Shown: positions 1-64,000 of the stretch, one piece after another
How the letters are laid out: each line of letters opens with the position of its first letter
Position numbering within the stretch: position 1 is the first letter of the stretch
DNA from: Clostridia bacterium
GTDB taxonomy: Bacteria > Bacillota > Clostridia > Christensenellales > Aristaeellaceae
Reading direction: 5' to 3'
Length of the DNA: 64,000 nucleotides
Assembly (NCBI GenBank): GCA_017937505.1
Contig: JAGBDL010000162.1
Coordinates: 29 to 64,028, forward strand
Made by a program: the position numbers and the translations under genes
Notes under the pieces: generated by a model
Seen by the model: the letters and a program-made list of their open reading frames with translations, nothing else
The model's database searches: none
Told to the model about the DNA's origin: nothing

Positions 1-429
1 TTTGCGCGCCACGCGGCGGGACTGGAAAAGGCCAATTCCCGCGAGTTTGACGAGTGCGCACCGCACAAGGTCATCGACTTCATGCCCGGCCAGAGCGAGG
101 AGATCGACAAGGGCGGCACGCTGCGCCTGGGCAGCTATCCCTGCGAGATCGCGCCGGGCAGCACCATGGCGCGCTGCTATGGCGCGCAGCAGATCGCCGA
201 GCGCCATCGCCACCGCTATGAGTTCAACAACGAGTACCGCGAGAAGCTTCAGGAGGCGGGCCTGACGCTCAGCGGCCTTTCCCCGAACGGACGGCTCGTG
301 GAGGCGGTGGAGCTGACGGACGAGGCGTTCTTCGTCGGCGTGCAGTATCATCCGGAGTTCAGAAGCCGGCCGAACAAGCCGCATCCGCTCTTCGTCGGCT
401 TTGTCGGCGCTGCGGCGCAGCGCCGCTGA
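1..429 (+). CDS. pyrG: CTP synthase, C-terminal glutamine amidotransferase part (5' end outside window)
   Basis: Frame 1 is open from base 1. Translation ...[10 protein letters not shown]...[11 protein letters not shown]...[18 protein letters not shown] is typical of the CTP synthase GATase domain. Confidence 0.9.
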
Positions 430-448
430 CGGCGGGGCGAGGTGCCGT

Positions 449-1888
449 ATGCACAAGGAATTCACGGGACTTCACGAGGAGTGCGGCGTGATGGGCGTCT
501 ATGCGCCCGGCCGGGCGGACGTCGCACAGTGCGCGTACTTCGGGCTGTATGCCCTGCAGCACCGCGGCCAGGAGAGTTGCGGCATCGCCGTGTCCGATGA
601 CGGCGTGTTCCGCCAGCACCGGGGCGATGGGCTGGTCGGCGAGGTCTTTTCACCGGACGAGCTCGCGCGTCTGGGACAGGGCAACATGGCTGTGGGCCAT
701 GTGCGCTATTCCACGACCGGCGGCAAGAACCCCAACAACATCCAGCCGGTCGTCGTCTGCCACGTCAAGGGCAACATGGCGTTGTGCCACAACGGCAACC
801 TGGTCAACGCCAATGCGCTGCGCCGGGAGCATGAACTCAGCGGCGCGATCTTCCACGGCACGACGGACACGGAGTCCATCGTCTATACCATCGTCTCTGA
901 GCGGCTGCACACCGGCTCCACGGAGGAGGCCGTCGCCTGCGCGATGCCGCGGCTGGCCGGCGCATATTCCTGTGTGCTGATGACCGCGACGAAGCTGATC
1001 GCCTTCCGCGATCCGACGGGCTTCCGGCCGCTGTGCTACGGGCAGACGAAGGACGGCGGGTACGTCGTCGCGTCGGAGTCCTGCGCGCTCGACGCGGTGG
1101 GCGCGCACCTTATCCGGGACATCGACCCCGGCGAGATCGTGATCTTCGGCGAGGACGGCGTGCGCACGGACAGGCGGCACTGCGGCAAGAAGCCGTCGCT
1201 TTGCGTGTTTGAATACATCTACTTTGCGCGCCCGGACTCGGTGATCGAGGGCCGGAGCGTGCACGCGGCGCGGCTGGACGCGGGCCGGTTCCTCGCGCGG
1301 GAAAACCCGGTGGATGCGGACGTGGTTGTCGGCGTGCCGGATTCCGGCATCGACGCGGCGATCGGCTATGCGCAGGAGAGCGGCATCCCGTATGGCGTGG
1401 GCTTCCTCAAGAATAAGTACGTCGGCCGCAGCTTCATCGCGCCGAGCCAGCAGCTGCGCGAAAACGCCGTGCGCATCAAGCTCAACGTGATCGCGGAGAC
1501 GGTGAGGGACAAGCGCGTGATCCTCATCGATGACTCGATCGTCCGCGGCACCACATCCGCGCGCATCGTCCGCCTTCTGCGGGAGGCGGGCGCCAAAGAG
1601 GTGCACATGCGCATCTCGTCCCCGCCGTTCAGGCATCCGTGCTATTTCGGCACGGACGTCGATTCCGAGGAAAATCTGATCGCGTGCCGCCTGCATTCCG
1701 TCGAGGAGATTGCGCAGGCCATCGGCGCGGATTCGCTGGCGTATCTCTCCGTGGAGGCCGCGCACGCGCTGGCGGGCGATGCGGCATGCCGCTACTGCGA
1801 CGGCTGCTTCACCGGGCGCTATCCCATCGGCATTCCCTCCGGGCAGGGCAAGAACAGGTTCGAGCAGCCGATTCACGGCAAGGAATAA
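449..1888 (+). CDS. purF: amidophosphoribosyltransferase
   Basis: MHKEFTGLHEECGVMGV (N-terminal nucleophile Cys), YALQHRGQES, the PRPP-binding loop VILIDDSIVRGTT and C-terminal Cys residues. ATG 449 chosen over the upstream in-frame ATG 401, which overlaps pyrG. Confidence 0.95.
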   Translation: MHKEFTGLHEECGVMGVYAPGRADVAQCAYFGLYALQHRGQESCGIAVSDDGVFRQHRGDGLVGEVFSPDELARLGQGNMAVGHVRYSTTGGKNPNNIQPVVVCHVKGNMALCHNGNLVNANALRREHELSGAIFHGTTDTESIVYTIVSERLHTGSTEEAVACAMPRLAGAYSCVLMTATKLIAFRDPTGFRPLCYGQTKDGGYVVASESCALDAVGAHLIRDIDPGEIVIFGEDGVRTDRRHCGKKPSLCVFEYIYFARPDSVIEGRSVHAARLDAGRFLARENPVDADVVVGVPDSGIDAAIGYAQESGIPYGVGFLKNKYVGRSFIAPSQQLRENAVRIKLNVIAETVRDKRVILIDDSIVRGTTSARIVRLLREAGAKEVHMRISSPPFRHPCYFGTDVDSEENLIACRLHSVEEIAQAIGADSLAYLSVEAAHALAGDAACRYCDGCFTGRYPIGIPSGQGKNRFEQPIHGKE

Positions 1889-2050
1889 TACTAATTCTTA
1901 TTAAAATGACTTAATCCGCGCATCGTCTTTTCCGCCCTGACTTTGCCTCGTTCCGTTCAACGTACCTCCAGTACGCCTCACTTCACTCGGCTTCGTCAGA
2001 GCGAAAAATCTGATGCACTCTGTTAAGCATTTTAATTGCGAATTAGTATA
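1887..2050. repeat. long imperfect palindrome filling the purF-purC spacer
   Basis: Outer arms atactaattcttattaaaatgacttaa (1887-1914) and ttaagcattttaattgcgaattagtat (2023-2050) are imperfect reverse complements. Inner arms gcatcgtcttttccgccctgac / gtcagagcgaaaaatctgatgc are also imperfect reverse complements. Confidence 0.55.
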
Positions 2051-2076
2051 AAGAACAAGCATAGGAGGAAGAAAAC

Positions 2077-2790
2077 ATGAAGATCATGGAGCAACTTTAC
2101 GAGGGCAAGGCCAAGAAGGTGTTTGCAACGGATGATCCGGAGCTTCTCGTCGTTCGCTACAAGGACGATGCGACGGCGTTCAACGGCCTGAAGAAGGGCA
2201 CGATCGCCGGCAAGGGCGTCATCAACAACCAGATGAGCAACCGGCTGATGGAGAAGCTGGCGGCTGCCGGCGTGCCGACGCACTATGTGCAGGAGCTCAG
2301 CGCGAACGAGACGCTGGTCAAGCGCGTGTTGATCGTGCCGCTGGAGGTCATCGTGCGCAACATCGCCGCAGGCTCCTTCTCCAAGCGCTATGGCGTGGAG
2401 GAGGGCGTGGTGTTTGACAGCCCGACGATCGAGTTCTCCTATAAGAACGATGCGCTGGGCGATCCGCTGCTCAATACCTATCACGCGCTGGCGCTCAAGC
2501 TGGCGACGCCGGAGGAGATTGAGACGATCAAGCGCTATTCCTTCGCGGTCAATGACTTCCTCAAGGCGTTCTGGAAGGAGTGCGGCGTGACGCTGGTGGA
2601 CTTCAAGCTTGAGTTCGGCCGCCTGGCAGACGGCACGATCATCCTGGCCGACGAGATCAGCCCGGATACCTGCCGCCTCTGGGACGCGAAGACCGGCGAA
2701 AAGCTGGATAAGGATCGCTTCCGCCGCGACCTGGGCGGCGTCGAGGAGGCCTACGGCGAGATCATGCGCCGCCTGACGGAGCACAACTAA
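2077..2790 (+). CDS. purC: phosphoribosylaminoimidazole-succinocarboxamide (SAICAR) synthase
   Basis: MKIMEQLYEGKAKKVF...YKDDATAFNG...LADEISPDTCRLWD match the PurC family. RBS aggagga lies upstream. Confidence 0.95.
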   Translation: MKIMEQLYEGKAKKVFATDDPELLVVRYKDDATAFNGLKKGTIAGKGVINNQMSNRLMEKLAAAGVPTHYVQELSANETLVKRVLIVPLEVIVRNIAAGSFSKRYGVEEGVVFDSPTIEFSYKNDALGDPLLNTYHALALKLATPEEIETIKRYSFAVNDFLKAFWKECGVTLVDFKLEFGRLADGTIILADEISPDTCRLWDAKTGEKLDKDRFRRDLGGVEEAYGEIMRRLTEHN

Positions 2791-2804
2791 AAAGCTGCGT
2801 GCTG

Positions 2805-3189
2805 TAAGCGCGAAGCGAAGAAGGGTCAAGGGACAATGTCCCTTGCGGGGTTTGGGGCAGCGCCCCAAGCAGGTTTTAGGGCGGCAGCCCTAACGTACCC
2901 ATGCGCGAAGCGCTATAAGCAAGAATCGCAGCGGAGCCGAAGGCGACTATTGCGATTCCGATACCGCAGCTTCAAACAAACGCATATCAAAAGGAGGTTC
3001 CTTGCTCAGGAGCCTCCTTTTATCGTGCTTAGAATATGCTTTGCGGGCCTTCCCCGTTTCAATCGTAGGCTGCTGCGCAGCCTGCTCTGAAACTGCGTTT
3101 TTCTTTGATGATTGGAGAACGATGGGGGCCTTGCCCCCATACCCCTGCCTGGAGACTCGCCCCCAGATCCCTTCTTCGCTTCGCGCTTA
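2805..3189. repeat. MITE-like intergenic element with 21-bp perfect terminal inverted repeats and many internal mini-hairpins
   Basis: taagcgcgaagcgaagaaggg (2805-2825) is the exact reverse complement of cccttcttcgcttcgcgctta (3169-3189). Internal hairpins include gggacaatgtccc, ggggcagcgcccc, agggcggcagccct, gaatcgca..tgcgattc, aaaggagg..cctcctttt, gcaggctgc..gcagcctgc and gggggccttgccccc. Confidence 0.6.
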
Positions 3190-3205
3190 TCCCCGAAGTG
3201 CTGCA

Positions 3206-3928
3206 TTATTCGAAGGTATAGAGCTGCTTATATCCAGCTTCGGGGTTCGGCGTGAGCACGAAGTACTTCTGCGAAAGCAGCGCCTCGGCGTCGCCACCGA
3301 AGTGCTCGCAGTATGCGCGCACATGCGGGGCCAGCTCCTCACGGTCCTCGTCCGTCATTTCCCGCACGAGCACCTGTCTGGGCAGGCCGGAGGGCGCCTC
3401 ATCGCAGCGCAGGATGATCTTGCCGCCATGCATGCCCGTGCCGCAGAAGAAGCGGCAGGGATACGCGCCATCTGCGCCGATGCCCAGCACGGCGATCAGG
3501 CCGCCGGCCAGGTATTCGCCCAGGAACGAGCCTGCCGTGCCGCCGACGATGAGCACGGGATGGCGCTCCATGTAGGCCTTCATGTGGATGCCGGCCCGGT
3601 AGCCGACATTGCCCTTGATCAGAATGCGGCCGCCGCGCATGCCGTAGGCGCAGGCGTCGCCGCAGCTGCCGTGAATGATGACCTCGCCCTGGTTCATCGT
3701 GTCGCCGACGGACTCCTGGCAGTTGCCGAAGACCTCGACCGTCGCGCCGTCCATGTACTGCGCCAGGCCGTTGCCCGGTGTGCCGTGCAGCGTGAAGCGC
3801 CGGTCCTTTTCCGCGCAGGCGATGTAGCGCTGGCCGCAGACGTTGTCAATCGTCACGTCCCTGTCCGCGCAGGCGCGCACTGCCTCGTTCAGCTGCTGAT
3901 AATACTGGCCGTTCGCGTCAATTCTCAT
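3206..3928 (-). CDS. GXGXG-motif protein (glutamate synthase alpha-subunit C-terminal domain-like)
   Basis: Repeated G-x-G beta-helix motifs (TLHGTPGNGLAQYMDG, VEVFGNCQESVGDTMNQG, IIHGSCGDACAYGMRGG, ILIKGNVGYRAG). Overlaps the next gene by 4 nt. Confidence 0.85.
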   Translation of the reverse strand: MRIDANGQYYQQLNEAVRACADRDVTIDNVCGQRYIACAEKDRRFTLHGTPGNGLAQYMDGATVEVFGNCQESVGDTMNQGEVIIHGSCGDACAYGMRGGRILIKGNVGYRAGIHMKAYMERHPVLIVGGTAGSFLGEYLAGGLIAVLGIGADGAYPCRFFCGTGMHGGKIILRCDEAPSGLPRQVLVREMTDEDREELAPHVRAYCEHFGGDAEALLSQKYFVLTPNPEAGYKQLYTFE

Positions 3929-5202
3929 AGGTGGGCACCTCCAAGCTTTCTCGCGCGCTCTGTGGCGGAGAACGCCATCAGCTGCGGGGTTTCGCGGATG
4001 AGTTCAAAGTCGATCGAGGACAGCGGCGTGCGCTCGCGCACCAGCGAGGTGTAGATGCCCGCGCGCTCGACGTCGCCCAGCATGATGAAGCCGACCAGGC
4101 GGTCGTCGCGGACGTAGAGCGCCTTGTACGCGTCCGGCGTGCGGGAGAGCAGCAGCTCGCCGTCATAGCTGCCCGCGCTGATGAGGTGCAGGCCCATGAA
4201 GCCCGTGGCGTTCATCGGCACGCCCTTGTCAAAGGAAGCCTCGCCGCCGGCCATGCGCCGGCCTGCGGTCTCGCCCTGCATCATGGCGTTGGGCCAGATG
4301 GCCAGCACGCGCGGCTTGCCGGTCTCCGGGTCGCTCTGCGCGGTGCAGTCGCCCGCGGCGTAGATGTCCGGAACGCTGGTTTCGCAGCCGCTGCTAATCA
4401 CGATGCCGCGCTCGACCCGGCATCCCGCGTCCGCGGCGAGCGCGGCGTTGGGCCGTACGCCCACGGCCAGCACGAGCACGTCGAACGGGATCTCTCCGCC
4501 GCTCTTCAGGTGGGCCAGGTTGGGCTCAAACCGCGCGACGCTGTCGCCCAGCGTGAAGCGCACGCCGTCCTTCTCAATCCGGCGCTGCACAATGGCCGCC
4601 GGCTCCTCCGGCAGCACGGCGGGCAGAATGCGCGGCGCGAGGTCGACCACGTCCACCGAGGCGGCCAGATGCAGGATGCCCTCCGCGCACTTGAGGCCGA
4701 TCAGGCCCGCGCCGAGGATGAGCACGCGCTTGTCCCTGCCCTCGCCGAGCATGGCCTTGAGGCCCAGCGCGTCGTCAAGCGTCCAGAAGGTCGTCTTGTC
4801 CTCCACCTGCTCAAGCCCATCCATCGGCGGGATGAATGGCACGGAGCCGGTGGTGATGCACAGCCGGTCATAGGGGAGAAGCTCGCCGGACGCCAGCGCG
4901 ACGGTGTGCGCGCTAGCGTCGATGGCGGTGACGGTTTCGCCCCGGAGGGCGTGCACGCCGTGCGTGGCCTCGTAGTCCGCGGGGCGGTAGGCAAGCACGT
5001 TCTCCATCGTCGTCTTGCCCTCCAGCAGATAGGAGATTAGCGGACGCCCGTAAAAGGGATAGGTTTCCTTGGAGACCAGCGTGATTTCGCCGGCCTTGTC
5101 GATGCTGCGGATGCCCTCGATGCAGCTGAGCGCGGCCGCGCCGCCGCCGATGATGACGTATTTCAACACGGGTCGCCTCCTCTTATCGTTCTTCGTAGAC
5201 AA
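3925..5202 (-). CDS. FAD/NAD(P)-dependent pyridine-nucleotide-disulfide oxidoreductase (electron-donor subunit of the split glutamate synthase cluster)
   Basis: YVIIGGGAAALSC and RVLILGAGLIGLKCAE dinucleotide-binding motifs, plus IYAAGDC. Confidence 0.85.
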   Translation of the reverse strand: MSTKNDKRRRPVLKYVIIGGGAAALSCIEGIRSIDKAGEITLVSKETYPFYGRPLISYLLEGKTTMENVLAYRPADYEATHGVHALRGETVTAIDASAHTVALASGELLPYDRLCITTGSVPFIPPMDGLEQVEDKTTFWTLDDALGLKAMLGEGRDKRVLILGAGLIGLKCAEGILHLAASVDVVDLAPRILPAVLPEEPAAIVQRRIEKDGVRFTLGDSVARFEPNLAHLKSGGEIPFDVLVLAVGVRPNAALAADAGCRVERGIVISSGCETSVPDIYAAGDCTAQSDPETGKPRVLAIWPNAMMQGETAGRRMAGGEASFDKGVPMNATGFMGLHLISAGSYDGELLLSRTPDAYKALYVRDDRLVGFIMLGDVERAGIYTSLVRERTPLSSIDFELIRETPQLMAFSATERARKLGGAHL

Positions 5203-5611
5203 TTGCCTTGTTCGGACAGCCCTGTACGCACAGCGGCATGCCGAACTCGTTCTTCTTGCACAGCTCGCACTTCTGGATCACGCCGGCCTCGCTGCGGCTC
5301 AGCGCGCCGTACGGGCAGGCCATGATGCACGAGAAGCAGCCCACGCACTTGCTGCTGTCCACCATGACCGCGCCGTCCGCAATGCTCAGCGCGCCGGAGA
5401 TGCAGCTCTTCACGCACAGCGGGTCGGTGCAGTGGCGGCAGGAGACGGCGAAGGAGATGTTGTTGCGCTCTTCGATGCGGATGCGCGGCGCGATGTGGCG
5501 ATCCTTGAGCGCCTTGATCATGCTCGATTTGCCGGAATTGGCGAACGCGCAGTAGTATTCGCACAGGTGGCAGCCCAGGCACCACTGCTCGTTGACGTAC
5601 ACTTTCTTCAT
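5183..5611 (-). CDS. 4Fe-4S dicluster ferredoxin-type protein
   Basis: Several CxxCxxC...C clusters (CLGCHLCEYYC, CRHCTDPLC, CVGCFSCIMACP, CELC...C). Confidence 0.85.
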   Translation of the reverse strand: MKKVYVNEQWCLGCHLCEYYCAFANSGKSSMIKALKDRHIAPRIRIEERNNISFAVSCRHCTDPLCVKSCISGALSIADGAVMVDSSKCVGCFSCIMACPYGALSRSEAGVIQKCELCKKNEFGMPLCVQGCPNKAIVYEER

Positions 5612-5617
5612 AATGAA

Positions 5618-7123
5618 TCACTCTCCCGCATGCTTGACGCCCAGAATGGCGAGCTCCCTGTCCGTGAGCCCCACGCCGCGCAGCATCAGGCGGTTGCCGC
5701 GAAGCGCTTCGATGGAGTTGATGCCCATGCCGCCCATCATCTCCTTGAGCTCGTGATCCCAGCTGGTGAGCAGGTTGATGAGGCGCTTTTCACCGATGTC
5801 CGGATTCAGGCGCTTGACCAGCTCCGGACGCTGCGTGGCGATGCCCCAGTTGCACTTGCCCATCTGGCAGGTGCGGCACAGGTGGCAGCCGAGCGCCAGC
5901 AGGGCGGCGGTGCCGATGTACACCGCGTCCGCACCCAGGGCGATGGCCTTGACCAGATCACTCGAGGAGCGGATGGAGCCGCCGATGACCAGGGAAACCC
6001 GGTCGCGGATGCCCTCGTCGCGCAGGCGCTGATCGACGCTGGCCAGCGCCAGCTCGATGGGGATGCCCACGTTGTCGCGGATGCGCGTGGGGGCCGCGCC
6101 CGTGCCGCCGCGGAAGCCGTCGATGGCGATGATGTCCGCGCCGGAGCGCGCGATGCCCGAGGCGATGGCCGCGACGTTGTGCACAGCGGCGATCTTGACG
6201 ATGACGGGCTTCTGGTAGCGCGTCGCCTCCTTGATGGAGAAGACGAGCTGGCGCAGGTCCTCGATGGAGTAGATGTCGTGGTGCGGCGCGGGGGAGATGG
6301 CGTCCGTGCCCTCGGGAATCATGCGGGTGCGGGAGATGTCCGGCCCGACCTTGATGCCCGGCAGATGGCCGCCGATGCCGGGCTTGGCACCCTGGCCCAT
6401 CTTGATCTCGATCGCTGCGCCGGCGTTCAGGTAATCCGGATGCACGCCGAAGCGGCCGGAGGCCACCTGCACGATGGTGTTGGCGCCGTACTGGTAGAAG
6501 TCCTGATGCAGGCCGCCCTCGCCGGTGTTGTAGTAGGTGCCCAGCGCCGTGGCAGCGCGGGCGAGGGAGGCGTGCGCGTTGTAGGAGATGGAGCCGTAGC
6601 TCATGGCGGAGAACATGACCGGGATGTTCAGATTGAGCTGCGGCGGCATGTTGTCCACGAGGTGGCCGTTTTCGTCGCGCTGGATGGCCGTCGGCTTGGC
6701 GCCCAGCGTGGTGCGCGTCTCCATCGGCTCGCGCAGCGGGTCGATGGACGGGTTGGTGACCTGTGAGGCGTTGATGAGCAGCTTGTCCCAGTAGATGGGA
6801 TACGGCTCCGGATTGCCCATGGAGGAGAGCAGCACGCCGCCGGTGCCGGCCTGACGGTAGACCTCGGAGATGGCCTTGCCGGTCCAATTGGCGTTCTCCT
6901 TGAAGGTATGATCGGTCTTGACGATCTTCAGCGCACGCGTGGGGCACAGCGACACACAGCGGTGGCAGTTCACGCACTTGCTCTCGTCGCTCATCATCAT
7001 GCCGAAGTCGGTGTCATAGTGATGCACGCCGTTGGCGCACTGGCGCTCGCATGCGCGGCAGGTGATGCAGCGCTGCGGATTGCGGATGACCTCATAGGGC
7101 GGGTACAGAAAGTCGATGGCCAT
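5618..7123 (-). CDS. glutamate synthase FMN-binding (GltS central domain) protein with N-terminal 2x[4Fe-4S] ferredoxin
   Basis: CITCRACERQC and CVNCHRCVSLCP at the N-terminus, then QGAKPGIGGHLPG, ITIDGFRGGTGAAP and GGSIRSSSD, typical of the GltB FMN domain. Confidence 0.9.
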   Translation of the reverse strand: MAIDFLYPPYEVIRNPQRCITCRACERQCANGVHHYDTDFGMMMSDESKCVNCHRCVSLCPTRALKIVKTDHTFKENANWTGKAISEVYRQAGTGGVLLSSMGNPEPYPIYWDKLLINASQVTNPSIDPLREPMETRTTLGAKPTAIQRDENGHLVDNMPPQLNLNIPVMFSAMSYGSISYNAHASLARAATALGTYYNTGEGGLHQDFYQYGANTIVQVASGRFGVHPDYLNAGAAIEIKMGQGAKPGIGGHLPGIKVGPDISRTRMIPEGTDAISPAPHHDIYSIEDLRQLVFSIKEATRYQKPVIVKIAAVHNVAAIASGIARSGADIIAIDGFRGGTGAAPTRIRDNVGIPIELALASVDQRLRDEGIRDRVSLVIGGSIRSSSDLVKAIALGADAVYIGTAALLALGCHLCRTCQMGKCNWGIATQRPELVKRLNPDIGEKRLINLLTSWDHELKEMMGGMGINSIEALRGNRLMLRGVGLTDRELAILGVKHAGE

Positions 7124-8238
7124 TACGCATGACCTCCTTTTTCAGTGTCATTGAGCGTGACGATGACGGGCTGTCCGCCGCCCGGGGACCAGATGCGGTC
7201 AAGCTCCGGCTCGATGACGCGGATGGCGCATTCCTCGGAGGCGATGTAGACCATGTCGTCCTTCTCGCCCACGACCATGGAGCGCAGCTTCAGCCGGTCG
7301 CCCAGCGCCATCAGACCGCCGGTGAAGCCGACGAGGATGGAGAACGGGCCGTTGATGAGCAGCGGGCCGAACGCGCGGCGCAGGTAGCTTGCGCGGGCGC
7401 GCTGCGGCTCGGGCATGTTCTCGATGGTGGACCAGAACGGCGCGGCGATCACGCCGGCAACCTCCTCCAGCGTCAGGCCGCGCTTGCGGGTCAGGTAGTC
7501 GATGATGTAGGCGATGGCCTCCGTGTCCGTCTTGAGCGTGCAGGCGTAGCCGAACATCTCGATGTAGCGGCGGTTCGCGTCGTAGCTGGAGATTTCGCCG
7601 TTGTGCACGACGGTGGTGTCCAGCAGCGAGAACGGATGCGCGCCGCCCCACCAGCCGGGCGTGTTCGTCGGGTAGCGGCCGTGCGCCGTCCAGCAGTAGC
7701 CGGCGTATTCGTCCAGCTTGTAGTAGCGGCCCACGTCCTCCGGGAAGCCCACGGCCTTGAAGACGCCCATGTTCTTGCCGGAGGAGAAGACGTACGCGCC
7801 GTCGATCTGCGCATTGACGTGCAGCGCGGCGCGGGCGACGAACTCGCGCTCATCCAGCTGCGAATCGCGGAGCACATTGACGATGGGTCTGAGGAAGTAA
7901 CGCAGGATGATCGGCTCGTTTGTGATGCAGGCCATGCGGCGCGTCGGAATCTTCTCGCAGCCGACGACCTCAAAGCGCCCGGTCAGGTAGGCCTCGCAGG
8001 CCTTCTGCGCGGCCGCGTCGTCATAAAAGAGATGAAAGGCGTAGTCGTCCTTGTGGCTGGGATAGATGCCGTAGCCGGCGAAGCCGCCGCCCAGGCCGTT
8101 GGAGCGGTCGTGCATGGGCTCGATGGAGCGGATGATCCTCTCGCCGCAGACGGCCTTTCCGCTTCTTGAAAATATGGAAGAGATGGCGCAGCCGGAGGGA
8201 ATGTGCTCCCGGCCTTCCAGATAGGCGTCTTTCGTCAT
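7123..8238 (-). CDS. class II glutamine amidotransferase (GltB N-terminal domain-like)
   Basis: PSGCAISSIFS nucleophile region, HGRYPTNTPGWWGGAHPF, VVHNGEISSY. ATG 8238 is preceded by aggagg; the upstream in-frame ATG 8292 lacks an RBS. Confidence 0.85.
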   Translation of the reverse strand: MTKDAYLEGREHIPSGCAISSIFSRSGKAVCGERIIRSIEPMHDRSNGLGGGFAGYGIYPSHKDDYAFHLFYDDAAAQKACEAYLTGRFEVVGCEKIPTRRMACITNEPIILRYFLRPIVNVLRDSQLDEREFVARAALHVNAQIDGAYVFSSGKNMGVFKAVGFPEDVGRYYKLDEYAGYCWTAHGRYPTNTPGWWGGAHPFSLLDTTVVHNGEISSYDANRRYIEMFGYACTLKTDTEAIAYIIDYLTRKRGLTLEEVAGVIAAPFWSTIENMPEPQRARASYLRRAFGPLLINGPFSILVGFTGGLMALGDRLKLRSMVVGEKDDMVYIASEECAIRVIEPELDRIWSPGGGQPVIVTLNDTEKGGHA

Positions 8239-8290
8239 GTCCTGCCTCCTGTAAAAAGAGGGAAAGTCCCTCCGGATTTTTGATATGCAC

Positions 8291-8319
8291 ATTATAGCGT
8301 CACAAGTGCCCGTTGTAAA
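8291..8319 (-). promoter_or_regulatory. candidate sigma-A promoter of the glutamate synthase operon
   Basis: Minus strand reads TTTACA (8319-8314), a 17-nt spacer, then TATAAT (8296-8291). It sits about 55 nt upstream of ATG 8238. Confidence 0.45.
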
Positions 8320-8421
8320 TGGGTTTTGAGCAAGAAAATGAAGCTAAAAGACAAATTCATTTAATTTTAGTCAGAAACAGTCGTAAAACTAATAAAAATT
8401 GCAAGAAGTGAAAATTAGACT

Positions 8422-8438
8422 TGTAAAAATGCTTGACA
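8422..8438. promoter_or_regulatory. GlnR/TnrA-type box (TGTNA-N7-TNACA) overlapping the glnN -35
   Basis: TGTAA-AAATGCT-TGACA is an exact fit to the 17-bp consensus. Its right half is the -35 hexamer. Confidence 0.35.
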
Positions 8439-8462
8439 AGTGGCTGGCGAATGCCGTATACT
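8433..8462 (+). promoter_or_regulatory. candidate sigma-A promoter of glutamine synthetase gene
   Basis: TTGACA (8433-8438), an 18-nt spacer, then TATACT (8457-8462). It is about 100 nt upstream of ATG 8564. Confidence 0.5.
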
Positions 8463-8563
8463 GGCCCACGTCAAGAACAGCGGCGAGGCCGAAACACGAT
8501 GCGGTGCGGCGGCGCGGCTTACACTTCCGGCGCGCATCGCGCTGACAGATGGGAGAGAAACGC

Positions 8564-10639
<2,076 letters not shown>

Positions 10640-10677
10640 TGCAGCGGACAGCGGAATAACAAAAGATTGCACAAGGG

Positions 10678-10714
10678 CGTGCATGCAGGATCACCCGCAT
10701 GCACGTCCTTTTGT
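10678..10714 (+). terminator. rho-independent terminator after glnN
   Basis: Stem cgtgcatgc (10678-10686) pairs with gcatgcacg (10697-10705), followed by tccttttgt. Confidence 0.6.
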
Positions 10715-10746
10715 ATATTCATGTTCAACATGAGGAGGTAAGGACT

Positions 10747-12438
10747 ATGGACTACACTGTATTGGAAACCGCTTTGAACACGGGCTGGATCCTGCTGGGC
10801 GCAGCGCTGGTGTTCTTTATGCAGGCCGGTTTTGCGATGGTGGAGACGGGCTTCACCCGCGCCAAGAACGCCGGCAACATCATCATGAAAAACCTGATGG
10901 ACTTCAGCCTGGGCACCCCGATCTTCTGGCTGATCGGCTTTGGCATCATGTTTGGCGGCAGCGGCAAGCTCATCGGCGGCCTGGATCTGTTCACGAACGC
11001 GGGCGGCGACTGGGCGACGCTGATCTTCCAGACCGTCTTCTGCGCGACGGCGGCGACCATCGTCTCCGGCGCCATGGCGGAGCGCACCAAGTTCTCGGCC
11101 TACTGCATCTACTCCATGGTGATCTCCGCGTTCATCTATCCGATCTCCGGCCACTGGATCTGGGGCGGCGGCTGGCTGGCGCAGATGGGCTTCCATGACT
11201 TTGCCGGCTCCACCGCCGTGCACATGGTCGGCGGCGTGGCGGCGTTCATCGGCGCGGCGATCCTCGGCCCGCGCATCGGCAAGTACGGCAAGGACGGCAA
11301 GCCGCGCGCGATTCCGGGCCACTCCCTGACGCTGGGCGCGCTGGGCGTGTTCATCCTGTGGTTCTGCTGGTTCGGCTTCAACGGCTGCTCCACCGTCGCC
11401 CTGACCGGCGGCGCGGACGAGACCGCGGCCCGCGTCTTCGTGACCACGAACCTGGCGGCGGCTGTGGCGACGGTTGCGGTGATGTGCATCACCTGGGTGC
11501 GCTACGGCAAGCCCGACGTCTCCATGACCCTGAACGGCTCCCTGGCCGGCCTGGTGGCCATCACCGCCGGCTGCGACATGGTGACCCCGGCGGGCGCCGC
11601 GGCGATCGGCATCATCGCGGGCTTCGTGGTGGTCTTCGGCATCGAGTTCATCGACAAGGTGGTTAAGGTGGATGACCCGGTCGGCGCGGTCGGCGTGCAC
11701 GGCCTGTGCGGCGCGACCGGCACCATCCTCACCGGCATCTTCGCGTACTATAGCGGCAACGAGGTGACGAAGGAAGGCCTCATCTATGGCGGCGGCTTCT
11801 CCATGCTAGGCGTCCAGATCCTGGGCGTGCTTGCTGTCATCGCCTGGGTGGTCGTGACCATGACCATCGTCTTTAAGATGATTGACAAAACCATCGGCCT
11901 GCGCGTCTCCCCGGCGGAGGAGATCATGGGCCTGGACAAGCCGGAGCACGGCCTGGTCAGCGCGTATGCGGACTTCGTCCCGGCGACGGATACCATCGAT
12001 GCGCCGGTGGATGCGCCTGTCGCGCCGGCCCCGGTCACCGCTGCGGTGCCGGTGACCAAGGTGGTTTCCGAGGGCGCCCCGGCGACCATGCACAAGGTGG
12101 TCATCATCACGCGTCAGTCCCGCTTCGAGGCCCTCAAGAACGCCATGACCGCCATCGGCGTGACCGGCATGACGCTCACCAACGTGGCGGGCTGCGGCCA
12201 GCAGAAGGGCGCGGCGGAGTATTACCGCGGCGTGCCGGTTGACGTGATGCTGCTGCCGAAGATCAAGCTGGAGATCGTCGTCTCCGCCATCCCGGTGGAG
12301 AAGGTGGTGGAGACCGCCCGCAAGGCGCTCTACACCGGCCACATCGGCGACGGCAAGATCTTCGTCTACGACGTGGCGGACGTCGTCAAGGTCCGCACCG
12401 GCGAGCGCGGCTTCGACGCCCTGCAGGACGAGGAGTAA
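10747..12438 (+). CDS. amt: ammonium transporter fused to a C-terminal P-II (GlnB/GlnK) domain
   Basis: N-terminal Amt part (FMQAGFAMVETGF, AGSTAVHMVGG, GVHGLCG). An Ala/Pro/Val linker follows. The C-terminal part MHKVVIITRQSRFEALK...GQQKGAAEYYRG...DGKIFVYDV is P-II with its T-loop. It is one uninterrupted ORF. Confidence 0.9.
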   Translation: MDYTVLETALNTGWILLGAALVFFMQAGFAMVETGFTRAKNAGNIIMKNLMDFSLGTPIFWLIGFGIMFGGSGKLIGGLDLFTNAGGDWATLIFQTVFCATAATIVSGAMAERTKFSAYCIYSMVISAFIYPISGHWIWGGGWLAQMGFHDFAGSTAVHMVGGVAAFIGAAILGPRIGKYGKDGKPRAIPGHSLTLGALGVFILWFCWFGFNGCSTVALTGGADETAARVFVTTNLAAAVATVAVMCITWVRYGKPDVSMTLNGSLAGLVAITAGCDMVTPAGAAAIGIIAGFVVVFGIEFIDKVVKVDDPVGAVGVHGLCGATGTILTGIFAYYSGNEVTKEGLIYGGGFSMLGVQILGVLAVIAWVVVTMTIVFKMIDKTIGLRVSPAEEIMGLDKPEHGLVSAYADFVPATDTIDAPVDAPVAPAPVTAAVPVTKVVSEGAPATMHKVVIITRQSRFEALKNAMTAIGVTGMTLTNVAGCGQQKGAAEYYRGVPVDVMLLPKIKLEIVVSAIPVEKVVETARKALYTGHIGDGKIFVYDVADVVKVRTGERGFDALQDEE

Positions 12439-12460
12439 GCGCGCAGACAATCGGATTTCA

Positions 12461-12490
12461 ATCGCCCCGGCAGCCTTTGCCGGGGCGATT
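12461..12490 (+). terminator. hairpin terminator after amt
   Basis: atcgccccggca gcctt tgccggggcgat is a perfect stem followed by a short T run. Confidence 0.55.
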
Positions 12491-12590
12491 TGCTGGCTTG
12501 AGCGGCAATCTGATTCGAATACAGGAAAATCAGCAAGGATTTTGGCGGCAATTACAGAACTATACACCTCAGAAATCTGATGAAGGAGAG

Positions 12591-13061
12591 ATGAACGTGC
12601 TTCAAACCGGCATGAAGGCCCCGGATTTTACCCTTTCTGATCAGAACGGCAACGCTGTTTCCCTGTCCGGTTTTCTCGGGAAAAAGGTGGTTCTGTACTT
12701 CTATCCAAAGGACAATACACCCGGCTGCACGCGCCAGGCGTGTGCCTTTGCGGGCAGCTATGCGGCGTTCAAGGCCCAGGAGGTCGTGGTGCTCGGCGTC
12801 AGCAAGGACTCCGCGGCCTCGCATGCGAAATTTGCGGCCAAGTATGATCTGCCGTTTATCCTGCTGTCCGATCCGGAGCTGCAGGCGATCAAGGCCTACG
12901 ACGTATGGCAGGAAAAGAAGAACTACGGCAAGGTCAGCATGGGCGTCGTGCGCACAACGTATGTGATCGACGAGCAGGGCGTGATTGAAAAGGTGATGCC
13001 CAAGGTGAAGCCGGATACCAATGCGGCGGAGATTCTCGCTTATCTGGCGGGAGAAGCGTGA
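12591..13061 (+). CDS. bcp: thiol peroxidase / peroxiredoxin Bcp
   Basis: APDFTLSDQNG...VLYFYPKDNTPGCTRQAC contains the peroxidatic Cys motif. RBS gaaggagag precedes ATG 12591. Confidence 0.9.
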   Translation: MNVLQTGMKAPDFTLSDQNGNAVSLSGFLGKKVVLYFYPKDNTPGCTRQACAFAGSYAAFKAQEVVVLGVSKDSAASHAKFAAKYDLPFILLSDPELQAIKAYDVWQEKKNYGKVSMGVVRTTYVIDEQGVIEKVMPKVKPDTNAAEILAYLAGEA

Positions 13062-13278
13062 CACGCGTTTCGCCGGCCTCCGGTCAGAAGGATAACGACG
13101 GATGAAGATGGATGCGCGGCTCCGGCGCGGTTGGCCTTTGGCGGCGGCGCTCATCGATTGCATCGGAAAAAGGAAACAGAATACTGTGCAACCCGGCGTC
13201 AAGCCGAGGACCCGCTGTCTGCCATGTGCAGACGGCGGGTCCTTTGCGTATGCGGTTCCTGCATGCCGGCATGAGCGC

Positions 13279-14139
13279 CTATTCGTGGATCGCCTTGCGC
13301 GAATGAGCCTGCGCATATTTCAGCGGAGACAGCCCCTCCTGCTTGTGGAACTGCCGGATGAAGTGATACACGTTGCTGTATCCGCAAAGCTCGGCGGTTT
13401 CAGAGATGCTTGCGCCCTGTCGCAGGAGGATTTTGGCCTTGTCAATGCGCATGTTGATGACATCCTGCGTCGGAGAGGTGTTGTAGAGCGAACGGTAAAT
13501 GGCATAGACGCGGGACTCGCAGATGCCGATGCGGCTGGCGATATTCTTGACGCACCAGTCCCGCTCGGGATACGCGCTCATCTCCAGATGCAGGGACTGA
13601 AAGCGGTGCATGATGCTGACGTCGGCGGAAATGGGGACGGCCTGCGGCAGGCTGCTGGTGATGAGAATGAACAGCTCCTCGATTTTGATGTCCACAAAGC
13701 GGTACCACCAGAAATGGCGGCAGTAAAACTCGTATTCGAGCTCCTCAATGATGGTGGTGATGCGCTCATGGCTGTTGGGCTGATACAGGATATCCGGCGC
13801 AAGACCGTAGATGTGCATGGATTCTTCCACGTTTCCGATGATGCACATCCAGTCCAGGCGGTAAGCGCTTTTGGCATGACAGGCAAAGAGGGTTTGGGGA
13901 GAGAGCACGATTACCCCGCCGGGCTTCACATGCAGATGCCTGTGATTGATGGAAATATCCAGCGCGTCGTAAAAGTGGAGCAGCATGTACTCGGTATTGC
14001 CGCGCGTGCGCATCATGGTGTAGGGCGGGTGCTCCGGCCAGTTGTGGCGGACATTGATCATGAGCATGGCGCAGGCCTCCTCGCGTTGTCGGAAAGGGCG
14101 TCGTGGGGGCAGGGAAAGGTCATGAGAGGATGGATGCAA
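13279..14139 (-). CDS. AraC family transcriptional regulator
   Basis: C-terminal double HTH (VKNIASRIGICESRVYAIYR..., ISETAELCGYSNVYHFIRQFHKQEGLSPLKY) with an N-terminal cupin-like sensor. Confidence 0.9.
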   Translation of the reverse strand: MHPSSHDLSLPPRRPFRQREEACAMLMINVRHNWPEHPPYTMMRTRGNTEYMLLHFYDALDISINHRHLHVKPGGVIVLSPQTLFACHAKSAYRLDWMCIIGNVEESMHIYGLAPDILYQPNSHERITTIIEELEYEFYCRHFWWYRFVDIKIEELFILITSSLPQAVPISADVSIMHRFQSLHLEMSAYPERDWCVKNIASRIGICESRVYAIYRSLYNTSPTQDVINMRIDKAKILLRQGASISETAELCGYSNVYHFIRQFHKQEGLSPLKYAQAHSRKAIHE

Positions 14140-14317
14140 AGAAACTTATATGATATTATAGATTGGAATGGAGGATATGTCAATTTTTTTGGAGAATTTT
14201 GCATTGATATGCGTAGGCAGGTTTGTTATCCTATGGATAAAGAAGAGGAAAAAATGGATAGAACTAACAATATAAGCGGCAGTATTTAATCAGTTTCGAT
14301 AGGAAAATTTCGCCATT

Positions 14318-15124
14318 TTGGCTTTACGCGCAAGAAAACAGGAGAAGGGAGCTGTGCCTGTGGAGAATCCGAAACGTAAAGCGATTTTTCTGGATATTGA
14401 CGGAACGCTGATCGGAAAGGGAGACAGGCCCTCCCAGTATGATATCGATCAGCTGGTGGCGGCGAGGAAGCAGGGACACATGTTCTTCCTGAATACGGGA
14501 CGCTCCTATGGCTTTTTGCCGCAGTCGCTGCGTACAGCGGATTATATCGATGGCGTGATTGCCGGCGGCGGCGCGCACGTCGTTCTCCATGGAAAGACGG
14601 TGTATCATCGGACGATTCCGGAGGATATCCTGTGCGAGGTGTCGGCGCTGTACCTGCGGCTCGGCAAGTGGTGCCAGTTTGAAGGGGAGACGGACAACTA
14701 CCGGGTCATTGACGATGGAAAGCTCAAGCCGATCACCTCGCCGGATGACTTCAGGGGGCGCTATAAGGGCGCGCAGATCACCAAGATCACGATGGAGGGC
14801 GAAGTCGGCGAGGAGGAACGCCGGATACTGCACCCGTTCTTCTACATCTATAAAATGCCGACCTATTCCGAGGGCATTATCCGCGGGGAGAGCAAGACGC
14901 TGGGCATCAAGCGCGTGCTGGATGCGATTCACATTCCCATGGAGAACACCATCGGCATCGGCGACAGCGCCAACGATATTGAAATGATCATGAACGTGGG
15001 CTTTGGCATCGCGATGAACAACGCGGTGACGGAGCTCAAGCAGATTGCCAAAGCCACGACGGATGACTGCTATCACAACGGAGTGGGAAAAGCGATTCGC
15101 AGATATGTGCTGAACATGGACTGA
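14318..15124 (+). CDS. Cof-type HAD-IIB family hydrolase (sugar phosphatase-like)
   Basis: KAIFLDIDGTLIG (DxDGT motif), LNTGRS, GIGDSANDIEM. Start is uncertain (TTG 14318, or GTG 14354/14360 after ggagaagggag). Confidence 0.8.
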   Translation: MALRARKQEKGAVPVENPKRKAIFLDIDGTLIGKGDRPSQYDIDQLVAARKQGHMFFLNTGRSYGFLPQSLRTADYIDGVIAGGGAHVVLHGKTVYHRTIPEDILCEVSALYLRLGKWCQFEGETDNYRVIDDGKLKPITSPDDFRGRYKGAQITKITMEGEVGEEERRILHPFFYIYKMPTYSEGIIRGESKTLGIKRVLDAIHIPMENTIGIGDSANDIEMIMNVGFGIAMNNAVTELKQIAKATTDDCYHNGVGKAIRRYVLNMD

Positions 15125-15141
15125 CAGGAAAGGAGCTGCGT

Positions 15142-16182
15142 ATGGCTGGCATCGAGTTTCGCAATATATGCAAGGCCTTTGGTTTGGTCAAGGTGATTGA
15201 AAACCTGAATCTGACGATCGAGGACGGCAAGTTTACGGTGCTGGTCGGGCCGTCGGGCTGCGGCAAGACGACGCTGCTTCGCATCATCGCCGGCATCGGC
15301 CCGGCGACGTCCGGAGAATGCCTGATGGACGGAAAGGACATCACCGATCTGGAGCCGGCCAGGCGCGGCATTGCCATGGTTTTCCAGAATTATGCGCTGT
15401 ATCCGACGATGAACGTCCGCGAGAACATCGTCTTTGGCCTCAAGAATATCGGCATGCCCAGGGAAAAGCGCGACGCGCTCGTCCGGGAATACAGCGGGAT
15501 CGTCGATCTGCTGGATCAGCTGCACAAGAGCCCATCGCAGCTTTCCGGCGGACAGCGCCAGCGCGTGGCGCTTGCGCGCGCCATGGTCAAGACGCCGAAG
15601 GTCTTCCTGATGGATGAGCCGCTCTCCAATCTGGATGCCAAGCTGCGCGTGCAGATGCGCGGCGAGCTGATTGAATTGCAGAAGCGATTGGGCGCTACGT
15701 TTGTCTATGTCACCCACGATCAGGTCGAGGCCATGTCCATGGCGGACACGATTGTGCTGATGAACAAGGGCAGGATTCAGCAGAAGGGCTCGCCGGAGGA
15801 GATCTACGATGATCCCAACAACGTCTTCACGGCGCAGTTTATCGGCACGCCGCCGATGAATCTGCTGGAGATGGAGAACGGCTGCAGGCTCGGGTATCGG
15901 CCCGAGGCCATCGCTCTGATGCGCGTGAGCCCCGGGGCGGGCTACTGCCCGGCCGGCGAAATCGTCACGCGGGAGATGCTGGGCGCTGAGACGCACTATA
16001 AGGTGCGCATGGCGCAGGGGGATGTGATGGTCAAGAGCCTTGACAAGGGCTTTGCCGCCGGCGAACGCGTGCATGTGTGCGTGCCGCTGGAGAGGATGTT
16101 CTTCTTTGACGCACAGGGAGACAGGCTGCGTCCGGGGCAGCGCGAATACGACGCATGCCGCCGGCTGATGGGAGGCGCGTGA
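15142..16182 (+). CDS. sugar ABC transporter ATP-binding protein (MsmK/UgpC-like)
   Basis: GPSGCGKTT (Walker A), LSGGQRQRVALARA, FLMDEPLSNLD, and a C-terminal TOBE-like region. Confidence 0.9.
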   Translation: MAGIEFRNICKAFGLVKVIENLNLTIEDGKFTVLVGPSGCGKTTLLRIIAGIGPATSGECLMDGKDITDLEPARRGIAMVFQNYALYPTMNVRENIVFGLKNIGMPREKRDALVREYSGIVDLLDQLHKSPSQLSGGQRQRVALARAMVKTPKVFLMDEPLSNLDAKLRVQMRGELIELQKRLGATFVYVTHDQVEAMSMADTIVLMNKGRIQQKGSPEEIYDDPNNVFTAQFIGTPPMNLLEMENGCRLGYRPEAIALMRVSPGAGYCPAGEIVTREMLGAETHYKVRMAQGDVMVKSLDKGFAAGERVHVCVPLERMFFFDAQGDRLRPGQREYDACRRLMGGA

Positions 16183-17282
16183 TGATGGGGGAGAAGAGCG
16201 TCAGGCGTCTGGCGGCCGCGGGTGCTGTGCTGGGGCTTCTGCTCATGCTTGCAGGCGCGCTGCTCATCAAGCTGTCGTCCCTGTCCGCGCTTCCGGATCA
16301 CGCGCTGCTTCGGGGCGTGCTGGCCGGCCGGAAGGTCATTCTCATCCTGGGCGCAGCGCTCACAGGCGCGTCGGTGTACGCGGGCAATATCGCCGTGCAG
16401 GGAAGACGGAGGCTCAGCGGCTTCTTCCCCTATCTGCTGATCCTGCCGGCGATGATCTTCCTGGTGCTCTTTGTCCTGTACCCGATTCTCAATGTCATCT
16501 ACATGAGCTTTTTCAAGGGCAGCGTGCTCAACCCGACGAAGAGCTTTGTGGGGCTGAAAAACTACATGGCGCTTGCCAACAAATCCGCGTTCATCATTTC
16601 GGTCAGGAACACGTTCTTCTATGCGGTGTTCTTCGTGTCGCTGGTGGTGCTGTTCGCCCTGCTGATGGCGGTCTGGCTGTTCGACGACCGAAAGCTCAAC
16701 AAGTTTGCGCAGACGGCGATCTTCACGCCGCATCTGATTGCGACGGTGTCCTGCGCGTTCATCTGGCGATGGATCATGGATTTCAACGACTATGGCCTGC
16801 TCAACACCGTGCTCGGCATCTTTGGCGTGGCGCCGGTCCCGTGGCTGGAAAGCTCAAAGACGGCCATGTGGGCCATCATCATCATGAACGTCTGGAAGAA
16901 TATCGGCTACTATGCGCTGATTCTCATCGCGGCGATGAAGAGCATTCCGGCGGAAATCTACGAGGCGGCGATTCTGGACAACGCGTCCAGGACCAAGCGG
17001 TTTTTCAGGATCACGCTGCCGATGATCTCGCCGCAGCTGTTTGTCACGCTGATTCTGCTGACGATCGGCAGCTTCAACGTTTTCGATTCCGTCAACGCCA
17101 TGACGCAGGGAGGCCCCGGCTCCTCGACGGAGGTCATCGCGCGCTTCATTTATCTGTTCGCATTCGGCAACGCGAATTCCCTGGGACAGGGCTGCGCGGC
17201 GGCGGTATTCCTGATGAGCATTCAGCTCGTGCTGACCGCGGCGTATTTCAGGCTCCTGGCCCGCCGGGTGCACTATCAGTGA
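16182..17282 (+). CDS. carbohydrate ABC transporter permease
   Basis: Multi-TM protein with the EAA-like loop IPAEIYEAAILDNASRTKRFFRITLPM. Its ATG overlaps the upstream stop (TGATG). Confidence 0.85.
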   Translation: MMGEKSVRRLAAAGAVLGLLLMLAGALLIKLSSLSALPDHALLRGVLAGRKVILILGAALTGASVYAGNIAVQGRRRLSGFFPYLLILPAMIFLVLFVLYPILNVIYMSFFKGSVLNPTKSFVGLKNYMALANKSAFIISVRNTFFYAVFFVSLVVLFALLMAVWLFDDRKLNKFAQTAIFTPHLIATVSCAFIWRWIMDFNDYGLLNTVLGIFGVAPVPWLESSKTAMWAIIIMNVWKNIGYYALILIAAMKSIPAEIYEAAILDNASRTKRFFRITLPMISPQLFVTLILLTIGSFNVFDSVNAMTQGGPGSSTEVIARFIYLFAFGNANSLGQGCAAAVFLMSIQLVLTAAYFRLLARRVHYQ

Positions 17283-17298
17283 GGAAGGAGGATGTGCC

Positions 17299-18150
17299 GT
17301 GAACGCCCATACCCGTCGCCGCATCCGGCGTACCATCAGGCGTCTGCCGGGCGATGCGCTCAAGCTGGCCGTGGTGCTGTGCTTCGTCTTTCCGTTCTAC
17401 TGGATGATCTGCACGGCGTTCAAGCCGTATTCCGAGGCGATCAGCGTGCCGGTCACGTTCTGGCCCAGAACGTTCTCCCTGGAGGGCATCGCGAGCATCC
17501 TCAGCGCGAGGAGTGTCGACGTCATGCAATACCTGATGAACTCTGTCGTCATCACCTTCGGCACGATTGCCCTGCAGATGGTCATCATGATTCCGGCGGC
17601 TTACGCGTTTGCCCGGTTTGAGTTCTTTGGCAAAAACATCTGCTTTGCGCTGGTGCTTCTGGCGCTGATGATTCCCGGGCAGATCACCTACATCACGGTC
17701 TACCTGACCATGGCGGACAGGAATCTGCTGGATACCCTTTGGCCGCAGATTCTGCCCTTCGGCGCGAACGCCTTTGGCATCTTCCTGCTTCGTCAGGGCT
17801 TCAAGCAGATCCCGGAGGAGATCATCGAGAGCGCGCAGCTGGATTCCGCCTCCCAGGTGCAGATTGTGATGCAGATCATGGTGCCCATGTGCAGGAGCGT
17901 GCTGCTGACGATCATGCTGTTTTCCTTTGTCAGCAGCTGGAACAACTACTTCTGGCCCCTGGTGATGACCAACAGTGAGAAGGTGCGCCCGCTGACGATG
18001 ATGCTGGTGCGCGTGCTCGACTCGGAGCTGGGCACCCGCTGGAATGAGATCATGGCGGCGAATCTGCTGATCGTGCTTCCGGTGCTCGGCGTGTACGTCT
18101 TTACAAGCGGCAGGATCATCAAGGCCTTCACCTACAACGGAATCAAATGA
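17299..18150 (+). CDS. carbohydrate ABC transporter permease
   Basis: IPEEIIESAQLDSASQVQIVMQIMVPM EAA loop and 6 predicted TM segments. Confidence 0.85.
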   Translation: MNAHTRRRIRRTIRRLPGDALKLAVVLCFVFPFYWMICTAFKPYSEAISVPVTFWPRTFSLEGIASILSARSVDVMQYLMNSVVITFGTIALQMVIMIPAAYAFARFEFFGKNICFALVLLALMIPGQITYITVYLTMADRNLLDTLWPQILPFGANAFGIFLLRQGFKQIPEEIIESAQLDSASQVQIVMQIMVPMCRSVLLTIMLFSFVSSWNNYFWPLVMTNSEKVRPLTMMLVRVLDSELGTRWNEIMAANLLIVLPVLGVYVFTSGRIIKAFTYNGIK

Positions 18151-18224
18151 TGCGCCTGCCGGAGCTGAGGGATACAGGTTAATGGATGCGATCCATTACA
18201 AATAAACCTAAAGGAGGTATTCCC

Positions 18225-19520
18225 GTGAAAAAATGGACTGGTCTGGTTCTCCTGGTGATCGTGTGCTGCTTTACCTGCTGCGCACTGGCGGAGAACGTCA
18301 CCGTTGAGGTCTGGCATCCGCGCGGTGCCGGCGCCAACGGCGACATGATTGCTGCTTCTGTGGCCGAGTTCAATGAAACGGTCGGCGCCGAGAAGGGCAT
18401 TACGGTGGTTGAAACCTTCCAGGGCGGCTATGCGGAGGTTGTGACGGCGACGATGAATGCGGTGGCTGCTGGCAATTCTCCGGAGATTGTCGTCGTGGAG
18501 AACTCGTCCGGCACGCCCGTGCTCTCCGGCGAGGGCATCCTGGCCGACCTGAGGCCGCTCATCGAGCGCGATGCCTGGGATCTTGACAACGTGCAGTCCG
18601 GCCTGCTGACCTACTGCTATGAGGGCGACGAGCTGATCGCCATGCCGTACATCCGCTCGACGCCGGTCATGTACTACAACAAGACCATGACCGACGCGCT
18701 GGGCGTTGAAATCCCGCTCGACAATGCGCTGAGCATTGAGGAGTTTGAGGAGCTGGGCAAGAAGCTCACGCAGAAGAACGCCGACGGAACGACGGAGGTG
18801 TACGGCTTCTCTCTGCAGAGCAACACCTGGTACACGCAGAACTTCTTCTATCAGCTGGGCTCCAACATGTATGACGAGACCGGCGAGCGGTGCCCGGCGC
18901 TGGAGGACGGCGCGATGCTGACCGTCTTCACCGCGTGGGACAAGTGGGTGAAGGACGGCTGGTGCCTGCCGTTCGTTTCCACCAACGACGAGGCCTATCT
19001 GGAGGAGCAGTTCTCCCTGGGCAAGATCGCCTGCATCTTTGATTCCACCGGCAAGATGGGCAACATCTTCGGCGCGGTCGCGGATCTGGGCAATCAGTTT
19101 GAGATCGGCATCACCTTCCTGCCGACGTTCGGCGAGCCGTCCTGCCCGACGGGCGGCGGCAACATGGCGATCGTGAGCAAGAACAATTCCGAGGCGGAGA
19201 TCGACGCGGCCTGGGAGTTCATGAAGTTCCTGCTGACCAGCGAGCAGGACGCGCTCAACCATGTCAGAACGGGCTATGTTCCGGCCACCAAGGCGGCGGC
19301 CGATGCGCAGGCGGTCAAGGATCTGTGGGCGGCAGAGCCGTTCCGTCAGGTGGGCTTCAACCAGCTGACCTACGCGCAGGACGCGCCGCCCAGCGATTAC
19401 GGCGCCGAGTGGCAGGTGGCCTTCAAGGCGGCGATCTCTTCGCTGATTCAGGAGGGCTCGATCACGCCGGAGGAGGCTGTCGAGCAGCTCAAGGCCGAGG
19501 CGGAGAATATCTTCTATTGA
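18225..19520 (+). CDS. ABC transporter extracellular solute-binding protein
   Basis: Signal peptide KKWTGLVLLVIVCCFTCCALA and family-1 SBP-like composition. GTG 18225 lies 7 nt after aaaggagg. Confidence 0.8.
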   Translation: MKKWTGLVLLVIVCCFTCCALAENVTVEVWHPRGAGANGDMIAASVAEFNETVGAEKGITVVETFQGGYAEVVTATMNAVAAGNSPEIVVVENSSGTPVLSGEGILADLRPLIERDAWDLDNVQSGLLTYCYEGDELIAMPYIRSTPVMYYNKTMTDALGVEIPLDNALSIEEFEELGKKLTQKNADGTTEVYGFSLQSNTWYTQNFFYQLGSNMYDETGERCPALEDGAMLTVFTAWDKWVKDGWCLPFVSTNDEAYLEEQFSLGKIACIFDSTGKMGNIFGAVADLGNQFEIGITFLPTFGEPSCPTGGGNMAIVSKNNSEAEIDAAWEFMKFLLTSEQDALNHVRTGYVPATKAAADAQAVKDLWAAEPFRQVGFNQLTYAQDAPPSDYGAEWQVAFKAAISSLIQEGSITPEEAVEQLKAEAENIFY

Positions 19521-19657
19521 TCGCCGGGGACAATCGCAAAAGGCACGCGCGCTGACAGGATGCTCCTGAAGACGCGTGTGGGGAGGCTGCCGTTTTCGGA
19601 CGGCAGCTTGCCTGCGTTTCGCATCCTCTGCCATGCGGGGGAGAAAGGAAAACGATC

Positions 19658-20539
19658 ATGAGAATTGGGATGTCGACGAGCAGCCACGGCCGGCTTTTGC
19701 GCAGGCCGGAGGTGCACTTTACCTGCGAGCAGGCGCTGACCGTGTGCGCGCAGGGCGGATTTGACGTGATCAATCTGGACTTCATCGAGTACAGCAAGCC
19801 CGGTCAGCCCATGCGCGGAGACGACTGGGAGGACTGGTGCAGGCGGCAGCGCGAAACGGCGGACCGGCTCGGTCTGAGCGTGACGTACGCGCATGCGCCG
19901 TTTTATGACTGGCGGCTCGATGAGCCGGATGGCGATCCATGCTATGAGGAGCTGATCCGCCGGTCCATTCGCGGCGCGGGCATCATGGGCGCGCAGCAGA
20001 TCGTCTTCCATCCCGGCAGCCTGAACGACGGTACATGGTATAGCCAGAGGCTGTCGCTGGAGCGCAACGTGCGCTTTTACCGGAGATACGGCGAGCTTTG
20101 CGCGCGCGAGGGCGTCATGCCGTGCATGGAGAACATGATGGAGCCCGCCCGCGGAAGGCGCTTTGCCTCCTCGGTGGAGGAACTGCTCGCGCTGCGCGAT
20201 GCGCTGGGCGAGGGGTATGGCATCTGCTGGGACTTCGGGCATGCGCATATGGCGGGCATCAACCAGTGCGCAGCGCTGCGCGAGATCGGGGACAGGCTGA
20301 CCATGCTGCACCTCAATGACAACTTCGGGCGGCTGGACGATCATCTCGCCCCGTGCTTTGGTACGATTGAATGGACGCCCATCATGAGGACGCTCAAGGA
20401 AATCGGGTTTGACGGCGACCTGGTTTTTGAGAATTTCACGTTCTTTGACGGCCTGCCGGAGCGGCTGCGCGTGCCGGCCATGAGGTTGTGCCATGACGTG
20501 GGCGTGTATCTGCGCGATCTGGCGAATGGAGCGGAATAA
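19658..20539 (+). CDS. sugar phosphate isomerase/epimerase (xylose isomerase-like TIM barrel)
   Basis: ITYAHAPF..., IVFHPG, CMENM and LHLNDN are motifs of the AP endonuclease 2/xylose isomerase-like fold. Confidence 0.8.
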   Translation: MRIGMSTSSHGRLLRRPEVHFTCEQALTVCAQGGFDVINLDFIEYSKPGQPMRGDDWEDWCRRQRETADRLGLSVTYAHAPFYDWRLDEPDGDPCYEELIRRSIRGAGIMGAQQIVFHPGSLNDGTWYSQRLSLERNVRFYRRYGELCAREGVMPCMENMMEPARGRRFASSVEELLALRDALGEGYGICWDFGHAHMAGINQCAALREIGDRLTMLHLNDNFGRLDDHLAPCFGTIEWTPIMRTLKEIGFDGDLVFENFTFFDGLPERLRVPAMRLCHDVGVYLRDLANGAE

Positions 20540-20608
20540 GCTGCGGACAGCGAGCGGCCTGGAAAGAATCTCTGTTTGCCATCGCCCCGGCATACACTGG
20601 CCGGGGTG

Positions 20609-21256
20609 ATGTTTATGATCGAGCAGCTGATTCTGTTCTTCCTTCAGGATGCGCTGTTTATGCTGGGGGTTCTCTCGCGGGGCAGCGCATTTCCCAAGCC
20701 GCTCTCCCGCGAGGAGGAGGCGCAGATGATCGAACGAATGACGCAGGGAGACAGTGAAGCGCGGGAGACGCTCATTGCGCACAACCTGCGGCTTTGCGCG
20801 CATATCGCGCGCAAGTACACCGTGCCGGGCTGCGATCAGGACGATCTGATCTCCATCGGGACGGTGGGGCTGATCAAGGGGGTCAATACGTTCAAGCCCG
20901 GCAGCGGCACGCAGCTGAGCACCTACTGCGCGCGGTGCATCGAAAACGAAATCCTCATGTGTCTGCGTGCGAGCCAGAAGCGCAAGGGGGAAATATCCCT
21001 GCAGGATCCGATCGGAACGGACAGCGAGGGAAACGAGATCACGCTGATTGACGTGCTGGGGACGGATGAGGACGAGGTGCACGGCCAGGTGGAGCGGCGG
21101 GTCAGCCTGCAGACGGTGCGCCGCCTGGTCACGTCCTGCCTGCGGGGCAGGGAACGCACGGTGATTGAGATGCGCTATGGCCTGCTGGACGGCAGGGCGT
21201 ACGCGCAGCAGGAGGTGGCCGCGCGGTTGGGCATTTCCCGGTCGTATGTATCGCGC
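20609..21256 (+). CDS. sigK: pro-sigma-K, 5' segment (216 codons), interrupted by a mobile element
   Basis: Pro-sequence plus AFPKPLSREEE, LIAHNLRLCAHIARKY, DLISIGTVGLIKGVNTF, YCARCIENEILMCLRA, ...ARLGISRSYVSR. After codon R216 the frame reads RR-stop (21257-21265) instead of the conserved IEK(R/K)A... continuation. Confidence 0.9.
21245..21256. repeat. attL core (TATGTATCGCGC)
   Basis: Identical 12-mer occurs at 59347-59358, in the same orientation and the same sigK reading frame (Y V S R). Confidence 0.85.
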
Positions 21257-21276
21257 CGCCGCTAATGTAAACGATT

Positions 21277-21310
21277 GCCCGGAGGGCCACTGAAAGCTCT
21301 CCGGGCTTTT
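21277..21310 (+). terminator. rho-independent terminator supplied by the element just after truncated sigK
   Basis: gcccggag (21277-21284) pairs with ctccgggc (21298-21305), followed by tttt. Confidence 0.6.
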
Positions 21311-21420
21311 CATATGGACTATGAAGCGGTCATTCATCGAACAATTTCATTGATTTTTCTTCATCTGATCCGGAGAAGGATCAATACTCCTCATTTCCAA
21401 TTACCTGAGAGGTGATTTGA

Positions 21421-22242
21421 TTGCAACCAACCATTCTATCTATCGCAAACCAGAAGGGCGGAGTCGGCAAGACAACCACCTGCACCAACCTGGGCTTCGG
21501 ACTTGCGCAGGAGGGCAAGCGTGTGCTGCTGGTGGACGCAGATCCGCAGGCCAGTCTGACCATCAGCCTCGGCTGGCCCCAGCCGGACGCGCTGCCCGTC
21601 ACGCTGTCCACGCTCATGGGCCGCGCGCTCATGGACGAGCCAATCCGCGCGGAGGAAGCGATACTCCACCACGCGGAGGGCGTGGACGTGCTGCCCGCCA
21701 GCATCGAGCTGTCCGGCATGGAGGTGTCCCTCGTGAACGCCATGAGCCGGGAAACCGTGCTGCGGCAGGTGCTGGACGGCGTAAAGCGGCAGTACAGCCA
21801 TATCCTCATCGACTGTATGCCCTCGCTGGGGATGCTTACCGTCAATGCGCTTGCCGCATCGAACAGGGTGCTCATTCCCGTGCAGGCGCAGTACCTGTCT
21901 GCCAAGGGTCTGGAACAGCTCCTGCAGACCGTTTCCAAGGTGCACAGGCAGCTCAACCCGAAGCTCGCCATCGACGGCATCCTGCTGACGATGGTGGACA
22001 GCCGCACCAACTATGCCCGTGAGATCAGCGCCCTGCTGCGCGAGACCTACGGGAGCAAAATCAGGGTGTTCGCCACCGACATCCCGCACTCTGTCCGCGC
22101 GGCGGAGATCAGCGCGGAGGGCAAGAGCATCTTTGCGCACGACCCGAAGGGCAAGGTGGCAGAGGCATACCGTGCGTTGACGAAGGAGGTGATGCGCATT
22201 GAAAAGCAGCGCGAAAAACATCAGGCTGACCTCGGTCGATGA
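21421..22242 (+). CDS. parA: ParA/Soj family partition ATPase
   Basis: ILSIANQKGGVGKTTT deviant Walker A, LLVDADPQAS, ILIDCMPSLG. The start is TTG. Confidence 0.9.
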   Translation: MQPTILSIANQKGGVGKTTTCTNLGFGLAQEGKRVLLVDADPQASLTISLGWPQPDALPVTLSTLMGRALMDEPIRAEEAILHHAEGVDVLPASIELSGMEVSLVNAMSRETVLRQVLDGVKRQYSHILIDCMPSLGMLTVNALAASNRVLIPVQAQYLSAKGLEQLLQTVSKVHRQLNPKLAIDGILLTMVDSRTNYAREISALLRETYGSKIRVFATDIPHSVRAAEISAEGKSIFAHDPKGKVAEAYRALTKEVMRIEKQREKHQADLGR

Positions 22243-23128
22243 CCTGTTCTCCACCGAGGAGAGCCGCGCGGATGAGCAGCGCGAGAAGGTGCAGGAGATT
22301 CCCCTCGCGGAGCTGCATCCCTTTCCCAATCATCCGTTCAAGGTCGTGGACGACGAGCGCATGCTTGACACTGCAGACAGTATCCGCGAGCATGGCGTGC
22401 TCGTCCCGGCGATTGCCCGTCCGCGTGCGGACGGCGGCTATGAGCTGATTGCCGGACACCGGCGCAAGCGCGGCTGCGAGCTGGCAGGGCTTGACACCAT
22501 GCCGGTTATCGTCCGCAATCTTGACGACGATGCCTCGACGATCATTATGGTGGATTCGAATATTCAGCGCGAAAGCCTGCTCCCCAGCGAGCGGGCTTTT
22601 GCATATAAAATGAAGCTGGAAGCCATCAAACGGCAAGGTGCGAGAACAGATCTAACTTCTGGACAAGTTGTCCAGAAGTCACGTCTGTCCGTAGAAATCG
22701 TAGCAGATCAAGCGGGCGAAAACTACAAACAGGTTCAACGCTACATCCGTCTCACCGAACTCGTTCCAGACCTGCTCGACATGGTTGACACGAAGAAAAT
22801 CGCGTTCAACCCCGCTGTTGAGCTGTCCTACCTGAAGCCGGAAGAGCAGACAGCGCTGATGGAGGCGATGGACAGCGAACAGGCCACGCCGTCGCTCTCG
22901 CAGGCGCAGCGCCTCAAACGCTTCAGTCAGGAGGGCACGCTGTCGCCCGACATGATGCGCGCCATTCTCTCCGAGGAGAAGAAGGCCGACATGGACAGGG
23001 TGACGCTTACCGGCGACACCTTGCGCAAGTATTTCCCCAAGTCGTACACGCCCCGTCAGATGGAGCAGACCATCCTCAAGCTGCTGGAAGGCTGGCACCG
23101 CCGCCGCCAGCAGTCGCAGGAACGATAA
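22199..23128 (+). CDS. parB: ParB/Spo0J-like partition protein (ParB N-terminal nuclease-like domain)
   Basis: IPLAELHPFPNHPFKV, GVLVPAIARP, YELIAGHRRKRGCE. Confidence 0.9.
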   Translation: MKSSAKNIRLTSVDDLFSTEESRADEQREKVQEIPLAELHPFPNHPFKVVDDERMLDTADSIREHGVLVPAIARPRADGGYELIAGHRRKRGCELAGLDTMPVIVRNLDDDASTIIMVDSNIQRESLLPSERAFAYKMKLEAIKRQGARTDLTSGQVVQKSRLSVEIVADQAGENYKQVQRYIRLTELVPDLLDMVDTKKIAFNPAVELSYLKPEEQTALMEAMDSEQATPSLSQAQRLKRFSQEGTLSPDMMRAILSEEKKADMDRVTLTGDTLRKYFPKSYTPRQMEQTILKLLEGWHRRRQQSQER

Positions 23129-23183
23129 CCCGCCGCACGCGAAGACCGTGCGGCTGTTTGTTTTTGGAAAGAAGGTTGAGACT

Positions 23184-24107
23184 ATGGCGATTTTTCGCGT
23201 AGCCAAGACGCGGGACTACACCGTAATGAGCAATTACCACCTCCGGGACAAGAACCTCTCCCTCAAGGCCAAGGGGCTGCTGTCCCTCATCCTGTCCTTA
23301 CCGGAGGACTGGAACTACACGACGCGTGGATTGGCTGCCATCTGCAAGGAGGGCGTGGACAGCATCGGCGCTGCTCTGCGCGAGATGGAGAGCGCCGGGT
23401 ATCTCACCCGCCATCGCCTGCGCGACAGGAGCGGGCGCATCTCGGATACGGAGTATGTCGTCTATGAGAGTCCGCGCACAGAAACGGAAGCGGATTCGCC
23501 GGATAAGGTTTCGCAGGGCACGGACGAACCGGATACGGCTTCGCCGTGTACGGAAAATCCGTATATGGTTTTCCCGGATATGGCAACGCCGCAAACGGAT
23601 GCGCCGGATACGGAAAAGCCTGCGCAATTAAGTACTGAGGTATCCAATACGTATGAATCAAATACCCAAAAATCAAATCCTGATCCAATCATAGTCCAAA
23701 AACAAAGGGCTCAGCAAGCCGATACTGGCATGAGCGATATGGATCAGATGGATGCAAGGGAGTACCGGAAAACGTTCGCCGAAGTTAAGGAGCAGATCGA
23801 ATATGACGCACTGGATACGCCGCACGACCATGAACGTCTGGGCGAAATCGTGGAGATCATGACGGAGACGCTGTGCAGCCGCAAGCCGTATATCAAGGTC
23901 GCCGGAGAGAATTACCCCGCCGAGGTGGTCAAGAGCCGGTTCAAAAAGCTGAGCTATCATCACATCGAGTACGTCTTTCTGAGCCTCGATAAGAAGCATA
24001 CCGAGGTGCGCAATATCCGGCAGTACCTGATGACGACGCTCTATCATGCGCCAACGACGATGAGCAATTACTACGACGCGGAGGTGCGAAGCGCAGGGAT
24101 TTTGTAA
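23184..24107 (+). CDS. winged-helix replication-initiator-like protein of conjugative/mobilisable elements
   Basis: MAIFRVAKTRDYTVMSNYHLRDKNLSLKAKGLLSLILSLPEDWNYT is the conserved N-terminus of this element-borne family. The central low-complexity PD-repeat region follows. Confidence 0.7.
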   Translation: MAIFRVAKTRDYTVMSNYHLRDKNLSLKAKGLLSLILSLPEDWNYTTRGLAAICKEGVDSIGAALREMESAGYLTRHRLRDRSGRISDTEYVVYESPRTETEADSPDKVSQGTDEPDTASPCTENPYMVFPDMATPQTDAPDTEKPAQLSTEVSNTYESNTQKSNPDPIIVQKQRAQQADTGMSDMDQMDAREYRKTFAEVKEQIEYDALDTPHDHERLGEIVEIMTETLCSRKPYIKVAGENYPAEVVKSRFKKLSYHHIEYVFLSLDKKHTEVRNIRQYLMTTLYHAPTTMSNYYDAEVRSAGIL

Positions 24108-24122
24108 TGCCATGCGAAGGAT

Positions 24123-24410
24123 GTGCTGATGGGCATTTCACCAACGAGGCAAGGCTGTCGAGCAAGACGGATTATGAACAACCAACAACCGCATATCAGG
24201 AGGCCCAAAGTGTACAAGAATCATGAATGCTATGCTGACCCAACAGCCGGGCAGGCATTAGCCCGCATTGCGCGTGAGGAACAGCTTCATGCCCAAGCGA
24301 AACGGATGAAAGCGATAAAATACAGGCTGGCGTGGACAAATCCAGTATTCCTTTGTCCGGCCGACCATGGGAGGAATTGCATTGGCCATCAGGAAAACCA
24401 GCAGCGTTAA
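24123..24410 (+). CDS. hypothetical small protein
   Basis: ORF only, with backbone-like codon usage. Start uncertain (GTG 24123 or ATG 24174). Confidence 0.35.
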   Translation: MLMGISPTRQGCRARRIMNNQQPHIRRPKVYKNHECYADPTAGQALARIAREEQLHAQAKRMKAIKYRLAWTNPVFLCPADHGRNCIGHQENQQR

Positions 24411-24690
24411 GGGAGAAGAAAACCCGTGGCAGGCGCTGGCCGACGCCATCATCATTCAGGCGGTCAAAGATTATCGAAACCGCGCCCGGATGATCAAGCG
24501 AATCCGCGGGCGCCTCAAGAGAGCAAGGAAAATGACCCCATCCGAATTGACCTTTCAGGCACAGCGCCTGCAGCGATACGAAGAAGAGCAGGTTGCCGCG
24601 CGCAGATTCTTCTGCTCCAGATGGTTTGGTACTTTGTCTGATTTGGACGGATACGATCTGATTGATAGACTGCAAAAGGAGGCGATGTGA
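24367..24690 (+). CDS. hypothetical protein (element-borne)
   Basis: ORF whose stop overlaps the next start (ATGA-type coupling). The motif ALADAIIIQAVKDYRN recurs in element regulatory modules. Confidence 0.5.
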   Translation: MGGIALAIRKTSSVKGEENPWQALADAIIIQAVKDYRNRARMIKRIRGRLKRARKMTPSELTFQAQRLQRYEEEQVAARRFFCSRWFGTLSDLDGYDLIDRLQKEAM

Positions 24691-25124
24691 TGCCGGTTGA
24701 TGCGCTTTTGGGAGAGCTGCGGTTTGCAGAACGCCGCTTGATTGCTGCAGAGGAACGGGTGGCTTTTTGCCGGGCAACAGCAGCAAAAACCTCGGTAGTA
24801 TTGGGTAGTCAATGTGTTTCAAAAGCGCGCGACGTTGCTTCCCATGAGAATGCCGTTATCCGCTTGATGGAAGCCGAGTGGGAGTATACCGAAGCGGAAC
24901 AGCAGTACAGTGACGTGCGCGATCATGTTTGTTCGCTTCTTCAAAGGCTGGATGATCCGATGAATGCCGGTATTCTGAAGCTGCGGCATGTGGAGCACAA
25001 GCGAATGTCAGCCATTGCGAATGAGCTCCATCTCAGTCGTTCCAGCGTTTATCGCCGGTATACGCTTGCATTGGCGGAGCTGAAAAGCGTGCTTCAGATG
25101 CAGGATGGACATGCCGGCAGTTGA
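24687..25124 (+). CDS. sigma-70 region-4-like HTH regulator (element late/transfer-gene regulator type)
   Basis: C-terminal KRMSAIANELHLSRSSVYRRYTLALAELK matches a sigma region 4.2 HTH. Confidence 0.6.
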   Translation: MMPVDALLGELRFAERRLIAAEERVAFCRATAAKTSVVLGSQCVSKARDVASHENAVIRLMEAEWEYTEAEQQYSDVRDHVCSLLQRLDDPMNAGILKLRHVEHKRMSAIANELHLSRSSVYRRYTLALAELKSVLQMQDGHAGS

Positions 25125-25284
25125 GGTATTCCCTGACAACATTGACGGTTTCTTTTTTTCAGAGTACGATGAATGCAGAAAAACGAAATCCGGAAGGAGC
25201 TTGGCGGTGCGGTCAGCATGAGCATCGGCTAGGAACTGTGATAGATTGAAGCGACAATACGCAAAGCGGAAAGGAGCCTTGACC

Positions 25285-25638
25285 ATGATCGAACTGAACT
25301 ACAAGCGCAGCGGGGATTACCTGCTGCCTGACCTGGGTCTGACTGAAACAGAATAGTTGCCGCTGGGCAAGTATGGCCTGCTCAGACAGTACTATCTGGA
25401 GGAGAATCGCCCGGGCCTGTACACGAGGCTGATTCTCAGCGGAAAGCTGATGGAACATCTTCAGGAGATCGAGCAGACGGCACAGAGCCGCCTCGAAAGC
25501 CTGATGAGCCAGCTGTCGAAGCAAGCGGACGTAACGGAGGAGCTGAAAGCCCGGGATCAGATGGCTTGGGTGCAGCGGATGAACGCACTGCAAGCACAGG
25601 CCGAGGAGATGATCCTGTCGGAGCTGATTTACGCCTGA
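25285..25638 (+). pseudogene. tnpV: TnpV-like protein with in-frame TAG at codon 24
   Basis: MIELNYKRSGDYLLPDLGLTETE-TAG(25354-25356)-LPLGKYGLLRQYYLEENRPGLYTRLILSGKLMEHL is continuous homology across the stop. Confidence 0.7.
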
Positions 25639-25660
25639 TGGATGAAAACGGAGGACAACC

Positions 25661-25951
25661 ATGATGAAGACATCGCTGAGAATCGCTTTGGCCCCTGTGA
25701 TGCTGATCATTCGCCTGACGCTTGGGCTGGCGGCTTTTCTGACCTCTATTGCATCGTCGGTTCTAGGATTATCAGTGTCGCTGTTTGCCCTTCTTGCGGT
25801 GATCGAGTTCTTTATCGGCTACTGGCAGAACGGAATTGCGTTTATGGTTCTCGCGTTTCTGGCAAGCCCCATCGGATTGCCGGCAATCGCCAACCTTCTG
25901 CTGAACCTGCTGGATCATCTCATCGGTTTTCTGGAAGGCTTGGTTTGCTGA
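25661..25951 (+). CDS. small integral membrane protein (follows TnpV in related elements)
   Basis: Three hydrophobic helices. RBS acggagga lies upstream. Confidence 0.6.
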   Translation: MMKTSLRIALAPVMLIIRLTLGLAAFLTSIASSVLGLSVSLFALLAVIEFFIGYWQNGIAFMVLAFLASPIGLPAIANLLLNLLDHLIGFLEGLVC

Positions 25952-26018
25952 AAGTGATTTTGCCTGCGGCGGTTTGTGTGCATCACAGATCGCCGCTTTT
26001 CTTTTTGTGGAGGAACGT

Positions 26019-26198
26019 ATGGCGACCACTCGAATTATTCCGATGCACATCAACAAGGGAAAGACCATAGCACAATGCCTGAAGGCGCGGGTGGAATATG
26101 TGAAGAACCCGGACAAAACGGATGGCGGCGAGCTGATTTCATCGTATGCCTGCTCGCCGGAAACAGCAGACCAGGAGTTTCTGATTGCGCAGAATTAG
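26019..26198 (+). pseudogene. relaxase/mobilisation nuclease, N-terminal 59-codon stub
   Basis: MATTRIIPMHINKGKTIAQCLKARVEYVKNPDKTDGGELISSYACSPETADQEFL is the conserved start of MobA/VirD2-type relaxases. The ORF stops exactly where base composition switches to AT-rich. Confidence 0.75.
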
Positions 26199-26679
26199 TA
26201 TTAAGGAAGATGTGGCACAGAAACTGGATTCACTGTTCAAACATGGAAACCTGAGTCTTCGCATTGCATAAAAGGCAGTTTCACATAAAATTCAAATACG
26301 ACACTGGGGACGCATCTTTTTGCTCTACTTTTAATAATATGGAACGAATGCTTGTTTATTGATGTGAACGCTTCGGATACAGTGGCGATAATTATCAGGG
26401 CAAGAGAATCTGGCCTCACAATTTGCTGTCTGCTCAAACAACTCCGTGGTATTTGATAGTAAATGTACTCGATCGCCTTCTACGTGACATAAGCAGGGGA
26501 TGTATATCGAAGAAGCACAGCAGGCATTTCAGAATTACAAGATTATCTACAGTATCTAACATTACATTATAAGATTGATGTTCTCGTTGTTGACGATGAT
26601 CGTCATTTGAATAAAGAGACTGTTCCATTTGAGAAAAGAAGAGCAGCTAATGATATCGCTTAGAATTACAGTAAAGGCA

Positions 26680-26708
26680 TTGACTTTTGATCTCAATCCA
26701 GCTATTAT
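26680..26708 (+). promoter_or_regulatory. candidate sigma-A promoter of the MTase-HIT-TM-ATPgrasp/MazG operon
   Basis: TTGACT (26680-26685), a 17-nt spacer, then TATTAT (26703-26708). RBS gggagg precedes ATG 26757. Confidence 0.5.
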
Positions 26709-26756
26709 TACTGTAAAATAGGATTTGTATATACAAAATGGGAGGCTGATTATTGG

Positions 26757-27650
26757 ATGAGTAATTACTCCCCTCTTCGGTATCCGGGAGGAAAATCGGC
26801 ATTGTATCCTGTTATTTCCAGCGTGATAGAATCCAATAGAATGAAGCACTGCATATATGTCGAACCTTTTGCTGGCGGTGCAGGCATTGCATGGAGTTTG
26901 CTGATTGATGGCGTAGTAGATCGTGTGATTATTAATGATGCAGATAAAGCTGTATATTCATTTTGGCGAGCTATTGTGGAATCTACGCAATGGTTTGTTG
27001 AGAAGATCAGGACAACGCCGATAACGGTCGATGAATGGCGAAAACAAAGGGATATTCTCCGAAAGTCAAAGAAGTACAGCAAAGAATTGGGTTTTGCAAT
27101 GTTCTTTTTAAATAGAACTAACCGATCAGGCATTTTGGATGCTGGTCCCATAGGCGGTTATGATCAGGCAGGAGAGTATAAAATTGATTGCCGCTTTAAC
27201 AGAGATGAATTAATCGGGAAAATTATAAAGATTTCTGAATACCGGAACAACATCAGAATATACAATCAAGATATTTCGACATTCTTGAAACGGTTTTTGC
27301 CTCAAGGAAACGAAAACAATGAGATATTTGTGTACTTTGATCCACCCTATTATGAAAAGGGTCAGCGATTATACATGAATTCTTTTTCGAGTAAAGACCA
27401 TGAGAGATTAAGGGATTCGGTTGCCCTTCTTGATTGCAGGTGGATCATGACATACGACGACAAGTCTGAGATTGAAGAGCTGTACGAGAGTTATCAGAAG
27501 TGTCGCTTTTCAATCAATTATAGTCTGTCGAATAAAAGAAAAGGTGGAGAACTGATGATTTATAAAGACACATCGTGTATTCCATCTTCTGAGGTTATTT
27601 CAAAATTATCTAAATCAGTTACTTTTGGTAATATTTGTTTGGAGGGATAG
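26757..27650 (+). CDS. D12-class (Dam-like, alpha group) N6-adenine DNA methyltransferase
   Basis: PLRYPGGKSAL, EPFAGGAGIA (motif I), NRTNRSGI, FVYFDPPYY (motif IV). Confidence 0.9.
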   Translation: MSNYSPLRYPGGKSALYPVISSVIESNRMKHCIYVEPFAGGAGIAWSLLIDGVVDRVIINDADKAVYSFWRAIVESTQWFVEKIRTTPITVDEWRKQRDILRKSKKYSKELGFAMFFLNRTNRSGILDAGPIGGYDQAGEYKIDCRFNRDELIGKIIKISEYRNNIRIYNQDISTFLKRFLPQGNENNEIFVYFDPPYYEKGQRLYMNSFSSKDHERLRDSVALLDCRWIMTYDDKSEIEELYESYQKCRFSINYSLSNKRKGGELMIYKDTSCIPSSEVISKLSKSVTFGNICLEG

Positions 27651-27653
27651 AAA

Positions 27654-28280
27654 GTGGATAACTGTAGATTTTGTGGCATAGCTAACGGAAGTATGGATAC
27701 GCAAAAACCTGAAAACGTGAAGATTGCAGAGAGCGAAAAGTTTTTTGCCATTTCCTCGGTTGGTGCGTTGGTGGAAGGTTGGACACTCATTGTGCCCAAA
27801 CACCACTGCTGCTCTATGAAGAACTTATATACCGAAGAAGAGTTTTCTACATTTTCGAATCAACTTGTAAGCATATTGACTGCTTGCTATGGCCCCGTCA
27901 TTGCTTTTGAGCATGGTCCCAACCGTGAAGGCTCTGATACTTCTTGCGGAACTGACCACGCACATATTCATATCGTGCCATATCGTTCTTTGATGGCAAA
28001 ACTTGATGATATGGAAATGGAATGGCAGACATGTAGTGCGTCCCAAGTGTGTGAACTTGTTGGTAGAAATGAGTACCTGTTTTATTGTGAACCGGGTACA
28101 AAATGGGACAATCCGACCGGTCGGGTACATGTTTTGAAAGAGCCCATATCTCAGTTTTTTAGGAAGGTTATTGCTGAAGATTTGGGCGCGCCTGACAAAT
28201 TCAACTATAAAACTAACCCCGATACAACGCTTACGCTGAAAACCATTGAAAGGGTAAGATACTATTGTGCTAAGCATTGA
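27654..28280 (+). CDS. HIT-family nucleotide hydrolase/transferase
   Basis: N-terminal CRFCGI, and the histidine triad GTDHAHIHIVPY. GTG start lies 3 nt after the MTase stop. Confidence 0.85.
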   Translation: MDNCRFCGIANGSMDTQKPENVKIAESEKFFAISSVGALVEGWTLIVPKHHCCSMKNLYTEEEFSTFSNQLVSILTACYGPVIAFEHGPNREGSDTSCGTDHAHIHIVPYRSLMAKLDDMEMEWQTCSASQVCELVGRNEYLFYCEPGTKWDNPTGRVHVLKEPISQFFRKVIAEDLGAPDKFNYKTNPDTTLTLKTIERVRYYCAKH

Positions 28281-28291
28281 GAGGTTTAGAA

Positions 28292-28885
28292 ATGACAGAG
28301 AACAAAACCAATACAAAAGAAGAAGCAGCGGAAGTGACTAAAAGCGCCTCTGTACCGGATGCTATTGAAACAAAGGTAAATACTGATGGCCGAAAGCCCT
28401 ATGAGTGGCAATCAAAATACCCTAAAGAGGCACGAAACGAAATGCTGTGGGAAGCTATATATATTGGTGCAGTTTTGGTCGTGTCCTTTTTGGGATTATT
28501 TCTTAATTGGAGCGGAGTATTCAGTTGCTTTCTGAAAGTAGATCCAACAAGAGTGATTGCCTTCGAAGGAATTTTGCTATATTTCCTTTCTGGCTTGATG
28601 GGAGGCACTATCTTTGGGATAAAATACTTTTATAGAGTCGTAGCACGAGGGTATTGGACACAGGATAGGAAATACTGGAGAGTTTTTTCTCCATGGATTT
28701 CTGCATGTGTGGCTTTGGTTGTTGGGTGCATGATTGTTTCTGGTTACATTAACGCGACTCAGACTCCATCTACTGCGACTGGGGTTTGCGTAGGCTTCAT
28801 TTCTGGTTATTTTGCAGATGAAGCAGTTGGCAAAATGTCTGAAGTAGCAACAGCTCTGTTTGGCTCCAGTAGTAAAGTAAAATGA
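28292..28885 (+). CDS. 4-TM membrane protein, unknown function
   Basis: Hydrophobic helices AIYIGAVLVVSFLGLFLNW, GILLYFLSGLMGGTIFGI, ISACVALVVGCMIVSGY, GVCVGFISGYF. ATG follows gagagg. Confidence 0.7.
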   Translation: MTENKTNTKEEAAEVTKSASVPDAIETKVNTDGRKPYEWQSKYPKEARNEMLWEAIYIGAVLVVSFLGLFLNWSGVFSCFLKVDPTRVIAFEGILLYFLSGLMGGTIFGIKYFYRVVARGYWTQDRKYWRVFSPWISACVALVVGCMIVSGYINATQTPSTATGVCVGFISGYFADEAVGKMSEVATALFGSSSKVK

Positions 28886-28892
28886 GGTGCTT

Positions 28893-31436
28893 ATGATGGC
28901 ACATGTATCTGCACTAAAGCCTATTAGTCCTATGATCTGGGTTACACAGTCAGGTTTTGAGATTATTAATTCTGAGCAGGTTACAATTAGTCGTGTGGGA
29001 GAAAAAGCTTTTGGATTAGCTTCCTTGCCTCCCCAATGGACTCTTCCTTATTTTGTAATCTCGGACAAACTATTTGATGACTATGTCGAAAACCGTGATA
29101 TTGAGAGTGTAGCATCAAAATGGGCTAAAGGAGTAAATGCTGCAGCAGCAAGCTGCACAATATCATCCGACGATCAGATTATTGTGAGATCTAATGCTCA
29201 TTCTGAAGGATTGGCAGAGCGTGGTAAATTTATTTCTGTAGAGGGAACATTTCAAGAGTGGCCTAAATTGGTCAAACAGTGTTTTGATGACTCGTTAGAG
29301 CAGGATGATTCGGGAAATGTCCACATGCCGGTGATTATTCAAAAAAGAGTGACAGCATTGTCTCGTGGACATATTTCAAATGAACGACGTGTAGCCGAGG
29401 AAAATCGTGATTGGAAGGGCGAGATTGAGGGGGCAATTCCAAGGGTATTCTCTGTTTCATTGCGCAGCTGGCGCAAAAAAGTGAAAGTCGATGGTTATAT
29501 TGATTCACCGCTAATGTGCCCTGGAGATAAGGTAATTAGGGATGTATTGTCCATTCCGTGCACATGGGCCACGAATCAACGAATCCGTGTGCATTTCGAG
29601 TGGATATATGACGGTTATTACATTTATCTAGTTCAGGCTGACGAAGAGACAGTGGCTGATGGCATCAATCCAATGAAAGGTGTACATAACACATTGGCTG
29701 CAAAAGAATCTGCTGATACAGGATTTCCTTATTGCGTGCATCCGTTGAAAGCAGAAGATGCAGAGCGATATAAGAAATATGCAAAGATTCAGAATCCGCT
29801 ACTATATCATCGTATAGAACAGCGCACTGCTCCACTTTATATTTTGGACGATGTGGAAACCCTTGAGGCATTGACAAAGAATACAATAACAGCTGGATTA
29901 GAAAAGGATTTACGCATTCTTACATCTCACTCCCTCATTATTCGAACCGATATTGCTACCGACAATAAAGAGGAACGACAACTACTACCGCGAACCAATG
30001 GTATTAAAGATGTAGAAGCAGCTAAGAAGTGGTTATGTGAGAGTTATGCTGAGTTATTGAAACAACCAGGCCAAAAGCCGATTTTTATAATGCATAACTA
30101 CATACCCGCTTTCTCCTCGGCTTTTGCCTATGCGAGTCCAGGCGATAAATTGGTTCGAATAGAAGCATTGTGGGGATTACCTGAAGGCCTGTATTATTAT
30201 AGTCACGATAAACATGTGGTGGATACAAAGCATGCAGATGCCGGAAAAATGGCTCAAAAAGAGTTTGAGGTACAATCGCATCGAAACTACAAGAAATACT
30301 TTGTTTTTCCGATGGAAGACGAGAAATGGGAAGTACAAAGTCTGGCAAATCCCTATGATTGGAGATCTGCTATTCCGAAGGAAGATTGGATAAAAGAAAT
30401 TGCGTATGTTACACGTCGGATTTCTGAAGAAGAAGGAAAAAGTGTCAGTGTAATGTGGTTTGTCGGTGTAGATGATACAACCTACGGATGCAATGTATTT
30501 CCGTGGTATCATGAACCGTTTGAGTATAACGAAGAGCAGACTACGCCACGCAATAAGCTTTCATTCGAAAGGACTCTTGCTATCCACACATTAAAGGACC
30601 TTGAACAATTGGAGAAGCTGGCAACGAAGCCCAATGCAAGTATTAGGAACATTCAGATTCAGCCGACGGATGCCAATATTTTGAGAGATCGGTCTATCAT
30701 TGACAGAATCGGAAATGCTGCGAAAGATCTAGGCGCAAACATTTTACTGGAGGGCGGAATCCTCTCACATGCGTATTACCAGTTGGTTCGTACAGGCGCA
30801 AAGGTTGAAGTTAGACATGCTTTTGAGAAAAAGCAAAGTTTGGAGTTTAACAAGCTAGTAAGAGATAAGATTCCTGAAAAAATACAGTGTAACGGTGAGG
30901 AAGCTGTAACCGCCCAACTAGATAAAAGTATATTGAATCGGCTACTGAAACGTAAATTGGTTGAGGAGGCGTTAGAAGTCCTCGATTCAAAAGAGGAAGA
31001 TAATCTTGTTGTGGAACTTGCAGATATTCTAGAAGTTCTTGACGGAATTCTTGGGCAGCATCAGATTGATATTCAAACAGTCTTACAGCAAAAGCAAAAG
31101 AAGCGTGAAAAAGTGGGTGGATTCGAAAAGGGTGTCTATCTGAAAACGACCTCCAGCCGTGCTATCTCAAGTAAAGGAAAAATTGTTATTGATAGCAACC
31201 CTGTAGACACAAAGCAAAAGGTGTCAAAGTCAACGGATCTGCGCAAGTATTCGACTGCTAATGAATCTTTAACACGAATCAAAGTTCCCGTCACTTTGGA
31301 TAAATGGGAAATTCGTCCAAGTGTCAGAGCAAAGAATATTGATATCGTTCTTAGAGGTGAACGTAAACAAGGAATTTGGCAAATTGAAATCTCTGTTTTC
31401 GAAAAAGCAGAGCAAATGTCGTTCTTCGACATGTAA
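28893..31436 (+). CDS. large fusion protein: PEP/pyruvate-binding (PPDK_N-like) ATP-grasp region + MazG-like all-alpha NTP pyrophosphohydrolase + unknown C-terminal domain
   Basis: ATP-grasp-like motifs VGEKAFGLASL...PYFVIS, IIVRSNAHSEGLAERGKF, MPVIIQKRV, EALWGLPEGLYYY. MazG-like block FNKLVRDKIPEKI...LVEEALEVL...VELADILEVLDGI (ExxE...ExxD). The start lies 8 nt after the TM gene stop. Confidence 0.65.
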   Translation: MMAHVSALKPISPMIWVTQSGFEIINSEQVTISRVGEKAFGLASLPPQWTLPYFVISDKLFDDYVENRDIESVASKWAKGVNAAAASCTISSDDQIIVRSNAHSEGLAERGKFISVEGTFQEWPKLVKQCFDDSLEQDDSGNVHMPVIIQKRVTALSRGHISNERRVAEENRDWKGEIEGAIPRVFSVSLRSWRKKVKVDGYIDSPLMCPGDKVIRDVLSIPCTWATNQRIRVHFEWIYDGYYIYLVQADEETVADGINPMKGVHNTLAAKESADTGFPYCVHPLKAEDAERYKKYAKIQNPLLYHRIEQRTAPLYILDDVETLEALTKNTITAGLEKDLRILTSHSLIIRTDIATDNKEERQLLPRTNGIKDVEAAKKWLCESYAELLKQPGQKPIFIMHNYIPAFSSAFAYASPGDKLVRIEALWGLPEGLYYYSHDKHVVDTKHADAGKMAQKEFEVQSHRNYKKYFVFPMEDEKWEVQSLANPYDWRSAIPKEDWIKEIAYVTRRISEEEGKSVSVMWFVGVDDTTYGCNVFPWYHEPFEYNEEQTTPRNKLSFERTLAIHTLKDLEQLEKLATKPNASIRNIQIQPTDANILRDRSIIDRIGNAAKDLGANILLEGGILSHAYYQLVRTGAKVEVRHAFEKKQSLEFNKLVRDKIPEKIQCNGEEAVTAQLDKSILNRLLKRKLVEEALEVLDSKEEDNLVVELADILEVLDGILGQHQIDIQTVLQQKQKKREKVGGFEKGVYLKTTSSRAISSKGKIVIDSNPVDTKQKVSKSTDLRKYSTANESLTRIKVPVTLDKWEIRPSVRAKNIDIVLRGERKQGIWQIEISVFEKAEQMSFFDM

Positions 31437-32312
31437 ACTATTGGCTCCTATCAACAAGTGTAAACTTGGTTCGATAGGGGCACTGTAGAATGACTTTTTT
31501 ATACTGGATATATGTCCAATCGCTCTAACAGCAGTAAGCGTCAAACCTACAGGCGGGGAGCAAAATTGGCGCAGAGAGTATCGTTCTCCGCGCCAAACTT
31601 GTTTTCACTGATTCAACTGAACATTCCAGGGTAGCAGCTGCGGTACCGTCAAGTATTATGCGCAAATTCATTTACAAGCCTGGCAGGACTCCGTCTGCAC
31701 AGGGTAGGGGAATCTGCCCTTGATTACCCAATAGCAGAAGGCAGAGTGCGCGTCAAGGGCGGCGAAGCCGCTTGCAAAGCCCTTGACGCGAGTTCTGTTT
31801 TCTGCTATCAACCGGCCATAGCTGAGCTCGATGTGGCGATTTCATCTGGTCCCGAACACGACATAGTTTTTCAAGTTTGCTTGTTTTTCTGGATCCCAGT
31901 TTTTCAAGTACTATGGATAAGTATCGCACGATTAGAGGGAGGCATCAGGGCGCGGAATTATTGAGCGGTTACGATGATCTGCCGAGACTGCTTCTTTTTT
32001 GTATGAATCATCCCGATATTCTATAAAATGCCCTATGCCCGTCAAAGCTCAGGAAGCACGATAGGCGTAGGGCGTCTTTTCATTTTTTGGCACAAGCCCG
32101 GCAGACGAATGGCGCAGGCACTCGTCACAACCGCAGAGCCTGCTCTGCCTTACAGGGGATTGGGGGGCGAGCCTCCAACAAGCAAAGTGCAAATAGTAAA
32201 ACGTTTGCCCTGCTTGCCAATATTATGCCAAATTTGAGATAATAGTCGTTATGTCAAATTGTAAACGCTAATATAAAAGTGAGCCACTTTGTAGCGAAAC
32301 GCTCATGAAAAA

Positions 32313-34604
32313 TTGAGCCACCGGAAACAGCCCACTATAATAGTCTCAGACTATATAGGGGGGCGAACAAAGGTGGTTATTACAGTGGAGATTTACAAAC
32401 AGATTCGCAAGATGCGGCTGGACGGCATGAGTCAGAGGCAGATCGCAGCAACGCTCCACATCTCCTGCAATACTGTCAAGAAATACTGGGACGGTAACAG
32501 CGTCCCCTGGGAGAGGAAGGACTACTCCAGGGACGCCTCCGTACTTACTGAGGATGTGGTAGCATTTGTCAGACAGTGTCTGGATGAGGATAGCCAGTGT
32601 AGATCCAAGAAGCAGCATCACACCGCCAAACGTATCTACGACCGGCTGGTAGCCGAATGCGGCTTCACCGGCGGCGAGACAACCGTCCGGCGACTGTTGA
32701 AAGAACTTCGCGAGAAGAGCCAGGCGACATTTGTTCCGCTTATCTTTCCGGCAGGAGATGCCCTGCAGATTGACTGGGGTGAGGTATCCGTCTACTTGAG
32801 TGGCGTCAAAACTACCGTCAACCTCTTCTGCGCGCGACTGTGCTACAGAGGTGCTCCCATGGCTCTGGCATACCGCAGACAGAATGAGGAGAGCTTCCTG
32901 GATGCGCTGGTTCAGGTATTTCAATATTTCGGCGGAGTCCCCAAACGGGTCATCTTTGACAACGGCAAGGTCGCCGTCAAGGACGGCTTCGGCGCCCACG
33001 CCCGGAAGCAGGCGGGTTATGCTGCTCTGGCCGCTCACTACGGTTTTGAAGCGGTATTCTGCAATCCGACTTCCGGCAACGAAAAGGGTTTGGTAGAAGG
33101 TCTGGTGGGCTATATTCGCCGCAATGTCTGCGTTCCGGTTCCCAAAGTGGAAACCATGGAAGATCTGAACCGGATGCTCCTGGAAAAGTGCCTGAACTAC
33201 CTGTCCCACCAAGTTCGCGGCAAAGAATCCTCTGTGGGTGAGATGCTCAAAAAGGAGCGAGAAAAGCTGTACCCTCTGCCCGGCTATCCCTTTGACCCAT
33301 GTAAGCGCGCCACCGGCCGGGTGGACAGGTTCTGTACTGTCCGCTTTGATACGAATAACTACTCTGTTCCTGCTGTGTACTGCGGAAGAGAGGTATCTCT
33401 TAAAGCCGGTCCCGAAACGGTCACCATCTATTTTGAGGGGCAGTGTATTGCCCAGCACCGGCGGTGTCTGGATAGAAAACAGAACATCTACAAGCTGGAA
33501 CATTACCTTCCCTTGCTGGAGAAGAAAGGCAGAGCTATCTTCTACGCCAGACCGGTACAGGAAACCCTGCCTGACTACTTCCTGAATTGGCTGCAGAAGC
33601 AGGATTTGTCCCCAAAAGAACTGGTTGAGATTCTGATCCGTTGTCGGGAGGAAGACTGCGATGTCATTATGACCGAGGCACCCCAACACGCCGCTCCTGT
33701 CCAAATTGAGGATACTGTTGTCGTGCAAGCAGTAGACCTGCATACCTTCTGCGCACATGAACATCCTGAATGCAGCGAACTGACAGAGTGGTTGATTCTC
33801 GAATGGCTGAGACCGGTCATGAAGAAGGAACCCGCTGTCATTCACCAGCACATCTGCTTTATGAACGGATTTGCCCGGTATCTGAACAATGTGGGAAAAC
33901 CGGCATTCATGATGCACAACAGGTTCGCCTGCGGCCGGACACTATTCGTTCCTTATATCTTCTCGGACGATGATTTGACTCGCCTCTTTCATGTCATTGA
34001 CACAAACGGAAAGCATGGAAACCCGTTTCAGCGGATTCAGTTCAGCGTGTATTACAGGCTGATCTACACATGTGGATTGCGCCCAAACGAAGGACGCACG
34101 CTCAGAAAAAAGCATGTGGATCTCCATGCCGGCGAGATTGTCATTGAATGCTCCAAAGAACGCAGAAGCAGAATCGTCGTGATGTCGGATGACATGAGGG
34201 CGCTGGCAGCCAGATACAGCAGCCTGCTGAACGCATGCTTTCCGGATACGGAATTCTTTTTCCCCTCAAAGCATGGCCGGGAGTATCCGGCGACTTTCTT
34301 CCAGACAAACCTTGTCCGCTTCTTTGCCGAGGCCAATCCTGCCATTCCTGCAGACTTCCTGCCTCGTGTGCGCGTCTATGATCTTCGTCACCGCTTTGCC
34401 ACAGCAGCCATTCACCGCTGGCTTGAGCAGGGAAAGCCGGTTGATACCATGCTGCCTTATCTCCAGATGTACATGGGGCACGCAAGGCTTTCTTCTACCG
34501 CGTACTATATCCATCTTTTGCCGGAGCATCTGGTCAAAGCAAGCGGCATGAACTGGGAAGAAATTGGTGACATCCTTCCGGGGGTAGAGCTATGGCAAGA
34601 CTGA
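32313..34604 (+). CDS. chimeric ORF: IS21 IstA transposase (about aa 1-487) fused in frame to the C-terminal catalytic part of a tyrosine recombinase
   Basis: IstA part: VEIYKQIRKMRLDGMSQRQIA (HTH), IDWGEV, FDNGK...NEKGLVE (DDE). After ...VQAVDLHTF come recombinase motifs: GLRPNEGRTL, VYDLRHRFAT, MGHARLSSTAYYIHL. Confidence 0.7.
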   Translation: MSHRKQPTIIVSDYIGGRTKVVITVEIYKQIRKMRLDGMSQRQIAATLHISCNTVKKYWDGNSVPWERKDYSRDASVLTEDVVAFVRQCLDEDSQCRSKKQHHTAKRIYDRLVAECGFTGGETTVRRLLKELREKSQATFVPLIFPAGDALQIDWGEVSVYLSGVKTTVNLFCARLCYRGAPMALAYRRQNEESFLDALVQVFQYFGGVPKRVIFDNGKVAVKDGFGAHARKQAGYAALAAHYGFEAVFCNPTSGNEKGLVEGLVGYIRRNVCVPVPKVETMEDLNRMLLEKCLNYLSHQVRGKESSVGEMLKKEREKLYPLPGYPFDPCKRATGRVDRFCTVRFDTNNYSVPAVYCGREVSLKAGPETVTIYFEGQCIAQHRRCLDRKQNIYKLEHYLPLLEKKGRAIFYARPVQETLPDYFLNWLQKQDLSPKELVEILIRCREEDCDVIMTEAPQHAAPVQIEDTVVVQAVDLHTFCAHEHPECSELTEWLILEWLRPVMKKEPAVIHQHICFMNGFARYLNNVGKPAFMMHNRFACGRTLFVPYIFSDDDLTRLFHVIDTNGKHGNPFQRIQFSVYYRLIYTCGLRPNEGRTLRKKHVDLHAGEIVIECSKERRSRIVVMSDDMRALAARYSSLLNACFPDTEFFFPSKHGREYPATFFQTNLVRFFAEANPAIPADFLPRVRVYDLRHRFATAAIHRWLEQGKPVDTMLPYLQMYMGHARLSSTAYYIHLLPEHLVKASGMNWEEIGDILPGVELWQD

Positions 34605-35662
34605 AGAAGCCGGTGGACGAACGCCTGTTCATGCTGATTAAGAACTGGCTTGGCGTATATCTTCCGACAGAGCGCAAGGCCAGTCCATGCACCATTGCAA
34701 ATTACAGACAGGCGCTGAACCAGTTCCTCACCTATCTGGCAGATAGGAACGGAACAAAACTGGCTGCTGTCACATTTGATATGATGAATGCGGATTCGCT
34801 CAATGATTATCTGAATCATCTGCAAACAGAGCAAAACTGCACTCGTGCCACAAGAAACAACCGGCTTGCCGCCTTGCGGGCATTCATTTCCTACGCTTCG
34901 GCCTGCAGTCCGGAATACGTTGCAACAGCGTTGGATGTAGCCAGAATCAAGACACAGAAGGATGATCCGTTTTCCAAGGTGGAATACCTGACTGAAAACG
35001 CAGCCAGGGCCATCCTTGCAGCACCCGATGTGTCCACTGCCAAAGGCCGCAGAGACCAGACCATGCTCACCGTCCTGTATGACACCGGCGCCCGGATTAG
35101 CGAGCTGCTGGAGCTGCATCTTTCTGATCTGCGGCTCAGCACAACAACTCCGACTGCAACACTTCTCGGCAAAGGCGGTGTCGTCCGCACGGTTCCTCTG
35201 GCAAAAGAAACCGTGTCCATGCTGTACAGGTACCTGGCGGAGTTTCACCCGGATGAGCTGTTGACATCCTGCGCGCTGCTGTTCTTTACCAGCCACAGGA
35301 ACGGCCGGCAGAAGATGTGCGCGCAAACCGTGCGGGCATGGATGGACAAATACAGAGAGTCTGCCCGGTTGAAATGCCCGGAAGTGCCGGAACATATTCA
35401 TCCTCATATGTGGCGGCATACCCGGGCGATGCATCTGTACCAGCATGGCATGCCGCTGGAACTTGTAGCACAGTGGCTTGGTCACAGGAATCCAACCACA
35501 ACGCTCGTTTATGCTTATGCGGATACAGAGCACAAGCGCAAGGCCATTGAAAAGGCCATGGAACACAGCCAGGTGACAACGGGATTATCCGCCGGTTCCA
35601 GGCAGCCGGCATACCAGATTACCGATGAGGAGCTGCTGAAGCGTCTGTATGGGCTTGATTAA
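34592..35662 (+). CDS. tyrosine recombinase/integrase (XerD-like)
   Basis: N-terminal SAM-like domain (ANYRQALNQFLTYL), GARISELLEL, HPHMWRHTRAMHL, LGHRNPTTTLVYAY. Overlaps the upstream ORF by 13 nt. Confidence 0.85.
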   Translation: MARLKKPVDERLFMLIKNWLGVYLPTERKASPCTIANYRQALNQFLTYLADRNGTKLAAVTFDMMNADSLNDYLNHLQTEQNCTRATRNNRLAALRAFISYASACSPEYVATALDVARIKTQKDDPFSKVEYLTENAARAILAAPDVSTAKGRRDQTMLTVLYDTGARISELLELHLSDLRLSTTTPTATLLGKGGVVRTVPLAKETVSMLYRYLAEFHPDELLTSCALLFFTSHRNGRQKMCAQTVRAWMDKYRESARLKCPEVPEHIHPHMWRHTRAMHLYQHGMPLELVAQWLGHRNPTTTLVYAYADTEHKRKAIEKAMEHSQVTTGLSAGSRQPAYQITDEELLKRLYGLD

Positions 35663-35904
35663 CCGGCAAATTATTATCTCAAATTCCGCCCTGCTCGCGC
35701 CTGTTGCGGCAGGGCAATCCTCTTTCCGGTACAAAATATTATGTCAAATTGTTTTGGCACAAAGCCTTGTAGCAGCTAAGTTTCTGGATGATTTTTGAGA
35801 TAATAAATTATTTGCGATAACCAATGTTATCTCAAATCAAAACGCCACAATGCGTTTGACCAACATGGCTGTTTATCTCAATATCGGAGAGCTTTGTGTC
35901 CGAT

Positions 35905-36561
35905 TTACCGGTGCAATTGCTCAAGAAATGTGATGGCTTCATTCACGGTAGAAAAGGTTTTGCATTGCTTACACAGCCATTGGTTTCTTTCATCTGTGTC
36001 TTCCAGTCCGGGCAGACCATCCGAAAGAAGGTTACACAGTATCTTTTCTGCATGTTCCACTGCGATAGGATAACGCTCCGCTATGCGTGCAGTTGCTTCA
36101 TAATCTCCTTTGACATAGGAGGCTTCTCTTGCAACAACCTCTGCAAGTATTCTCTCCTTGTCTGCAACCTCCAGCACCGGCGGCGAAAACATTTTGTAGT
36201 GGAGCATCAGCCAATACTCGATACAACCTGTGGTCATGAGCAGGCGAACTCTGATATTCGGATTCCTTCTGAGCCTTCGAAGCCTCTTGATCATCGCCAG
36301 CCGCTGCTCCCATTTCCCGATGTCCTTTGTCTCCACATCAAAGAAAAACCATATCTCATCTGTGACCTCTGCGTAATCCCGGAACTTTGGATCTTTCTGA
36401 AAGCGCCTGTCCGCTTCTTCAAACAATCCGGTTGCAGATGGACGCTTTATGACGGCAACATTTGCAAACCTCTGCTTCAAAAAGTCGGTATATGCCTGCT
36501 CGCTCTCTCCTTCACAGAAGACAAAGATCAGCGGCTTGGCGTGTTTGATCCGGCGGGGCAT
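35905..36561 (-). CDS. RloB-like protein (AbiLii-like)
   Basis: PLIFVFCEGESEQAYTDFL and EIWFFFDVE match the RloB/Toprim-like pattern. Its start overlaps the stop of the upstream ATPase gene. Confidence 0.75.
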   Translation of the reverse strand: MPRRIKHAKPLIFVFCEGESEQAYTDFLKQRFANVAVIKRPSATGLFEEADRRFQKDPKFRDYAEVTDEIWFFFDVETKDIGKWEQRLAMIKRLRRLRRNPNIRVRLLMTTGCIEYWLMLHYKMFSPPVLEVADKERILAEVVAREASYVKGDYEATARIAERYPIAVEHAEKILCNLLSDGLPGLEDTDERNQWLCKQCKTFSTVNEAITFLEQLHR

Positions 36562-37859
36562 TATTCCACCTCCTCAATTTCAATGTTGGGGGTGGCACCG
36601 TATTTACCAAGCAGATAGCCTTTCCGAATATTCTCAGTTGTCCGAGTTGAAAAGTCGCTGATGCTGTACAATTCAGACGCGCCGTCTTCCTGATCCTTAT
36701 CTACAAAATACAGCTGGTCTTTTCGGAGCAGTTCCATGTTCAGCAGCTCCGTGTTATGCGTGGTGAAAATCATCTGCGCACCGAATGGATTTGTTCTTTT
36801 GCTTTGGAACTTCGATACAATGAAGCTTACCAGCAGAGGATGAAGTTCCCGCTCAATCTCATCCACCAGCAAAACGCCGCCATTGGCCAATACAGACTCA
36901 ATCGCCGGTGCTATTGACATGAGTTTTCTGGTGCCGTCAGATTCGTCTTCCAGCTCAAGCGAATAGAGCTGTCTGCTTCCATCCTGATTCCGGCCTTTAT
37001 GCTTGGAAGTCGCCTTGACCTCGCCCATCTTGAGATGAACCTCGGAGTTATTGGATGTTTCGGAAAGCGCCTGCCTAAACTGCATCAATGCAGCCCTGAC
37101 CCCTTCGGGGATTTCATCCGGAAAGGCGGTGCTATCCTGAATTTCCTGGCTGTTGATTTCAAACTGCATTTCCTCAATACCCAGATCAGCAGCCTTGGCA
37201 TAATCGGAAATGGCTTTCAGCATGTTGGTATCGCTGGAGTAGTCAAGAAGCTGACGCGGGATATCGGAATAGTCCCTGGAGAAGAACACCTTTTCTCTGA
37301 ACCATCTCATCGCGCGGGAACAATCTGCATCATTCATGGTGCAGGCAACGGAGAAGAATAGCTGGTTTTCAGCAACAGCTCCCTTGATGAGCTCCCGTCT
37401 CGCTTTATCCTTGCTGAACTCAAAATCCTGTCCTGACCTTGAGAACACCAATGCTTTCTGTCCCTTGGGCGCATGGTACAGTGACTCTGCAAATACTTTT
37501 TCCCTGGTTGCAGAAAAAGAGTACCAGTATCTGACGTCGTCCAGTGTATAGTAGAATTCAAATTCAGTAGGCTCTGACGCCGAATAGTCATTGAGGGCAA
37601 AGGGAACGACAGGAATAGCAGCCTTTTCGTGCTGCGTCCGCTGCGCGTTTCTGATGAATTGAACTGCGAGCCAGAACGCCCGTATCACATTGCTCTTGCC
37701 GCCGCCGTTCTTGCCAAAAATCGCAGCCCCCGGCAGAAGAGTGATGCTATGAAATGGAATGAGAATGCTCTTTAAGGCTCCCAGACCTGTTGCTTCCATG
37801 GAGAGAACGGCATCATCTCGAAACGATCTGTAATTCCTGAAGCGAAATTCGATGAGCAT
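36561..37859 (-). CDS. AAA_21-type ABC-like ATPase (AbiLi/RloA-like)
   Basis: MLIEFRFRNYRSF, GKNGGGKSNVIRAF (Walker A), LLVDEIERELHP (Walker B), IFTTHN. ATG 37859 is preceded by ggaggtg. Confidence 0.8.
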   Translation of the reverse strand: MLIEFRFRNYRSFRDDAVLSMEATGLGALKSILIPFHSITLLPGAAIFGKNGGGKSNVIRAFWLAVQFIRNAQRTQHEKAAIPVVPFALNDYSASEPTEFEFYYTLDDVRYWYSFSATREKVFAESLYHAPKGQKALVFSRSGQDFEFSKDKARRELIKGAVAENQLFFSVACTMNDADCSRAMRWFREKVFFSRDYSDIPRQLLDYSSDTNMLKAISDYAKAADLGIEEMQFEINSQEIQDSTAFPDEIPEGVRAALMQFRQALSETSNNSEVHLKMGEVKATSKHKGRNQDGSRQLYSLELEDESDGTRKLMSIAPAIESVLANGGVLLVDEIERELHPLLVSFIVSKFQSKRTNPFGAQMIFTTHNTELLNMELLRKDQLYFVDKDQEDGASELYSISDFSTRTTENIRKGYLLGKYGATPNIEIEEVE

Positions 37860-38109
37860 AGAAACACCTCCGCTACCAGTATAATCACTGGTCGAGAAAA
37901 ATACAATTGGAAAAATCAAAAAAATTGATAATTCTTCTTCGATTTTATCCGAATCCATGCGGGCCTGAGTCTTTATTTGATTTCAATGTAGTTTTCCCGA
38001 AACACTCATATAGCGAATTGGTGAATTCTGTGTTGCGGAGAAGCATCCTTGCATTTCTCGTGGGCTTGGGTCACAATAGAAGCAGACAATTCGAGCAGGA
38101 GGGATTCTT

Positions 38110-38409
38110 ATGACGATCAAGAAGGTGCTGAATGTGTTCAGCGGATACTTGAAGCGGGATACTGCCGTTGAGGTGGTGGAAACGACCAGAGGCCATGTTG
38201 TGATGATCTGGGACAGTCGGATGAAGGATTGGAGCGATGTCTATCACTGCCCCACCGCCGAAGAGTTGATGAACACGCTGCTCTTCTGCAAGGAGGTTTT
38301 CGACGAGTATTGTTTTACCCATGGCGAACGTGATCTAATGGACGATGAACGGGTGCAGATAACGCAAATGCGGCAGGAGATGCAGCGCCTGTGCGAGACG
38401 GGCGAATGA
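38110..38409 (+). CDS. hypothetical protein
   Basis: 99-aa ORF with RBS gcaggaggg upstream. No recognisable motif. Confidence 0.45.
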   Translation: MTIKKVLNVFSGYLKRDTAVEVVETTRGHVVMIWDSRMKDWSDVYHCPTAEELMNTLLFCKEVFDEYCFTHGERDLMDDERVQITQMRQEMQRLCETGE

Positions 38410-38654
38410 AACCTGTTAGGTACAAAACCTTTCTCGCCGACCATGAGCGCGATATTTCTGTCGCAGATGGCGAGGCAGATATTTGATACGCAGAGTGTGC
38501 CCAAGTAATTAATGATCAGTAAGGCGAAGAACGAATGTTTGCTTCTTGGGTGATAATCAAATAGCGAGAATTATCTGGAATCAATCAGAGAATGATCACA
38601 AAATTGAAATTAGAAAAGGAAGAGCAGTAAATAAAAGGAAGGAAACATCAATTA

Positions 38655-38684
38655 TGGACAGAATTGTATTACTGGATGTATAAT
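38655..38684 (+). promoter_or_regulatory. candidate sigma-A promoter of the PHP-ATPase gene
   Basis: TGGACA (38655-38660), an 18-nt spacer, then TATAAT (38679-38684). Confidence 0.4.
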
Positions 38685-38741
38685 TAGGAAAAAGCGAGTT
38701 GCTCTTGTGTAATGTGTAACGATATAAAGGATGTGAAAGAC

Positions 38742-40865
38742 ATGAAAATCGATCTGCATTGCCATACAAAGAAGATTAAAAAGGGAGATCCGACTACGAG
38801 AAATGTGACTGCAGAATTGTTCAAAGAGAAGATTACCCGAGCAGATATCCGAATTGCGGCGATAACCAATCATAATCATTTTGATGTTGAACAATATAAG
38901 CAGTTAAGAGATTGCGTTGAAGAATGCTGCGACGTTTGGCCTGGAGTAGAACTTGATATAGTTGGCCAGTCACAAAAAAGAGGGCATTTGATTGTTGTAG
39001 CCAACCCTGATAATCTAGAACAGTTCAACTCTTCTGTCCGCGAACTAATTAATAATCAAGATGAGAATACTGTAGTATTCAGCCTTGATGAAGTTTACAA
39101 GAATCTTGATAAATGCGATGTAATATATATATTTCATTACAATAAAACGCCGAGCGTTGATGAGGAAGATATTGAAGAACTGCGTTCAAAGGTGTCGAAG
39201 AAGGCCAGGATATTTGGTGAACCGTCTAATCTGCGTTCATTGGGCGTATATGCCAATCTTGGTGGAAATGTAATTATGGGGAGTGATGTGAGAGATTGGA
39301 GTGATTATGAAAACAAAAATTTCTCTGAATTGAGACTTCCAGTATCATCGTTTGCCCAGTTCTGTAAACTGGCGGAGAAAGATGAAACAGTCGTCAATAC
39401 ACTTCTTGGCAGTAAAACGTATAATGAATACACCGCGAATCCGTATCCTGGGGTGAGCATTAAGATTCCACTATATAGGGATGTCAATATTATTTTTGGC
39501 CAAAAGGGAACTGGAAAGAGTGAAATACTGAAGTCTTTGATTAGTGTATTAAGGAATCAAGGAGTAAAATGTGAAACATACATCGGCGGCAATCGTGAAA
39601 CTCAGTTTGGAGAATTTCTTAAAACGAGCGATATGACTAGACTAAGCAGCAAAGTTGGCGTTGACGAATGCAGCAATGAGTTCAATTATATAATGAAGTT
39701 TCGCGAACACATGCCTACTCTGTTTAGCGACTATTTGGAATGGTATGAAACCAAGGATAATAGTAAAAACAAGCAGAGAATGAAGATCACGGAGGCACGA
39801 ATAACCCCGCAAAGAGACCCATCCATATACGATGAATATAAGGAGGAAAGTAAAACTAGCCAAGCAATTTGTGGAGCATTGTCAAAAATAAGGATTGAAG
39901 AATACTTTAGTGAAGAGGAGAGCGAGCAATTCAGAAAACTAGCGATGAAGCTCGTTAGCGCAACAAGAGAAGCTCAATTTGCTGAATTAGTTTTAAATGA
40001 ATCTGTCATGTTAGCGAATAAGAGCATTGAGACGATTAAGAATATAGCTGACAAGCATACCAACACTAAATCAAAACCATCTACAACAGGCTTCACGGAG
40101 TATACATGTGCTAGAATTCAACTGAAAAAATGTGTGGATAGAATCCTGAAAAGCATTGAAGCTGATGGGCAACATGAAAGAATGCTGATTGGAACAATAG
40201 AGAATAAGGGAAAGATATATATTCAGAGCACATATAAGATGCTTGATGCAAAGTCAAGAAGAGAAGAATTCAATATCGGAATTAATAAACTGAAGAGAGT
40301 CAAAGAGCTTCTGAAGGATTTGTCAAAGCAATGGTTTGCCAATGATATTTCTAGCGTGTTATCTGAGCTGAAAGAGATTTGCGACAAGGAGGGAATAGTA
40401 TCGACATCTAGTTTTCTAGGTCTGTCTAAACAGACCATACTAGAAAACGGTGAAGAGTATAATCCCTCTAGTGGCGAAAAATCAATTCTGTTGCTTCAAA
40501 AGGTTTTGAATACGGCAGCAGATGCTTATTTGTTAGACGAGCCTGAGTTGGGAATGGGGAATTCTTATATCGATTCGACAATTCGTCCGCAGTTAGTTGC
40601 ATTGGCAAAGCAGAGAAAGATTGTTGTTGTTGCTACCCACAATGCAAATCTTGCGGTAAGGACATTACCATATTGTTCTATTTTGAGAACGCATGATAGT
40701 GGAGTATATAGTACATATGTAGGAAATCCATTTAATGACCATCTGGTCAATATTCTTAATAAGGACGACATCAAAAGCTGGGCATTTGAGAGTATGCACA
40801 CATTAGAGGGTGGTCATGAGGCGTTCTACGAAAGGAAGGAAATATATGAGTCTGGTTCAGTATGA
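38742..40865 (+). CDS. PHP-domain phosphoesterase fused to an ABC/SMC-type ATPase
   Basis: PHP part: MKIDLHCHT, AITNHNHF, PGVELD. ATPase part: IIFGQKGTGKSEIL (Walker A), SSGEKSILLL (signature-like), AYLLDEPELGMG (Walker B), VVATHNANL. Confidence 0.75.
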   Translation: MKIDLHCHTKKIKKGDPTTRNVTAELFKEKITRADIRIAAITNHNHFDVEQYKQLRDCVEECCDVWPGVELDIVGQSQKRGHLIVVANPDNLEQFNSSVRELINNQDENTVVFSLDEVYKNLDKCDVIYIFHYNKTPSVDEEDIEELRSKVSKKARIFGEPSNLRSLGVYANLGGNVIMGSDVRDWSDYENKNFSELRLPVSSFAQFCKLAEKDETVVNTLLGSKTYNEYTANPYPGVSIKIPLYRDVNIIFGQKGTGKSEILKSLISVLRNQGVKCETYIGGNRETQFGEFLKTSDMTRLSSKVGVDECSNEFNYIMKFREHMPTLFSDYLEWYETKDNSKNKQRMKITEARITPQRDPSIYDEYKEESKTSQAICGALSKIRIEEYFSEEESEQFRKLAMKLVSATREAQFAELVLNESVMLANKSIETIKNIADKHTNTKSKPSTTGFTEYTCARIQLKKCVDRILKSIEADGQHERMLIGTIENKGKIYIQSTYKMLDAKSRREEFNIGINKLKRVKELLKDLSKQWFANDISSVLSELKEICDKEGIVSTSSFLGLSKQTILENGEEYNPSSGEKSILLLQKVLNTAADAYLLDEPELGMGNSYIDSTIRPQLVALAKQRKIVVVATHNANLAVRTLPYCSILRTHDSGVYSTYVGNPFNDHLVNILNKDDIKSWAFESMHTLEGGHEAFYERKEIYESGSV

Positions 40866-41163
40866 TGTGGTTTTGGAAGAAAGAGATGAAAAAGACATTC
40901 TTGTTTTCCAAATTGATCGTGATGAGTATCCAGATGGATTTGTTGTAAACCTAAATGAACCGACTGGGCAACAGGATTTTATGAATGTGTTTGCAATAAT
41001 TCTCAGACAGTTGGAAAAGGAAGAAATCGAGTTTAAGCTGAGAGTAGCAGATGGTTTTGATCGAACGCTCTATAAGGATGTATGTAAAGAGTATATTGAT
41101 AGTTTAAATGCAGAAATCAGGGATATGCGTGTAAAGATTAGTAATGAATTGGCTGTAAACTGA
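40846..41163 (+). CDS. small acidic hypothetical protein, translationally overlapping the PHP-ATPase gene
   Basis: ATG 40846 follows aaaggaagga and overlaps the upstream ORF by 20 nt. Same AT-rich composition as that ORF. Confidence 0.55.
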   Translation: MSLVQYDVVLEERDEKDILVFQIDRDEYPDGFVVNLNEPTGQQDFMNVFAIILRQLEKEEIEFKLRVADGFDRTLYKDVCKEYIDSLNAEIRDMRVKISNELAVN

Positions 41164-41196
41164 TTGCTGATTCCGAATCAGATAGTCGGCCTTCCC

Positions 41197-42519
41197 TTAT
41201 ATCTTTTCTCTCTTCTCCGCGTTCAGATACGGCACCACAACCTTCGCATGGAACACATCCCCTTCGACGCCGAACTCCGCTCTCCCCTCCGCGCGCTGGG
41301 CGATGGCCTCGATGCTGTGCAGCCCGATACCGTGCAGTCCCGGCTCGTCCTTCTTCTTGGAGGAGACAAAGCGGCCCTTGCTGGCGGTGATGGAGGATGG
41401 ATCGCAGGGATTCTCGCAGTAGATGTAAAACATGTTCCACGAGCGGGAGAAGGTCAGGTGGATGGTCGGATTGCGCGGACGGTCTGGAATGCGCTGAACA
41501 CCCTCGATGGCATTGTCGAGCAGGTTGCCGACGATGGAACAGAAGTCGGCTGTCGGGAGGGGCAGCTCCGCCAGCGGATACGGGGAATACTGAAACGCGA
41601 TCCCCTTCTCCCGCATGAGCCGGCGCTTGGCGGCCAGCAGCGCGTCCACGCCCGGATTGCCGGTGACGATCATTTCCTCGGCGTCGGTATCCTTCAGCAC
41701 CGTTTCCAGGTAGGCCTTGGCGGTGGATTCGCCGCTGCCGGTGACCAGCTCCTGCAGGGTTTGGAGGTGGTGCTTGTAATCGTGCTGGCGCTGTGTCAAA
41801 TCCTCGTACATCTGCGAAAGCTCCTGCTGATGCTGCCGGGTCAGGCTGAGCATGGCGATCTCGGTCTGATAGCGGTTCTTCCTGTCGGCATCCATGGAGA
41901 CCATGCGGAACAGGAGGACGGTCATCATCGTAAAGACAATCAGGCCGATGTAGGCCCAGAAGAACGGGACGATGGTTTCGTCGCTTACGTTCAAAAAGAG
42001 CGAATACAGGGATTCTTCCACGAGGAAGGCCGCCGACAGGGTGATCATGAACGCCGCATAGGAGGATGTTCCGGGCACGGAGCATCCTTTTTTGATTTGG
42101 ATCAGCAGCTTCAGCACGGCAAACAGGGCGATATTGGTCACGATGATACAGACAAACCGCTCTGCATGCACCGATGGAAACGGCACATGCGTGATCTGCG
42201 GCGGCAGCTCAAAGACGGGATAGGTCACCACCGAAATCAGGTTGAAGAGCAGCGCCATGACGATCAGCCAGTATACGATGGAGATTTTGCGCTCGGAGGA
42301 CAGCGTGAGCGCGTAGATAGCTGGAAAAACGAAGATGAGCTGATCGACAAACGGCTTGTGATGGAAAAGCAGGAAGGTGAGCAGGCCCGCGCACGAGAGC
42401 ACCAGCGCAGCGTCTGCGAGGGGATGCTTTTTTTCATAAGCAAAGCATTGCGTCACAAACATGAGGATGAGCAGGCCCTGCACGCAGTTGATGGCGATTT
42501 CAAACGCCGTCCAGACCAT
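41197..42519 (-). CDS. AgrC/ComD-like (HPK10) membrane sensor histidine kinase, GHKL ATPase
   Basis: N-terminal region has 6 or more TM helices. Then QHDYKHHLQTL (His box), GNLLDNAIEG (N box), GLHGIGLHSI (G box). ATG 42519 is preceded by gggaggggg. Confidence 0.85.
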   Translation of the reverse strand: MVWTAFEIAINCVQGLLILMFVTQCFAYEKKHPLADAALVLSCAGLLTFLLFHHKPFVDQLIFVFPAIYALTLSSERKISIVYWLIVMALLFNLISVVTYPVFELPPQITHVPFPSVHAERFVCIIVTNIALFAVLKLLIQIKKGCSVPGTSSYAAFMITLSAAFLVEESLYSLFLNVSDETIVPFFWAYIGLIVFTMMTVLLFRMVSMDADRKNRYQTEIAMLSLTRQHQQELSQMYEDLTQRQHDYKHHLQTLQELVTGSGESTAKAYLETVLKDTDAEEMIVTGNPGVDALLAAKRRLMREKGIAFQYSPYPLAELPLPTADFCSIVGNLLDNAIEGVQRIPDRPRNPTIHLTFSRSWNMFYIYCENPCDPSSITASKGRFVSSKKKDEPGLHGIGLHSIEAIAQRAEGRAEFGVEGDVFHAKVVVPYLNAEKREKI

Positions 42520-43276
42520 TTCTGAGTCCCCCTCCCTGATGATAGCGGTCAAACGCCTGGTTGATGTCGGTGACATACGTTCTGGAAATCGGTACGGATT
42601 CACCGTTTGACAGCAGGCACTCCGTCCGCGTGAGCGTCCGAACATGGGCGATGTTCACGATGTAGCTGCGGTGGCAGAGAACGAACAGGCTCTTGGGCAG
42701 GCTGCTCTCGATATCCGCCAGCCTGGCGTTGATGCGAATCGGCTCGTCGCTGAGCGTCGTAGAGAAATTCAGGCTGCGGCCTCTCGCCTCGATGTAGCGG
42801 ATTTCGATGTAGCGAAGCACATACCGCTTTCCGCCGGAAAAGAGGGTCAGGGCGTGATCGTTTCGGAGAATGAGCCGGTTGTACACATAGCTGCAGCAGT
42901 AGTTGATGTCCTCCTGCGAAACGAGCTTCTTGAGGTATCGCAGGGCATTGACGGTGTATCCCACAAAGACGTACTCGTTGTAGTTCGTGCAGAACACAAT
43001 CGTCATGTCCAGGCAGGCTTCGCGGATTCTGCGCGCCAGGTCAATGCCGCTCATCTCACCGGGAATCTGAATATCGACAAAGAGCAGATCAATTTCCGCC
43101 TCGTGCTCGATGGCCTCCAATACGTCCTCGGAGGATGAAAAGACGGAGAGCTCGACATCCGTATGCCCGCTGGCGCTCTGCCAGCGCTCAATCGCTTCCG
43201 CAATCGCCGTCTGATAGACCGTCTCATCTTCGCAAACCACGATTCTCAAGGCGCTTTCCTCCTTCTTCTGATTCAA
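42500..43276 (-). CDS. LytTR-family response regulator
   Basis: REC domain (IVVCEDE, LLFVDIQIPG) plus a LytTR DNA-binding domain (LCHRSYIVNIAHV). Confidence 0.9.
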   Translation of the reverse strand: MNQKKEESALRIVVCEDETVYQTAIAEAIERWQSASGHTDVELSVFSSSEDVLEAIEHEAEIDLLFVDIQIPGEMSGIDLARRIREACLDMTIVFCTNYNEYVFVGYTVNALRYLKKLVSQEDINYCCSYVYNRLILRNDHALTLFSGGKRYVLRYIEIRYIEARGRSLNFSTTLSDEPIRINARLADIESSLPKSLFVLCHRSYIVNIAHVRTLTRTECLLSNGESVPISRTYVTDINQAFDRYHQGGGLRNGLDGV

Positions 43277-43427
43277 GCTGACATGCTGCAGGCGGCATCA
43301 AAGGCCGCTGCTTTGCAGCAGAATGCATGCAACAACATACTAGCAGGGGCCTATCCCCTTGTCAATGATGACGTTCGGAGGCCCTGTTTTTTATCCCCTT
43401 TTTGATCAAAAAAGTGCTGGAACGAGG

Positions 43428-43466
43428 AAAAAGCTGCATTTCATGACAAAAAAGTTGCGTCTCATG
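43428..43466 (+). promoter_or_regulatory. pair of imperfect direct repeats with 21-bp phasing (candidate LytTR binding sites)
   Basis: aaaaagctgcatttcatg (43428-43445) and aaaaagttgcgtctcatg (43449-43466) match at 15/18 positions. A TAGAAT -10 lies at 43498-43503 with a poor -35. Confidence 0.4.
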
Positions 43467-43644
43467 CTTTTGGCCGCTTTTGGGTGCCGATTGACGCTAG
43501 AATAGGGGCGCGTAAACGTCCAGCCAGAAAACGAATGAAGGGAGGCGGCGAGGATTCTGGGCGAGGCAACAGGTGGTTTCCAATACTGGCTGACGTGCGC
43601 TCACAACTGTTTACAGAGAAAGAATGAAACAGGGAGGCATTTTC

Positions 43645-44955
43645 ATGAAAACAAGAATCACGATGCTACTTGCGCTGATGCTTATGCTGATCTGCTCCGC
43701 AGCATCCGCGCAGGAATATGTTTCGATTGCCGAGCTTTACGAGCAGACTCAGGCGATGGGCGGCGTCTGGCAGGAGACGTTTGACACGCCCAATGGCAAA
43801 ATGACGGTGGATGCACCGATCATTGTGCCGGATGTGGAGACGATGCCGGTGGTGACGGTGGAGAAGGCGAAGATCAGCGAAGAGCTGTTCAATCAGATTG
43901 CAAGCGGAAAAAAGTATGGGACGAAAAGAGCATTGAGTTACGAGACTGAACTGAATGGAGAACGCCTCGGATTCAATCTGGGAATCGAGAACAACGACGC
44001 CTTTGGCGAGGAGTCAGACAGCACAGGCTATGACGCATTTCAATTGACGTTTGTCTTTCATGGCATGTTCATGAACAGCCGGGACAACGGGAAGTGGAAG
44101 GGGACGATGCCCAGAGTGGGCTACTACGCATGGGAGCTCGACCCGGATTCCGCCTGTGTGCGAAACAGCGACATCACGCTCAACGAGGCCATGCGGCTTT
44201 GGCATGAGGATATTGCGCTGTGCTATCCGGACGAGCTGTTCGAGATTCGCCCGACGAAGATTGCGCTGCGCGGCTGTACGCTGAATCCTGAGTTGAAGTC
44301 GAAGGACAAACGGGATGGCTTGATTGTGGTCGAAGCGGCAGAGCAGCTGATTGGCGGCATCCCGCTGATGGGCGCGATTTCGTTAGGCGACTGCAATATC
44401 GCCGTCAGAACGCCGAAGGATGTGAGTGAAAGAAAAGAGAATGATAGGAAAGACAAGGAGATGAATCCGTACCGAAGGGGCTGTTACAGTGTGCTTGGGA
44501 TGGGTAAAGGCTTCTATGGCACCTTCAAGGACGAAAACAACTATCGGACGAGCAGCCAGTTGGCGCGCGTGCGCACAACAGAGTATGAGGATGTGCCGCT
44601 AGTGCCGCTCGACAGTGTGCTTGAAAGTGTACGGGAAAAGATTGAATCGGGCAATATCATCGGCCTGGATTCCATCAGGCTGGGCTATCTGCTTTATTCC
44701 AACCCGGATATGACGGACTACGCATGGGCGATTCCGCGTTGGGTTGTCGATGCGAGATATGTGACGAATGAAAACAGAGATGAGTATATGCTCAAGGATG
44801 TGCTTGATCCCGAGGAAGGATTGGCGAAGTGGGAAAACAATTATCAAGCCAGTATACCCGTCGATGTGCAGACGGGCGAGCTGATCATTTTTACGTATGG
44901 CGATGCGGAAACGTTCAGCGTGCCGGAAATGATGACGTGGGACAAGGTACAGTAA
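43645..44955 (+). CDS. secreted protein, paralogue 1 of 3 (unknown function)
   Basis: Signal peptide MKTRITMLLALMLMLICSAASA/QE. Shares the N-terminal block and the C-terminal motif ARVRT.EY.D.PL..LDSVLES.R..IE.GNI...S.RLGY.LYSNPDMTD.AWAIPRWVV with paralogue 2. Confidence 0.8.
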   Translation: MKTRITMLLALMLMLICSAASAQEYVSIAELYEQTQAMGGVWQETFDTPNGKMTVDAPIIVPDVETMPVVTVEKAKISEELFNQIASGKKYGTKRALSYETELNGERLGFNLGIENNDAFGEESDSTGYDAFQLTFVFHGMFMNSRDNGKWKGTMPRVGYYAWELDPDSACVRNSDITLNEAMRLWHEDIALCYPDELFEIRPTKIALRGCTLNPELKSKDKRDGLIVVEAAEQLIGGIPLMGAISLGDCNIAVRTPKDVSERKENDRKDKEMNPYRRGCYSVLGMGKGFYGTFKDENNYRTSSQLARVRTTEYEDVPLVPLDSVLESVREKIESGNIIGLDSIRLGYLLYSNPDMTDYAWAIPRWVVDARYVTNENRDEYMLKDVLDPEEGLAKWENNYQASIPVDVQTGELIIFTYGDAETFSVPEMMTWDKVQ

Positions 44956-44967
44956 GGAGGCATACGC

Positions 44968-46293
44968 ATGAAAACGAGAATCACGATTCTGCTTGCGCTG
45001 CTGCTCGCACTCGTCTGCGCCGCAGCATCCGCGCAGGAATATGTTTCGATTGCCGAGGTTTTCAAGCAGGCTCAGGCGATGGGCGGTGTCTGGCAGGAGA
45101 CGTTTGACACGCCCAATGGCAAAATGACGGTGGATGCACCGATCATTGTGCCGGATGTGGAGACGATGCCAGTGATGACGATGGAGGGAAGTAAGATCAG
45201 CGAGGACCTTTATCACCACATCATCAATGGCAAGAAGATTGGCGATAAAGCCGATGATATTCGTTACGAGGCTGAATTGGGTGGGAAAAGCAGCGAGTTT
45301 TTCCTTGGCCGCGAAAACGATTATGTCAACCAGAAAAAGACCAATATCGTTGGCTACGATGCGGTGGATATGCTGTGGATTCAGCACGGCATGTTCCGTT
45401 ACGGTTTATGGAATAGCGATGTTACCGAGTCAGAGCCAACGACCTATCATTTTCCGTGGGAGATCGACCCTGACCAGCCAAGCCTTCGCAACAGCAGTCT
45501 GACGCTCAACGAGGCGATGCGTCTTTGGAAGGAAGAACTCGACACATGCTTCCCGGAGGATGATTTCATCCTTCAGCCGAAAACGATAGCAGTCTACGGC
45601 TCAACGCTGACGGATAAGACGGGAAAGGGCAAGGCATATGAGAATACCGGTCACTATGAAATCTATGCGGAGCAGCTGATAGACGGTGTGCCGCTCTTGG
45701 GCGGCATCATGTACGACTTGGGTTTGTCGCCGTACAAATCGTTTTCGGAGACTAACCCGAAAACTGACATTTCCCGCACGGTTGAGAAGCTAAACAAAAA
45801 GTATGGCACGGGCGTGGCTTCAGTCCTCTCCTATTCTGGCATCAGGGCGTATTTTATGGATGAGGAAAGCTACGTCACATTCACCGATACGTTGGCTCGT
45901 GTACGCACCGTTGAATATGACGACATTCCGCTCGCCTCGCTTGACAGCGTATTGGAGAGTATCCGAAAGGAGATTGAGGCAGGCAACATCCGCCAGGTTC
46001 ATTCCGTGCGGCTGGGCTATGTGCTCTATTCCAATCCAGACATGACCGATCATGCGTGGGCTATTCCGCGCTGGGTGGTCAGCGCTCTGTATGTCACCCA
46101 GAAAAACCAGAAGGACTACGAGAGAGAGCAGCAACTCAATGCGAAGCATGGCTACGAGTATCCGCTGTGGGGAGAACTTTATTCAGCAGAGCTGCTTGTC
46201 GATGCGCAAAGCAGTGAAATGAACCTTTTCTATCTTGGGGATGACGAGGTTTACTCTGTCCCAAAGATCACCACCTGGGATAAAGTGAAATAA
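44968..46293 (+). CDS. secreted protein, paralogue 2 of 3
   Basis: Signal peptide MKTRITILLALLLALVCAAASA/QE. A 110-nt block (45071-45180) differs from 43748-43857 at a single base. Confidence 0.8.
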   Translation: MKTRITILLALLLALVCAAASAQEYVSIAEVFKQAQAMGGVWQETFDTPNGKMTVDAPIIVPDVETMPVMTMEGSKISEDLYHHIINGKKIGDKADDIRYEAELGGKSSEFFLGRENDYVNQKKTNIVGYDAVDMLWIQHGMFRYGLWNSDVTESEPTTYHFPWEIDPDQPSLRNSSLTLNEAMRLWKEELDTCFPEDDFILQPKTIAVYGSTLTDKTGKGKAYENTGHYEIYAEQLIDGVPLLGGIMYDLGLSPYKSFSETNPKTDISRTVEKLNKKYGTGVASVLSYSGIRAYFMDEESYVTFTDTLARVRTVEYDDIPLASLDSVLESIRKEIEAGNIRQVHSVRLGYVLYSNPDMTDHAWAIPRWVVSALYVTQKNQKDYEREQQLNAKHGYEYPLWGELYSAELLVDAQSSEMNLFYLGDDEVYSVPKITTWDKVK

Positions 46294-46305
46294 GGAGGCA
46301 TACGC

Positions 46306-47370
46306 ATGAAAACGAGAATCACGATTCTGCTTGCGCTGCTGCTCGCACTCGTCTGCGCCGCAGCATCCGCACAGGAATACTACACGCTGCCGGAGATTCG
46401 GGAGCAGGCAGCGCAGGGATGGCATGAGACGTACACGGACAAGTATGGCCGGATGCGGCAGGTGGATATCGACATCGAGGTGTTCGGAGAAGAAACCGCG
46501 CCGGTCATCAAGGCTTGTTGGGGAGAACCACTGCGGTACGATTTTCTAGGGATTGACCCTAGTTTCGCGGGCATCGAAGCGGCAGAGAAGGGAAAGGGAC
46601 GAACGATTCATCCTTATGAATATATTCGTGGCATGAGGGTGAATCTTGACCAAAAGTATGCTGAAGATTATGGAAATGACCTGACAGTTGGAGAAATGTA
46701 TGCGTTCATCCAAGAGCTTATGCGGGAACAGGGAATTGAACGGGAATATACATGGGAACAACCATATACTTTTAGCATAACATACAGTGCAAACAAGAAA
46801 ACGGGTGATGTGCTTGTTCCCGCATATTATTATGTGGATCTTTGGCAAGAAGAGTTCGGATTACCGATTTTGACGCATGTAGCAGATTCATTTAAACGGG
46901 ATATCAGTGGCCCGGTTGTAAAACCAAGTCTAGGTTTTAGTATGAGAGATTACAATGAGTATTCTGGATGGGTTATCGGTTTTGATGTGAAAGAAATCCT
47001 CGCGGAGGACATCCCGCTTTGTTCGGTGAACAAGGCGATCGAAGGCACGCGGAAGATGATTGAGGATGGCTATATTCAGCAAGTACTTTCCTTGCGGTTT
47101 GGATATGTCATCTACAGCAATCCCGATGAAGAATGGGGTAAGCAGAGATCTGCATACAACATGGATACATGGTATCTGATACCGTCATGGGTGATAGAGT
47201 GTTACATTCTGAGAGACCCAAAGGTGGATGAGCTGGGTGAAGCACCCTATATATGGGAATTAACCATCAACGCGCAGACAGGCGAGATGATGGATTACTT
47301 TGATACAAGCCTGTATGATCGTGGCGATCCACGATATAAGGGCTTCATCTCATGGGACGATGTACGCTAA
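46306..47370 (+). CDS. secreted protein, paralogue 3 of 3 (shorter, diverged)
   Basis: RBS plus signal-peptide DNA (46291-46370) is identical to 44953-45032. C-terminal motif is LRFGYVIYSNPDE...IPSWVIE...SWDDV. Confidence 0.75.
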   Translation: MKTRITILLALLLALVCAAASAQEYYTLPEIREQAAQGWHETYTDKYGRMRQVDIDIEVFGEETAPVIKACWGEPLRYDFLGIDPSFAGIEAAEKGKGRTIHPYEYIRGMRVNLDQKYAEDYGNDLTVGEMYAFIQELMREQGIEREYTWEQPYTFSITYSANKKTGDVLVPAYYYVDLWQEEFGLPILTHVADSFKRDISGPVVKPSLGFSMRDYNEYSGWVIGFDVKEILAEDIPLCSVNKAIEGTRKMIEDGYIQQVLSLRFGYVIYSNPDEEWGKQRSAYNMDTWYLIPSWVIECYILRDPKVDELGEAPYIWELTINAQTGEMMDYFDTSLYDRGDPRYKGFISWDDVR

Positions 47371-47383
47371 ACCGAACTGAAAG

Positions 47384-48187
47384 GTGAACACCATGTTGGA
47401 AGAACTCAAAAAAGCCTTCCGCGCCCGGCAATTCTGGGTGTCGTTTGGCACATTCTTTGTCGTCATACTCGGCTATTCGCTGGCAAGCTGGCTTGGCAGC
47501 ATTAGCGCTGGCGAGTATATCGAATACCGTGAAAGCGCGCTTCACATGGCGCTGGGCGGCGTGTATTTCGGCGGGTTTATGCTGATGTTCCCGTTCTGCG
47601 TCGCATTCTGCTACGCCACCGGGCAGGTGGATGAAATGCGCTCCGGCATGATGCAGTGGCGGGCCTTCCGCAGCTCCATTGGGGCGTATGTGAAGCTGAA
47701 GATCGGCGCAGGCATGATCGTGGCGGCGTGCGCGACGTGTACGGCGTTTGTGCTTCATGCCATCCTGTGGTACAACATCGCGTTGCCGATCGAGCCGGAG
47801 GTTTACCCGAACCATGCGATCTATTTTAGTAGGCAGTTCATTTACCACGACGTCTATGCCCTGTGGCACGGTCTGCCGCTGTATGTGGGCACGACCATCG
47901 GCATGGCGTTTACGGCGGCAATCTGGTCGGTGATCGCGCTGGCGATCTCCATCTGGATTCCCGATAAGCTGCTGGTCGTGGCGATTCCCGCGGCGATCTT
48001 CTACATCTGGAATGCGGATATTTCCTTCTATGTCTTTGGTGTGCCGCTGCCGTCCCCGGCCAGCCTGTTCAATGACGGACTGTCGGTTCAGAAGATGGCG
48101 ATCACATTGCTCATGTATGCGGTCGCCTTTGCGGTCAGCGCGGGCGGATTCTACATGGGATGCAGAAGGAGGTGCCAGCATGTCTGA
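47384..48187 (+). CDS. polytopic membrane protein (ABC-2-type permease-like)
   Basis: About 6 hydrophobic helices, in an operon with the ABC ATPase. Family not recognised from sequence alone. Confidence 0.55.
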   Translation: MNTMLEELKKAFRARQFWVSFGTFFVVILGYSLASWLGSISAGEYIEYRESALHMALGGVYFGGFMLMFPFCVAFCYATGQVDEMRSGMMQWRAFRSSIGAYVKLKIGAGMIVAACATCTAFVLHAILWYNIALPIEPEVYPNHAIYFSRQFIYHDVYALWHGLPLYVGTTIGMAFTAAIWSVIALAISIWIPDKLLVVAIPAAIFYIWNADISFYVFGVPLPSPASLFNDGLSVQKMAITLLMYAVAFAVSAGGFYMGCRRRCQHV

Positions 48188-49037
48188 GAATCAAAGGCCG
48201 ATGCACTGGATGTGCGCCGCGCTCTATGGGCATTTCGGCCTCTGGGCGCATTCGCTGCGCACCGTCCTGATGCTCCTCTTCGCGCTCATGATGAACTACA
48301 TGCTCGTAAGAAGCGAGGGTGCGCGCGTGATGAACGCCGGGTATCAGGTACACATGGGCGAAATGCTCTTTTCCTATCTGCATCAGGGCTTCAATATGAT
48401 CATGGCGAGCCTGGCGTTCTTCGTGATGATGTCGGAAATCCCCAAGCAGGTGCCGTATCAGAAGTATTCGACGCTGCGCATGACCAGACGCCGGTGGCTG
48501 GCGTCGCTGATGCTTTTCTGCATGATGATCGTCCTGCTGTATCTCGCACTCATGATCGTTTCCTCTGTTCTCTTTTCGCTGCCGCATGTGACGCCGGGTG
48601 GCGGATGGAGCGATCTGGAGCGGCTTGCGGCTGATCCGAACTTTATCTATGAGCCCCCGTACATTCCTGCGTATGTTACCTCAAGCCTGTCGCCGCTTGC
48701 GGCGGGTGTGATCGCGGGCGCGGTGCTGTTCCTGTTCTGGACGGCGATGGCGTTCATCATTCTGCTGTCTTCGCTCTATCGCGCGCCGAATGTGGGCATC
48801 GTCATCTGCGTGGCGTTCATCACCGGCAGCATCGTGATTCTCGTGGAGAGCATCCCCGGCCTGATCCTGCCGGATCAGTTTTCCACGATGGGCAGAATCG
48901 CAGCGCGATTTGAGGAGCACAAGCTGACGGCGGTGATGCTGTCCATGGGCGGCTGGCTGCTGCTGAACGGGCTGCTCGCGGCGCTGATGGACAGGCGCGT
49001 GCAGCGGATGGACATCGAGTTTTCCGGGAAGGAGTAA
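48180..49037 (+). CDS. polytopic membrane protein (second permease-like component)
   Basis: ATG 48180 follows gaaggagg and overlaps the upstream stop (ATGTCTGA). Multiple TM helices. Confidence 0.55.
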   Translation: MSENQRPMHWMCAALYGHFGLWAHSLRTVLMLLFALMMNYMLVRSEGARVMNAGYQVHMGEMLFSYLHQGFNMIMASLAFFVMMSEIPKQVPYQKYSTLRMTRRRWLASLMLFCMMIVLLYLALMIVSSVLFSLPHVTPGGGWSDLERLAADPNFIYEPPYIPAYVTSSLSPLAAGVIAGAVLFLFWTAMAFIILLSSLYRAPNVGIVICVAFITGSIVILVESIPGLILPDQFSTMGRIAARFEEHKLTAVMLSMGGWLLLNGLLAALMDRRVQRMDIEFSGKE

Positions 49038-49043
49038 CGGCGA

Positions 49044-49739
49044 ATGATTACGGTGGAAAATGTGAGCAAGCAATACGGCAGCAACAGCGTGCTGCGGGGG
49101 ATCTCCGTGCAGCTGCACGAGGGAGCAATCTACGGCCTTGTCGGTGCGAACGGCTGCGGCAAGACGACGCTGATGCGCTGCATCTGCGGCTTCTCCCAGC
49201 CGACGTCCGGGTACGTCGTCGTCAACGGCTGCCTGATCGGCGGCAAGTCCGCGCTCAGACGGAATCCAGAGCTGGCCAAGGCTAACCCGGACATCATCAG
49301 CCGGGTATCCGACTTTGCGCCGAGCACCGGCGTGATCATCGAGACGCCGGGCTTCCTGCCACATGAAACGGGCCTGCAGAACCTCATGCTCCTTGCGGCG
49401 ATGTCCGGCAGAGCGGACAGGCTCCGGGCCCGGCGCGCCATGATCGAGCTGGGGCTCGACCCGGACGAGAAGAAGCCCGTCTGGAAGTATTCGCTCGGCC
49501 AGCGTCAGCGGCTGGGCTTCGCGCAGGCGTTCATGGAAGACCCGGACGTGCTGATTCTGGACGAGCCGTTCAACGCGATGGACAAGGCCTCCATGGAGGA
49601 GGTGCATGACCTGCTCCAGCGCTTCAAGGCGCAGAACAAGACCGTCCTGCTGGCCAGCCACAGCGCGGAGGACATCGCGAGGGCCTGCGATGTGATCTAT
49701 GAGATGGAGGACGGCGAGCTGCATCTTGTGAAGCGGTGA
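49044..49739 (+). CDS. ABC transporter ATP-binding protein
   Basis: GANGCGKTTLM (Walker A), SLGQRQRLGFAQAF, LILDEPFNAMD (Walker B). Confidence 0.9.
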   Translation: MITVENVSKQYGSNSVLRGISVQLHEGAIYGLVGANGCGKTTLMRCICGFSQPTSGYVVVNGCLIGGKSALRRNPELAKANPDIISRVSDFAPSTGVIIETPGFLPHETGLQNLMLLAAMSGRADRLRARRAMIELGLDPDEKKPVWKYSLGQRQRLGFAQAFMEDPDVLILDEPFNAMDKASMEEVHDLLQRFKAQNKTVLLASHSAEDIARACDVIYEMEDGELHLVKR

Positions 49740-50296
49740 GCGCACATGTCCTGAAACGATGGCACGGTGAGGCGGTACGAATGATGGAGGGCCATCCGGC
49801 TTTGATCAGCTCCTGCGAGGAGCATACGGCGCTCCTGGTCAAGCGATACGGCGCTCAGCTAGTTGGTCTTTGTTCCCGGCTGCTGCGGGATCACGATCTG
49901 GCACAGGATGCAGTACAGGAAACCCTTTTGAAAGCCTACCTGAAGCGCGGGAGCTTTCGGGGAGAAAACGAAAAGAGCGAAAAGGCCTGGCTGATGCAGA
50001 TCGCGGTGAACGTCTGCCGCGATCAGATGCGGACGAGCTGGTTTCGCCTTGCCGACAGCGAAAGTGCTTTGGATGCGCTGAACCGGGCGTCTGTGGAGAC
50101 GTCGGAGGAGGCTGTGCTGCTCCGTATCATGATCGGTTCTCTACCGAAGAAGTACAGCGAGGTGATTTGGATGTACTACTATCAGGACATGACGGTATGC
50201 GAAATCGCCGCTGTGATCGAAAGATCAACAGCCGTTGTGTACCGAAGGCTGAGAGAGGCCAGGCAAATGCTCAGATCATCCATGCAGCCGGATTAG
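49736..50296 (+). CDS. ECF-type RNA polymerase sigma factor
   Basis: Region 2 DLAQDAVQETLLKAY...WLMQIAVNVCRD. Region 4 YYQDMTVCEIAAVIERSTAVVYRRLREAR. GTGA overlap with the ABC gene stop. Confidence 0.85.
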   Translation: MSAHVLKRWHGEAVRMMEGHPALISSCEEHTALLVKRYGAQLVGLCSRLLRDHDLAQDAVQETLLKAYLKRGSFRGENEKSEKAWLMQIAVNVCRDQMRTSWFRLADSESALDALNRASVETSEEAVLLRIMIGSLPKKYSEVIWMYYYQDMTVCEIAAVIERSTAVVYRRLREARQMLRSSMQPD

Positions 50297-50396
50297 GCCG
50301 GCCGTGAAAACGCGCACATCTTTATGCAATCCGAAAAACAGCGGCGAAGAGCCAGACACTTCGATGCAGAGCCATGCCGCTGGTGAAAGAGCAGAG

Positions 50397-50582
50397 ATGA
50401 ACAAACAAATGAACGAAATACGATGGATTCACTGTCCGATTTGCGGCAGAAAAACACGAACGAGGGTATATCAGGACACTGTGCTGGTGAAATTCCCGCT
50501 GTTTTGTTCCACATGCAAGAAAGAAACCCGAATCAATGTGGTACAGATGAAAATGGTTGTAAGCGACGAGCCAGACGCCTAG
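50397..50582 (+). CDS. cysteine-rich KTR-type zinc-ribbon protein
   Basis: IHCPICGRKTRTRV...FPLFCSTCKKET. A small protein of this kind typically accompanies element-borne sigma factors. Confidence 0.7.
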   Translation: MNKQMNEIRWIHCPICGRKTRTRVYQDTVLVKFPLFCSTCKKETRINVVQMKMVVSDEPDA

Positions 50583-50652
50583 AACACAGAGCCTGCTTCC
50601 CCGGTACGCGAGGTTGCAGGCTCTGTCTGTGTATTGGACGATATGCGCCGTC

Positions 50653-50998
50653 TCAAGGCTCGGCGTTCTTCGTGCGGAGCGTTTTGAGGATGGTCTCGAC
50701 AACCGGAATCAGTGCGGCGGCTTCCTGCTCGGTGCAGCTCTCCATTTGAACGCGCAGCGCTCGTTTGGTGGAGCTTTCATGGCTCAACTCAGGTGTGAAA
50801 ACGTCCCGCGCGTCGATCTTGAGCAGACGGATCAGGGGGTAAAGCGTCCCCATCTTCGGATTTCCCCCTGTAGTTTTCGATGTTCATGATCGTCCGGGGA
50901 TCGGTGTTGATCTGACTGGCGACCTGCTCCTGCGTAAGCCTCAGATCATTTCGGGCCACCTTCACGGCATCGCCCAAGGGTCTGGCATAATCTTGCAT
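50653..50998 (-). pseudogene. XRE-family HTH regulator, frameshifted
   Basis: The N-terminal half (MQDYARPLGDAVKVARNDLRLTQEQVASQINTDPRTIMNIENYRG) and the C-terminal half (MGTLYPLIRLLKIDARDVF...) lie in different frames. They join near the C/G homopolymers at about 50850-50870. Confidence 0.65.
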
Positions 50999-51294
50999 TG
51001 TATTTCACCTCGGGTGAATTCTACAATACCCTGTGTTTCGTTTGAATTCATTGCAGTTCCGCTGATTGAGTGTATATATGTATTGTAATGAATGGCGAAG
51101 AATTGTGATACGAGCCTCTCTGAACGAAATCCATAATGCGCATGTGAATTTCAATGCGGTGTAAGGGAAAAGCATATCCTGGAGGGTGAACTGCAGTTCA
51201 CCTTCCTTTTCTTTATCTTCATTTTCCTTCATTGCCGTTCACCTCCCTCTGTTTGATTCGCAGCTTACCAACGAATCAAACGGAGGAAGAACGC

Positions 51295-51717
51295 ATGAAA
51301 ACGATCAATCTTCGGGAGCTGTATCCCGACGCCTATACGTCAGATTATTTTGTTGAGGTGCCGGATGAGGTTGCGGAGGTTTTCATCACCTTTGAGCGCA
51401 TGGAGAACGCCTATAAGCAGCGCACCTATTACCACAGGGCATATTACACGCTCGACTGCTCCGATGGCATTGAGCAGAGCATCGTGTTCCGTTCGCTTAC
51501 GCCGGAGGAAATCTATGAGCGGAAGCTGACGCGGGAGCAGCTTCATGCGGCGATTTCGTCACTCCCGGACAAGCAGGCCAAGCGCATTTACGCGCACTAC
51601 ATCCTTGGCATCAGCAGAGCCGAGATTGCGAAGGCAGAAGGGGTCAGCAAGGTTGCTGTCACATACTCCATACAGCGGGGGATGCGAATGCTTTCCCGCA
51701 GAATAACGGGATTCTGA
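51295..51717 (+). CDS. sigma-70 region-4 domain regulator of conjugative/mobilisable elements
   Basis: LPDKQAKRIYAHYILGISRAEIAKAEGVSKVAVTYSIQRGMRML. A 10-bp perfect hairpin (51251-51260 / 51272-51281) sits just 5' of the RBS. Confidence 0.7.
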   Translation: MKTINLRELYPDAYTSDYFVEVPDEVAEVFITFERMENAYKQRTYYHRAYYTLDCSDGIEQSIVFRSLTPEEIYERKLTREQLHAAISSLPDKQAKRIYAHYILGISRAEIAKAEGVSKVAVTYSIQRGMRMLSRRITGF

Positions 51718-51953
51718 ACAATTTGATGAGAGCCTTTGGCAGCGTCTACAGCTTCGGCTGACGTGTCAGACTCCTTCCCAGCATGGAAAGAGACGATGAG
51801 TTGCCGCAAGGCAATCAGAGCCCAAAAAGGCAGATACGCATCCGATTCTCTGATCGGCTCGTATCTGCCGGTTTCTTATATTCCTTTCTGGTTGATCTGA
51901 AACTCTTCAGTCCTTGAGCCACCCTCATACTGCGCCTGCACGCAAAATCGCAT

Positions 51954-52364
51954 TCAGATGAGGACGCCCTCGCAGTGGTCGATCTCGTGCTGTATGATCT
52001 GCGCCGTGAAGCCGGAAAAGGTTCTGATGCGGCTTTGGAACTTCTCGTTCTGCCACTGCACCTTGATGGTTCGGAATCGCTTCGTCTTCCGAACGCCGGC
52101 GAGAGACAGGCACCCCTCCTCCACCTCGTAGGGCCCGGACTGCTTGACAATGACGGGATTGAACATGACCATATATGCGCCGTCGCTCTCAAAGGCGATA
52201 ATCCGCTTGCCGACGCCGATCATATTGGCCGCCATCCCCACGCAGCCCTCCCTGTGGGCCGCCAGCGTATCCAGCAGATCCTGCGCAACGCCGAGATCGT
52301 CTGCCGTGGCGGGCTCGGATTTGCGCGCAAGGAAGAATGGATCTCTGCATATCTCACGAATCAT
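51954..52364 (-). CDS. def: peptide deformylase (short, element-borne copy)
   Basis: GMAANMIGVGKRII, EGCLSL and QHEIDHCEG are the three PDF motifs. Confidence 0.9.
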   Translation of the reverse strand: MIREICRDPFFLARKSEPATADDLGVAQDLLDTLAAHREGCVGMAANMIGVGKRIIAFESDGAYMVMFNPVIVKQSGPYEVEEGCLSLAGVRKTKRFRTIKVQWQNEKFQSRIRTFSGFTAQIIQHEIDHCEGVLI

Positions 52365-52948
52365 GTTGTTCCTTCCTCTCTGTTGCTTTGCTCATAGTAT
52401 TTGTCGATGCCCCCAAAGCCCGGAATCATCCGGTTCTTCCTTGTCTTTTCGAGAAAGCTATTCATGCGCTTTTCAAACTCTTCTGGGCGCTTTCTTGCGG
52501 CATCGATATAGGCAACCCGTATCCTGCGGTAGGCATCGGGAAAGGCGTTGTAGTTTTTCCACGCAATGGGGTCTGCCTTGAGTCTGCTCAGGATGTCCTC
52601 GGGAAACACATAGGGCGCGGTGATCAGCGGGAGCACGCTTCCCCGGACGGTTGGATGAAGCAGACCACGGTCATTGAGCCAGATCAATCGCTCGATGTTC
52701 GGGCGTGAGTAGGCGCTCGACGGGCTTCTCGGCGTAAATCGCTGCGCCCTGTGGAGCGGATCGATGTGCTTGATGGTGCTGTCAATCCAGCCAAAGCACA
52801 GGGCTTCCTCCACGGCATCGTTGTAGGAAAGGCTTTCCTCTCCGGTGGCCTTCATCGGGAAGACGAACCAGATTTCCTTTTCGGTTTCAAAGTGGCTCGA
52901 AAGCCACTCGCGCCAGGCATTTCGGTCTGCTGTATAGAATGTCTCCAT
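52361..52948 (-). CDS. YdeI/OmpD-associated family protein
   Basis: DRNAWREWLSSHFETEKEIWFVF...EEALCFGWIDS is characteristic of YdeI-like proteins. ATG 52948 lies 8 nt after gggaggg. Confidence 0.75.
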   Translation of the reverse strand: METFYTADRNAWREWLSSHFETEKEIWFVFPMKATGEESLSYNDAVEEALCFGWIDSTIKHIDPLHRAQRFTPRSPSSAYSRPNIERLIWLNDRGLLHPTVRGSVLPLITAPYVFPEDILSRLKADPIAWKNYNAFPDAYRRIRVAYIDAARKRPEEFEKRMNSFLEKTRKNRMIPGFGGIDKYYEQSNREEGTT

Positions 52949-53255
52949 CGAGCGCGATCCCTCCCACAAAGCATCGTGGCTCCAAAACGGCAGTTCTTCT
53001 TGCCTTGATTATACTTCCTTAGTCAGAGTGTGTAAAGACGATAACTGGTGGGTCATTCCTGCGGTACGCACTTGTAAAGAGGGCGGCGACACAGGCGGGC
53101 CGCTGATCAGATGATAACAGGCTGCGTCTTATTCCTAAACGGAAGGTCAACGACGTTATTCGCTGTAAAAAATGCGGTATATTTCAGAAACTCGTTGTAT
53201 TTTTTGTGTTTGCGTACTATACTATACTTGCATGATGACTGACGGAGGTGCTTGT

Positions 53256-54569
53256 ATGTACCGAATTGCGATTGAAAAGCTATTGAAATGGAAGCAAAGC
53301 AAACGCCGCAAACCGCTGATTATCGAGGGCGCACGTCAGGTTGGCAAGACCTGGCTGATGAAAGAATTCGGCAGGCAGGCGTATGCGGATACCGTGTATA
53401 TCAATTTCGACTCCAACTCCAGAATGGCCGAGCTATTTGCATCCGACCTGGATACGGAACGCCTGATCATGGGGCTCGAACTCTATGCGGGACGTAAAAT
53501 CGATCCTGACAATTCCTTGCTGATCTTTGATGAAGTGCAGGAAGTTCCACGAGCGTTGACATCGCTGAAATACTTCTACGAGAATGCGCCGCAGTATCAT
53601 ATCGTGTGCGCCGGTTCTCTGCTCGGTATCGCCTTGCATCAGGGGACGTCTTTCCCCGTTGGCAAGGTGGATTTCCTGAAGCTCTATCCGCTTTCATTCA
53701 GGGAATTTTTGATGGCAACCGGCAAGGAGCGTTTTGAGAAGCTGCTTGAAAAGCGGGACTTTGGCATGATGACAAGCTTCAAACAAACATACACGGATGC
53801 GCTGAAGCATTATTATTTTGTTGGCGGTATGCCCGAAGCGGTGCAAAGCTTTGTTGAAAACAAAGACTTTAATGATGTTCGGGAGATTCAAAAGAGAATC
53901 CTGGCCGCTTATGAGCAGGATTTCTCCAAACACGCTCCGAACGAGATTGTCCCACGGATTCGTATGCTGTGGAACAGCATCCCTTCCCAGCTGGCGAAGG
54001 AAAACAAGAAATTCATATACGGCCTTGTCCGTGAAGGCGCTCGTGCGAAAGAATATGAAACTGCAATCATGTGGCTGAGTGATTGCGGCCTCGTTCATAA
54101 GGTCAGCCGTGTCAATGCGGCAGGCATTCCGCTGAAGGCCTATGAGGATCTCAAAGCGTTCAAGCTGTTCTTGGTCGACGTTGGATTGCTGGGGTGCATG
54201 ACAGGGCTCCGCCAGCGCACATTGCTTGACGGCAATGCGCTATTTGTCGAGTTCAAGGGAGCCCTTACGGAACAGTATGTTTGCCAGCAGCTTAAGACCA
54301 TCGAGGATTTAGGGATTTACTATTACACAAACGACAGGGGCTCCTGCGAGGTTGATTTTGTTGTCGATACTGGCGAAAGAATCATTCCCGTTGAAGTGAA
54401 AGCGGAAGTCAACCTGAGAGCTAAGAGTCTCAAAACCTATCAGGAAAAGTTTTCGCCTGAGGTATCTGTCCGTACATCCATGGCAGATTACAGAAAAGAA
54501 GACTGGCTTGTCAACCTGCCGCTGTATGCGATTGAAACGATTGCAAAAGTCGTAGATGATCTGGGTTAG
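53256..54569 (+). CDS. AAA-type ATPase with C-terminal DUF4143-like domain
   Basis: LIIEGARQVGKTWL (P-loop), LLIFDEVQ (Walker B), and a conserved C-terminal EVDFVV...PVEVK restriction-endonuclease-like fold motif. Confidence 0.8.
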   Translation: MYRIAIEKLLKWKQSKRRKPLIIEGARQVGKTWLMKEFGRQAYADTVYINFDSNSRMAELFASDLDTERLIMGLELYAGRKIDPDNSLLIFDEVQEVPRALTSLKYFYENAPQYHIVCAGSLLGIALHQGTSFPVGKVDFLKLYPLSFREFLMATGKERFEKLLEKRDFGMMTSFKQTYTDALKHYYFVGGMPEAVQSFVENKDFNDVREIQKRILAAYEQDFSKHAPNEIVPRIRMLWNSIPSQLAKENKKFIYGLVREGARAKEYETAIMWLSDCGLVHKVSRVNAAGIPLKAYEDLKAFKLFLVDVGLLGCMTGLRQRTLLDGNALFVEFKGALTEQYVCQQLKTIEDLGIYYYTNDRGSCEVDFVVDTGERIIPVEVKAEVNLRAKSLKTYQEKFSPEVSVRTSMADYRKEDWLVNLPLYAIETIAKVVDDLG

Positions 54570-54580
54570 GAGGTACCGTT

Positions 54581-55309
54581 ATGAAAAAGCTTTATGAAAA
54601 GAGTGAAATCTGGTTCGCTGTGGCATGGATCATCGTCTATGTCGTCGTTATGGGCAATCTGCGGGGCAATTTTGGAGATGAAAGCCTGTATTCCATGCTG
54701 GCGGCACTCGTCATGGCCAGCGTGCTCACCGTGTTCATCGTCAGGAACAGGCTGACAGACAGGTTCGGACTTGTTCTGTGGACGGACAGCAGGAAGTACC
54801 TGTACTTTATTCCGTTTGTTTTGCTGTGCACCGTGAATCTGTGGTTCGGCGTTTCCCTGCATGACAGCATGGGTCGGCAGATCGTTGCGGTGATGACCAT
54901 GGCGCTGGTAGCCTATGTGGAGGAGATTATTTTCCGGGGGCTGCTGTACAGAGCCATCGAGAAGGACAGCGTGAAACAGGCGATTGTGATTTCCGCAATT
55001 ACCTTTGGCGCGGGGCATATTGTCAATCTGCTGACCGGGCAGGGCAGTCTGGATACCCTCTTACAGATGGGCTACGCCATCGCCATCGGATTTGCTTTTG
55101 TCATGTGCTTCTATAAAAGCGGCAGTCTGGTTCCCTGTATAGCCACCCATGCCATCGTCAATGTAACCTCCAAATTCTCCAATCACAACATCCCGGAGCA
55201 GGCTGAAATGCTCTGGAGCTACGGAAGCTTTTTGTTTATTGTCCTTGTGGCAGGCGGGTATGCGCTCTACCTGCGCAGCGTACCCAAGTCTGAACGTATT
55301 GGTAGGTGA
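54581..55309 (+). CDS. CPBP (CAAX/Abi) family intramembrane glutamic endopeptidase
   Basis: EEIIFRGLL, FGAGH and IATHAIVN motifs within a polytopic protein. Confidence 0.85.
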   Translation: MKKLYEKSEIWFAVAWIIVYVVVMGNLRGNFGDESLYSMLAALVMASVLTVFIVRNRLTDRFGLVLWTDSRKYLYFIPFVLLCTVNLWFGVSLHDSMGRQIVAVMTMALVAYVEEIIFRGLLYRAIEKDSVKQAIVISAITFGAGHIVNLLTGQGSLDTLLQMGYAIAIGFAFVMCFYKSGSLVPCIATHAIVNVTSKFSNHNIPEQAEMLWSYGSFLFIVLVAGGYALYLRSVPKSERIGR

Positions 55310-55329
55310 AGAATCGGGTGGTGAACAAA

Positions 55330-55797
55330 ATGGAAATCAGAATGGCGAATGAATCGGATATCGAGGGCTGGATGAGCCTTGTGCGCAAGGTGAAGGATCA
55401 TTTTCCCGGGCTGGAAACGCCAGCTGCGTTGGATGAGCATCGGGATACGGTTCTGGATTTTATGCGCAAAGAATCCGCCATCTGTGCCAGGATCGAGGGC
55501 AGGATCGCCGGGGCCTTGCTGTTTTCCAAAGCGCCTGCGATGCTCTGCTTTCTGGCTGTCGATGCCGAATATCGCAGACAGCATATTGCCAGAGAGATGG
55601 TGAACCATATGCTCAGCCTTTTGGACGCCAATCAGGATGTGGTTGTCACGACATACCGGGAAGGCGACCCGGAAGGGGTTGCTGCAAGAGCGTTTTACAA
55701 GCATCTGGGGTTTGAAGAGGGAAGGCTGACGGAGGAATTTGGAAGTCCTGTTCAGGAGTTTATTCTATATCGATCAACACGCAGCGCGAGTAGATAA
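55330..55797 (+). CDS. GNAT family N-acetyltransferase
   Basis: LAVDAEYRRQHIAREMV (acetyl-CoA-binding Q/RxxGxG/A-like segment), FYKHLGF. An alternative GTG start at 55306 overlaps the CPBP stop. Confidence 0.8.
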   Translation: MEIRMANESDIEGWMSLVRKVKDHFPGLETPAALDEHRDTVLDFMRKESAICARIEGRIAGALLFSKAPAMLCFLAVDAEYRRQHIAREMVNHMLSLLDANQDVVVTTYREGDPEGVAARAFYKHLGFEEGRLTEEFGSPVQEFILYRSTRSASR

Positions 55798-55900
55798 AGA
55801 ACCTTTTCAATTGAGACGAGTATAAGAACTTATTTTGCATGCTTTCAGACAAAGAAAAATGCCCATCGGTTCATATCCTGTGAATCAATGGGCATTGTTT

Positions 55901-56296
55901 TTATTCATCGTATTTTTCCTGCAAGTATGCATATACAGCGCAGAGGAAATCTTCTGCACCTTTTACCAGCTTTTGAGTGTCCTCAATGGAGCAAATGAAG
56001 AAATCCTCATAATCGCTGCGGTTGCGAATCAGGGAAGCGTTGGAGATCAGCTTGCCATATTCGCGGGGCAGGATTTCAGGTTTCAGATAGTTCATGGTGA
56101 ACCGCGCAATGACAGCAGAATGCTTCTTGTAATCCTCGCCATCGAGAGCAATCACAGCGCGCATGGCATGGAAAATGCAGTAATAGGCGCGATTATTCGC
56201 TGAGGCGTAATCCTCCGCGTGCATGTCGCGCTTGGCGGTTTCAAGTGTTTCTGCTGCTTTTGTAAGACGATACCTGGAAAGATCGATCAGGGTCAC
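55901..56296 (-). CDS. HEPN domain toxin (HEPN/MNT pair)
   Basis: ANNRAYYCIFHAMRAV and the IRNRSDYED motif. GTG 56296 lies immediately after the MNT stop. Confidence 0.75.
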   Translation of the reverse strand: MTLIDLSRYRLTKAAETLETAKRDMHAEDYASANNRAYYCIFHAMRAVIALDGEDYKKHSAVIARFTMNYLKPEILPREYGKLISNASLIRNRSDYEDFFICSIEDTQKLVKGAEDFLCAVYAYLQEKYDE

Positions 56297-56297
56297 A

Positions 56298-56639
56298 TCA
56301 GGCAACGATCCGCACCCCCTCGCGCTGTACATTCTTGAAGAAGGGCAGCAAGTCAGCATTCGCATGATAGTAAGCCCGGTTTTCTACGATGGGCGAAACA
56401 ACGATGCCGAAATCCATCAGCACTTCTGCTGCGGCTTCTCCGATCTGCCAATGTTTTTCTTGGATCGTTTGCCGGGAAGAATCCACGAGGAACATCACAT
56501 CAATGTCAGAGCCATCATCTGCATCATTGCGGGCATATGATCCAAAAAGAATCACGTCAAACTGTTCCTGCGGGAAGATGTTTGCCAGGTTTTCACGAAG
56601 CTGTGCAATGATCGTGCGCACTTCAAGCTGCGAACACAT
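56298..56639 (-). CDS. MNT-type nucleotidyltransferase antitoxin
   Basis: ILFGSYARNDADDGSDIDVMFLV is the minimal nucleotidyltransferase GS...D.D motif. Confidence 0.85.
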   Translation of the reverse strand: MCSQLEVRTIIAQLRENLANIFPQEQFDVILFGSYARNDADDGSDIDVMFLVDSSRQTIQEKHWQIGEAAAEVLMDFGIVVSPIVENRAYYHANADLLPFFKNVQREGVRIVA

Positions 56640-56706
56640 GCGAAATCCCTCCTTCCTTCAAAAGTATTATAGCACAGAGGGCTTAATTCATTCAAGGGGC
56701 GACGGA

Positions 56707-56970
56707 TCATGCAGAATGCTCATGACGGTATAACGAGAAGGGTGGTTGATTGTCTTGCAGAGACGGTCTGCCACCTTTTTCTAATACAGCAAATACTTCA
56801 TTGCGAAACCCTCTGGTTTGCAGCTCACGCCAGTTTTGCTCAATGGGATTCATTTCCGGAGTGTATGGAGGTATATGCAGAATAGATATTCCTTCTGGAA
56901 CTTCCAACGTTCCGGATTTATGCCATGCTGCACCGTCACAGATGAATCGACTGTCACGCTGTCCATACAA
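56707..56970 (-). pseudogene. IS630-family transposase remnant (C-terminal DDE fragment)
   Basis: ICDGAAWHKS...ILHIPPYTPEMNPIEQNWRELQ is the third acidic-residue region of IS630/Tc1 transposases. No N-terminal part is present. Confidence 0.7.
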
Positions 56971-57033
56971 AGAGGAATGCGTGAGCTTGACCGCTCGATA
57001 AAAAAGTTTAAGAAATTTCGGTCAAGACATTAA
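56953..57033 (+). pseudogene. 3' remnant of a second sigma-region-4 regulator gene
   Basis: VTLSIQRGMRELDRSIKKF parallels VAVTYSIQRGMRMLSRRITGF at the end of the 51295-51717 gene. It is truncated upstream by the IS630 remnant. Confidence 0.35.
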
Positions 57034-57476
57034 CTTTTGGTCCCAAAACCTAACGGTTAGTGAAGGGACTCATTTCCCCGACGCACCTTGATAACCGCAT
57101 ACAGACGCAACGGGTACAGCTTCCCGTGCGGCGGAGCGACGAATGGAGTGGCGCGAGGATGGCGCAGGCTGGAGCGATTCACGCATTCCATTGACCCTGC
57201 TTAGGCAGGCAGGGCGCGACGAGGCTACACGGGCACAATGAGACTTCCTCACGGCCCCTCAAAGACTGGAGGGGAACCCTGCGGTGCGCGCTTGTCCAGG
57301 GGGACGGCGGCACAGGCGGAGCTATGATGCGGATGAGCCGTCCGCAGCCCGAAGCGTCTTTTTCTGTCAACCATGTACTCTGGCACGACGCGGGGTTTCG
57401 GCGTTGTTCTCCGTCTGACGGAGGACAAGCAAGAAAACCGCGTCCCGACATAGAATCCGGCAAGGAGGTGGGGTGT

Positions 57477-57623
57477 GTGAAGCGTAGTCAAGCCCTTGTG
57501 GTTCGCTGCGAATACCCAAGCACCGAGAAGAGTCTTGCCTGTCTGCTTGAGGAATCCTTCCGGCTTTATCTGGCCCGTATCCTTGCAAGTCCGGACGGGC
57601 ATGCGGTATCCTGTGGGCGATGA
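57477..57623 (+). CDS. small protein immediately upstream of the recombinase (TnpW-like; candidate directionality factor)
   Basis: GTG 57477 lies 7 nt after aaggaggtgggg. 48 codons, ending 27 nt before the recombinase ATG. Confidence 0.45.
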   Translation: MKRSQALVVRCEYPSTEKSLACLLEESFRLYLARILASPDGHAVSCGR

Positions 57624-57650
57624 ATGGCCGCTTGTTTCAAGGAGGATATA

Positions 57651-59228
57651 ATGACTCTGGAAATAAGCAACCCCATGGATTATCACGTCGCCCTGTATAT
57701 TCGATTATCGAAGGAGGATGAAAACGAAGGCCCCTCGCAGAGCGTCACCAATCAGAAATCGCTGCTGAACGAATTTGTCAAGCAGCACCGTCTTAGGGTC
57801 TACGACACCTACATCGACGACGGCTGGAGCGGCACCAGCTTTGACAGGCCGGACTTTCAGCGTATGATCGCCGACATTGGGGCCCGGAAGGTCAACATGG
57901 TCATCACCAAGGACCTGTCCCGTCTGGGCCGCGACTACATCATGACCGGTCACTACATGGAGCGGTACTTCCCCGAAAAGCGGGTCCGCTACATCTCCCT
58001 GCTGGACGGCATCGACACCGGCGTGGAATCCTCCGCCAACGACATCACGCCGTTCCGGGCCATCATGAACGACATGTACGCCAAGGACATCTCCAAGAAG
58101 ATCAAGTCCGTCAAGCACGACAAGCAGCGGAAGGGACAGTTCATCGGCGGAAAGCCCATGTACGGCTACAAGATGCACCCGACGGAGAAGAACAAAATCG
58201 TCATCGACGAGGAGGTCGCCCCCGTCGTGCGGCGAATCTTCGCCATGGCGCTGGAGGGCGTCAGCTGCCGTCAAATCGCCGTGCGGCTCAATGAGGAGCA
58301 TATCCCCGCACCGTCCGTGTACAGCGGCCTGAACGTCGGCAGGAAGGGCCCCTATACCGGGCAGTGGTCCAGTGAGCGCATTTCGGAAATGCTGCAAAAC
58401 GAGACCTACATCGGCCACATGGTGCAGGGGCGCACGGTCAAGATCAGCTACAAGTCGAAGAAGTGTCTCAAGCAGGCGCGGGAAAACTGGGTTGTGGTGG
58501 AAAACACGCATGAGCCGCTGATCGATCTGGGCACCTTCCAGAAGGTGAGGCTGCTCATCAGCAGCCGCAAGCATACCCGCAGCCGGACGTATGACTTCCT
58601 GCTCAAGGGCTTGATCTTCTGCCACGAGTGCGGCTATCCCATGGCGGTCGTCAACCGGCCCACGGCGGACGGCTCCCAAAGGCTGTTCTTCGTCTGCCGG
58701 ACGTACCAGCGGTTCACGAAGGCGGGCGTCTGCACCTGCCATTCTATTAAAGAGGAAACAGTTACGCAAGCGGTGATCGGGAAGGTGCGCGAGGTTTGCG
58801 AGGCGTTCATGAATCCATTAAGCCTGCAGCCTATCGCCGCCGCCGCGGTGGAGCAGGCTCGACGGGCGGAGAGCCACGAGGCCGAGCTTCAGGCGCTGCG
58901 CAGCCGGATGGACGGCATGACCGCGAATCTGGATAAGGTCTACATGGACCGGCTGAGCGGCCTGCTGGCGGAAGCGGACTTTGAGCGCATCTACAAGCGC
59001 ATCCGCATGGAGCGCGAGGCGCTGGAGGAAAAGCTGCGTGCGCTGGAGGCGCAGAAGGAAAGCCCGGTCAGCACGGAGGAGCGGGCGCGGGAGCTGGTTG
59101 AGCACTTTCTCGCGTCCGTCTGCACCAGCCGGGAGCTGCTGGTCAGCCTCATTGAGCGCGTGGAGCTGACGGAGGACAAACAGATCATCATCCGGTTCCG
59201 CTTCCGGGAACTGGAAGCGATTTCCTGA
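57651..59228 (+). CDS. large serine recombinase (SpoIVCA/TnpX-like)
   Basis: VALYIRLSKEDENEGPSQSVTNQKSLL (catalytic Ser region), ITKDLSRLGRDY, the recombinase domain GKPMYGYK, the zinc ribbon FCHECGYPM...FVCRTY, and a C-terminal coiled coil. RBS aaggagga. Confidence 0.9.
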   Translation: MTLEISNPMDYHVALYIRLSKEDENEGPSQSVTNQKSLLNEFVKQHRLRVYDTYIDDGWSGTSFDRPDFQRMIADIGARKVNMVITKDLSRLGRDYIMTGHYMERYFPEKRVRYISLLDGIDTGVESSANDITPFRAIMNDMYAKDISKKIKSVKHDKQRKGQFIGGKPMYGYKMHPTEKNKIVIDEEVAPVVRRIFAMALEGVSCRQIAVRLNEEHIPAPSVYSGLNVGRKGPYTGQWSSERISEMLQNETYIGHMVQGRTVKISYKSKKCLKQARENWVVVENTHEPLIDLGTFQKVRLLISSRKHTRSRTYDFLLKGLIFCHECGYPMAVVNRPTADGSQRLFFVCRTYQRFTKAGVCTCHSIKEETVTQAVIGKVREVCEAFMNPLSLQPIAAAAVEQARRAESHEAELQALRSRMDGMTANLDKVYMDRLSGLLAEADFERIYKRIRMEREALEEKLRALEAQKESPVSTEERARELVEHFLASVCTSRELLVSLIERVELTEDKQIIIRFRFRELEAIS

Positions 59229-59239
59229 TGATAGGAAGC

Positions 59240-59320
59240 TGCGCAAAAAACCGTACAGCGGGCACTGAATGGCTTGATTTTACAAAGCTGTTCGGAAGTG
59301 GAAGCGGGCACCGCTCGCGG
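59240..59320 (+). repeat. about 80-nt repeat, copy A (inside the right end of the element)
   Basis: tgcgcaaa..cttgattttacaaagCTGTTCGGAAGTGGaAGCGGGCAC.. aligns with 60717-60796. The cores 59288-59311 and 60764-60787 differ at 1 base. Confidence 0.6.
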
Positions 59321-59346
59321 GTGATCGTTTACAATAGGCGCGGCGC

Positions 59347-59358
59347 TATGTATCGCGC
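59347..59358. repeat. attR core (TATGTATCGCGC)
   Basis: Identical to 21245-21256. Confidence 0.85.
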
Positions 59359-59415
59359 ATCGAGAAAAAGGCGATGCTGCGGCTCAAGGAGGCCTTTGAG
59401 AAGGGCACGGTCTGA
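59359..59415 (+). CDS. sigK: sigma-K, 3' segment (18 codons + stop)
   Basis: In frame with the core YVSR, it reads IEKKAMLRLKEAFEKGTV-stop. This is the conserved continuation (SYVSRIEK+A) of the sigma region-4.2 recognition helix. Confidence 0.85.
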   Translation: MEKKAMLRLKEAFEKGTV

Positions 59416-59475
59416 GCTTCTGCACGGAATTTCCGCATGTTTCGCACGGATTGCGCGGCAAACGGACGAAAATGC

Positions 59476-59504
59476 TTGATCTTTTGAGAAAGACGTGCTA
59501 CAAT
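59476..59504 (+). promoter_or_regulatory. candidate sigma-A promoter of efp
   Basis: TTGATC (59476-59481), a 17-nt spacer, then TACAAT (59499-59504). Confidence 0.45.
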
Positions 59505-59602
59505 CTAAAGCACGAGTGTAATTTGCCGGATCACCGCTTTAAGCATTCAGATGGTGCCTGGCATGCATGAATAACCAAGATTTGTTTATGGAGGGATTCC
59601 AC

Positions 59603-60160
59603 ATGATTACTGCAGGCGATTTCCGTAAGGGCGTGACCATCGAATGGGAAGGCGGCGTCTGGACCATCGTTGATTTCCAGCACGTGAAGCCGGGCAAGGG
59701 CGCCGCGTTTATGCGCACCAAGCTCAAGAACGTCATGACCGGCGCCGTCGTCGAGCGTTCCTTCAACCCGACCGACAAGCAGCCGCGCGCGACCATCGAG
59801 ACCAAGGAGATGCAGTACGTCTACACCGACGGCGAATTCTACTACTTCATGGATCCGGAGAGCTTTGAGCAGATCCCGCTGACCCAGGATCAGGTCGAGG
59901 ACGCGATCCAGTTCATGAAGGAAGAGACCATGGCGACCATCCGCTTCTTCAAGGGCAAGGCGTTCTCTGTGGAGGCCCCGAACTTTGTCGTGCTCGAGGT
60001 CACCGACACCGAGCCGGGCTTCAAGGGCGACACCACCAGCAACACCACCAAGCCGGCGACCCTGGAGACCGGCTACAAGATCGCTGTTCCGCTGTTCATC
60101 AACATCGGCGACAAGATCCGCGTGGATACCCGCGACGGCTCCTACATGGCCCGCGCGTAA
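59603..60160 (+). CDS. efp: translation elongation factor P
   Basis: [44 protein letters not shown] matches EF-P, including the modified-Lys loop PGKG. Confidence 0.95.
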
Positions 60161-60190
60161 TCGGGAATCCATCAGAAAGGCGGCCTGACC

Positions 60191-60619
60191 ATGAGCAAGA
60201 TGGGCGAGAAAGTGGCATACCTGAAGGGCCTGGCGGAGGGCCTCGGCGTGACGGCCGAGACCGATAAGGGCAAACTGATGCTGGCCATGATCGACACGCT
60301 GGAGGCTTTCGCCGAGCAGAGCGAGGAGACCGAGGAGGCGCTTCACGAACTTCAGGAGGTCGTCGACGAGCTCGACAGCGACGTCGGCGATCTGGAGGAG
60401 GCGCTGCTCAGCGAGGCTGAGGACGACGAAGAAGACGACGAGGAAGAGGACGAGGACGACGATGAGGAGGAAGGCCTCATCGAGTACGAGTGCCCGCACT
60501 GCGGTACGGTGATCTTCTTTGACGAGGAAGCCTTTGACATGGAGCAGGAGCATCTGTGCCCGAACTGCAACCGCAAGGTTTTTGAAGAGGACGAAAATGA
60601 CGAGGACGACGACGAGTAA
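60191..60619 (+). CDS. acidic zinc-ribbon protein of unknown function
   Basis: CPHCGTVIFF...CPNCNRKVF flanked by poly-D/E tracts. Conserved neighbour of efp in Clostridia (from memory, not verified). Confidence 0.6.
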   Translation: MSKMGEKVAYLKGLAEGLGVTAETDKGKLMLAMIDTLEAFAEQSEETEEALHELQEVVDELDSDVGDLEEALLSEAEDDEEDDEEEDEDDDEEEGLIEYECPHCGTVIFFDEEAFDMEQEHLCPNCNRKVFEEDENDEDDDE

Positions 60620-60716
60620 TCGCCGGCGTGAAGCACAAGTCATGAGGGGGACTGATGTGGACGACGCGCAATCACGCGCATCTTCCGCACAGCCCTCTTT
60701 TTTAACAACAGGAAAT

Positions 60717-60796
60717 TGCGCAAACATCGTGCAACGAGCACCGAATAGCTTGACATTGCAAAACTGTTCGGAAGTGGGAGCGGGCACGACCCGCTT
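60717..60796 (+). repeat. about 80-nt repeat, copy B (upstream of VanW gene)
   Basis: See copy A. It ends 30 nt before ATG 60827. Confidence 0.6.
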
Positions 60797-60826
60797 TTAT
60801 AAACAGCAATCAAGGATGACGCAGCC

Positions 60827-62281
60827 ATGAAGAAGATTCTTTCTTTTCTGATGCTTGCGCTGGCGCTGACGATTGTCCTGCCGGCGCTGGCGGAGAATGT
60901 CCTGTACACCGGAATGGTCACCAGGGCGATGACTATACGAGAGAAGAAATCCACGTCGGCCAAAAAGCTGGGCAGCGTGGAGGAGGGCGAATTCATCAGC
61001 ATCATCGATTACGGCGAGAAGTGGACCAAAATCGAGAAGGACGGCAAGGCGGGCTATGTGCTCACCAAGAACGTGGTCGACCTGGCGCTGGCCGAGGGCT
61101 ACAACGACGCGGCGGATGCGCAGTACCTGGGCGTGGCGACGAAGGAGCTGACCATCCGCGAGAAGCAGAGCAAGTCTGCGCTGAAGCTGCAGACGCTTTC
61201 CGAGGGCGAGACGGTTTACATTCTGGAGCTGGGCAAGGAATGGCACAAGGTGGTCAAAAACGGTGTGAAGGGCTATGTGCTCGCCGATCCGATCACCGGC
61301 CTGGAGGGCGCGCACGAGGGCATTGAGGTGCCCGAGCAGTTCGTCACCGCGCCGGCGTTTGAGGCCGTGTACTCCGCGATGGCGGACGTGAACCTCTCCA
61401 TCCGCCGCGACAAGGACGAGAATTCCCGCCTGATGGGCACGGTGTACAAGAACGAGTACGTCGATGTGATGAGCACGGACGGCCAGTGGGCGCATGTGCG
61501 CAAGGACGACGCCGAGGGCTATGTCCGCGCGGATCACCTGCGCTACTACAAGCGCTATGATCCCTACGGCCCGCTGCTCCCGGGCGCGGTCTGGTATCCG
61601 TACGCAGCGCATGTGCTGCAGGATACGGTCATCCTCAATGACGAGACGGGCGAGGAGCTGCGCACCGTGACCAAGGGGTCGATCATGGCGGTGAGCGCGC
61701 TTAATGAAACCATGGCTGTGACGCTGCCGTACGACCGGATCACGGGACGCATCCAGGCGACGGGCAACCTGGAGTTTGAGCCGGTGGCGCTCTGGCCGGA
61801 GGCGGAGGACGGCGACCTGATCGCGGTGTTCTCGACCTACTATGATCCGGCGCAGTCGACGCAGGCGCAGATTGGCCGCCTGCACAACATCATGCAGGGC
61901 GTGCAGCGCCTGAACGACGTGATCGTGCCGGCCGGGGAAAAGTTCTTCTTTAACGATTACTGCGCGCCGTACACGGCATCCAACGGCTATATGGAGGGCC
62001 CGATCATCAACTACGTCTCCAGCGACAAGCTGGGCTACGGCGGCGGCATCTGCCAGGTGTCCACCACGCTGTACAACGCCATTTTGCAGATTCCCATCGA
62101 GGTCATCAAGCAGCAGGTGCACTCCTCCTACGGCATTGAGTACGCGCCGCTCGACTTTGACGCGGCGGTCGGCAACGGCAACATCGACCTGCGCCTGCGC
62201 AACACGCTGCCCTATGACGTGCGCTTTGTGCTGCAGGCGGTGGACGGCGTGCTGACCGTGCTCGTGTATAGGGCAAGCTGA
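60827..62281 (+). CDS. VanW-family protein with three SH3b-like repeats
   Basis: Signal peptide. Three repeats of the type ...W.K(V/I)...G..GYV. VanW core GYGGGICQVSTTLYNA. Confidence 0.85.
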   Translation: MKKILSFLMLALALTIVLPALAENVLYTGMVTRAMTIREKKSTSAKKLGSVEEGEFISIIDYGEKWTKIEKDGKAGYVLTKNVVDLALAEGYNDAADAQYLGVATKELTIREKQSKSALKLQTLSEGETVYILELGKEWHKVVKNGVKGYVLADPITGLEGAHEGIEVPEQFVTAPAFEAVYSAMADVNLSIRRDKDENSRLMGTVYKNEYVDVMSTDGQWAHVRKDDAEGYVRADHLRYYKRYDPYGPLLPGAVWYPYAAHVLQDTVILNDETGEELRTVTKGSIMAVSALNETMAVTLPYDRITGRIQATGNLEFEPVALWPEAEDGDLIAVFSTYYDPAQSTQAQIGRLHNIMQGVQRLNDVIVPAGEKFFFNDYCAPYTASNGYMEGPIINYVSSDKLGYGGGICQVSTTLYNAILQIPIEVIKQQVHSSYGIEYAPLDFDAAVGNGNIDLRLRNTLPYDVRFVLQAVDGVLTVLVYRAS

Positions 62282-63294
62282 TGCACGGGATGAAGCGGGC
62301 GGCTGCCGCGCTGCTGGCGGTGATTTTGGCGCTGGTCATGGCCACGGCGGCAGGATGGGCTGAGGAGGAGCAGGAAGAGGCGCTCTTCTACGGCACCATC
62401 GGCAAGAAAATGACCGTGTACCGCTGGGGCAACGAGAAATCGGCCGTGCTGGGCACGATCGAGGCGGGCCGCGTGGTGGACGTCTACGCGAAAGGCCGCA
62501 CCTGGACGCGCATCGACTTTGACGGCCGGCAGGGCTATGTGCAAACCAAGTTCGTCGAGATGGTGCAGCGCAAGGACCCGTTTGCCGGGCCGATGCCGGG
62601 CACGAGCCGGCACGTCGCGGTCGGCTATGTGCTCAAGGATATCTCCTTCAAGCCGGAAGGGTACCGGTATCCCATCGAGGTGAGCGCGGGCTCCTGGCTC
62701 TCCATCGAGAGAATCAGGGACGGCCGGGCGTATTTCCCGTACAGGCGCGAGCCGGACAACGTGAGCGTCAGAACCGAGAACCTGAGGATCTACGATTTTG
62801 TGCCGTGGGACGAGGCGCAGCCGGGCGATCTGCTCTATGCCTTCACGACGTTCTACACGACGAGCATGAACAAGGAGGGCAACGCCGGCAGGCTGTACAA
62901 CATCGCCCTGGCGTCGCAGCGCCTGACAGGCATCCGCGTGGAGCCGGGCGAGACGTTTTCCTTTAACGCCGTATGCGGCCCGTACACCAAGGAAAACGGC
63001 TATCGCTCCGCGCCGATTCTCTCGGGCGAAAGCGAGATGGGCTACGGCGGCGGCGTGTGCCAGGTATGCTCCACGTTTTACAACATCGTGCTGCGTGTGC
63101 CGATGGTCATCGAGGAGATGAACTGGCACTCGCAGGGCGGCGTGAGCTACCTGCCCTCGGGCTTCGACGCGACCGTGGGCACCAACAGCGATCTGATCGT
63201 GCGCAACGTGCTGCCGTATACGGTGCGCATCGAGTTTGAGAGCCTGGACGGCGTGATGACGGCGTTCCTGTTCCGCGATTATGAGGACGAATGA
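62281..63294 (+). CDS. VanW-family protein with one SH3b-like repeat
   Basis: Signal peptide, WTRIDFDGRQGYVQ, GYGGGVCQVCSTFYN. ATG overlaps the upstream TGA. Confidence 0.85.
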   Translation: MHGMKRAAAALLAVILALVMATAAGWAEEEQEEALFYGTIGKKMTVYRWGNEKSAVLGTIEAGRVVDVYAKGRTWTRIDFDGRQGYVQTKFVEMVQRKDPFAGPMPGTSRHVAVGYVLKDISFKPEGYRYPIEVSAGSWLSIERIRDGRAYFPYRREPDNVSVRTENLRIYDFVPWDEAQPGDLLYAFTTFYTTSMNKEGNAGRLYNIALASQRLTGIRVEPGETFSFNAVCGPYTKENGYRSAPILSGESEMGYGGGVCQVCSTFYNIVLRVPMVIEEMNWHSQGGVSYLPSGFDATVGTNSDLIVRNVLPYTVRIEFESLDGVMTAFLFRDYEDE

Positions 63295-63306
63295 GGAAGA
63301 AAAACG

Positions 63307-64000
63307 GATGAAGATTCTGATTTCCAACGACGACGGCATCCTTGCGCCGGGCATCGCCGCGCTGGTGAAGGCGTTTGCCGACAAGGGACATGAGGTGTTC
63401 GTCTGCGCGCCGGACAGCCAGCGCTCCGCAGCCAGCCACAGCCTGACCATCGGCAGGCGCATCACCGCAAAGGAGACGGCGCTTCATGGCGCGGCCAGGG
63501 CGTACGCCATCAGCGGCACGCCCGCGGACTGCGTGAAGCTGGGCCTGACGGTGCTGTGTCCCGAGGCGGAGGCGGTCGTCTCCGGCGTCAACCACGGCCT
63601 CAACGTCGGAACCGACGTGCTGTATTCCGGCACGGTGGCCGCGGCGATGGAGGGCGCGATCTGCGGCAGGCCCGCGCTGGCCGTCTCCCAGATGGTGGCG
63701 CGCAAGGACTACACGAGGGCGGCGGCGCTGGCCGTGCAGGTGTTTGAGACGATGCTGGCGCATCCGCTGGAGCCGCTGAGCGTGCTCAGCCTCAATTATC
63801 CCGAGTGCGACGAGATCCGGGGCCTCGTGACGGCGAAGCTGGAGCAGCTGCACTACACGGAGTCCTATGTGCCCGAGGCGCCGGGGAGCATGACCTACGT
63901 GCTCAGCGGCGAGGTGGACGCACAAAGACGGCAGAGCGACGACTACACCAAGCTGACCGAGGGCTATGCGACCGTGACGGTCATCCGGGCGGATATGACG
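63307..64000 (+). CDS. surE: 5'/3'-nucleotidase SurE (3' end outside window)
   Basis: MKILISNDDGILAPGI...SQRSAASHS...SGVNHGLNVGTDVLYSGTVAAAMEG. The frame is open to the window end. Confidence 0.9.

Follow-up and report, generated by a model that had tools for sequence, protein, structure and literature searches.

A sigK gene split by a probable skin-type element of non-viral make-up in a Clostridia genome

In the stretch of Clostridia DNA that we analyzed (the window, 64,000 nucleotides), sigK is interrupted between the codons for ...SYVSR and IEKK by an element of 38,102 bp (21257-59358; Table 1). The insert is probably a skin-type (sigK-intervening) element with a non-viral make-up, which would be excised in the course of development.

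Results

Both halves of sigK are intact (dN/dS 0.06-0.08). They make up the only sigK in the genome, a metagenome-assembled genome (MAG) of 198 contigs that also encodes SpoIVA, SpoIIID and SpoIIIAA. On the element side, both 12-bp att repeats carry imperfect inverted arms. Excision in silico yields a single intact sigK ORF of 236 aa, and the rebuilt attB agrees with the uninterrupted sigK of the closest species, G044, exactly over the central 32 nt, so that the claim of the first-pass annotation that the att sites are intact holds. Because sigK of G044 is uninterrupted, the element is dispensable.

Table 1. Features of the split sigK gene and of the element (positions in the window)
Feature	Position	Strand	Remarks
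sigK 5' part	20576..21256	+	pro-sigma-K, regions 2 to most of 4.2, ends ...GISRSYVSR; Pfam Sigma70_r2/r4, translation
attL core	21245..21256	.	12-bp direct repeat TATGTATCGCGC
ParA	21421-22242	+	Pfam
ParB	22199-23128	+	Pfam
HTH_36+DUF6017 protein	23148-24107	+	Pfam; plasmid/ICE-type left end with ParA, ParB
Sigma-70 region-4-like regulator, 145 aa	24687-25124	+	weak Pfam/NCBIfam matches
TnpV pseudogene	25285..25638	+	in-frame TAG at 25354-25356; Pfam TnpV PF14198, E 4e-34
Conserved 142-aa ORF upstream of relaxase (MobC position) and relaxase stub	25642..26198	+	
Relaxase stub, codons 1-59	26019-26198	+	orthologue in G011
41%-GC island replacing relaxase codons 60-478	26199..32026	+	PD-Lambda-5_B-like Dam MTase, HIT-like, membrane protein, 849-aa protein
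IS21-like transposase::tyrosine-recombinase chimera and second tyrosine recombinase	32313..35662	+	Pfam
Second low-GC defence block	35905..41163	.	RloB/AbiLii(-), AbiLi(-), PDC-M49A/TrlF-like PHP-ATPase(+), 117-aa ORF
GHKL histidine kinase and LytTR response regulator	41197..43276	-	Pfam
Cargo	43624..50582	+	three DUF6034-like secreted paralogues, membrane proteins, ABC ATPase, ECF sigma, KTR
ECF sigma	49736-50296	+	Pfam
KTR zinc-ribbon protein	50304-50582	+	Pfam
XRE-type regulator	50653..50998	-	+1 frameshift in assembly; read in two frames, 50653-50853 / 50789-50998
Sigma-r4 regulator, intact, 161 aa	51232..51717	+	79% identical to that of the G062 neighbour element
Cargo block 2	51954..56639	.	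deformylase(-), YdeI(-), DUF4143 ATPase (PDC-S01), CAAX protease, GNAT, HEPN(-)/MNT(-) pair
IS630-family transposase remnant	56710..57006	-	99 of ~340 aa
Second sigma-r4 gene, 19-codon 3' stub	56953..57009	+	tblastn, 68% identity, E 2.7e-4
Conserved structured non-coding element, ~255 nt	57085..57370	+	typical of the integrase-proximal end of related ICE/IMEs
Promoter-like motif	57423..57456	+	SpoIIID-box-like GGACAAGC, then CATAGAAT as -10
Conserved 48-aa ORF	57477..57623	+	motif LEESFRLYL; abuts LSR start
Large serine recombinase (LSR), 534 aa, intact	57624..59228	+	Pfam Resolvase+Recombinase+Zn_ribbon_recom
attR core	59347..59358	.	12-bp direct repeat TATGTATCGCGC
sigK 3' part	59359..59415	+	18 codons and stop, IEKKAMLRLKEAFEKGTV

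The LSR lies at the very edge of the element, 119 nt from attR and beside the 3' fragment of sigK. It was described earlier as intact, and it does have its full domain set. It is under purifying selection (dN/dS 0.08), and with a dS of 0.25 (host flank genes are comparable at 0.13-0.38) the right end of the element has diverged together with the host flank. The small ORF in front of the LSR is a candidate directionality factor; the "TnpW-sized ORF" once proposed for 57324-57623 has to be shortened, since the conserved frame covers just its last 48 codons.

Upstream of this operon we find a motif that resembles the SpoIIID consensus TAGGACAAGC (quoted in PMC11180830), followed by a -10 element. 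In 55 of 57 relatives CATAnnnT keeps a constant position, and the combination GGACA[AG]GC-N13-21-CATAnnnT, present in 27 of 70 upstream regions, has no other match in the 2.35 Mb of the same loci. The -10 type is shared by spoIVA, spoIIID, spoIIIAA and sigK of the host; the -35 region departs from the sigma-E consensus of B. subtilis. By motif similarity, the recombinase operon thus appears to be preceded by a conserved promoter of mother-cell type, and such a promoter would fit a developmental switch.

Together with the 48-aa ORF and the promoter, the LSR makes up a portable cassette. More than 578 relatives exist among species-representative genomes, and the LSR clade occurs in Oscillospiraceae, Lachnospiraceae and unclassified Clostridia MAGs. 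A sigK 3' remnant follows the LSR within 130 nt in at least 66 of 80 relatives, and LSRs at the same sigK site are 72-96% identical. This LSR clade is thus dedicated to sigK, with nearly all relatives located there. The misses among the 80 that were checked by eye carry a remnant too. LSRs that are 73-85% identical occur in hosts whose SigK proteins are only 42-52% identical; the cassette family has clearly spread horizontally, across families. Twenty-one complete relatives measure 4.6-9.8 kb and have no relaxase, TnpV or ParAB genes, and the sister species G062 carries a sigK element of 7.2 kb with a 96% identical LSR and a rhamnosidase as cargo. Since the cassette travels mostly in small elements devoid of transfer genes, the IME genes found here may be passengers and not the ancestral vehicle.

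The remainder of the element largely agrees with the gene set reported in the first-pass annotation. Pfam and the orthologue in G011 recover ParA, ParB, TnpV, the relaxase start, sigma-r4, KTR and the serine recombinase, and the "winged-helix initiator-like" gene is confirmed by Pfam as the HTH_36+DUF6017 protein. These hallmark genes of plasmids, ICEs and IMEs are present as claimed. DUF6017 heads a Tn1549/CD1110-type transfer module in an E. faecium plasmid, and given this likeness of the left end to conjugative elements the remnant of an ICE and an IME are equally likely. The ParA-ParB-DUF6017 left end is common to the sigK elements of G004 and G059. Its dN/dS (0.10-0.18 over 21421..24107) shows that ParA and ParB are under purifying selection; decay of the backbone is therefore not uniform.

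Transfer genes, in contrast, are broken as described. The assembly does contain the nonsense codon in TnpV (in the G011 orthologue CAG stands in its place, and the contig of sequencing run X1 carries an identical TnpV region). It also contains the cut after relaxase codon 59 at 26198, whose junction is bridged in X1. The relaxase orthologue in G011 (95% identical, 478 aa, PF03432) has its nuclease domain at aa 27-161, most of which is gone from the stub. We found no second relaxase in the MAG, no T4SS or coupling protein genes among the Pfam-scanned ORFs and no oriT in the element. With a relaxase of 59 codons, no T4SS genes and a nonsense codon in TnpV, the self-transfer functions of the element are dead. 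Of what makes up an IME, the element has its own integration/excision module (LSR and att sites are intact) and, as in an IME, no conjugation genes among the Pfam-scanned ORFs, but it lacks a functional relaxase and/or oriT, with 59 of 478 codons left and no oriT identified.

The first-pass annotation took the insert for one decayed element. Our data instead show a mosaic in which two or more related ICE/IME backbones are combined with mobile defence islands: its blocks have their nearest relatives in separate non-sigK elements of sister species, there are two copies of the sigma-r4 end, and the islands are separately mobile. TnpV, the accessory ORF and the relaxase stub have counterparts with 85-95% identity in a non-sigK element of G011; kinase, regulator and sigma-r4 gene are syntenic with a non-sigK element of G062, where the GHKL/LytTR pair also recurs. 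In run X4 the island at 26199..32026 is 99.9% identical and the backbone about 92-94%, which suggests separate mobility of this island. A 98% identical copy of 33742-35837, inverted, adjoins an intact relaxase in G011. The reported stub of a second sigma-like gene at an IS630 remnant is there as well, and so is the XRE frameshift, which reads in two frames and stems from one extra base adjoining a G5 run, seen in the MAG assembly alone. Backbone composition resembles that of the host roughly, not exactly (53-59% GC vs. 61.4% in the genome).

Between the sigma-r4 stub and the cassette lies a structured element that matches no Rfam family. Of 50 genomes examined from the genus, 17 have it upstream of tyrosine or serine integrases. 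Related clostridial ICE/IMEs run from a sigma-r4 gene through the structured element and about 250 nt to the integrase, a position that the sigK cassette occupies here.

The structure was also evident in independent contigs. In Logan contigs of run X1, probably the source sample of the MAG, the TnpV region recurs and the junction at 26198 is spanned at a uniform depth of ~9-10x. This depth is even from the host flank through the element, with unitigs bridging the junctions, and run X2 contains the same strain. X1 also holds a second, intact relaxase branch from 26201, whose 5' end is identical to that of the stub, and the local assembly graph is therefore branched; branches occur at 26201 and 32250.

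The element is not a prophage, in agreement with the first-pass annotation. PHROGs gave no structural matches for 20 such ORFs, six-frame searches for HK97 capsid, portal and TerL found nothing on the contig, and capsid, portal, terminase, tail and lysis genes were absent by PHROGs, Pfam or six-frame HMM.

Discussion

The element has much in common with the skin elements of B. subtilis (SpoIVCA) and C. difficile (CD1231 with the RDF CD1234). In all of them sigK is interrupted, the LSR gene sits at the edge beside the 3' fragment, the ORF can be restored precisely through a short core of direct repeats, and a small ORF accompanies the recombinase. spoIVCA has a mother-cell promoter with a SpoIIID site. 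The same logic is reported for CD1234 (PMC5025042), and the control predicted here would be similar. Unlike in these skins, the insertion hits the recognition helix of region 4.2, the content is ICE/IME-type with defence islands and no phage-related genes, and the LSR forms its own clade; the small ORF abuts the LSR directly, in a position unrelated to that of CD1234. Another non-viral, composite gene-intervening element is gin in gerE of B. cereus (Abe et al. 2017; PMC5595907), which likewise combines an LSR (GirC) with a small RDF (GirX) and in which relics of the control of conjugation are suspected. It differs in its target gene, is much smaller and has no relaxase, ParAB or DUF6017 genes.

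Kinship with Tn4451, which had been suggested, is weak by protein similarity. As in Tn4451/Tn4453 and Tn5397, an LSR is the only integration enzyme, and the TnpV homologue, here with a nonsense codon, fits that family. The Tn4451/Tn4453 relaxase TnpZ is of Mob/Pre type, whereas the orthologue of our stub is of MobA/VirD2 type (PF03432). The LSR has the same architecture as TnpX/TndX-type LSRs. Its identity to TndX, which alone represented the Tn4451/Tn5397-type LSRs in the searched collections, is 31.8%, and phage LSRs come at least as close. No element ORF gave Pfam hits matching TnpW, TnpY or catP, and the strict single-site specificity of the LSR is unlike that of Tn4451/Tn4453 and Tn5397. 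On the grounds of relaxase type and LSR identity we rejected membership in the Tn4451 family. In Tn5397 an LSR can replace the tyrosine integrase of a Tn916-type backbone, and similar replacements are seen across elements related to ours. Similar in organization are IMEs and ICEs of gut Clostridia such as IME_Rho_tet (PMC12904643) and Tn1549/CD1110-type ICEs, in which an accessory gene precedes the relaxase, transcription factors are encoded and one end holds a serine recombinase and inverted-repeat att arms; in the ICEs DUF6017 heads the conjugation module. The sigK element differs from them in its destroyed relaxase, the lack of T4SS genes, its developmental target gene and the sporulation-type promoter on its recombinase.

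One could also argue that the element never was a decayed sigK-targeting IME. An ancestral mini-skin, the cassette with a few kb of cargo, would then have been the landing pad for ICE/IME pieces, ISs and defence islands, later passengers in a site shielded from selection. The small relatives without relaxase, TnpV and ParAB, the 7.2-kb element of G062, the scattered nearest relatives of the blocks and the doubled sigma-r4 end are all in line with this possibility, but we consider it less likely: the cassette stands at the canonical integrase position, behind sigma-r4 stub and structured element at the usual ~250 nt spacing, and hence looks like a native ICE/IME right end, and in three species attL is directly followed by ParA-ParB-DUF6017 as the left end. 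It is less probable still that the element is a selfish, undomesticated IME mobilized in trans through a preserved oriT by the relaxase of a co-resident element. The intact relaxase allele with identical 5' end in X1, the intact accessory ORF and its upstream region, the constraint on ParA/ParB and the spread of the cassette family across families would fit. However, no oriT was identified, the MAG has no second relaxase, the right end diverged with the host flank, and a promoter of this type would be expected to act in the terminal mother cell alone.

A dead insertion in a non-sporulating lineage, or a chimeric 38-kb contig, is very unlikely. Sporulation has been lost in many gut Clostridia, and the MAG is fragmented with two branches in its graph, but depth and bridging unitigs are continuous from flank to element, the same strain recurs in X2, the sigK halves and the LSR are constrained and the host has sporulation genes. 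Least credible is a defective prophage with structural genes diverged past recognition. Skin elements described so far have mostly been termed prophage-like (PMC5025042; PMC5595907), and some relatives of the LSR stand as proviruses in IMG/VR. Yet these records equally lack structural genes, with completeness ratings of 15-31%, the LSRs of phage records are at most 40% identical, our own searches gave no structural, packaging or lysis match, and nearly every ORF of at least ~90 aa belongs to a non-phage family or is unknown without a phage structural match.

We thus prefer a skin-type element of non-viral make-up. It consists of a core cassette (57.42-59.36 kb: mother-cell-type promoter, 48-aa ORF, LSR and dyad attP) and of two backbones, ParA-ParB-DUF6017...TnpV-accessory ORF-relaxase and two-component system...ECF/KTR/XRE-sigma-r4, into which separately mobile defence and IS blocks have landed. 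This anatomy, the lesions, the intact and constrained LSR, the exact restoration of sigK in silico and the conservation of the promoter motif are direct results of the analysis; that the element is excised, when its genes are expressed and what the small ORF does we infer as follows. In the mother cell of a sporulating host, RNA polymerase of sigma-E/sigma-K type and SpoIIID would transcribe the operon of small ORF and LSR. The recombinase, perhaps guided by the small protein, would join attL with attR at the 12-bp core and restore an intact pro-sigma-K gene; the forespore chromosome would retain the element. Domestication as a developmental switch, also put forward in the first-pass annotation, agrees with the constrained LSR and the conserved promoter, but only in part with the whole: ParA and ParB are constrained too, which is not obviously explained by a purely domesticated element that the mother cell discards.

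What interrupts sigK is, on this reading, not a dead phage but remnants of conjugative elements and defence islands around an intact, sigK-specific cassette, and this cassette is widespread in gut Clostridia. We tentatively suggest that promoter, 48-aa ORF and LSR form a portable, sporulation-gated module that has spread through gut Clostridia, either replacing the integrase of an ICE/IME or carrying a few kb of cargo. sigK may then be a protected harbour for defence islands and mobile DNA, the small ORF may represent a new RDF family, and a separate structured RNA of ~255 nt, if real undescribed until now, would mark the integrase-proximal end of related ICE/IMEs.

Insertion site and att sites

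The insert lies in a metagenome-assembled genome (MAG; 3.1 Mb in 198 contigs, 96.7% complete, 61.4% GC). Its genus consists of uncultured gut Clostridia, 'Candidatus Ventricola intestinavium' among them. This genome has a single sigK, and that copy is split. Joining the outer flanks in silico produces a pro-sigma-K gene of 236 codons, whose central 32 nt are those of the uninterrupted sigK in G044, the closest sister species. Since the split halves, the direct repeats and the restored ORF all agree, the element size of 38,102 bp proposed in the first-pass annotation stands. The element-side arms of the repeats form an imperfect dyad. Among other members of the genus, G004, G059, G062 and G003 have sigK interrupted at this same codon; G044, G007, G011, G015, G058 and G006 have it whole.

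The N-terminal leader of the reconstituted SigK (20576-20700) terminates in ...GSAFPKPLSREEE, which we take to be similar to the pro-sigma-K cleavage region of B. subtilis. By this analogy, excision and pro-sequence processing may both act as controls on the host SigK.

Gene content and the absence of phage genes

Table. Features of the sigK element and its borders; gene content from Pfam, NCBIfam, PADLOC and PHROGs scans
Feature	Position	Remarks
sigK 5' part	20576-21256	sigma regions 2 to most of 4.2; C-terminal end ...GISRSYVSR
12-base direct repeats	21245-21256 and 59347-59358	TATGTATCGCGC
ParA, ParB, HTH_36/DUF6017 protein	ParA/ParB 21421-23128	left end
Two small ORFs, then sigma-region-4 (sigma-r4) protein
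TnpV, 142-aa ORF, relaxase stub		stub of 59 codons
Island	26199-32026	5.8 kb, 41% GC; PD-Lambda-5_B-like Dam-type methyltransferase, HIT-like, membrane protein, 849-aa protein
IS21-like transposase, then second tyrosine recombinase		transposase fused in frame with a tyrosine recombinase
AbiLi and RloB-like partner	35905-37958	minus strand
TrlF/PDC-M49A-like ATPase
Histidine kinase and LytTR regulator		minus strand
Three DUF6034-like paralogues, ABC ATPase, ECF sigma, KTR protein
XRE regulator, second sigma-r4 protein		XRE frameshifted
Deformylase, YdeI, DUF4143 ATPase, CAAX protease, GNAT		ATPase: PDC-S01
HEPN/MNT pair	55901-56639	minus strand; PDC-S09-like
Stub of second sigma-r4 gene	56953-57009	19 codons
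IS630 remnant		99-aa fragment adjoining the sigma-r4 stub
Conserved block	57085-57370	~255 nt
48-aa ORF	57477-57623	motif LEESFRLYL
Large serine recombinase (LSR)	57624-59228
sigK 3' part	59359-59415	reads IEKKAMLRLKEAFEKGTV

Most descriptions of skin elements treat them as defective prophages, and the first-pass annotation had set sensitive searches for phage structural genes as the test that could overturn its opposite view. That view survives: the four family scans gave no match to capsid, portal, terminase, tail or lysis families within the element, and six-frame searches found no HK97 capsid, portal or TerL anywhere on the contig, a few small or unknown ORFs having been compared by sequence only. 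The IMG/VR 'provirus' records that hold relatives of the LSR contain helicase, primase and RecE-like genes; capsid, portal and TerL are absent from them as well. In the phage and plasmid records searched, no LSR exceeds 40% identity to ours.

Counting HEPN/MNT, AbiLi/RloB, PDC-S01 and a PDC-M49A-like gene, the number of defence or candidate defence loci in the element is at least five. Five plus-strand ORFs (41164-42525, 42644-43138, 35896-36618, 51975-52708 and 55835-56540) were discarded for their low Atlas recognition score and for Pfam matches on the opposite strand; their PHROGs output is uninformative because the real genes sit on the minus strand. Backbone composition had been said to match the host, which holds roughly and not exactly, with element GC between 41% and 59% compared with 61.4% for the genome.

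Lesions in a mosaic element

All four gene lesions listed in the first-pass annotation are present in the assembly. TnpV has TAG at 25354-25356 where its 85%-identical G011 orthologue has CAG, and contigs assembled from sequencing run X1 (Logan) are identical to the window across the gene. The relaxase stub is 95% identical to residues 1-59 of a G011 protein that has 478 aa and an entire MobA/VirD2 nuclease domain. Homology to G011 restarts at 32027, exactly past the relaxase stop codon, so that codons 60-478 have been replaced by the island. Segment 32027-32252 is thus ruled out as a relaxase 3' end; it is the DNA just past the stop codon. The XRE regulator needs a +1 correction beside a G5 run in the assembled sequence, and the second sigma-r4 gene is reduced to its stub next to the IS630 fragment.

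X1 contigs also span the junction at 26198, and X1 depth stays even at ~9-10x on moving from the host flank into and across the element. Because the genome probably came from the X1 sample, this agreement excludes an assembler slip, not a sample-specific allele. In X1 a second branch carries on from 26201 with an intact relaxase.

What the lesions do not describe is a single element in decay. G004 and G059 have the ParA-ParB-DUF6017 left end in their sigK elements too. The matches to TnpV, to the accessory ORF and to the relaxase stub are in a G011 element outside sigK, which has 9 kb between TnpV and relaxase. The kinase, regulator and sigma-r4 genes show synteny with a non-sigK element adjoining sigK in G062, which terminates in a different LSR (25% identical), and the sigma-r4 3' end occurs in two copies within our element. 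Contigs of X4, a run from another study, are 92-94% identical over the backbone and 99.9% identical over the island (26195-31619), with the same left boundary at 26195; this gap in identity argues that the island has been separately and recently mobile. Judged by these sequence comparisons, the element is a mosaic and not one element. Uniform decay also fits poorly with the constraint on ParA and ParB, whose dN/dS of 0.10-0.18 across three species indicates purifying selection. Yet the terminal mother cell is the only place where excision of the element is predicted.

Two further observations concern rearrangement. Within 32247-35821, Logan contigs from three runs connect 32247/32252 with 35821/35816 on opposite strands, and in G011 the 2.1-kb tyrosine-recombinase segment from this region, 98% identical, lies inverted beside the intact relaxase. 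The segment is either invertible or present in both orientations among related elements. In G062, the second element (L049, G062:C16:4777-11029) lies directly upstream of sigK with a related kinase/LytTR pair, a sigma-r4 gene, the structured element and its own LSR, which places two LSR elements side by side in the sigK neighbourhood.

A portable recombinase cassette

It is the recombination cassette at the right end that is conserved. A scan of species-representative genomes gave more than 578 LSR relatives, the best 80 of which are 72-96% identical; hosts include Oscillospiraceae, Lachnospiraceae (Blautia, Lacrimispora) and numerous MAGs of unclassified Clostridia. Isolates of Lawsonibacter celer and Pseudoflavonifractor capillosus are among the carriers of the cassette. 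At least 66 of the best 80 have a sigK 3' remnant (…VSR[ILMV]EK…) no further than 130 nt downstream of the LSR. This count uses a looser pattern that admits DVSRIEK, NVSRIEK and YVSRMEK variants (a stricter one finds 31/80), and the apparent misses that we inspected have the remnant too. LSRs are 73-85% identical where the N-terminal parts of the hosts' SigK are just 42-52% identical, a contrast that speaks for horizontal transfer of the cassette. The lengths of 21 complete relatives run from 4.6 to 9.8 kb. Among their cargo are a tyrosine-integrase-like gene, Fic, AIPR, a DUF4143 ATPase, hydrogenase and TspO, and none of these relatives has a relaxase, TnpV, ParAB or phage genes. The sigK element of G062 (7.2 kb, rhamnosidase cargo) has an LSR 96% identical to ours, with a dN/dS of 0.08 and a dS of 0.25. 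Downstream plus-strand host genes, including efp, have a dS of 0.13-0.38; a minus-strand host ORF at 59531-60787 (dN/dS 3) was spurious and was dropped. The dS of the LSR lies inside that range, which fits a right end that has descended together with the host and under purifying selection.

The 48-aa ORF directly adjoins the LSR start and is found in about 59 of 70 relatives. CATAnnnT is fixed in place ~20 nt upstream of its ribosome-binding site in 55/57 relatives, preceded by GGACA[AG]GC at 13-21 nt in 27/70. This composite has no other occurrence in 2.35 Mb of the same loci, and elsewhere in the MAG its occurrences are apparently intragenic and random. Our window reads AGGACAAGC…CATAGAAT. 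Upstream of host genes we find CATACGTT (spoIVA), CATAGGAT (spoIIID and spoIIIAA) and CATACACT (sigK). In B. subtilis, spoIVCA is under sigma-E and SpoIIID control. The same control is reported for the C. difficile recombination directionality factor (RDF) gene CD1234 (PMC5025042), and the B. subtilis SpoIIID consensus is TAGGACAAGC (PMC11180830). We infer from these motifs that the cassette would be under developmental control from a sporulation-type promoter. The 48-aa ORF is a candidate RDF.

A block of predicted structure and a possible conjugative ancestry

A conserved block of ~255 nt (also at G000:C37:1295-1570 and loci L152-L162) separates the sigma-r4 stub from the cassette; in the genus, 17 of 50 genomes have it. 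Every frame of the block contains stops, and 21 of the 40 base pairs in its predicted structure show compensatory changes among 13 sequences. No Rfam family matches the block, a candidate new cis-regulatory or mobile-element RNA. In most loci a long ORF follows 240-340 nt downstream, an integrase gene in the copies checked: Tn1549-Int-like in one locus (PDB match), distant tyrosine-integrase relatives in five others (by pairwise BLAST only) and an LSR in two. A sigma-r4 gene precedes the block in the window and G062, the copies whose upstream side was examined. In the window the LSR starts 254 nt after the block, and this conserved spacing suggests that the sigK cassette occupies the native integrase slot of the element family. 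In an Enterococcus plasmid, a conjugation module of the CD1110/Tn1549 type has DUF6017 at its head, so an ICE, and not an IME, may have been the ancestor. An ICE/IME reading of the element is reasonable.

Discussion

The element has the structure of a skin element and lacks what defines a prophage, and it is an IME as a remnant only. Its relaxase type and LSR relatedness (TndX is 32% identical) place it outside the Tn4451 family. The first-pass observation is confirmed, and its reading as a decayed mobilisable transposon or IME is supported in part: the ICE/IME-type remnant and the lesions are there in the assembly, whereas close Tn4451 kinship and a single decayed element find no support. The element adds no new principle. 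Skin elements' variability and the recombinase's position at the edge are published (10.1101/2022.02.25.481979; PMC5025042), a survey of 15 skin elements in 2022 found the recombinase alone common to all and inferred phage origin (bioRxiv 10.1101/2022.02.25.481979), and gerE harbours one known intervening element of non-viral make-up (PMC5595907). Our case is a sigK element assembled from conjugative-element parts.

Most of its value is in the portable sigK cassette with its conserved putative promoter, not the decayed relaxase. The data speak for one sigK-dedicated recombinase cassette, highly conserved and preceded by a predicted sporulation-type promoter, in gut Oscillospiraceae, Lachnospiraceae and their relatives. 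The candidate RDF, the defined promoter motif and the exact att sites offer handles on the gating of sigma-K activation in as yet uncultured spore-formers of the gut, and the element lets one ask how a developmental excision site turns into a sink for defence systems.

Follow-up and report, generated by a model that had tools for sequence, protein, structure and literature searches.

The 15-kb low-GC DNA at positions 26,199–41,165 of the window, the 64,000-nucleotide stretch from an uncultured high-GC gut Clostridia bacterium that was analysed here, has a foreign composition and carries several anti-virus gene sets. With a probability of roughly three in four, it represents a step-wise mosaic of acquired defence-type cassettes and recombinase debris that is carried as cargo of a skin-like element. 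This element, within which the low-GC stretch sits, has a size of 38.1 kb and interrupts sigK. Its ends are defined by the following features:

20,609–21,265, plus strand: sigK 5' fragment (218 aa; sigma-70 region 2 and truncated region 4)
21,245–21,256: left 12-bp core repeat TATGTATCGCGC (attL), inside sigK codons
57,423–57,626, plus strand: promoter-like box GCA-N17-CATAnnnT, ribosome-binding site and 49-aa ORF, conserved
57,624–59,228, plus strand: SpoIVCA-like serine recombinase (Resolvase, Recombinase, Zn_ribbon_recom; 534 aa, intact)
59,347–59,358, plus strand: right copy of the 12-bp core, inside sigK codons
59,347–59,415, plus strand: sigK 3' fragment YVSRIEKKAMLRLKEAFEKGTV and stop, beginning with the right 12-bp core

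The 5' fragment ends with GISRSYVSR followed by RR and a stop codon at 21,265, and its match to the region 4 profile ends at position 40 of 50. The left core TATGTATCGCGC is followed by the inverted-repeat arm CGCCGCTAATGTAAACGAT, and both cores are identical and have inverted repeats at their flanks. The recombinase gene adjoins the sigK 3' end, and its start is overlapped by the stop of the 49-aa ORF. Eighty relatives of the recombinase were found at 72–96% identity; the motif YVSRIEK[KR]A... is located 30–130 bp 3' of the gene in at least 30 of these 80 loci, and in some others the sigK 5' part is inverted and lies next to the recombinase. The proposal of an earlier note on this DNA that the genes lie in a genuine sigK element is thus borne out, and the comparison with related elements that it recommended shows variable cargo. 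The relatives' elements with both ends seen measure 4.6–9.8 kb, and L088, where identity amounts to 96% for the recombinase and, in nucleotides, to 86–94% for the host flanks, has an element of only 7.2 kb with glycoside hydrolases as cargo. The junction between sigK and ParA is independently supported by a further contig (L187).

The element shares the split sigK, the SpoIVCA-like large serine recombinase beside the 3' fragment and the short core repeat at both joins with the skin elements described from Bacillus subtilis, Clostridioides difficile and other bacteria. Its size is within their reported range of 2.6–48 kb, and their cargo is not common between elements (bioRxiv 10.1101/2022.02.25.481979). 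Defence cargo in a sigK element is a layout of known kind; in C. difficile, the skin contains a type I toxin-antitoxin pair in addition to a CRISPR array (PMC5961336). The present element differs by a split in the region 4.2 helix (between YVSR and IEK), by a mobilizable-type backbone (ParAB, Rep-like, TnpV, relaxase) instead of a prophage and by several protein-based defence modules, and its regulated excision is presumed by analogy only. By this analogy, the element would leave the mother-cell chromosome during sporulation, thereby rebuilding sigK with the junction ...TCGTATGTATCGCGCATCGAGAAA... plus a circular element junction, and the spore would keep it. The functional consequence is not obvious, because the excised skin circle remains in the terminally differentiated mother cell.

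Base composition delimits the low-GC stretch sharply. In 200-bp windows GC falls from 0.505 (26,000–26,199) to 0.385 (26,200–26,399) at the left edge and rises from 0.375 (41,000–41,199) to 0.610 (41,200–41,399) at the right edge; these steps at 26,200 and 41,200 agree with the compositional island that the earlier note had placed at about 26193–41164. The mean GC is 0.446 inside and 0.581 outside (sd 0.054, minimum 0.459; 188 1-kb windows), where none of the 188 windows has a GC of 0.45 or less. The suggested check of sliding-window GC and codon usage also returned a distinct island, with a third-position GC of 0.32–0.41 in the methyltransferase cassette as well as in the PHP-ATPase pair, whereas host genes have 0.84–0.92. 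The description as AT-rich does not hold evenly for the 15 kb: GC amounts to 0.413 at 26,202–32,026, 0.523 at 32,238–35,820, 0.479 in AbiL and 0.376 at 38,500–41,165. The supposed return to host-like GC at 41164 needs correction, since the level reached right of 41,165 is that of the remaining element (0.538) and not that of the host (0.61–0.64).

From left to right, the low-GC stretch and its surroundings are composed as follows:

21,421–25,951, plus strand: backbone like that of a mobilizable element (ParA, ParB, DUF6017 [Rep-like], two unknown genes, TnpV, DUF5699)
26,019–26,198, plus strand: relaxase stub (59 of ~478 codons)
26,202–32,026, plus strand: segment A (5.8 kb, GC 0.413), holding a four-gene cassette
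32,238–35,820, plus strand: segment B (3.6 kb, GC 0.523), an IS21/tyrosine-recombinase scar
35,905–37,859, minus strand: AbiL pair (AbiLii/RloB, 35,905–36,561; AbiLi/AAA_21 ATPase, 36,561–37,859)
38,110–38,409, plus strand: 99-aa gene that accompanies the PHP-ATPase in L178 and L179
38,742–40,865, plus strand: PHP-ABC-type ATPase (707 aa)
40,846–41,163, plus strand: 105-aa partner, overlapping the PHP-ATPase gene
41,197–43,276, minus strand: right flank with GHKL histidine kinase and LytTR response regulator, common backbone

The left backbone is 88–90% identical in nucleotides to the relative L002, where its context is different. The relaxase is truncated at the left edge of the island, as had been noticed before: its homology stops at 26,201, L002 and L178 keep the frame open beyond this point, and the TAG stop of the stub arose from GAG via a G-to-T substitution that lies 3 bp short of the 26,201/26,202 breakpoint. 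No relaxase 3' fragment is present anywhere in the window. Outside the window, the backbone (ParA, ParB, Rep-like, TnpV, relaxase, AbiL, PHP-ATPase pair, kinase/regulator) occurs with its relaxase complete. In L178 the intact 478-aa relaxase is directly followed by the AbiL pair, the 99-aa gene, the PHP-ATPase with its partner, and the kinase. Its positions 1–238 correspond to window 25,964–26,201 (92% identity), 239–1,494 have no counterpart in the window, 1,495–1,706 correspond to 32,027–32,237 (84%), which is the surviving sequence just 3' of the relaxase stop, and 1,686–9,584 correspond to 35,821–43,718 (98%). L179 likewise covers window 32,137–43,718 and supports the junction without segment B, not the relaxase. 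Both are independent, short contigs that may or may not lie in sigK, each 98% identical to window 35,821–43,718.

The truncation is thus linked only to 26,202–32,026, where the relaxase body was replaced and not split into two halves by an insertion. The right 5.3 kb with AbiL and the PHP-ATPase pair predate the break, because they follow the intact relaxase in L178. Segment A stands in place of relaxase codons ~61–478, and segment B occupies the next intergenic region after the relaxase locus; both arrived there in two later events. The composite of IS21 and tyrosine recombinase that had been recognized among the modules is located in segment B, whose ORF at 32,373–34,604 joins a truncated IS21 IstA in frame to a tyrosine-recombinase fragment. 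A second tyrosine recombinase lies at 34,592–35,662, istB is absent from the segment, and an imperfect 17–21-bp repeat of the target brackets it.

This order of events agrees with the mosaic from serial insertions envisaged in the earlier note, but not with its proposal of a single 15-kb island at the truncated relaxase. The insertion of a single defence island into the relaxase gene would account for the sharpness of both low-GC ends and for the coincidence of the left one with the relaxase break. It is nevertheless highly improbable given that L178 carries AbiL to kinase right after the intact relaxase and lacks segments A and B, L179 exhibits the same gene order 3' of the relaxase, the sequence 3' of the relaxase stop is retained between the segments, no relaxase 3' half lies right of the stretch, and the four segments range in GC from 0.376 to 0.523. 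Even slightly less credible is a metagenome assembly chimera that placed low-GC segments on a high-GC scaffold. The window indeed comes from a metagenome scaffold, both joins of segment A are known from this scaffold alone, and no exact match was found in JGI metagenomes, plasmids or phages. The joins of AbiL, PHP-ATPase and kinase, however, recur in two independent assemblies and that of sigK and ParA in a third, and a chimera would need two precise joins exactly bracketing the relaxase body, because the sequence on either side of segment A is collinear with L178.

The step-wise mosaic comprises at least three defence-type modules, as previously claimed, and profile and fold searches reproduced the domain calls of the earlier note, including those of IstA and the tyrosine recombinases. 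Each module would independently counter phages or other invading DNA. AbiL is an already known defence system (PADLOC AbiLi 1.4e-89, AbiLii 1.7e-15; Pfam RloB, AAA_21). As in Lactococcus, the AAA_21 ATPase (AbiLi) is followed by the RloB-type protein (AbiLii) in an adjacent position on one strand, whereas the AbiLii match covers only part of the model; the two would work as an ATPase-plus-RloB abortive-infection pair. The 99-aa gene has no family match in PADLOC and other profile searches. The PHP-ATPase matches PDC-M49A (8.4e-35) and, weakly, TrlF and Ppl (Ppl 8.8e-5). Like Ppl, a single-gene defence in PADLOC, and PDC-M49, the 707-aa protein carries a PHP phosphoesterase at its N-terminus and an ABC/SMC-type ATPase at its C-terminus; it differs by the conserved overlapping partner of 102–111 aa without family match. 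The 105-aa partner itself, which likewise matches no family, is 41% identical to its counterpart in L180, and relatives of the PHP-ATPase adjoin a type I R-M system and a SpbK-like TIR protein. Together, both proteins form a catalogued candidate similar to PDC-M49, which is itself unvalidated, and would work like an ATPase-phosphoesterase of the Ppl/PDC-M49 type.

The four-gene cassette of segment A, whose conserved unit spans 26,678–31,437, looks like an undescribed defence system:

26,757–27,650, plus strand: D12-class N6-adenine DNA methyltransferase (297 aa; Pfam PF02086, 8.8e-22)
27,654–28,280, plus strand: HIT-family protein (208 aa; CwfJ_C_1 and HIT matches)
28,292–28,885, plus strand: membrane protein (197 aa; 3–4 hydrophobic spans)
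28,896–31,436, plus strand: ATP-grasp/MazG protein (846 aa)

In PADLOC the methyltransferase matches PD-Lambda-5_B over its full length (5.3e-115) and MTase_II (3.8e-88), and no model of PADLOC v2.0 matched the other three proteins. The HIT protein contains HAHIH at residues 102–106 and matches PDB structures of the HIT family, at best with 5.9e-6. The 846-aa protein consists of an ATP-grasp domain, alpha/beta domains in which a GGxLSH motif is invariant, a MazG-like domain (residues ~677–740) and a low-confidence C-terminus; PRA-PH/MazG matches are present in 31 of 33 relatives, and E690/E691/E694 and E707/D710/E713 are invariant. Putative catalytic residues are H102/H104/H106 of the HIT protein, E690/E691/E694 of MazG and the DPPY motif of the methyltransferase. 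A fold search related the ATP-grasp nucleotide-binding domain to that of rifampin phosphotransferase and the PPDK/PEP-synthase family, where its best structural matches lie (5hv6, 5hv1, 9goj; 7e-9 to 4e-7). Unlike rifampin phosphotransferase and PPDK, the 846-aa protein has a MazG-like domain fused on the C-terminal side, and it lacks a sequence-level match to them. The fold search neither confirmed a swivelling phospho-histidine domain nor supported a phospho-histidine mechanism.

The cassette has a patchy and sparse distribution over many phyla, with 112 matches among 185,579 species genomes. The HIT and membrane proteins are encoded directly upstream of the large protein in 60–61 of 69 evaluable loci, and a D12 methyltransferase is found nearby in 53 of the 69 (at least 12 phyla). 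Gene set and order are the same in every context looked up (orthologue identities: HIT 48%; membrane protein 41% [L083]), and in L082 methyltransferase and HIT are fused into one protein. Depending on the locus, the neighbours are DruE (1,953 bits), serine-recombinase trios or a tyrosine integrase, and the cassette is frequently located among housekeeping genes (L168, L170). Roughly 8–12 of 130 sampled neighbours match defence families at 1e-10, a modest enrichment whose figure stands without a control set.

PD-lambda-5 of E. coli, to which the methyltransferase match points, is a compact RM+Abi-like two-gene system (PMC9519451). The cassette differs in that PD-Lambda-5_A is absent and the methyltransferase is tied to HIT, membrane and ATP-grasp/MazG proteins. 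BREX is a methylation-based system without a nuclease. PUA-Cal-HAD senses Dam-derived m6-dAMP and has a nucleotide-depleting effector, and rare PUA-HAD variants occur with MazG (bioRxiv 10.64898/2026.01.15.699771). The common denominator with both systems, adenine methylation of host DNA and nucleotide-directed phosphoesterases without a recognisable nuclease, is a likeness of possible logic only; PUA, calcineurin-like and HAD domains and BREX proteins were not found here, and a further difference is that the methyltransferase is encoded within the cassette. We infer that the cassette would provide a nuclease-free, methylation-linked, nucleotide-targeting defence. The D12 methyltransferase would mark host DNA, and the HIT protein, ATP-grasp phosphotransferase and MazG domain would act on nucleotides, either to sense methylated ones that infection sets free or to deplete the NTP/dNTP pool. 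As for the membrane protein, it would be anchor or effector.

A non-immune role of the cassette, as an orphan methyltransferase with nucleotide-pool housekeeping that, for example, clears N6-methyl-(d)ATP from recycled methylated DNA or as a selfish addiction module that would stabilise any element bearing it, is unlikely. In favour of such a role, Pfam and PADLOC searches detected neither a nuclease nor another obvious killing domain, one source counts MazG and HIT enzymes among the classic house-cleaning hydrolases, and the frequent housekeeping neighbours and modest defence enrichment point in the same direction. The sparse distribution, the location on mobile elements and beside Druantia DruE, the strictly linked membrane protein and the foreign composition in this host are, however, typical features of defence cargo that housekeeping genes seldom show. 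Somewhat less doubtful, yet still improbable, is that the sigK location of the mosaic is developmentally meaningless, with a fixed relic or a non-sporulating host and defence genes as plain cargo of an immobilised element. The destroyed relaxase, whose loss would have fixed this element copy in place, is compatible with a relic, sigK is the sole sporulation gene visible within the window, and sigma K loses only its last 18 residues. But the break lies within the region 4.2 recognition helix, so the truncated protein is unlikely to work. The intact recombinase, the identical cores with their inverted repeats, the conserved small ORF and CATAnnnT box upstream of the recombinase gene and the presence of related recombinases at the same site, in either orientation, in dozens of species also argue against a relic.

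Outside the low-GC stretch, one further gene of the sigK element encodes another defence candidate, judged by its profile matches:

53,172–54,569, plus strand: AAA_14/DUF4143 ATPase (PADLOC PDC-S01, 1.9e-190; Pfam)

The sigK gene is split by a 38.1-kb skin-like element, which spans 38,102 bp. The 5' part of sigK terminates with ...GISRSYVSR (to 21,256) followed by RR and a stop codon, and it joins in frame to YVSRIEKKAMLRLKEAFEKGTV and its stop codon via a common 12-bp core, TATGTATCGCGC, that is present at 21,245 and 59,347 only and has inverted-repeat arms on the element side. The junction expected after rejoining reads ...CGGTCGTATGTATCGCGCATCGAGAAAAAGG... The main features are as follows.

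20,609-21,265: 5' part of sigK, sigma-70 region 2 and a region 4 that is cut at profile position 40 of 50
Left block of the element, after the left core (attL): ParA, ParB, DUF6017 Rep-like protein, TnpV, DUF5699 and a relaxase of which only the initial 59 codons are present
26,678-31,437: four-gene cassette, conserved unit
32,373-34,604: ORF of 743 aa in which an IstA frame runs into a tyrosine-recombinase catalytic domain
53,172-54,569: AAA_14/DUF4143 ATPase, PADLOC candidate family PDC-S01 (1.9e-190)
57,477-57,626: ORF of 49 aa, VKRSQALVVRCEYPSTEKSLACLLEESFRLYLARILASPDGHAVSCGR, whose TGA stop overlaps the ATG of the recombinase
57,624-59,228: large serine recombinase of 534 aa (Resolvase, Recombinase, Zn_ribbon_recom) at the right edge of the element
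59,347-59,415: 3' part of sigK, YVSRIEKKAMLRLKEAFEKGTV and stop

The recombinase gene ends 119 bp before the right core. A comparison with 80 loci harboring related recombinases (72-96% identity) revealed the motif YVSRIEK[KR]A... 30-130 bp downstream in at least 30 of them, and other loci of this set contain the sigK 5' part in inverted orientation adjoining the recombinase. Gut Oscillospiraceae-like Clostridia hence possess numerous related sigK elements that all occupy one site. The related elements with both ends within the fetched DNA range from 4.6 to 9.8 kb. A close relative (L088 3,729-11,700) has a recombinase with 96% identity and host flanks with 86-94% nucleotide identity to those of the window, but its element comprises only 7.2 kb, with a cargo of two glycoside hydrolases, a GH2-like protein of 811 aa and a rhamnosidase-like protein of 757 aa. 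The cargo of these sigK elements accordingly varies between relatives. The join between sigK and ParA recurs in a second sample (L187). Published skin elements range from 2.6 to 48 kb and have only the recombinase in common, which is located at the edge beside the 3' fragment (bioRxiv 10.1101/2022.02.25.481979); the current element conforms with them in size and in the position of its recombinase. An active and maintained element is probable in view of the intact recombinase, the identity of the two cores and the numerous relatives that occupy this site. Neither Rfam families nor tRNAs were found in or beside the AT-rich stretch from 26,199 to 41,165, and there is therefore no tRNA-type integration site.

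The window belongs to a scaffold of 128 kb assembled from a metagenome (ENA ERZ28654807, scaffold_337; window base 1 corresponds to record base 58,801), and the nearest relatives of the flanking genes and of those of the element are uncultured gut Clostridia and Oscillospiraceae-like MAGs. The sharp break in base composition that the earlier note had described is clearly visible in 200-bp windows, where a GC content of 0.505 gives way to 0.385 at 26,200, and one of 0.375 to 0.610 at 41,200. The mean GC of the stretch (26,199-41,165) is 0.446, compared with 0.581 outside (1-kb windows, standard deviation 0.054, none of 188 at or below 0.45), and its profile is not uniform, with values of 0.413 in segment A (26,202-32,026), 0.523 in segment B (32,238-35,820), 0.479 in the AbiL genes and 0.376 between 38,500 and 41,165. 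The proposed return to host-like composition on the right holds for the step at 41,200 but not for the level, because the remainder of the sigK element reaches only 0.538, which is below that of the host-like flanks (GC 0.61-0.64; third-codon-position GC 0.84-0.92). The host side to the left of sigK (12,500-21,200; sugar ABC transporter, hydrolase, AraC regulator, AP endonuclease) exhibits a GC of 0.59 versus 0.64 in the first 12.5 kb and may represent older acquired DNA.

The order of assembly can be retraced with two short independent contigs, L178 and L179, both of which harbor a PHP-ATPase protein identical to that of the window. The gene order of L178 is an intact relaxase of 478 aa, RloB, AAA_21, a gene for 99 aa, the PHP-ATPase, its small partner, a kinase and a LytTR regulator. 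Positions 1-238 of this contig correspond to window 25,964-26,201 (92% identity), the relaxase body (239-1,494) is absent from the window, 1,495-1,706 corresponds to 32,027-32,237 (84%), and 1,686-9,584 corresponds to 35,821-43,718 (98%). L179 begins downstream of the relaxase and likewise matches 32,137-32,237 and 35,821-43,718. The alignment of both contigs with the window indicates that the AbiL genes and the PHP-ATPase pair belonged to the backbone at an earlier stage, although they are AT-rich there too, that segment A with the four-gene cassette replaced the relaxase body, and that segment B is a separate, intergenic insertion between relaxase and RloB. The observation made in the earlier note is thus confirmed and its interpretation partly supported: the concept of a mosaic built by serial insertions is right, whereas a single 15-kb island nested at the relaxase is contradicted by the position of the AbiL genes and the PHP-ATPase pair behind an intact relaxase in L178.

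The TAG stop of the truncated relaxase arose by a single-base change, 3 bp ahead of the break. A second relaxase fragment is missing throughout the window, and neither coupling-protein nor type IV secretion domains were found within the sigK element, which differs from integrative mobilizable or conjugative elements in the lack of a functional relaxase. The 4.8-kb left block is 88-90% identical to a relative (L002), where it is located in another context and the relaxase frame continues. It is conceivable that this family of sigK elements originated from mobilizable elements that targeted sigK, and that the present copy became fixed when the gain of the defence cassette destroyed its relaxase. 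A join-by-join view of an element that accreted defence cargo and lost its own mobility gene is provided by the comparison with L178 and L088. The relatives of the kinase gene in species genomes show only 53% identity and are uninformative on the right join; the left join has no exact match in JGI metagenomes, and megablast retrieved no plasmid or phage matches. The relaxase of L002 is interrupted as well, at another position and by a different insertion with TnpV, and upstream of its ParA-relaxase block lies a NERD/UvrD-type helicase of 708 aa (L002 3,908-6,034; PADLOC 'Helicase', 2.2e-107).

The IstA part of the composite ORF in segment B belongs to the IS21 family (NCBIfam transpos_IS21, 3.9e-72) and shows up to 93% identity to IstA proteins of 467-485 aa. 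A new type of fused recombinase was ruled out, since the 120 best homologues are without exception of the plain IstA type, with lengths of 428-485 aa. The absence of the fused architecture from these homologues identifies it as the scar of a one-off rearrangement and not as a gene family. The fusion is followed by a second tyrosine recombinase, but istB is absent from segment B, and of the hallmarks of IS21 only IstA is present, whereas the IstB helper ATPase and the two terminal inverted repeats are missing. The inverted repeat I2 had been a candidate for clean IS21 ends and was discarded, because its right arm (35,810-35,837) is partly target sequence shared with L178. A stretch of 21 bp in L178 (1,686-1,706) aligns to both 32,217-32,237 and 35,821-35,841, which flank the 3.6-kb insertion as an imperfect repeat of 17-21 bp (CCAATrTTATsyCAAAT) with a diverged left copy. 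Target duplications of IS21 are expected to comprise 4-8 bp, and the longer flanking repeat looks more like the att core of a tyrosine recombinase than an IS21 duplication.

Within the older backbone, RloB corresponds to AbiLii (PADLOC, 1.7e-15) and AAA_21 to AbiLi (1.4e-89). The two genes abut at 36,561 in the side-by-side arrangement of the AbiL system. The PHP-ATPase (707 aa) matches the PADLOC candidate PDC-M49A over its full length (8.4e-35 and 2.1e-19) and, weakly, TrlF and Ppl (the latter with 8.8e-5 and at the C-terminus only), so that the PHP-ATPase component of PDC-M49/Ppl is present in the window. Its neighbors of 99 and 105 aa matched no PADLOC model. The PHP-ATPase family is large (1,670 hits), and an overlapping partner of 102-111 aa is retained in the relatives, with 41% identity between the 105-aa protein of the window and its equivalent in L180. 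In related loci (L180-L185) the pair adjoins a type I restriction-modification system and a SpbK-like TIR protein. AbiL and the PHP-ATPase pair most likely represent independent, putative abortive-infection or nucleic-acid-targeting modules. The AAA_14/DUF4143 ATPase, which is located inside the sigK element and outside the AT-rich stretch, is a further defence candidate.

The four products of the cassette in segment A are a methyltransferase of the D12 class, a HIT protein, a protein with 3-4 membrane spans and a large protein of 846 aa. The methyltransferase corresponds to PD-Lambda-5_B (PADLOC, 5.3e-115, residues 2-283), whereas component A of PD-lambda-5 is missing beside it: the other three proteins match neither PD-Lambda-5_A nor any other model of PADLOC v2.0. 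The HIT protein contains the motif HAHIH, and its best HIT match in the PDB has an E-value of 5.9e-6. When the large protein was modelled with AlphaFold (mean pLDDT 76.8), the structure resembled the ATP-grasp domain found in rifampin phosphotransferase, HpeI and PPDK with E-values from 7e-9 to 1e-3 (Foldseek: 9goj, 7.1e-9; 5hv6_A, 3.6e-8; PPDK, 1e-3), and the nucleotide-binding domain of PEP-utilising phosphotransferases (RPH/PPDK) is accordingly present. Pfam PPDK_N was matched weakly and in only two of 33 relatives, and no match to PDB sequences was obtained with the whole protein or with residues 545-760. An invariant GGxLSH motif with H625 suggested a phospho-histidine domain as in PEP utilisers, but residues 545-650 lack a significant fold match, and the assignment was dropped after a separate model of residues 545-760 and a sequence search gave no confirmation. 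Residues ~677-740 are MazG-like with an invariant EExxE...ExxD pattern (E690/E691/E694, E707/D710/E713); PRA-PH was matched in 31 of 33 relatives (best 4.4e-6), with the window protein at 18.8 bits below the cut-off of 21.3 bits, and MazG structures were retrieved in the fold search with probabilities of 0.91-0.99 but E >0.3. The four-helix domain with its metal-binding motifs is accordingly that of a predicted MazG-type NTP pyrophosphohydrolase. The non-coding tail of segment A contains a 30-nt inverted repeat (31,731-31,808; 83% complementary, 18-nt loop) without a match in Rfam.

The four genes occur together and in the same order in all contexts that were looked up, down to 40% identity, and in L082 the methyltransferase and the HIT protein are fused to a single protein of 506 aa. 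In species genomes, 112 confirmed hits are scattered over Bacillota, Pseudomonadota, Campylobacterota, Desulfobacterota, Nitrospirota, Bacteroidota, Acidobacteriota, Actinomycetota, Planctomycetota and others; an exhaustive search retrieved 663 cluster representatives at E <=1e-30. Of 69 evaluable loci, 60-61 have the HIT and membrane proteins ahead of the large protein, and a D12 methyltransferase is nearby in 53 of the 69, often on the other strand or downstream.

The anatomy of the region and its order of assembly are shown, whereas the functions of its modules are inferred. We propose that the cassette is a previously undescribed, nuclease-free anti-phage system acting on nucleotides, a tentative reading with a probability of about 0.35. 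A nuclease domain was detected in none of the HIT, membrane and 846-aa proteins with Pfam, NCBIfam, PADLOC and the fold search, and the cassette lacks the restriction endonuclease that accompanies the methyltransferase of classical type II restriction-modification, which disfavors a restriction-type mechanism. That nucleotides serve as substrate or signal is suggested by the fusion of methyltransferase and HIT protein and by the presence of three nucleotide-directed activities. In the proposed mechanism, the methyltransferase of the cassette would mark the host DNA, and either methylated nucleotides from a phage-degraded chromosome or unmethylated invading DNA would serve as trigger. The phosphotransferase, HIT and MazG activities would then be switched on and deplete or modify the NTP/dNTP pool, and the membrane protein could act as a second effector. 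A precedent is the PUA-Cal-HAD system, which is triggered by Dam-derived m6-dAMP and depletes dNTPs, and rare variants of which use a MazG effector (bioRxiv 10.64898/2026.01.15.699771). By analogy with this system, a methylome-derived alarm plus pool depletion would be plausible for the cassette.

The genomic surroundings bear on immune and non-immune roles alike. A distant copy (L083 1-5,115) is located directly downstream of a Druantia DruE helicase (PADLOC, 1,953 bits), and 130 sampled neighbor proteins included matches to MADS components, KwaB, PD-T4-6, PD-Lambda-5_A and CapP, which is suggestive, although the sample was evaluated without a control set. The contexts comprise DruE, serine-recombinase trios, a tyrosine integrase and toxin-antitoxin genes, but also plain housekeeping surroundings. 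A BREX-like exclusion and a role outside immunity, in housekeeping or as an addiction module, are possible alternatives. The literature searched contained no description of the four-gene cassette. It is compact, widely scattered and of unusual enzymology, combining a putative ATP-grasp phosphotransferase-MazG fusion with a HIT protein, a membrane protein and a Dam-like methyltransferase, and it is not represented in the defence catalogue searched (PADLOC v2.0). The cassette is the part most worth following.

The region upstream of the recombinase (57,423-57,626) comprises the 49-aa ORF and, ahead of it, a ribosome-binding site and a GCA-N17-CATAnnnT box, both conserved. The box resembles the -10 region of mother-cell sigma factors (B. 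subtilis consensus). In a crude scan of the 51 loci whose upstream sequence was usable, 22 yielded such an ORF, and in about 19 of these it encodes the same conserved peptide. The ORF is a candidate directionality factor or regulator with a putative mother-cell-type promoter; together with the box and the intact recombinase it provides an indirect hint of regulated excision in the mother cell during sporulation, a lead rather than proof, and makes this process testable outside the model species. Should excision occur, the circle would remain in a cell close to lysis. We regard the position in sigK as a stable landing pad for the cargo and less as a functional split between germline and soma.

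Taken as a whole, the locus is a skin-like element whose cargo varies, and at the same time a defence island carried by a mobile element. This general picture is ordinary, since defence genes on mobile elements and elements that split sigK are both well known. [quoted passage not shown] Further accessory cargo is present in the right half of the element (43,624-50,300), which begins with three paralogs of a lipoprotein gene (products of 443, 441 and 354 aa; weak DUF6034 match) and continues with genes for membrane proteins, an ABC ATPase and a sigma factor of the ECF type.

What the first reader, a model, noticed from the sequence alone, without database searches (positions are those of the whole stretch)
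26680..31436. Candidate undescribed four-gene system: Dam-like MTase + HIT + 4-TM protein + PPDK_N-like ATP-grasp/MazG fusion
One sigma-A-like promoter (26680-26708) is followed by four same-strand genes with gaps of 3, 11 and 7 nt: 27650/27654, 28280/28292 and 28885/28893. They share an AT-rich composition and sit among other defence genes. Three of the four products are nucleotide-handling enzymes of different chemistries. The HIT protein has the histidine triad HAHIHIV. The large protein has a PEP/pyruvate-binding-type ATP-grasp region and a MazG-like pyrophosphohydrolase with the ExxE...ExxD metal motif. These are combined with a D12 adenine methyltransferase (DPPY) and a small polytopic membrane protein. 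No recognisable restriction endonuclease partner is present. I do not recognise this combination as any named restriction-modification, BREX, DISARM, Dnd, CBASS, Thoeris, Pycsar or nucleotide-depletion system. A working hypothesis is a nucleotide-pool or nucleotide-signal based anti-phage module. In it, methylation would mark self and the membrane protein would act as effector or anchor.
Basis: partly seen in the sequence, partly recalled or inferred. Interest (0 to 1): 0.85.

Follow-up and report, generated by a model that had tools for sequence, protein, structure and literature searches.

The report
Undescribed methylase-linked nucleotide-enzyme defence cassette
A four-gene cassette (DNA adenine methylase, HIT nucleotide enzyme, small membrane protein, large ATP-grasp/MazG enzyme) is real, is conserved as a unit across many bacterial phyla on mobile DNA, matches no named defence system in the resources searched, and most likely is a new anti-phage module that works through nucleotide chemistry rather than DNA cutting.

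Summary
There are four tightly packed same-strand genes at 26757-31436, in a 40% GC island inside a 52-65% GC mobile element that also carries AbiL and two PADLOC candidate systems.

Domain calls are confirmed:
- D12 MTase (DPPY).
- HIT (HAHIHIV).
- A 3-4 TM protein.
- An 847-aa protein whose N-terminal ~540 aa fold like the ATP-grasp of rifampin phosphotransferase/PPDK (Foldseek E 6e-8), followed by a MazG/HisE-type domain with invariant metal-binding acidic residues.

In 80 related loci from many phyla only these four gene families recur. HIT-TM-BIG keeps a fixed order and co-evolves. The MTase is nearly always adjacent (69/80) but in six arrangements. It is sometimes fused to HIT and sometimes absent. 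In one locus NCBI annotates a non-homologous methyltransferase in its place. It does not co-evolve with the core. There is no conserved nuclease.

PADLOC v2, Pfam, NCBIfam and ten full-text literature searches show no named system; only the MTase hits (PD-Lambda-5_B).

Best reading: a new mobile defence cassette whose core is a nucleotide-consuming effector coupled to m6A. It may work like the recently reported m6-dAMP-triggered dNTP-depletion system. A BREX-like restriction logic remains a serious rival. Function is untested.

The parts
26680..26708 (+). Sigma-70-like promoter match TTGACT-17-TATTAT upstream of the operon
   Evidence: 10/12 match, but such matches are not enriched over shuffles (18 found against 14 +/- 4.2 expected). 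It is the only good + strand match just upstream of the first gene. A GGGAGG RBS lies at 26741-26746.
26757..27650 (+). Dam-like (D12 class) N6-adenine DNA methyltransferase, 297 aa. Motifs: SPLRYPGGK (aa 5-13), EPFAGG (aa 36-41), DPPY (aa 195-198, nt 27339-27350).
   Evidence: Pfam MethyltransfD12 8.8e-22. PADLOC PD-Lambda-5_B 5.3e-115 and MTase_II 3.8e-88. The motifs are conserved in 70 homologues.
27654..28280 (+). HIT-superfamily nucleotide hydrolase/transferase, 208 aa. Features: CRFC (aa 4-7), FEHG (aa 85-88), histidine triad HAHIHIV (aa 102-108, nt 27957-27977).
   Evidence: Pfam CwfJ_C_1 8.2e-6 (26.1 bits, above the cutoff of 21) and HIT 8.6e-4. CxxC, FEHG, CG..HAHLH.VP and SQ.FR are conserved in 65 homologues. 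Fused in frame to the MTase in 9 related loci.
28292..28885 (+). Small polytopic membrane protein, 197 aa, with 3 strong and 1 weak TM segments. The conserved motifs lie in the predicted cytoplasmic N-terminal tail, the TM2-TM3 loop and the C-terminal tail.
   Evidence: Hydropathy and K/R distribution. Conservation pattern tD.R..s.Y, G.lGG..f..K..Y..vA.g.W..DR..WR, GYF.D.A..K. No Pfam, PADLOC or NCBIfam family. Adjacent to BIG in 73 of 74 loci with enough upstream sequence.
28893..31436 (+). BIG: 847-aa multidomain enzyme (whole gene).
   Evidence: The family holds 651 clusters (50% identity) at E<=1e-30. 65 positions are >=97% conserved in 76 full-length homologues of 29-100% identity.
28980..30527 (+). 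BIG aa ~30-545: ATP-grasp domain of the rifampin-phosphotransferase / PPDK / PEP-synthase type. Motifs: VGEKAFGL, IVRS..SEG..RGK, GHxSNERR, HFEWxxDG..VQAD, WGLPEG.
   Evidence: AlphaFold model with pLDDT mostly 80-94 in this region. Foldseek PDB: 5hv2, 5hv1 and 5hv6 (rifampin phosphotransferase ATP-binding domain) at E 5.7e-8 to 2.7e-6, prob 1.0; PPDK 2r82 and 1kbl. No Pfam PPDK_N hit in any of 19 members. The boundaries are approximate.
30558..30815 (+). BIG aa 556-641: small alpha/beta domain carrying the invariant loop LLEGGxLSHxYYQL (His626, codon 30768-30770).
   Evidence: Secondary structure of the models. H626, G621, L624, Y629 and L631 are >=97% conserved. The fold is not that of the PEP-utilizer swivel domain and has no significant Foldseek match. 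A phospho-histidine role is inference only.
30846..31127 (+). BIG aa 652-745: MazG/HisE-type all-alpha NTP pyrophosphohydrolase domain. Motifs: KLVRDKIP, EExxE (aa 691-695), ExxDxxE (aa 708-714).
   Evidence: Pfam PRA-PH in 19/19 members (best 4.4e-6) and MazG in 13/19. About 40% identity to stand-alone 'nucleoside triphosphate pyrophosphohydrolase' genes on plasmids. MazG/HisE structures 1vmg, 5ie9 and 1y6x match at prob 0.93-0.96. E691, E692, E695, E708, D711 and E714 are invariant.
31215..31412 (+). BIG aa ~775-840: C-terminal beta-sheet domain of unknown function.
   Evidence: Predicted long beta-hairpins at low confidence. No significant structural match. Retained also in the 950-1000-aa Clostridia variant, which carries an insertion inside the MazG domain.
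31566..31596 (.). 12-bp-stem GC-rich hairpin about 130 nt downstream of the BIG stop codon; a possible (bidirectional) terminator closing the operon.
   Evidence: One search scored it as a terminator on the - strand. On the + strand it is followed by ACTTGTTTTC. Such matches are not enriched over shuffles.

Best explanation
The block is a self-contained, horizontally mobile conflict (anti-phage or anti-MGE) cassette.

Its invariant core is the trio HIT protein, small membrane protein and BIG. These are probably made from one translationally coupled transcript and assemble at the inner face of the membrane.

BIG is the effector. It joins an ATP-driven phosphotransferase module (an ATP-grasp of the rifampin-phosphotransferase/PPDK type, probably passing phosphate through invariant His626) to a catalytically intact MazG-type NTP pyrophosphohydrolase. 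When switched on it consumes or chemically alters (d)NTPs and so starves phage replication.

The HIT protein binds or processes a nucleoside monophosphate-type ligand, either as sensor or as the second enzyme of the cascade.

The Dam-like methylase supplies N6-methyladenine in the host chromosome. The core depends on that mark but not on a particular methylase. The most economical reading is that methylated breakdown products or the methylation status of DNA are what the core reads, as in the m6-dAMP-triggered PUA-Cal-HAD dNTP-depletion system. The alternative would be cleavage of unmethylated DNA.

What is shown: gene set, order, co-conservation, domain folds, conserved catalytic residues, mobile/defence context, and the MTase-HIT fusions.

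What is inferred: complex formation, the membrane location of the enzymes, phospho-His626, nucleotide depletion, the identity of the trigger, and the defence role itself.

My probabilities: conflict/defence cassette about 0.75; nucleotide-directed effector about 0.5; m6A-derived signal logic about 0.3. The confidence given for this entry (0.4) is for the explanation as a whole, that is a defence cassette with a nucleotide-directed effector coupled to m6A.
For: A real, autonomous unit:
- Among 80 loci from Bacillota, Pseudomonadota, Desulfobacterota, Nitrospirota, Acidobacteriota, Bacteroidota, Planctomycetota, Patescibacteria and others, only four gene clusters recur: BIG 79, TM 73, MT 69, HIT 64 plus 8 fused. 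There is no fifth gene and no nuclease.
- Of the 74 loci with enough upstream sequence, HIT is next to BIG in 72 and TM in 73. Median intergenic gaps are 9 and 2 nt.
- Pairwise identities of BIG, TM and HIT are correlated (Spearman 0.48-0.62).

Mobile/defence context:
- In the window it is a 40% GC island in an element with ParA/ParB/DUF6017/TnpV and a serine recombinase, next to AbiL, PDC-M49A and PDC-S01.
- Elsewhere the immediate neighbours include integrases (9/130), resolvases, transposases, type I/IIG/IV R-M, AbiEii, KwaA, Mokosh-like helicases, TacA and Fic, or plain housekeeping genes around a clean four-gene insertion.

Effector chemistry:
- Foldseek matches to the rifampin-phosphotransferase ATP-binding domain at E 6e-8 and to PPDK.
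- MazG/PRA-PH in 19/19 members.
- The metal-binding acidic residues, the ATP-grasp motifs and His626 are all >=97% conserved over 76 sequences.
- No DNA-binding, nuclease or helicase domain was found by Pfam, PADLOC, NCBIfam or Foldseek.

Link to methylation:
- An MTase is adjacent in 69/80 loci, in six arrangements.
- It is fused in frame to HIT in 9 loci of two lineages.
- In a Caulobacter plasmid, a gene that NCBI annotates as a non-homologous class I SAM methyltransferase sits in its place.
- The MTase does not co-evolve with the core (rho 0-0.12).
- Intact cores exist without an MTase (L073, L074, L077, L078, L080) or next to complete R-M systems that could supply m6A (L023 NotI-like plus Dam-like MT; L009 type I).

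Precedent: the PUA-Cal-HAD system needs Dam methylation, senses m6-dAMP from degraded host DNA and depletes dNTPs. Its relatives are linked to N6-adenine MTases without restriction enzymes, and MazG replaces the effector in some (bioRxiv 10.64898/2026.01.15.699771).
Against: - There is no experimental evidence of any phenotype.
- No PUA-like or other known modified-base reader domain was detected.
- The roles of the ATP-grasp module and of the membrane protein are not explained by the precedent.
- The small domain with His626 does not have the swivel-domain fold of PPDK-type enzymes, and Foldseek finds nothing significant for it. Phosphotransfer through it is therefore a guess.
- The ATP-grasp assignment rests on a predicted structure (pTM 0.48) and has no sequence-level support: no Pfam PPDK_N hit, no PDB hit, and hhalign to a PPDK_N protein gives E 0.07.
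- MTase-HIT fusion suggests the methylase is physically part of the machine, which fits a BREX or type III-like recognition complex at least as well.
- No homologue was found in phage genomes, so there is no counter-defence hint.
- Defence-island association was only sampled, not tested statistically.
Confidence: 0.4

Rival explanations
1. BREX/type III-like epigenetic restriction. The methylase (with HIT) is the DNA-recognition subunit. It methylates host sites. On unmethylated incoming DNA it recruits or activates the membrane-anchored HIT-TM-BIG complex, which blocks phage DNA replication or entry without a classical nuclease.
For: - An MTase next to non-MTase genes in one operon is the signature of R-M-like systems.
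- The MTase is adjacent in 69/80 loci and retained through six gene orders.
- In-frame MTase-HIT fusions occur in two lineages.
- MTase swapping without co-evolution is also typical of specificity-module exchange in R-M systems.
- The MTase family is shared with the validated PD-lambda-5 R-M-like system (PMC9519451).
- The membrane protein could place the complex at the DNA entry site.
Against: - Intact three-gene cores exist with no MTase nearby in at least five loci. A system that attacks unmethylated DNA should be lethal there unless a distant MTase exists.
- No DNA-binding, translocase or nuclease domain occurs in the core.
- None of the BREX, DISARM or Pgl signature genes are present.
Confidence: 0.25
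2. MTase-independent abortive-infection or toxin module. HIT-TM-BIG senses infection by some other cue (for example membrane perturbation) and kills or arrests the cell. The methylase is an unrelated orphan MTase that mobile elements carry for anti-restriction and that merely travels with it.
For: - The core co-evolves internally but not with the MTase.
- MTase-less cores exist.
- A small polytopic membrane protein of about 200 aa resembles in size and layout the membrane sensors of other systems, such as KwaA of Kiwa. This is analogy from memory; the PADLOC KwaA models do not hit it.
Against: - Chance hitch-hiking cannot explain an MTase adjacent in 69/80 loci across phyla, in six arrangements.
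- It also cannot explain repeated in-frame fusion to HIT, or the NCBI-annotated non-homologous methyltransferase in the Caulobacter plasmid.
Confidence: 0.12
3. A DNA hypermodification or secondary-modification pathway. The methylase-like enzyme, the HIT nucleotidyl-transferase/phosphoramidase and the ATP-dependent phosphotransferase together install or remove a further chemical group on adenine or the DNA backbone. That group protects the element's DNA or marks it.
For: - MTase-HIT fusions put a P-N/P-O nucleotidyl chemistry domain next to a base-flipping adenine-N6 enzyme.
- PPDK-type enzymes phosphorylate unusual acceptors. From established knowledge: rifampin phosphotransferase, glucan-water dikinase, and the L-glutamine kinase of Campylobacter phosphoramidate synthesis.
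- The MazG domain could shape a modified-nucleotide pool.
Against: - No glycosylase-, TGT-, ParB- or DNA-binding domains were found.
- The MTase is a standard Dam-like enzyme with all motifs.
- The MTase is dispensable in some loci.
- The membrane protein is unexplained.
- Nothing was found in phages, where such pathways are common.
Confidence: 0.08
4. Not immunity. Either (a) resistance to a nucleotide or peptidyl-nucleotide antibiotic (kinase-type inactivation plus HIT phosphoramidase plus membrane protein), or (b) house-cleaning of N6-methylated (d)NTPs produced by turnover of methylated DNA.
For: - The closest structural relative of the ATP-grasp is an antibiotic-inactivating enzyme.
- HIT phosphoramidases protect against microcin-C-type compounds (from memory, not checked here).
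- JGI names the BIG family 'house-cleaning noncanonical NTP pyrophosphatase'.
- Linkage to an adenine methylase would make sense for m6-dATP sanitation.
Against: - A Dam-like DNA methylase has no role in antibiotic resistance.
- Ordinary R-M and Dam systems do not need such a companion.
- The cassette's patchy, island-borne, cross-phylum distribution next to integrases and defence genes is typical of conflict systems rather than metabolism.
- The 200-aa membrane protein is not a recognisable transporter.
Confidence: 0.1

Closest known systems
PUA-Calcineurin-CE-HAD system (bioRxiv 10.64898/2026.01.15.699771)
   Same: - A conflict system built from nucleotide-phosphate-handling enzymes.
- Depends on Dam-type N6-adenine methylation of the host.
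- Relatives are linked to N6-adenine MTases without a restriction enzyme.
- A MazG-like enzyme substitutes as effector in some variants.
- Acts by dNTP depletion.
   Different: - No PUA-like, Calcineurin-CE or HAD domain is detectable here.
- This cassette instead has a HIT protein, a membrane protein and an ATP-grasp phosphotransferase module.
- Sensing of m6-dAMP is not shown.
PD-lambda-5 (Vassallo et al. 2022) and type II restriction-modification systems
   Same: The methylase is a close relative of the PD-lambda-5 methylase (PADLOC PD-Lambda-5_B, E 5e-115, full length) and of REBASE-type type II Dam-like MTases.
   Different: - No PD-Lambda-5_A and no restriction endonuclease is present in the window block or conserved in the 80 loci.
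- PD-lambda-5 is described as a compact R-M plus Abi system.
BREX / Pgl / DISARM (methylase-coupled defence without a classical type II nuclease)
   Same: A DNA methylase is coupled in an operon to phosphoryl-transfer enzymes (Pgl has a kinase and a PglZ phosphatase). The logic is modification plus a non-obvious restriction arm.
   Different: - None of the defining proteins (PglZ, BrxC/PglY, PglX-type large MTase, BrxL, DrmA/B/C) are present.
- The cassette is much smaller.
- The methylase is a small Dam-like enzyme and is dispensable in some loci.
Rifampin phosphotransferase / pyruvate phosphate dikinase / PEP synthase family
   Same: - The predicted fold of BIG aa ~30-545 matches their ATP-binding ATP-grasp domain.
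- Motifs resembling GGKxxxL, VRSSxxxED and GLGE are present.
- An invariant histidine lies in a Gly-rich loop downstream.
   Different: - No Pfam PPDK_N or PEP-utilizers match in 19 members.
- The histidine-bearing domain does not have the swivel fold.
- There is no TIM-barrel or rifampin-binding domain.
- It is uniquely fused to a MazG domain and a C-terminal beta domain.
Nucleotide-pool defence systems (dCTP deaminase, dGTPase) and stand-alone MazG/COG4997 NTP pyrophosphohydrolases
   Same: - A MazG-type domain with intact metal ligands.
- About 40% identity to stand-alone plasmid MazG-like genes.
- The proposed output is nucleotide depletion.
   Different: Those are single-gene enzymes with no methylase, HIT or membrane partner, and with different catalytic folds for the validated depletion systems.
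HIT accessory protein ThsC of some Thoeris systems (PADLOC paper, PMC8565338)
   Same: It is a precedent for a HIT-family nucleotide hydrolase/transferase as a component of a defence operon.
   Different: The window's HIT protein matched no PADLOC model at E<=0.1. There are no ThsA/ThsB genes here.

Membership tests
D12-class N6-adenine DNA methyltransferase (Dam family) | Pfam MethyltransfD12 match above the gathering score, with the SAM-binding FxGxG-type motif and the catalytic (D/N)PP(Y/F) motif | tested here: met
   PF02086 at 78.5 bits against a cutoff of 22. EPFAGG and DPPY are present and conserved. The NCBIfam 'dam' subfamily score (77.9) is below its cutoff of 114.85, so it is not an equivalog of E. 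coli Dam.
HIT superfamily | Histidine triad HxHxHxx (x hydrophobic) in a HIT-fold domain; Pfam HIT-clan match | tested here: met
   CwfJ_C_1 at 26.1 bits against a cutoff of 21. HIT at 20.3 bits, just under its cutoff of 21.5. HAHIHIV is conserved as HAHLH.VP in 65 homologues. The structure was not predicted.
MazG / HisE all-alpha NTP pyrophosphohydrolase superfamily | Four-helix domain with the EExxE ... ExxD metal-binding motifs | tested here: met
   PRA-PH hits in 19/19 members (best 4.4e-6; the window copy scores 18.8 bits, under the cutoff of 21.3) and MazG in 13/19. The acidic residues are invariant. About 40% identity to annotated stand-alone NTP pyrophosphohydrolases. Foldseek prob 0.93-0.96 to 1vmg, 5ie9 and 1y6x, but E 0.4-0.65.
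PPDK_N-type ATP-grasp (PEP synthase / PPDK / rifampin phosphotransferase) | ATP-grasp nucleotide-binding domain recognisable by the family profile or by structure | tested here: inconclusive
   By structure: Foldseek E 5.7e-8, prob 1.0 to the rifampin phosphotransferase ATP domain, TM-score 0.52-0.55 on the target. By sequence: no Pfam PPDK_N hit in 19 members, no PDB sequence hit, and hhalign to a bona fide PPDK_N protein gives E 0.073.
PPDK_N-type ATP-grasp (PEP synthase / PPDK / rifampin phosphotransferase) | Swivelling phospho-histidine (PEP-utilizers) domain with the GGxTSHA-type motif | tested here: not met
   An invariant GGxLSH motif exists. However, the domain is predicted as a small alpha/beta fold, has no Pfam PEP-utilizers hit and no significant Foldseek match. 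BIG is therefore not filed as a member of the dikinase family; it may still work like one.
PD-Lambda-5 (PADLOC/DefenseFinder) | Both PD-Lambda-5_A and PD-Lambda-5_B genes adjacent | tested here: not met
   Only B (the MTase) matches. HIT, TM and BIG have no PADLOC hit at E<=0.1.
Type II restriction-modification system | A restriction endonuclease gene partnered with the methylase | tested here: not met
   There is no nuclease domain in the block and no fifth conserved gene in 80 loci. Only L023 has a NotI-like REase next to its MTase.
BREX / Pgl / DISARM | PglZ phosphatase plus BrxC/PglY ATPase plus PglX MTase (BREX/Pgl), or DrmA/DrmB helicase-DUF1998 plus DrmC (DISARM) | tested here: not met
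   No PADLOC hits to any of these for the four proteins.
PUA-Cal-HAD modified-nucleotide-sensing systems | PUA-like reader domain with a Calcineurin-CE (or MazG) effector and a HAD phosphatase | tested here: not met
   No PUA, Calcineurin-like or HAD Pfam hit in any of the four proteins. Only the MazG element and the MTase linkage are shared. A divergent reader hidden in the C-terminal beta domain of BIG or in the HIT C-terminal half cannot be excluded.
Anti-phage defence system (generic) | Protection against phage or plasmid on expression | not testable with these tools
   Only context evidence is available: the mobile island, and neighbours AbiL, PDC-M49A, PDC-S01, R-M, AbiEii and integrases.

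The most novel reading that the evidence does not exclude
The cassette is a new class of immune system in which a PPDK-like ATP-grasp/MazG enzyme, a HIT enzyme and a membrane protein read the cell's own N6-methyladenine. The readout could be methylated nucleotides released from damaged DNA, or the action of a methylase-HIT complex on DNA. The output would be unprecedented nucleotide chemistry: for example ATP-driven phosphorylation or pyrophosphorylation of nucleotides, or a phosphoramidate adduct on adenine-N6. This would be a new signal or a new DNA/nucleotide modification, not mere depletion.
Probability: 0.15. Interest if true: 0.9.

Novelty: categorically new. Interest (0 to 1): 0.78.

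Why it matters
If it is a defence system, it adds a widespread cassette whose effector enzymes belong to no known immune family. It comprises 651 sequence clusters at 50% identity, spans many phyla and is very common in human-gut Clostridia.

It would give a second, independent example of immunity coupled to adenine methylation without a nuclease. It would therefore bear directly on two open questions: how BREX-like systems stop phage, and how 'methylome-derived' nucleotides act as danger signals.

The natural variation makes those alternatives directly testable. The MTase is present, fused, swapped or absent in different loci.

The BIG protein would also be a new architecture in the phosphohistidine/ATP-grasp enzyme world, with a probably new substrate.

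Tried and rejected
1. Swivel-domain hypothesis. I read LLEGGxLSHAYYQL as the PEP-utilizer phospho-His signature. A separate model of aa 556-847 and Foldseek searches, plus Pfam at E<=10, gave no support. It is kept only as inference.
2. Internal duplication of the ATP-grasp (two PPDK_N-like halves). hhalign of aa 25-262 against aa 300-548 gave E 0.13 over 16 columns. Rejected.
3. Sequence-level links of BIG to solved structures. None found.
4. Bridging BIG to a true PPDK_N protein (the L009 neighbour). hhalign E 0.073, with the alignment in the right motifs but not significant.
5. MADS as the identity. One literature search was wasted. MADS has eight genes with a nuclease and an ATPase; only weak mad2/mad3/mad8 hits occur, and to neighbours, not to this block.
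6. PD-lambda-5 as the identity. Only the methylase matches.
7. Phage homologues of BIG. None. In plasmids there is only one full-length copy, in Caulobacter.
8. A non-homologous MTase in the MTase-less loci. The Caulobacter 619-aa 'class I SAM MTase' has no homologue in the other loci and no Pfam hit. The neighbours of L073, L074, L077, L078 and L080 look unrelated to methylases.
9. Rfam scan of the window. Nothing.
10. Ten full-text literature searches found no description of this gene combination. The library lacks most subscription-journal papers, so absence is not proof.
11. A truncated relaxase-like ORF at 25974-26198 as an insertion boundary. No Pfam support. Dropped.

Full report
**1. 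The observation**

- MTase, 26757-27650 (297 aa).
- HIT, 27654-28280 (208 aa).
- Membrane protein, 28292-28885 (197 aa; an alternative TTG start lies at 28277).
- A large protein that I call BIG, 28893-31436 (847 aa; alternative starts at 28887 and 28896).

The intergenic gaps of 3, 11 and 7 nt are correct for the ATG starts. DPPY, HAHIHIV and EEALE/ELADILE are present.

The island has 39-44% GC against 52-66% in the flanks. The promoter-like site at 26680-26708 is a 10/12 match, but such matches are no more frequent here than in shuffled sequence. It is plausible, not proven. A GC-rich 12-bp hairpin at 31566-31596 may close the operon.

Hydropathy gives three strong and one weak TM segment. 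The K/R-rich loop and all conserved motifs face the predicted cytoplasm.

**2. Domain identities**

- *MTase.* Pfam MethyltransfD12 at 8.8e-22. PADLOC PD-Lambda-5_B at 5e-115 and MTase_II at 4e-88.
- *HIT.* CwfJ_C_1 (a HIT-clan family) scores above its gathering cutoff and HIT just below. The triad, an N-terminal CxxC and FEHG...CG are conserved in 65 homologues.
- *Membrane protein.* No family in any library searched.
- *BIG, sequence level.* Profiles see only a weak PRA-PH/MazG domain at aa 652-745. That domain is found in all 19 diverse members tested (best 4e-6). It is about 40% identical to stand-alone annotated NTP pyrophosphohydrolases. All six metal-binding acidic residues are invariant.
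- *BIG, structure level.* An AlphaFold model (pLDDT 74.6; N-terminal half mostly 80-94) matched the ATP-binding ATP-grasp domain of rifampin phosphotransferase (E 5.7e-8, prob 1.0). It also matched pyruvate phosphate dikinase and, more weakly, other ATP-grasps. There is no sequence-level support for PPDK_N membership.
- *BIG, downstream domains.* Between the ATP-grasp and MazG lies a small alpha/beta domain with an invariant GGxLSH loop (His626). I suspected a swivelling phospho-histidine domain, but a dedicated model and fold searches do not support that fold. The last ~75 residues form a beta domain with no match.

BIG should not be filed as a dikinase-family member.

**3. Is it a system?**

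A scan of one genome per species returned 80 loci from many phyla. Clustering all 1,095 ORFs in them shows only four recurrent families: BIG 79, TM 73, MTase 69, HIT 64 plus 8 fused. There is no fifth gene and no nuclease.

Where the contig reaches far enough upstream (74 loci), HIT is next to BIG in 72 and TM in 73. The order is always HIT-TM-BIG, with median gaps of 9 and 2 nt.

The MTase is adjacent in 69/80 loci but in six arrangements:
- Upstream on the same strand (29 loci), or fused in frame to HIT (8 loci).
- Between TM and BIG (9 loci).
- Downstream, convergent (11 loci).
- Downstream on the same strand (3 loci).
- Upstream, divergent (4 loci).

The fusion is genuine. L082, a gut lineage with 856 member sequences, encodes a 506-aa MTase-HIT protein with no internal stop.

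Pairwise identities of BIG, TM and HIT are correlated (Spearman 0.48-0.62). The MTase is not correlated with any of them (rho -0.03 to 0.12).

Several loci depart from the standard layout:
- Five intact cores lack any nearby MTase: L073, L074, L077, L078 and L080.
- A Caulobacter plasmid carries an unrelated gene that NCBI annotates as a class I SAM methyltransferase, in front of HIT-TM-BIG. It has no Pfam hit.
- In L023 the nearby Dam-like MTase is paired with a NotI-like endonuclease.
- In L009 a lone BIG sits by a type I R-M system, next to a second protein with a true PPDK_N domain.

The family is large, with 651 clusters at 50% identity at E<=1e-30. The TM protein of one gut lineage is seen on at least 1000 contigs.

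**4. Context**

In the window the block is cargo of a mobile element carrying ParA, ParB, DUF6017, TnpV, tyrosine recombinases and a large serine recombinase. It lies 4.5 kb from an AbiLi/AbiLii pair and near PDC-M49A and PDC-S01 candidates.

Across loci, the nearest neighbours include integrases (9 of 130), resolvases and transposases. They also include scattered type I/IIG/IV R-M genes, AbiEii, KwaA, Mokosh-like helicases, PD-Lambda-5_A, TacA and Fic. In some genomes the block is a clean four-gene insertion among housekeeping genes. No phage carries BIG.

**5. How it most likely works**

*Shown:* a co-inherited three-gene core with intact catalytic residues for an ATP-grasp enzyme, a MazG NTP pyrophosphohydrolase and a HIT enzyme; a persistent but interchangeable link to adenine methylation; no DNA-cleaving or DNA-translocating domain; a mobile/defence context.

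*Inferred:*
- BIG is the effector and consumes or modifies (d)NTPs. The ATP-grasp part either adds an ATP-to-AMP sink or controls the enzyme through His626.
- HIT binds or processes a nucleoside-monophosphate-type ligand.
- The membrane protein docks the enzymes through its conserved cytoplasmic loops.
- The methylase supplies m6A.

The following all suggest that the core needs m6A from any source rather than a dedicated partner:
- The MTase can be swapped, supplied by a neighbouring R-M system, or be absent.
- It does not co-evolve with the core.
- No nuclease exists.

A January 2026 preprint describes exactly such logic. PUA-Cal-HAD requires Dam, senses m6-dAMP released from phage-degraded host DNA and depletes dNTPs. 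Its relatives are linked to N6-adenine MTases without restriction enzymes, and some use MazG as effector. I therefore rank an m6A-coupled nucleotide-depletion or nucleotide-alteration module first, at 0.4 overall.

The MTase-HIT fusions keep a BREX or type III-like model alive, in which the methylase is the recognition subunit of a restriction complex. I give that model 0.25.

Lesser rivals are an MTase-independent Abi module, a DNA hypermodification pathway, and a non-immune role (nucleotide-antibiotic resistance or m6-dNTP sanitation).

**6. Comparison with what is known, and novelty**

Only the methylase matches anything named (PD-Lambda-5_B / type II MTase). PD-Lambda-5_A, restriction endonucleases, the BREX/Pgl/DISARM signature genes and the PUA/Calcineurin/HAD domains were all tested and are absent.

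Neither Pfam (2025), NCBIfam release 20 (June 2026) nor PADLOC v2 has a model for the BIG N-terminal region, the TM protein or this HIT subfamily. Ten full-text searches found no description.

Within the limits of those resources, this is an undescribed system built from enzyme families not previously tied together in immunity. I rate it categorically new, with the caveat that its function is untested.

**7. Verdict**

- Interest is 0.78.

Noticed in passing
L001 3375-4907; L037, L040, L042, L051, L052, L055, L072; L082 7816-9336: In nine related loci from two divergent Clostridia lineages the methylase and the HIT protein are one continuous ORF (498-510 aa) with no stop between them. This is a natural Rosetta-stone fusion.
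   Followed up: yes
L009 3906-9613: A Desulfovibrio locus has a BIG homologue without HIT or TM. It is preceded by a 763-aa protein with a genuine Pfam PPDK_N hit (4.7e-15) and a 223-aa unknown protein, next to a type I R-M system. It may be a distinct variant of the system.
   Followed up: partly
L081 3741-11624 (Caulobacter rhizosphaerae plasmid NZ_CP048816.1): A divergent HIT-TM-BIG core (BIG 26.6% identical) is preceded by a 619-aa protein that NCBI annotates as a class I SAM-dependent methyltransferase (no Pfam hit). It is followed by a 713-aa GNAT-PIN protein.
   Followed up: partly
L031-L033, L037, L040, L042, L043, L051, L052, L055, L072, L075 (BIG ORFs of 963-1002 aa): A Clostridia subfamily of BIG carries a ~120-aa insertion inside the MazG domain. 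Its His626 loop reads DGTQLTHSYYQL; the histidine is kept.
   Followed up: partly
window 35905-37958 (- strand): An AbiLi (AAA_21 ATPase, PADLOC 1.4e-89) and AbiLii (RloB-like, 2.1e-15) pair, a known abortive-infection system.
   Followed up: partly
window 38712-40865 and 53172-54569: A 717-aa ABC-type ATPase matching PADLOC candidate PDC-M49A (8e-35), in a second low-GC patch (38-43% GC). Also a DUF4143/AAA_14 ATPase matching PDC-S01 (1.9e-190).
   Followed up: no
window 32313-34604 and 34592-35662: A 763-aa ORF combines IS21/Mu-type transposase domains (rve, Mu-transpos_C_2) with a C-terminal Phage_integrase domain. It is followed by a second tyrosine recombinase. It may be a chimeric or read-through mobile-element gene separating the cassette from AbiL.
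   Followed up: no
window 21421-25638 and 57624-59228: Mobile-element backbone: ParA (AAA_31), ParB, a DUF6017/HTH_36 protein, TnpV and a large serine recombinase. The window is largely a Clostridia-type integrative element.
   Followed up: partly
window 41197-43276 (- strand): A GHKL/SpoOB-type sensor kinase and a LytTR response regulator (an Agr-like two-component pair) lie just beyond the low-GC cargo.
   Followed up: no
window 31437-32312: An ~880-nt stretch after the cassette has no convincing ORF and no Rfam hit. It contains the 12-bp-stem hairpin at 31566-31596.
   Followed up: partly
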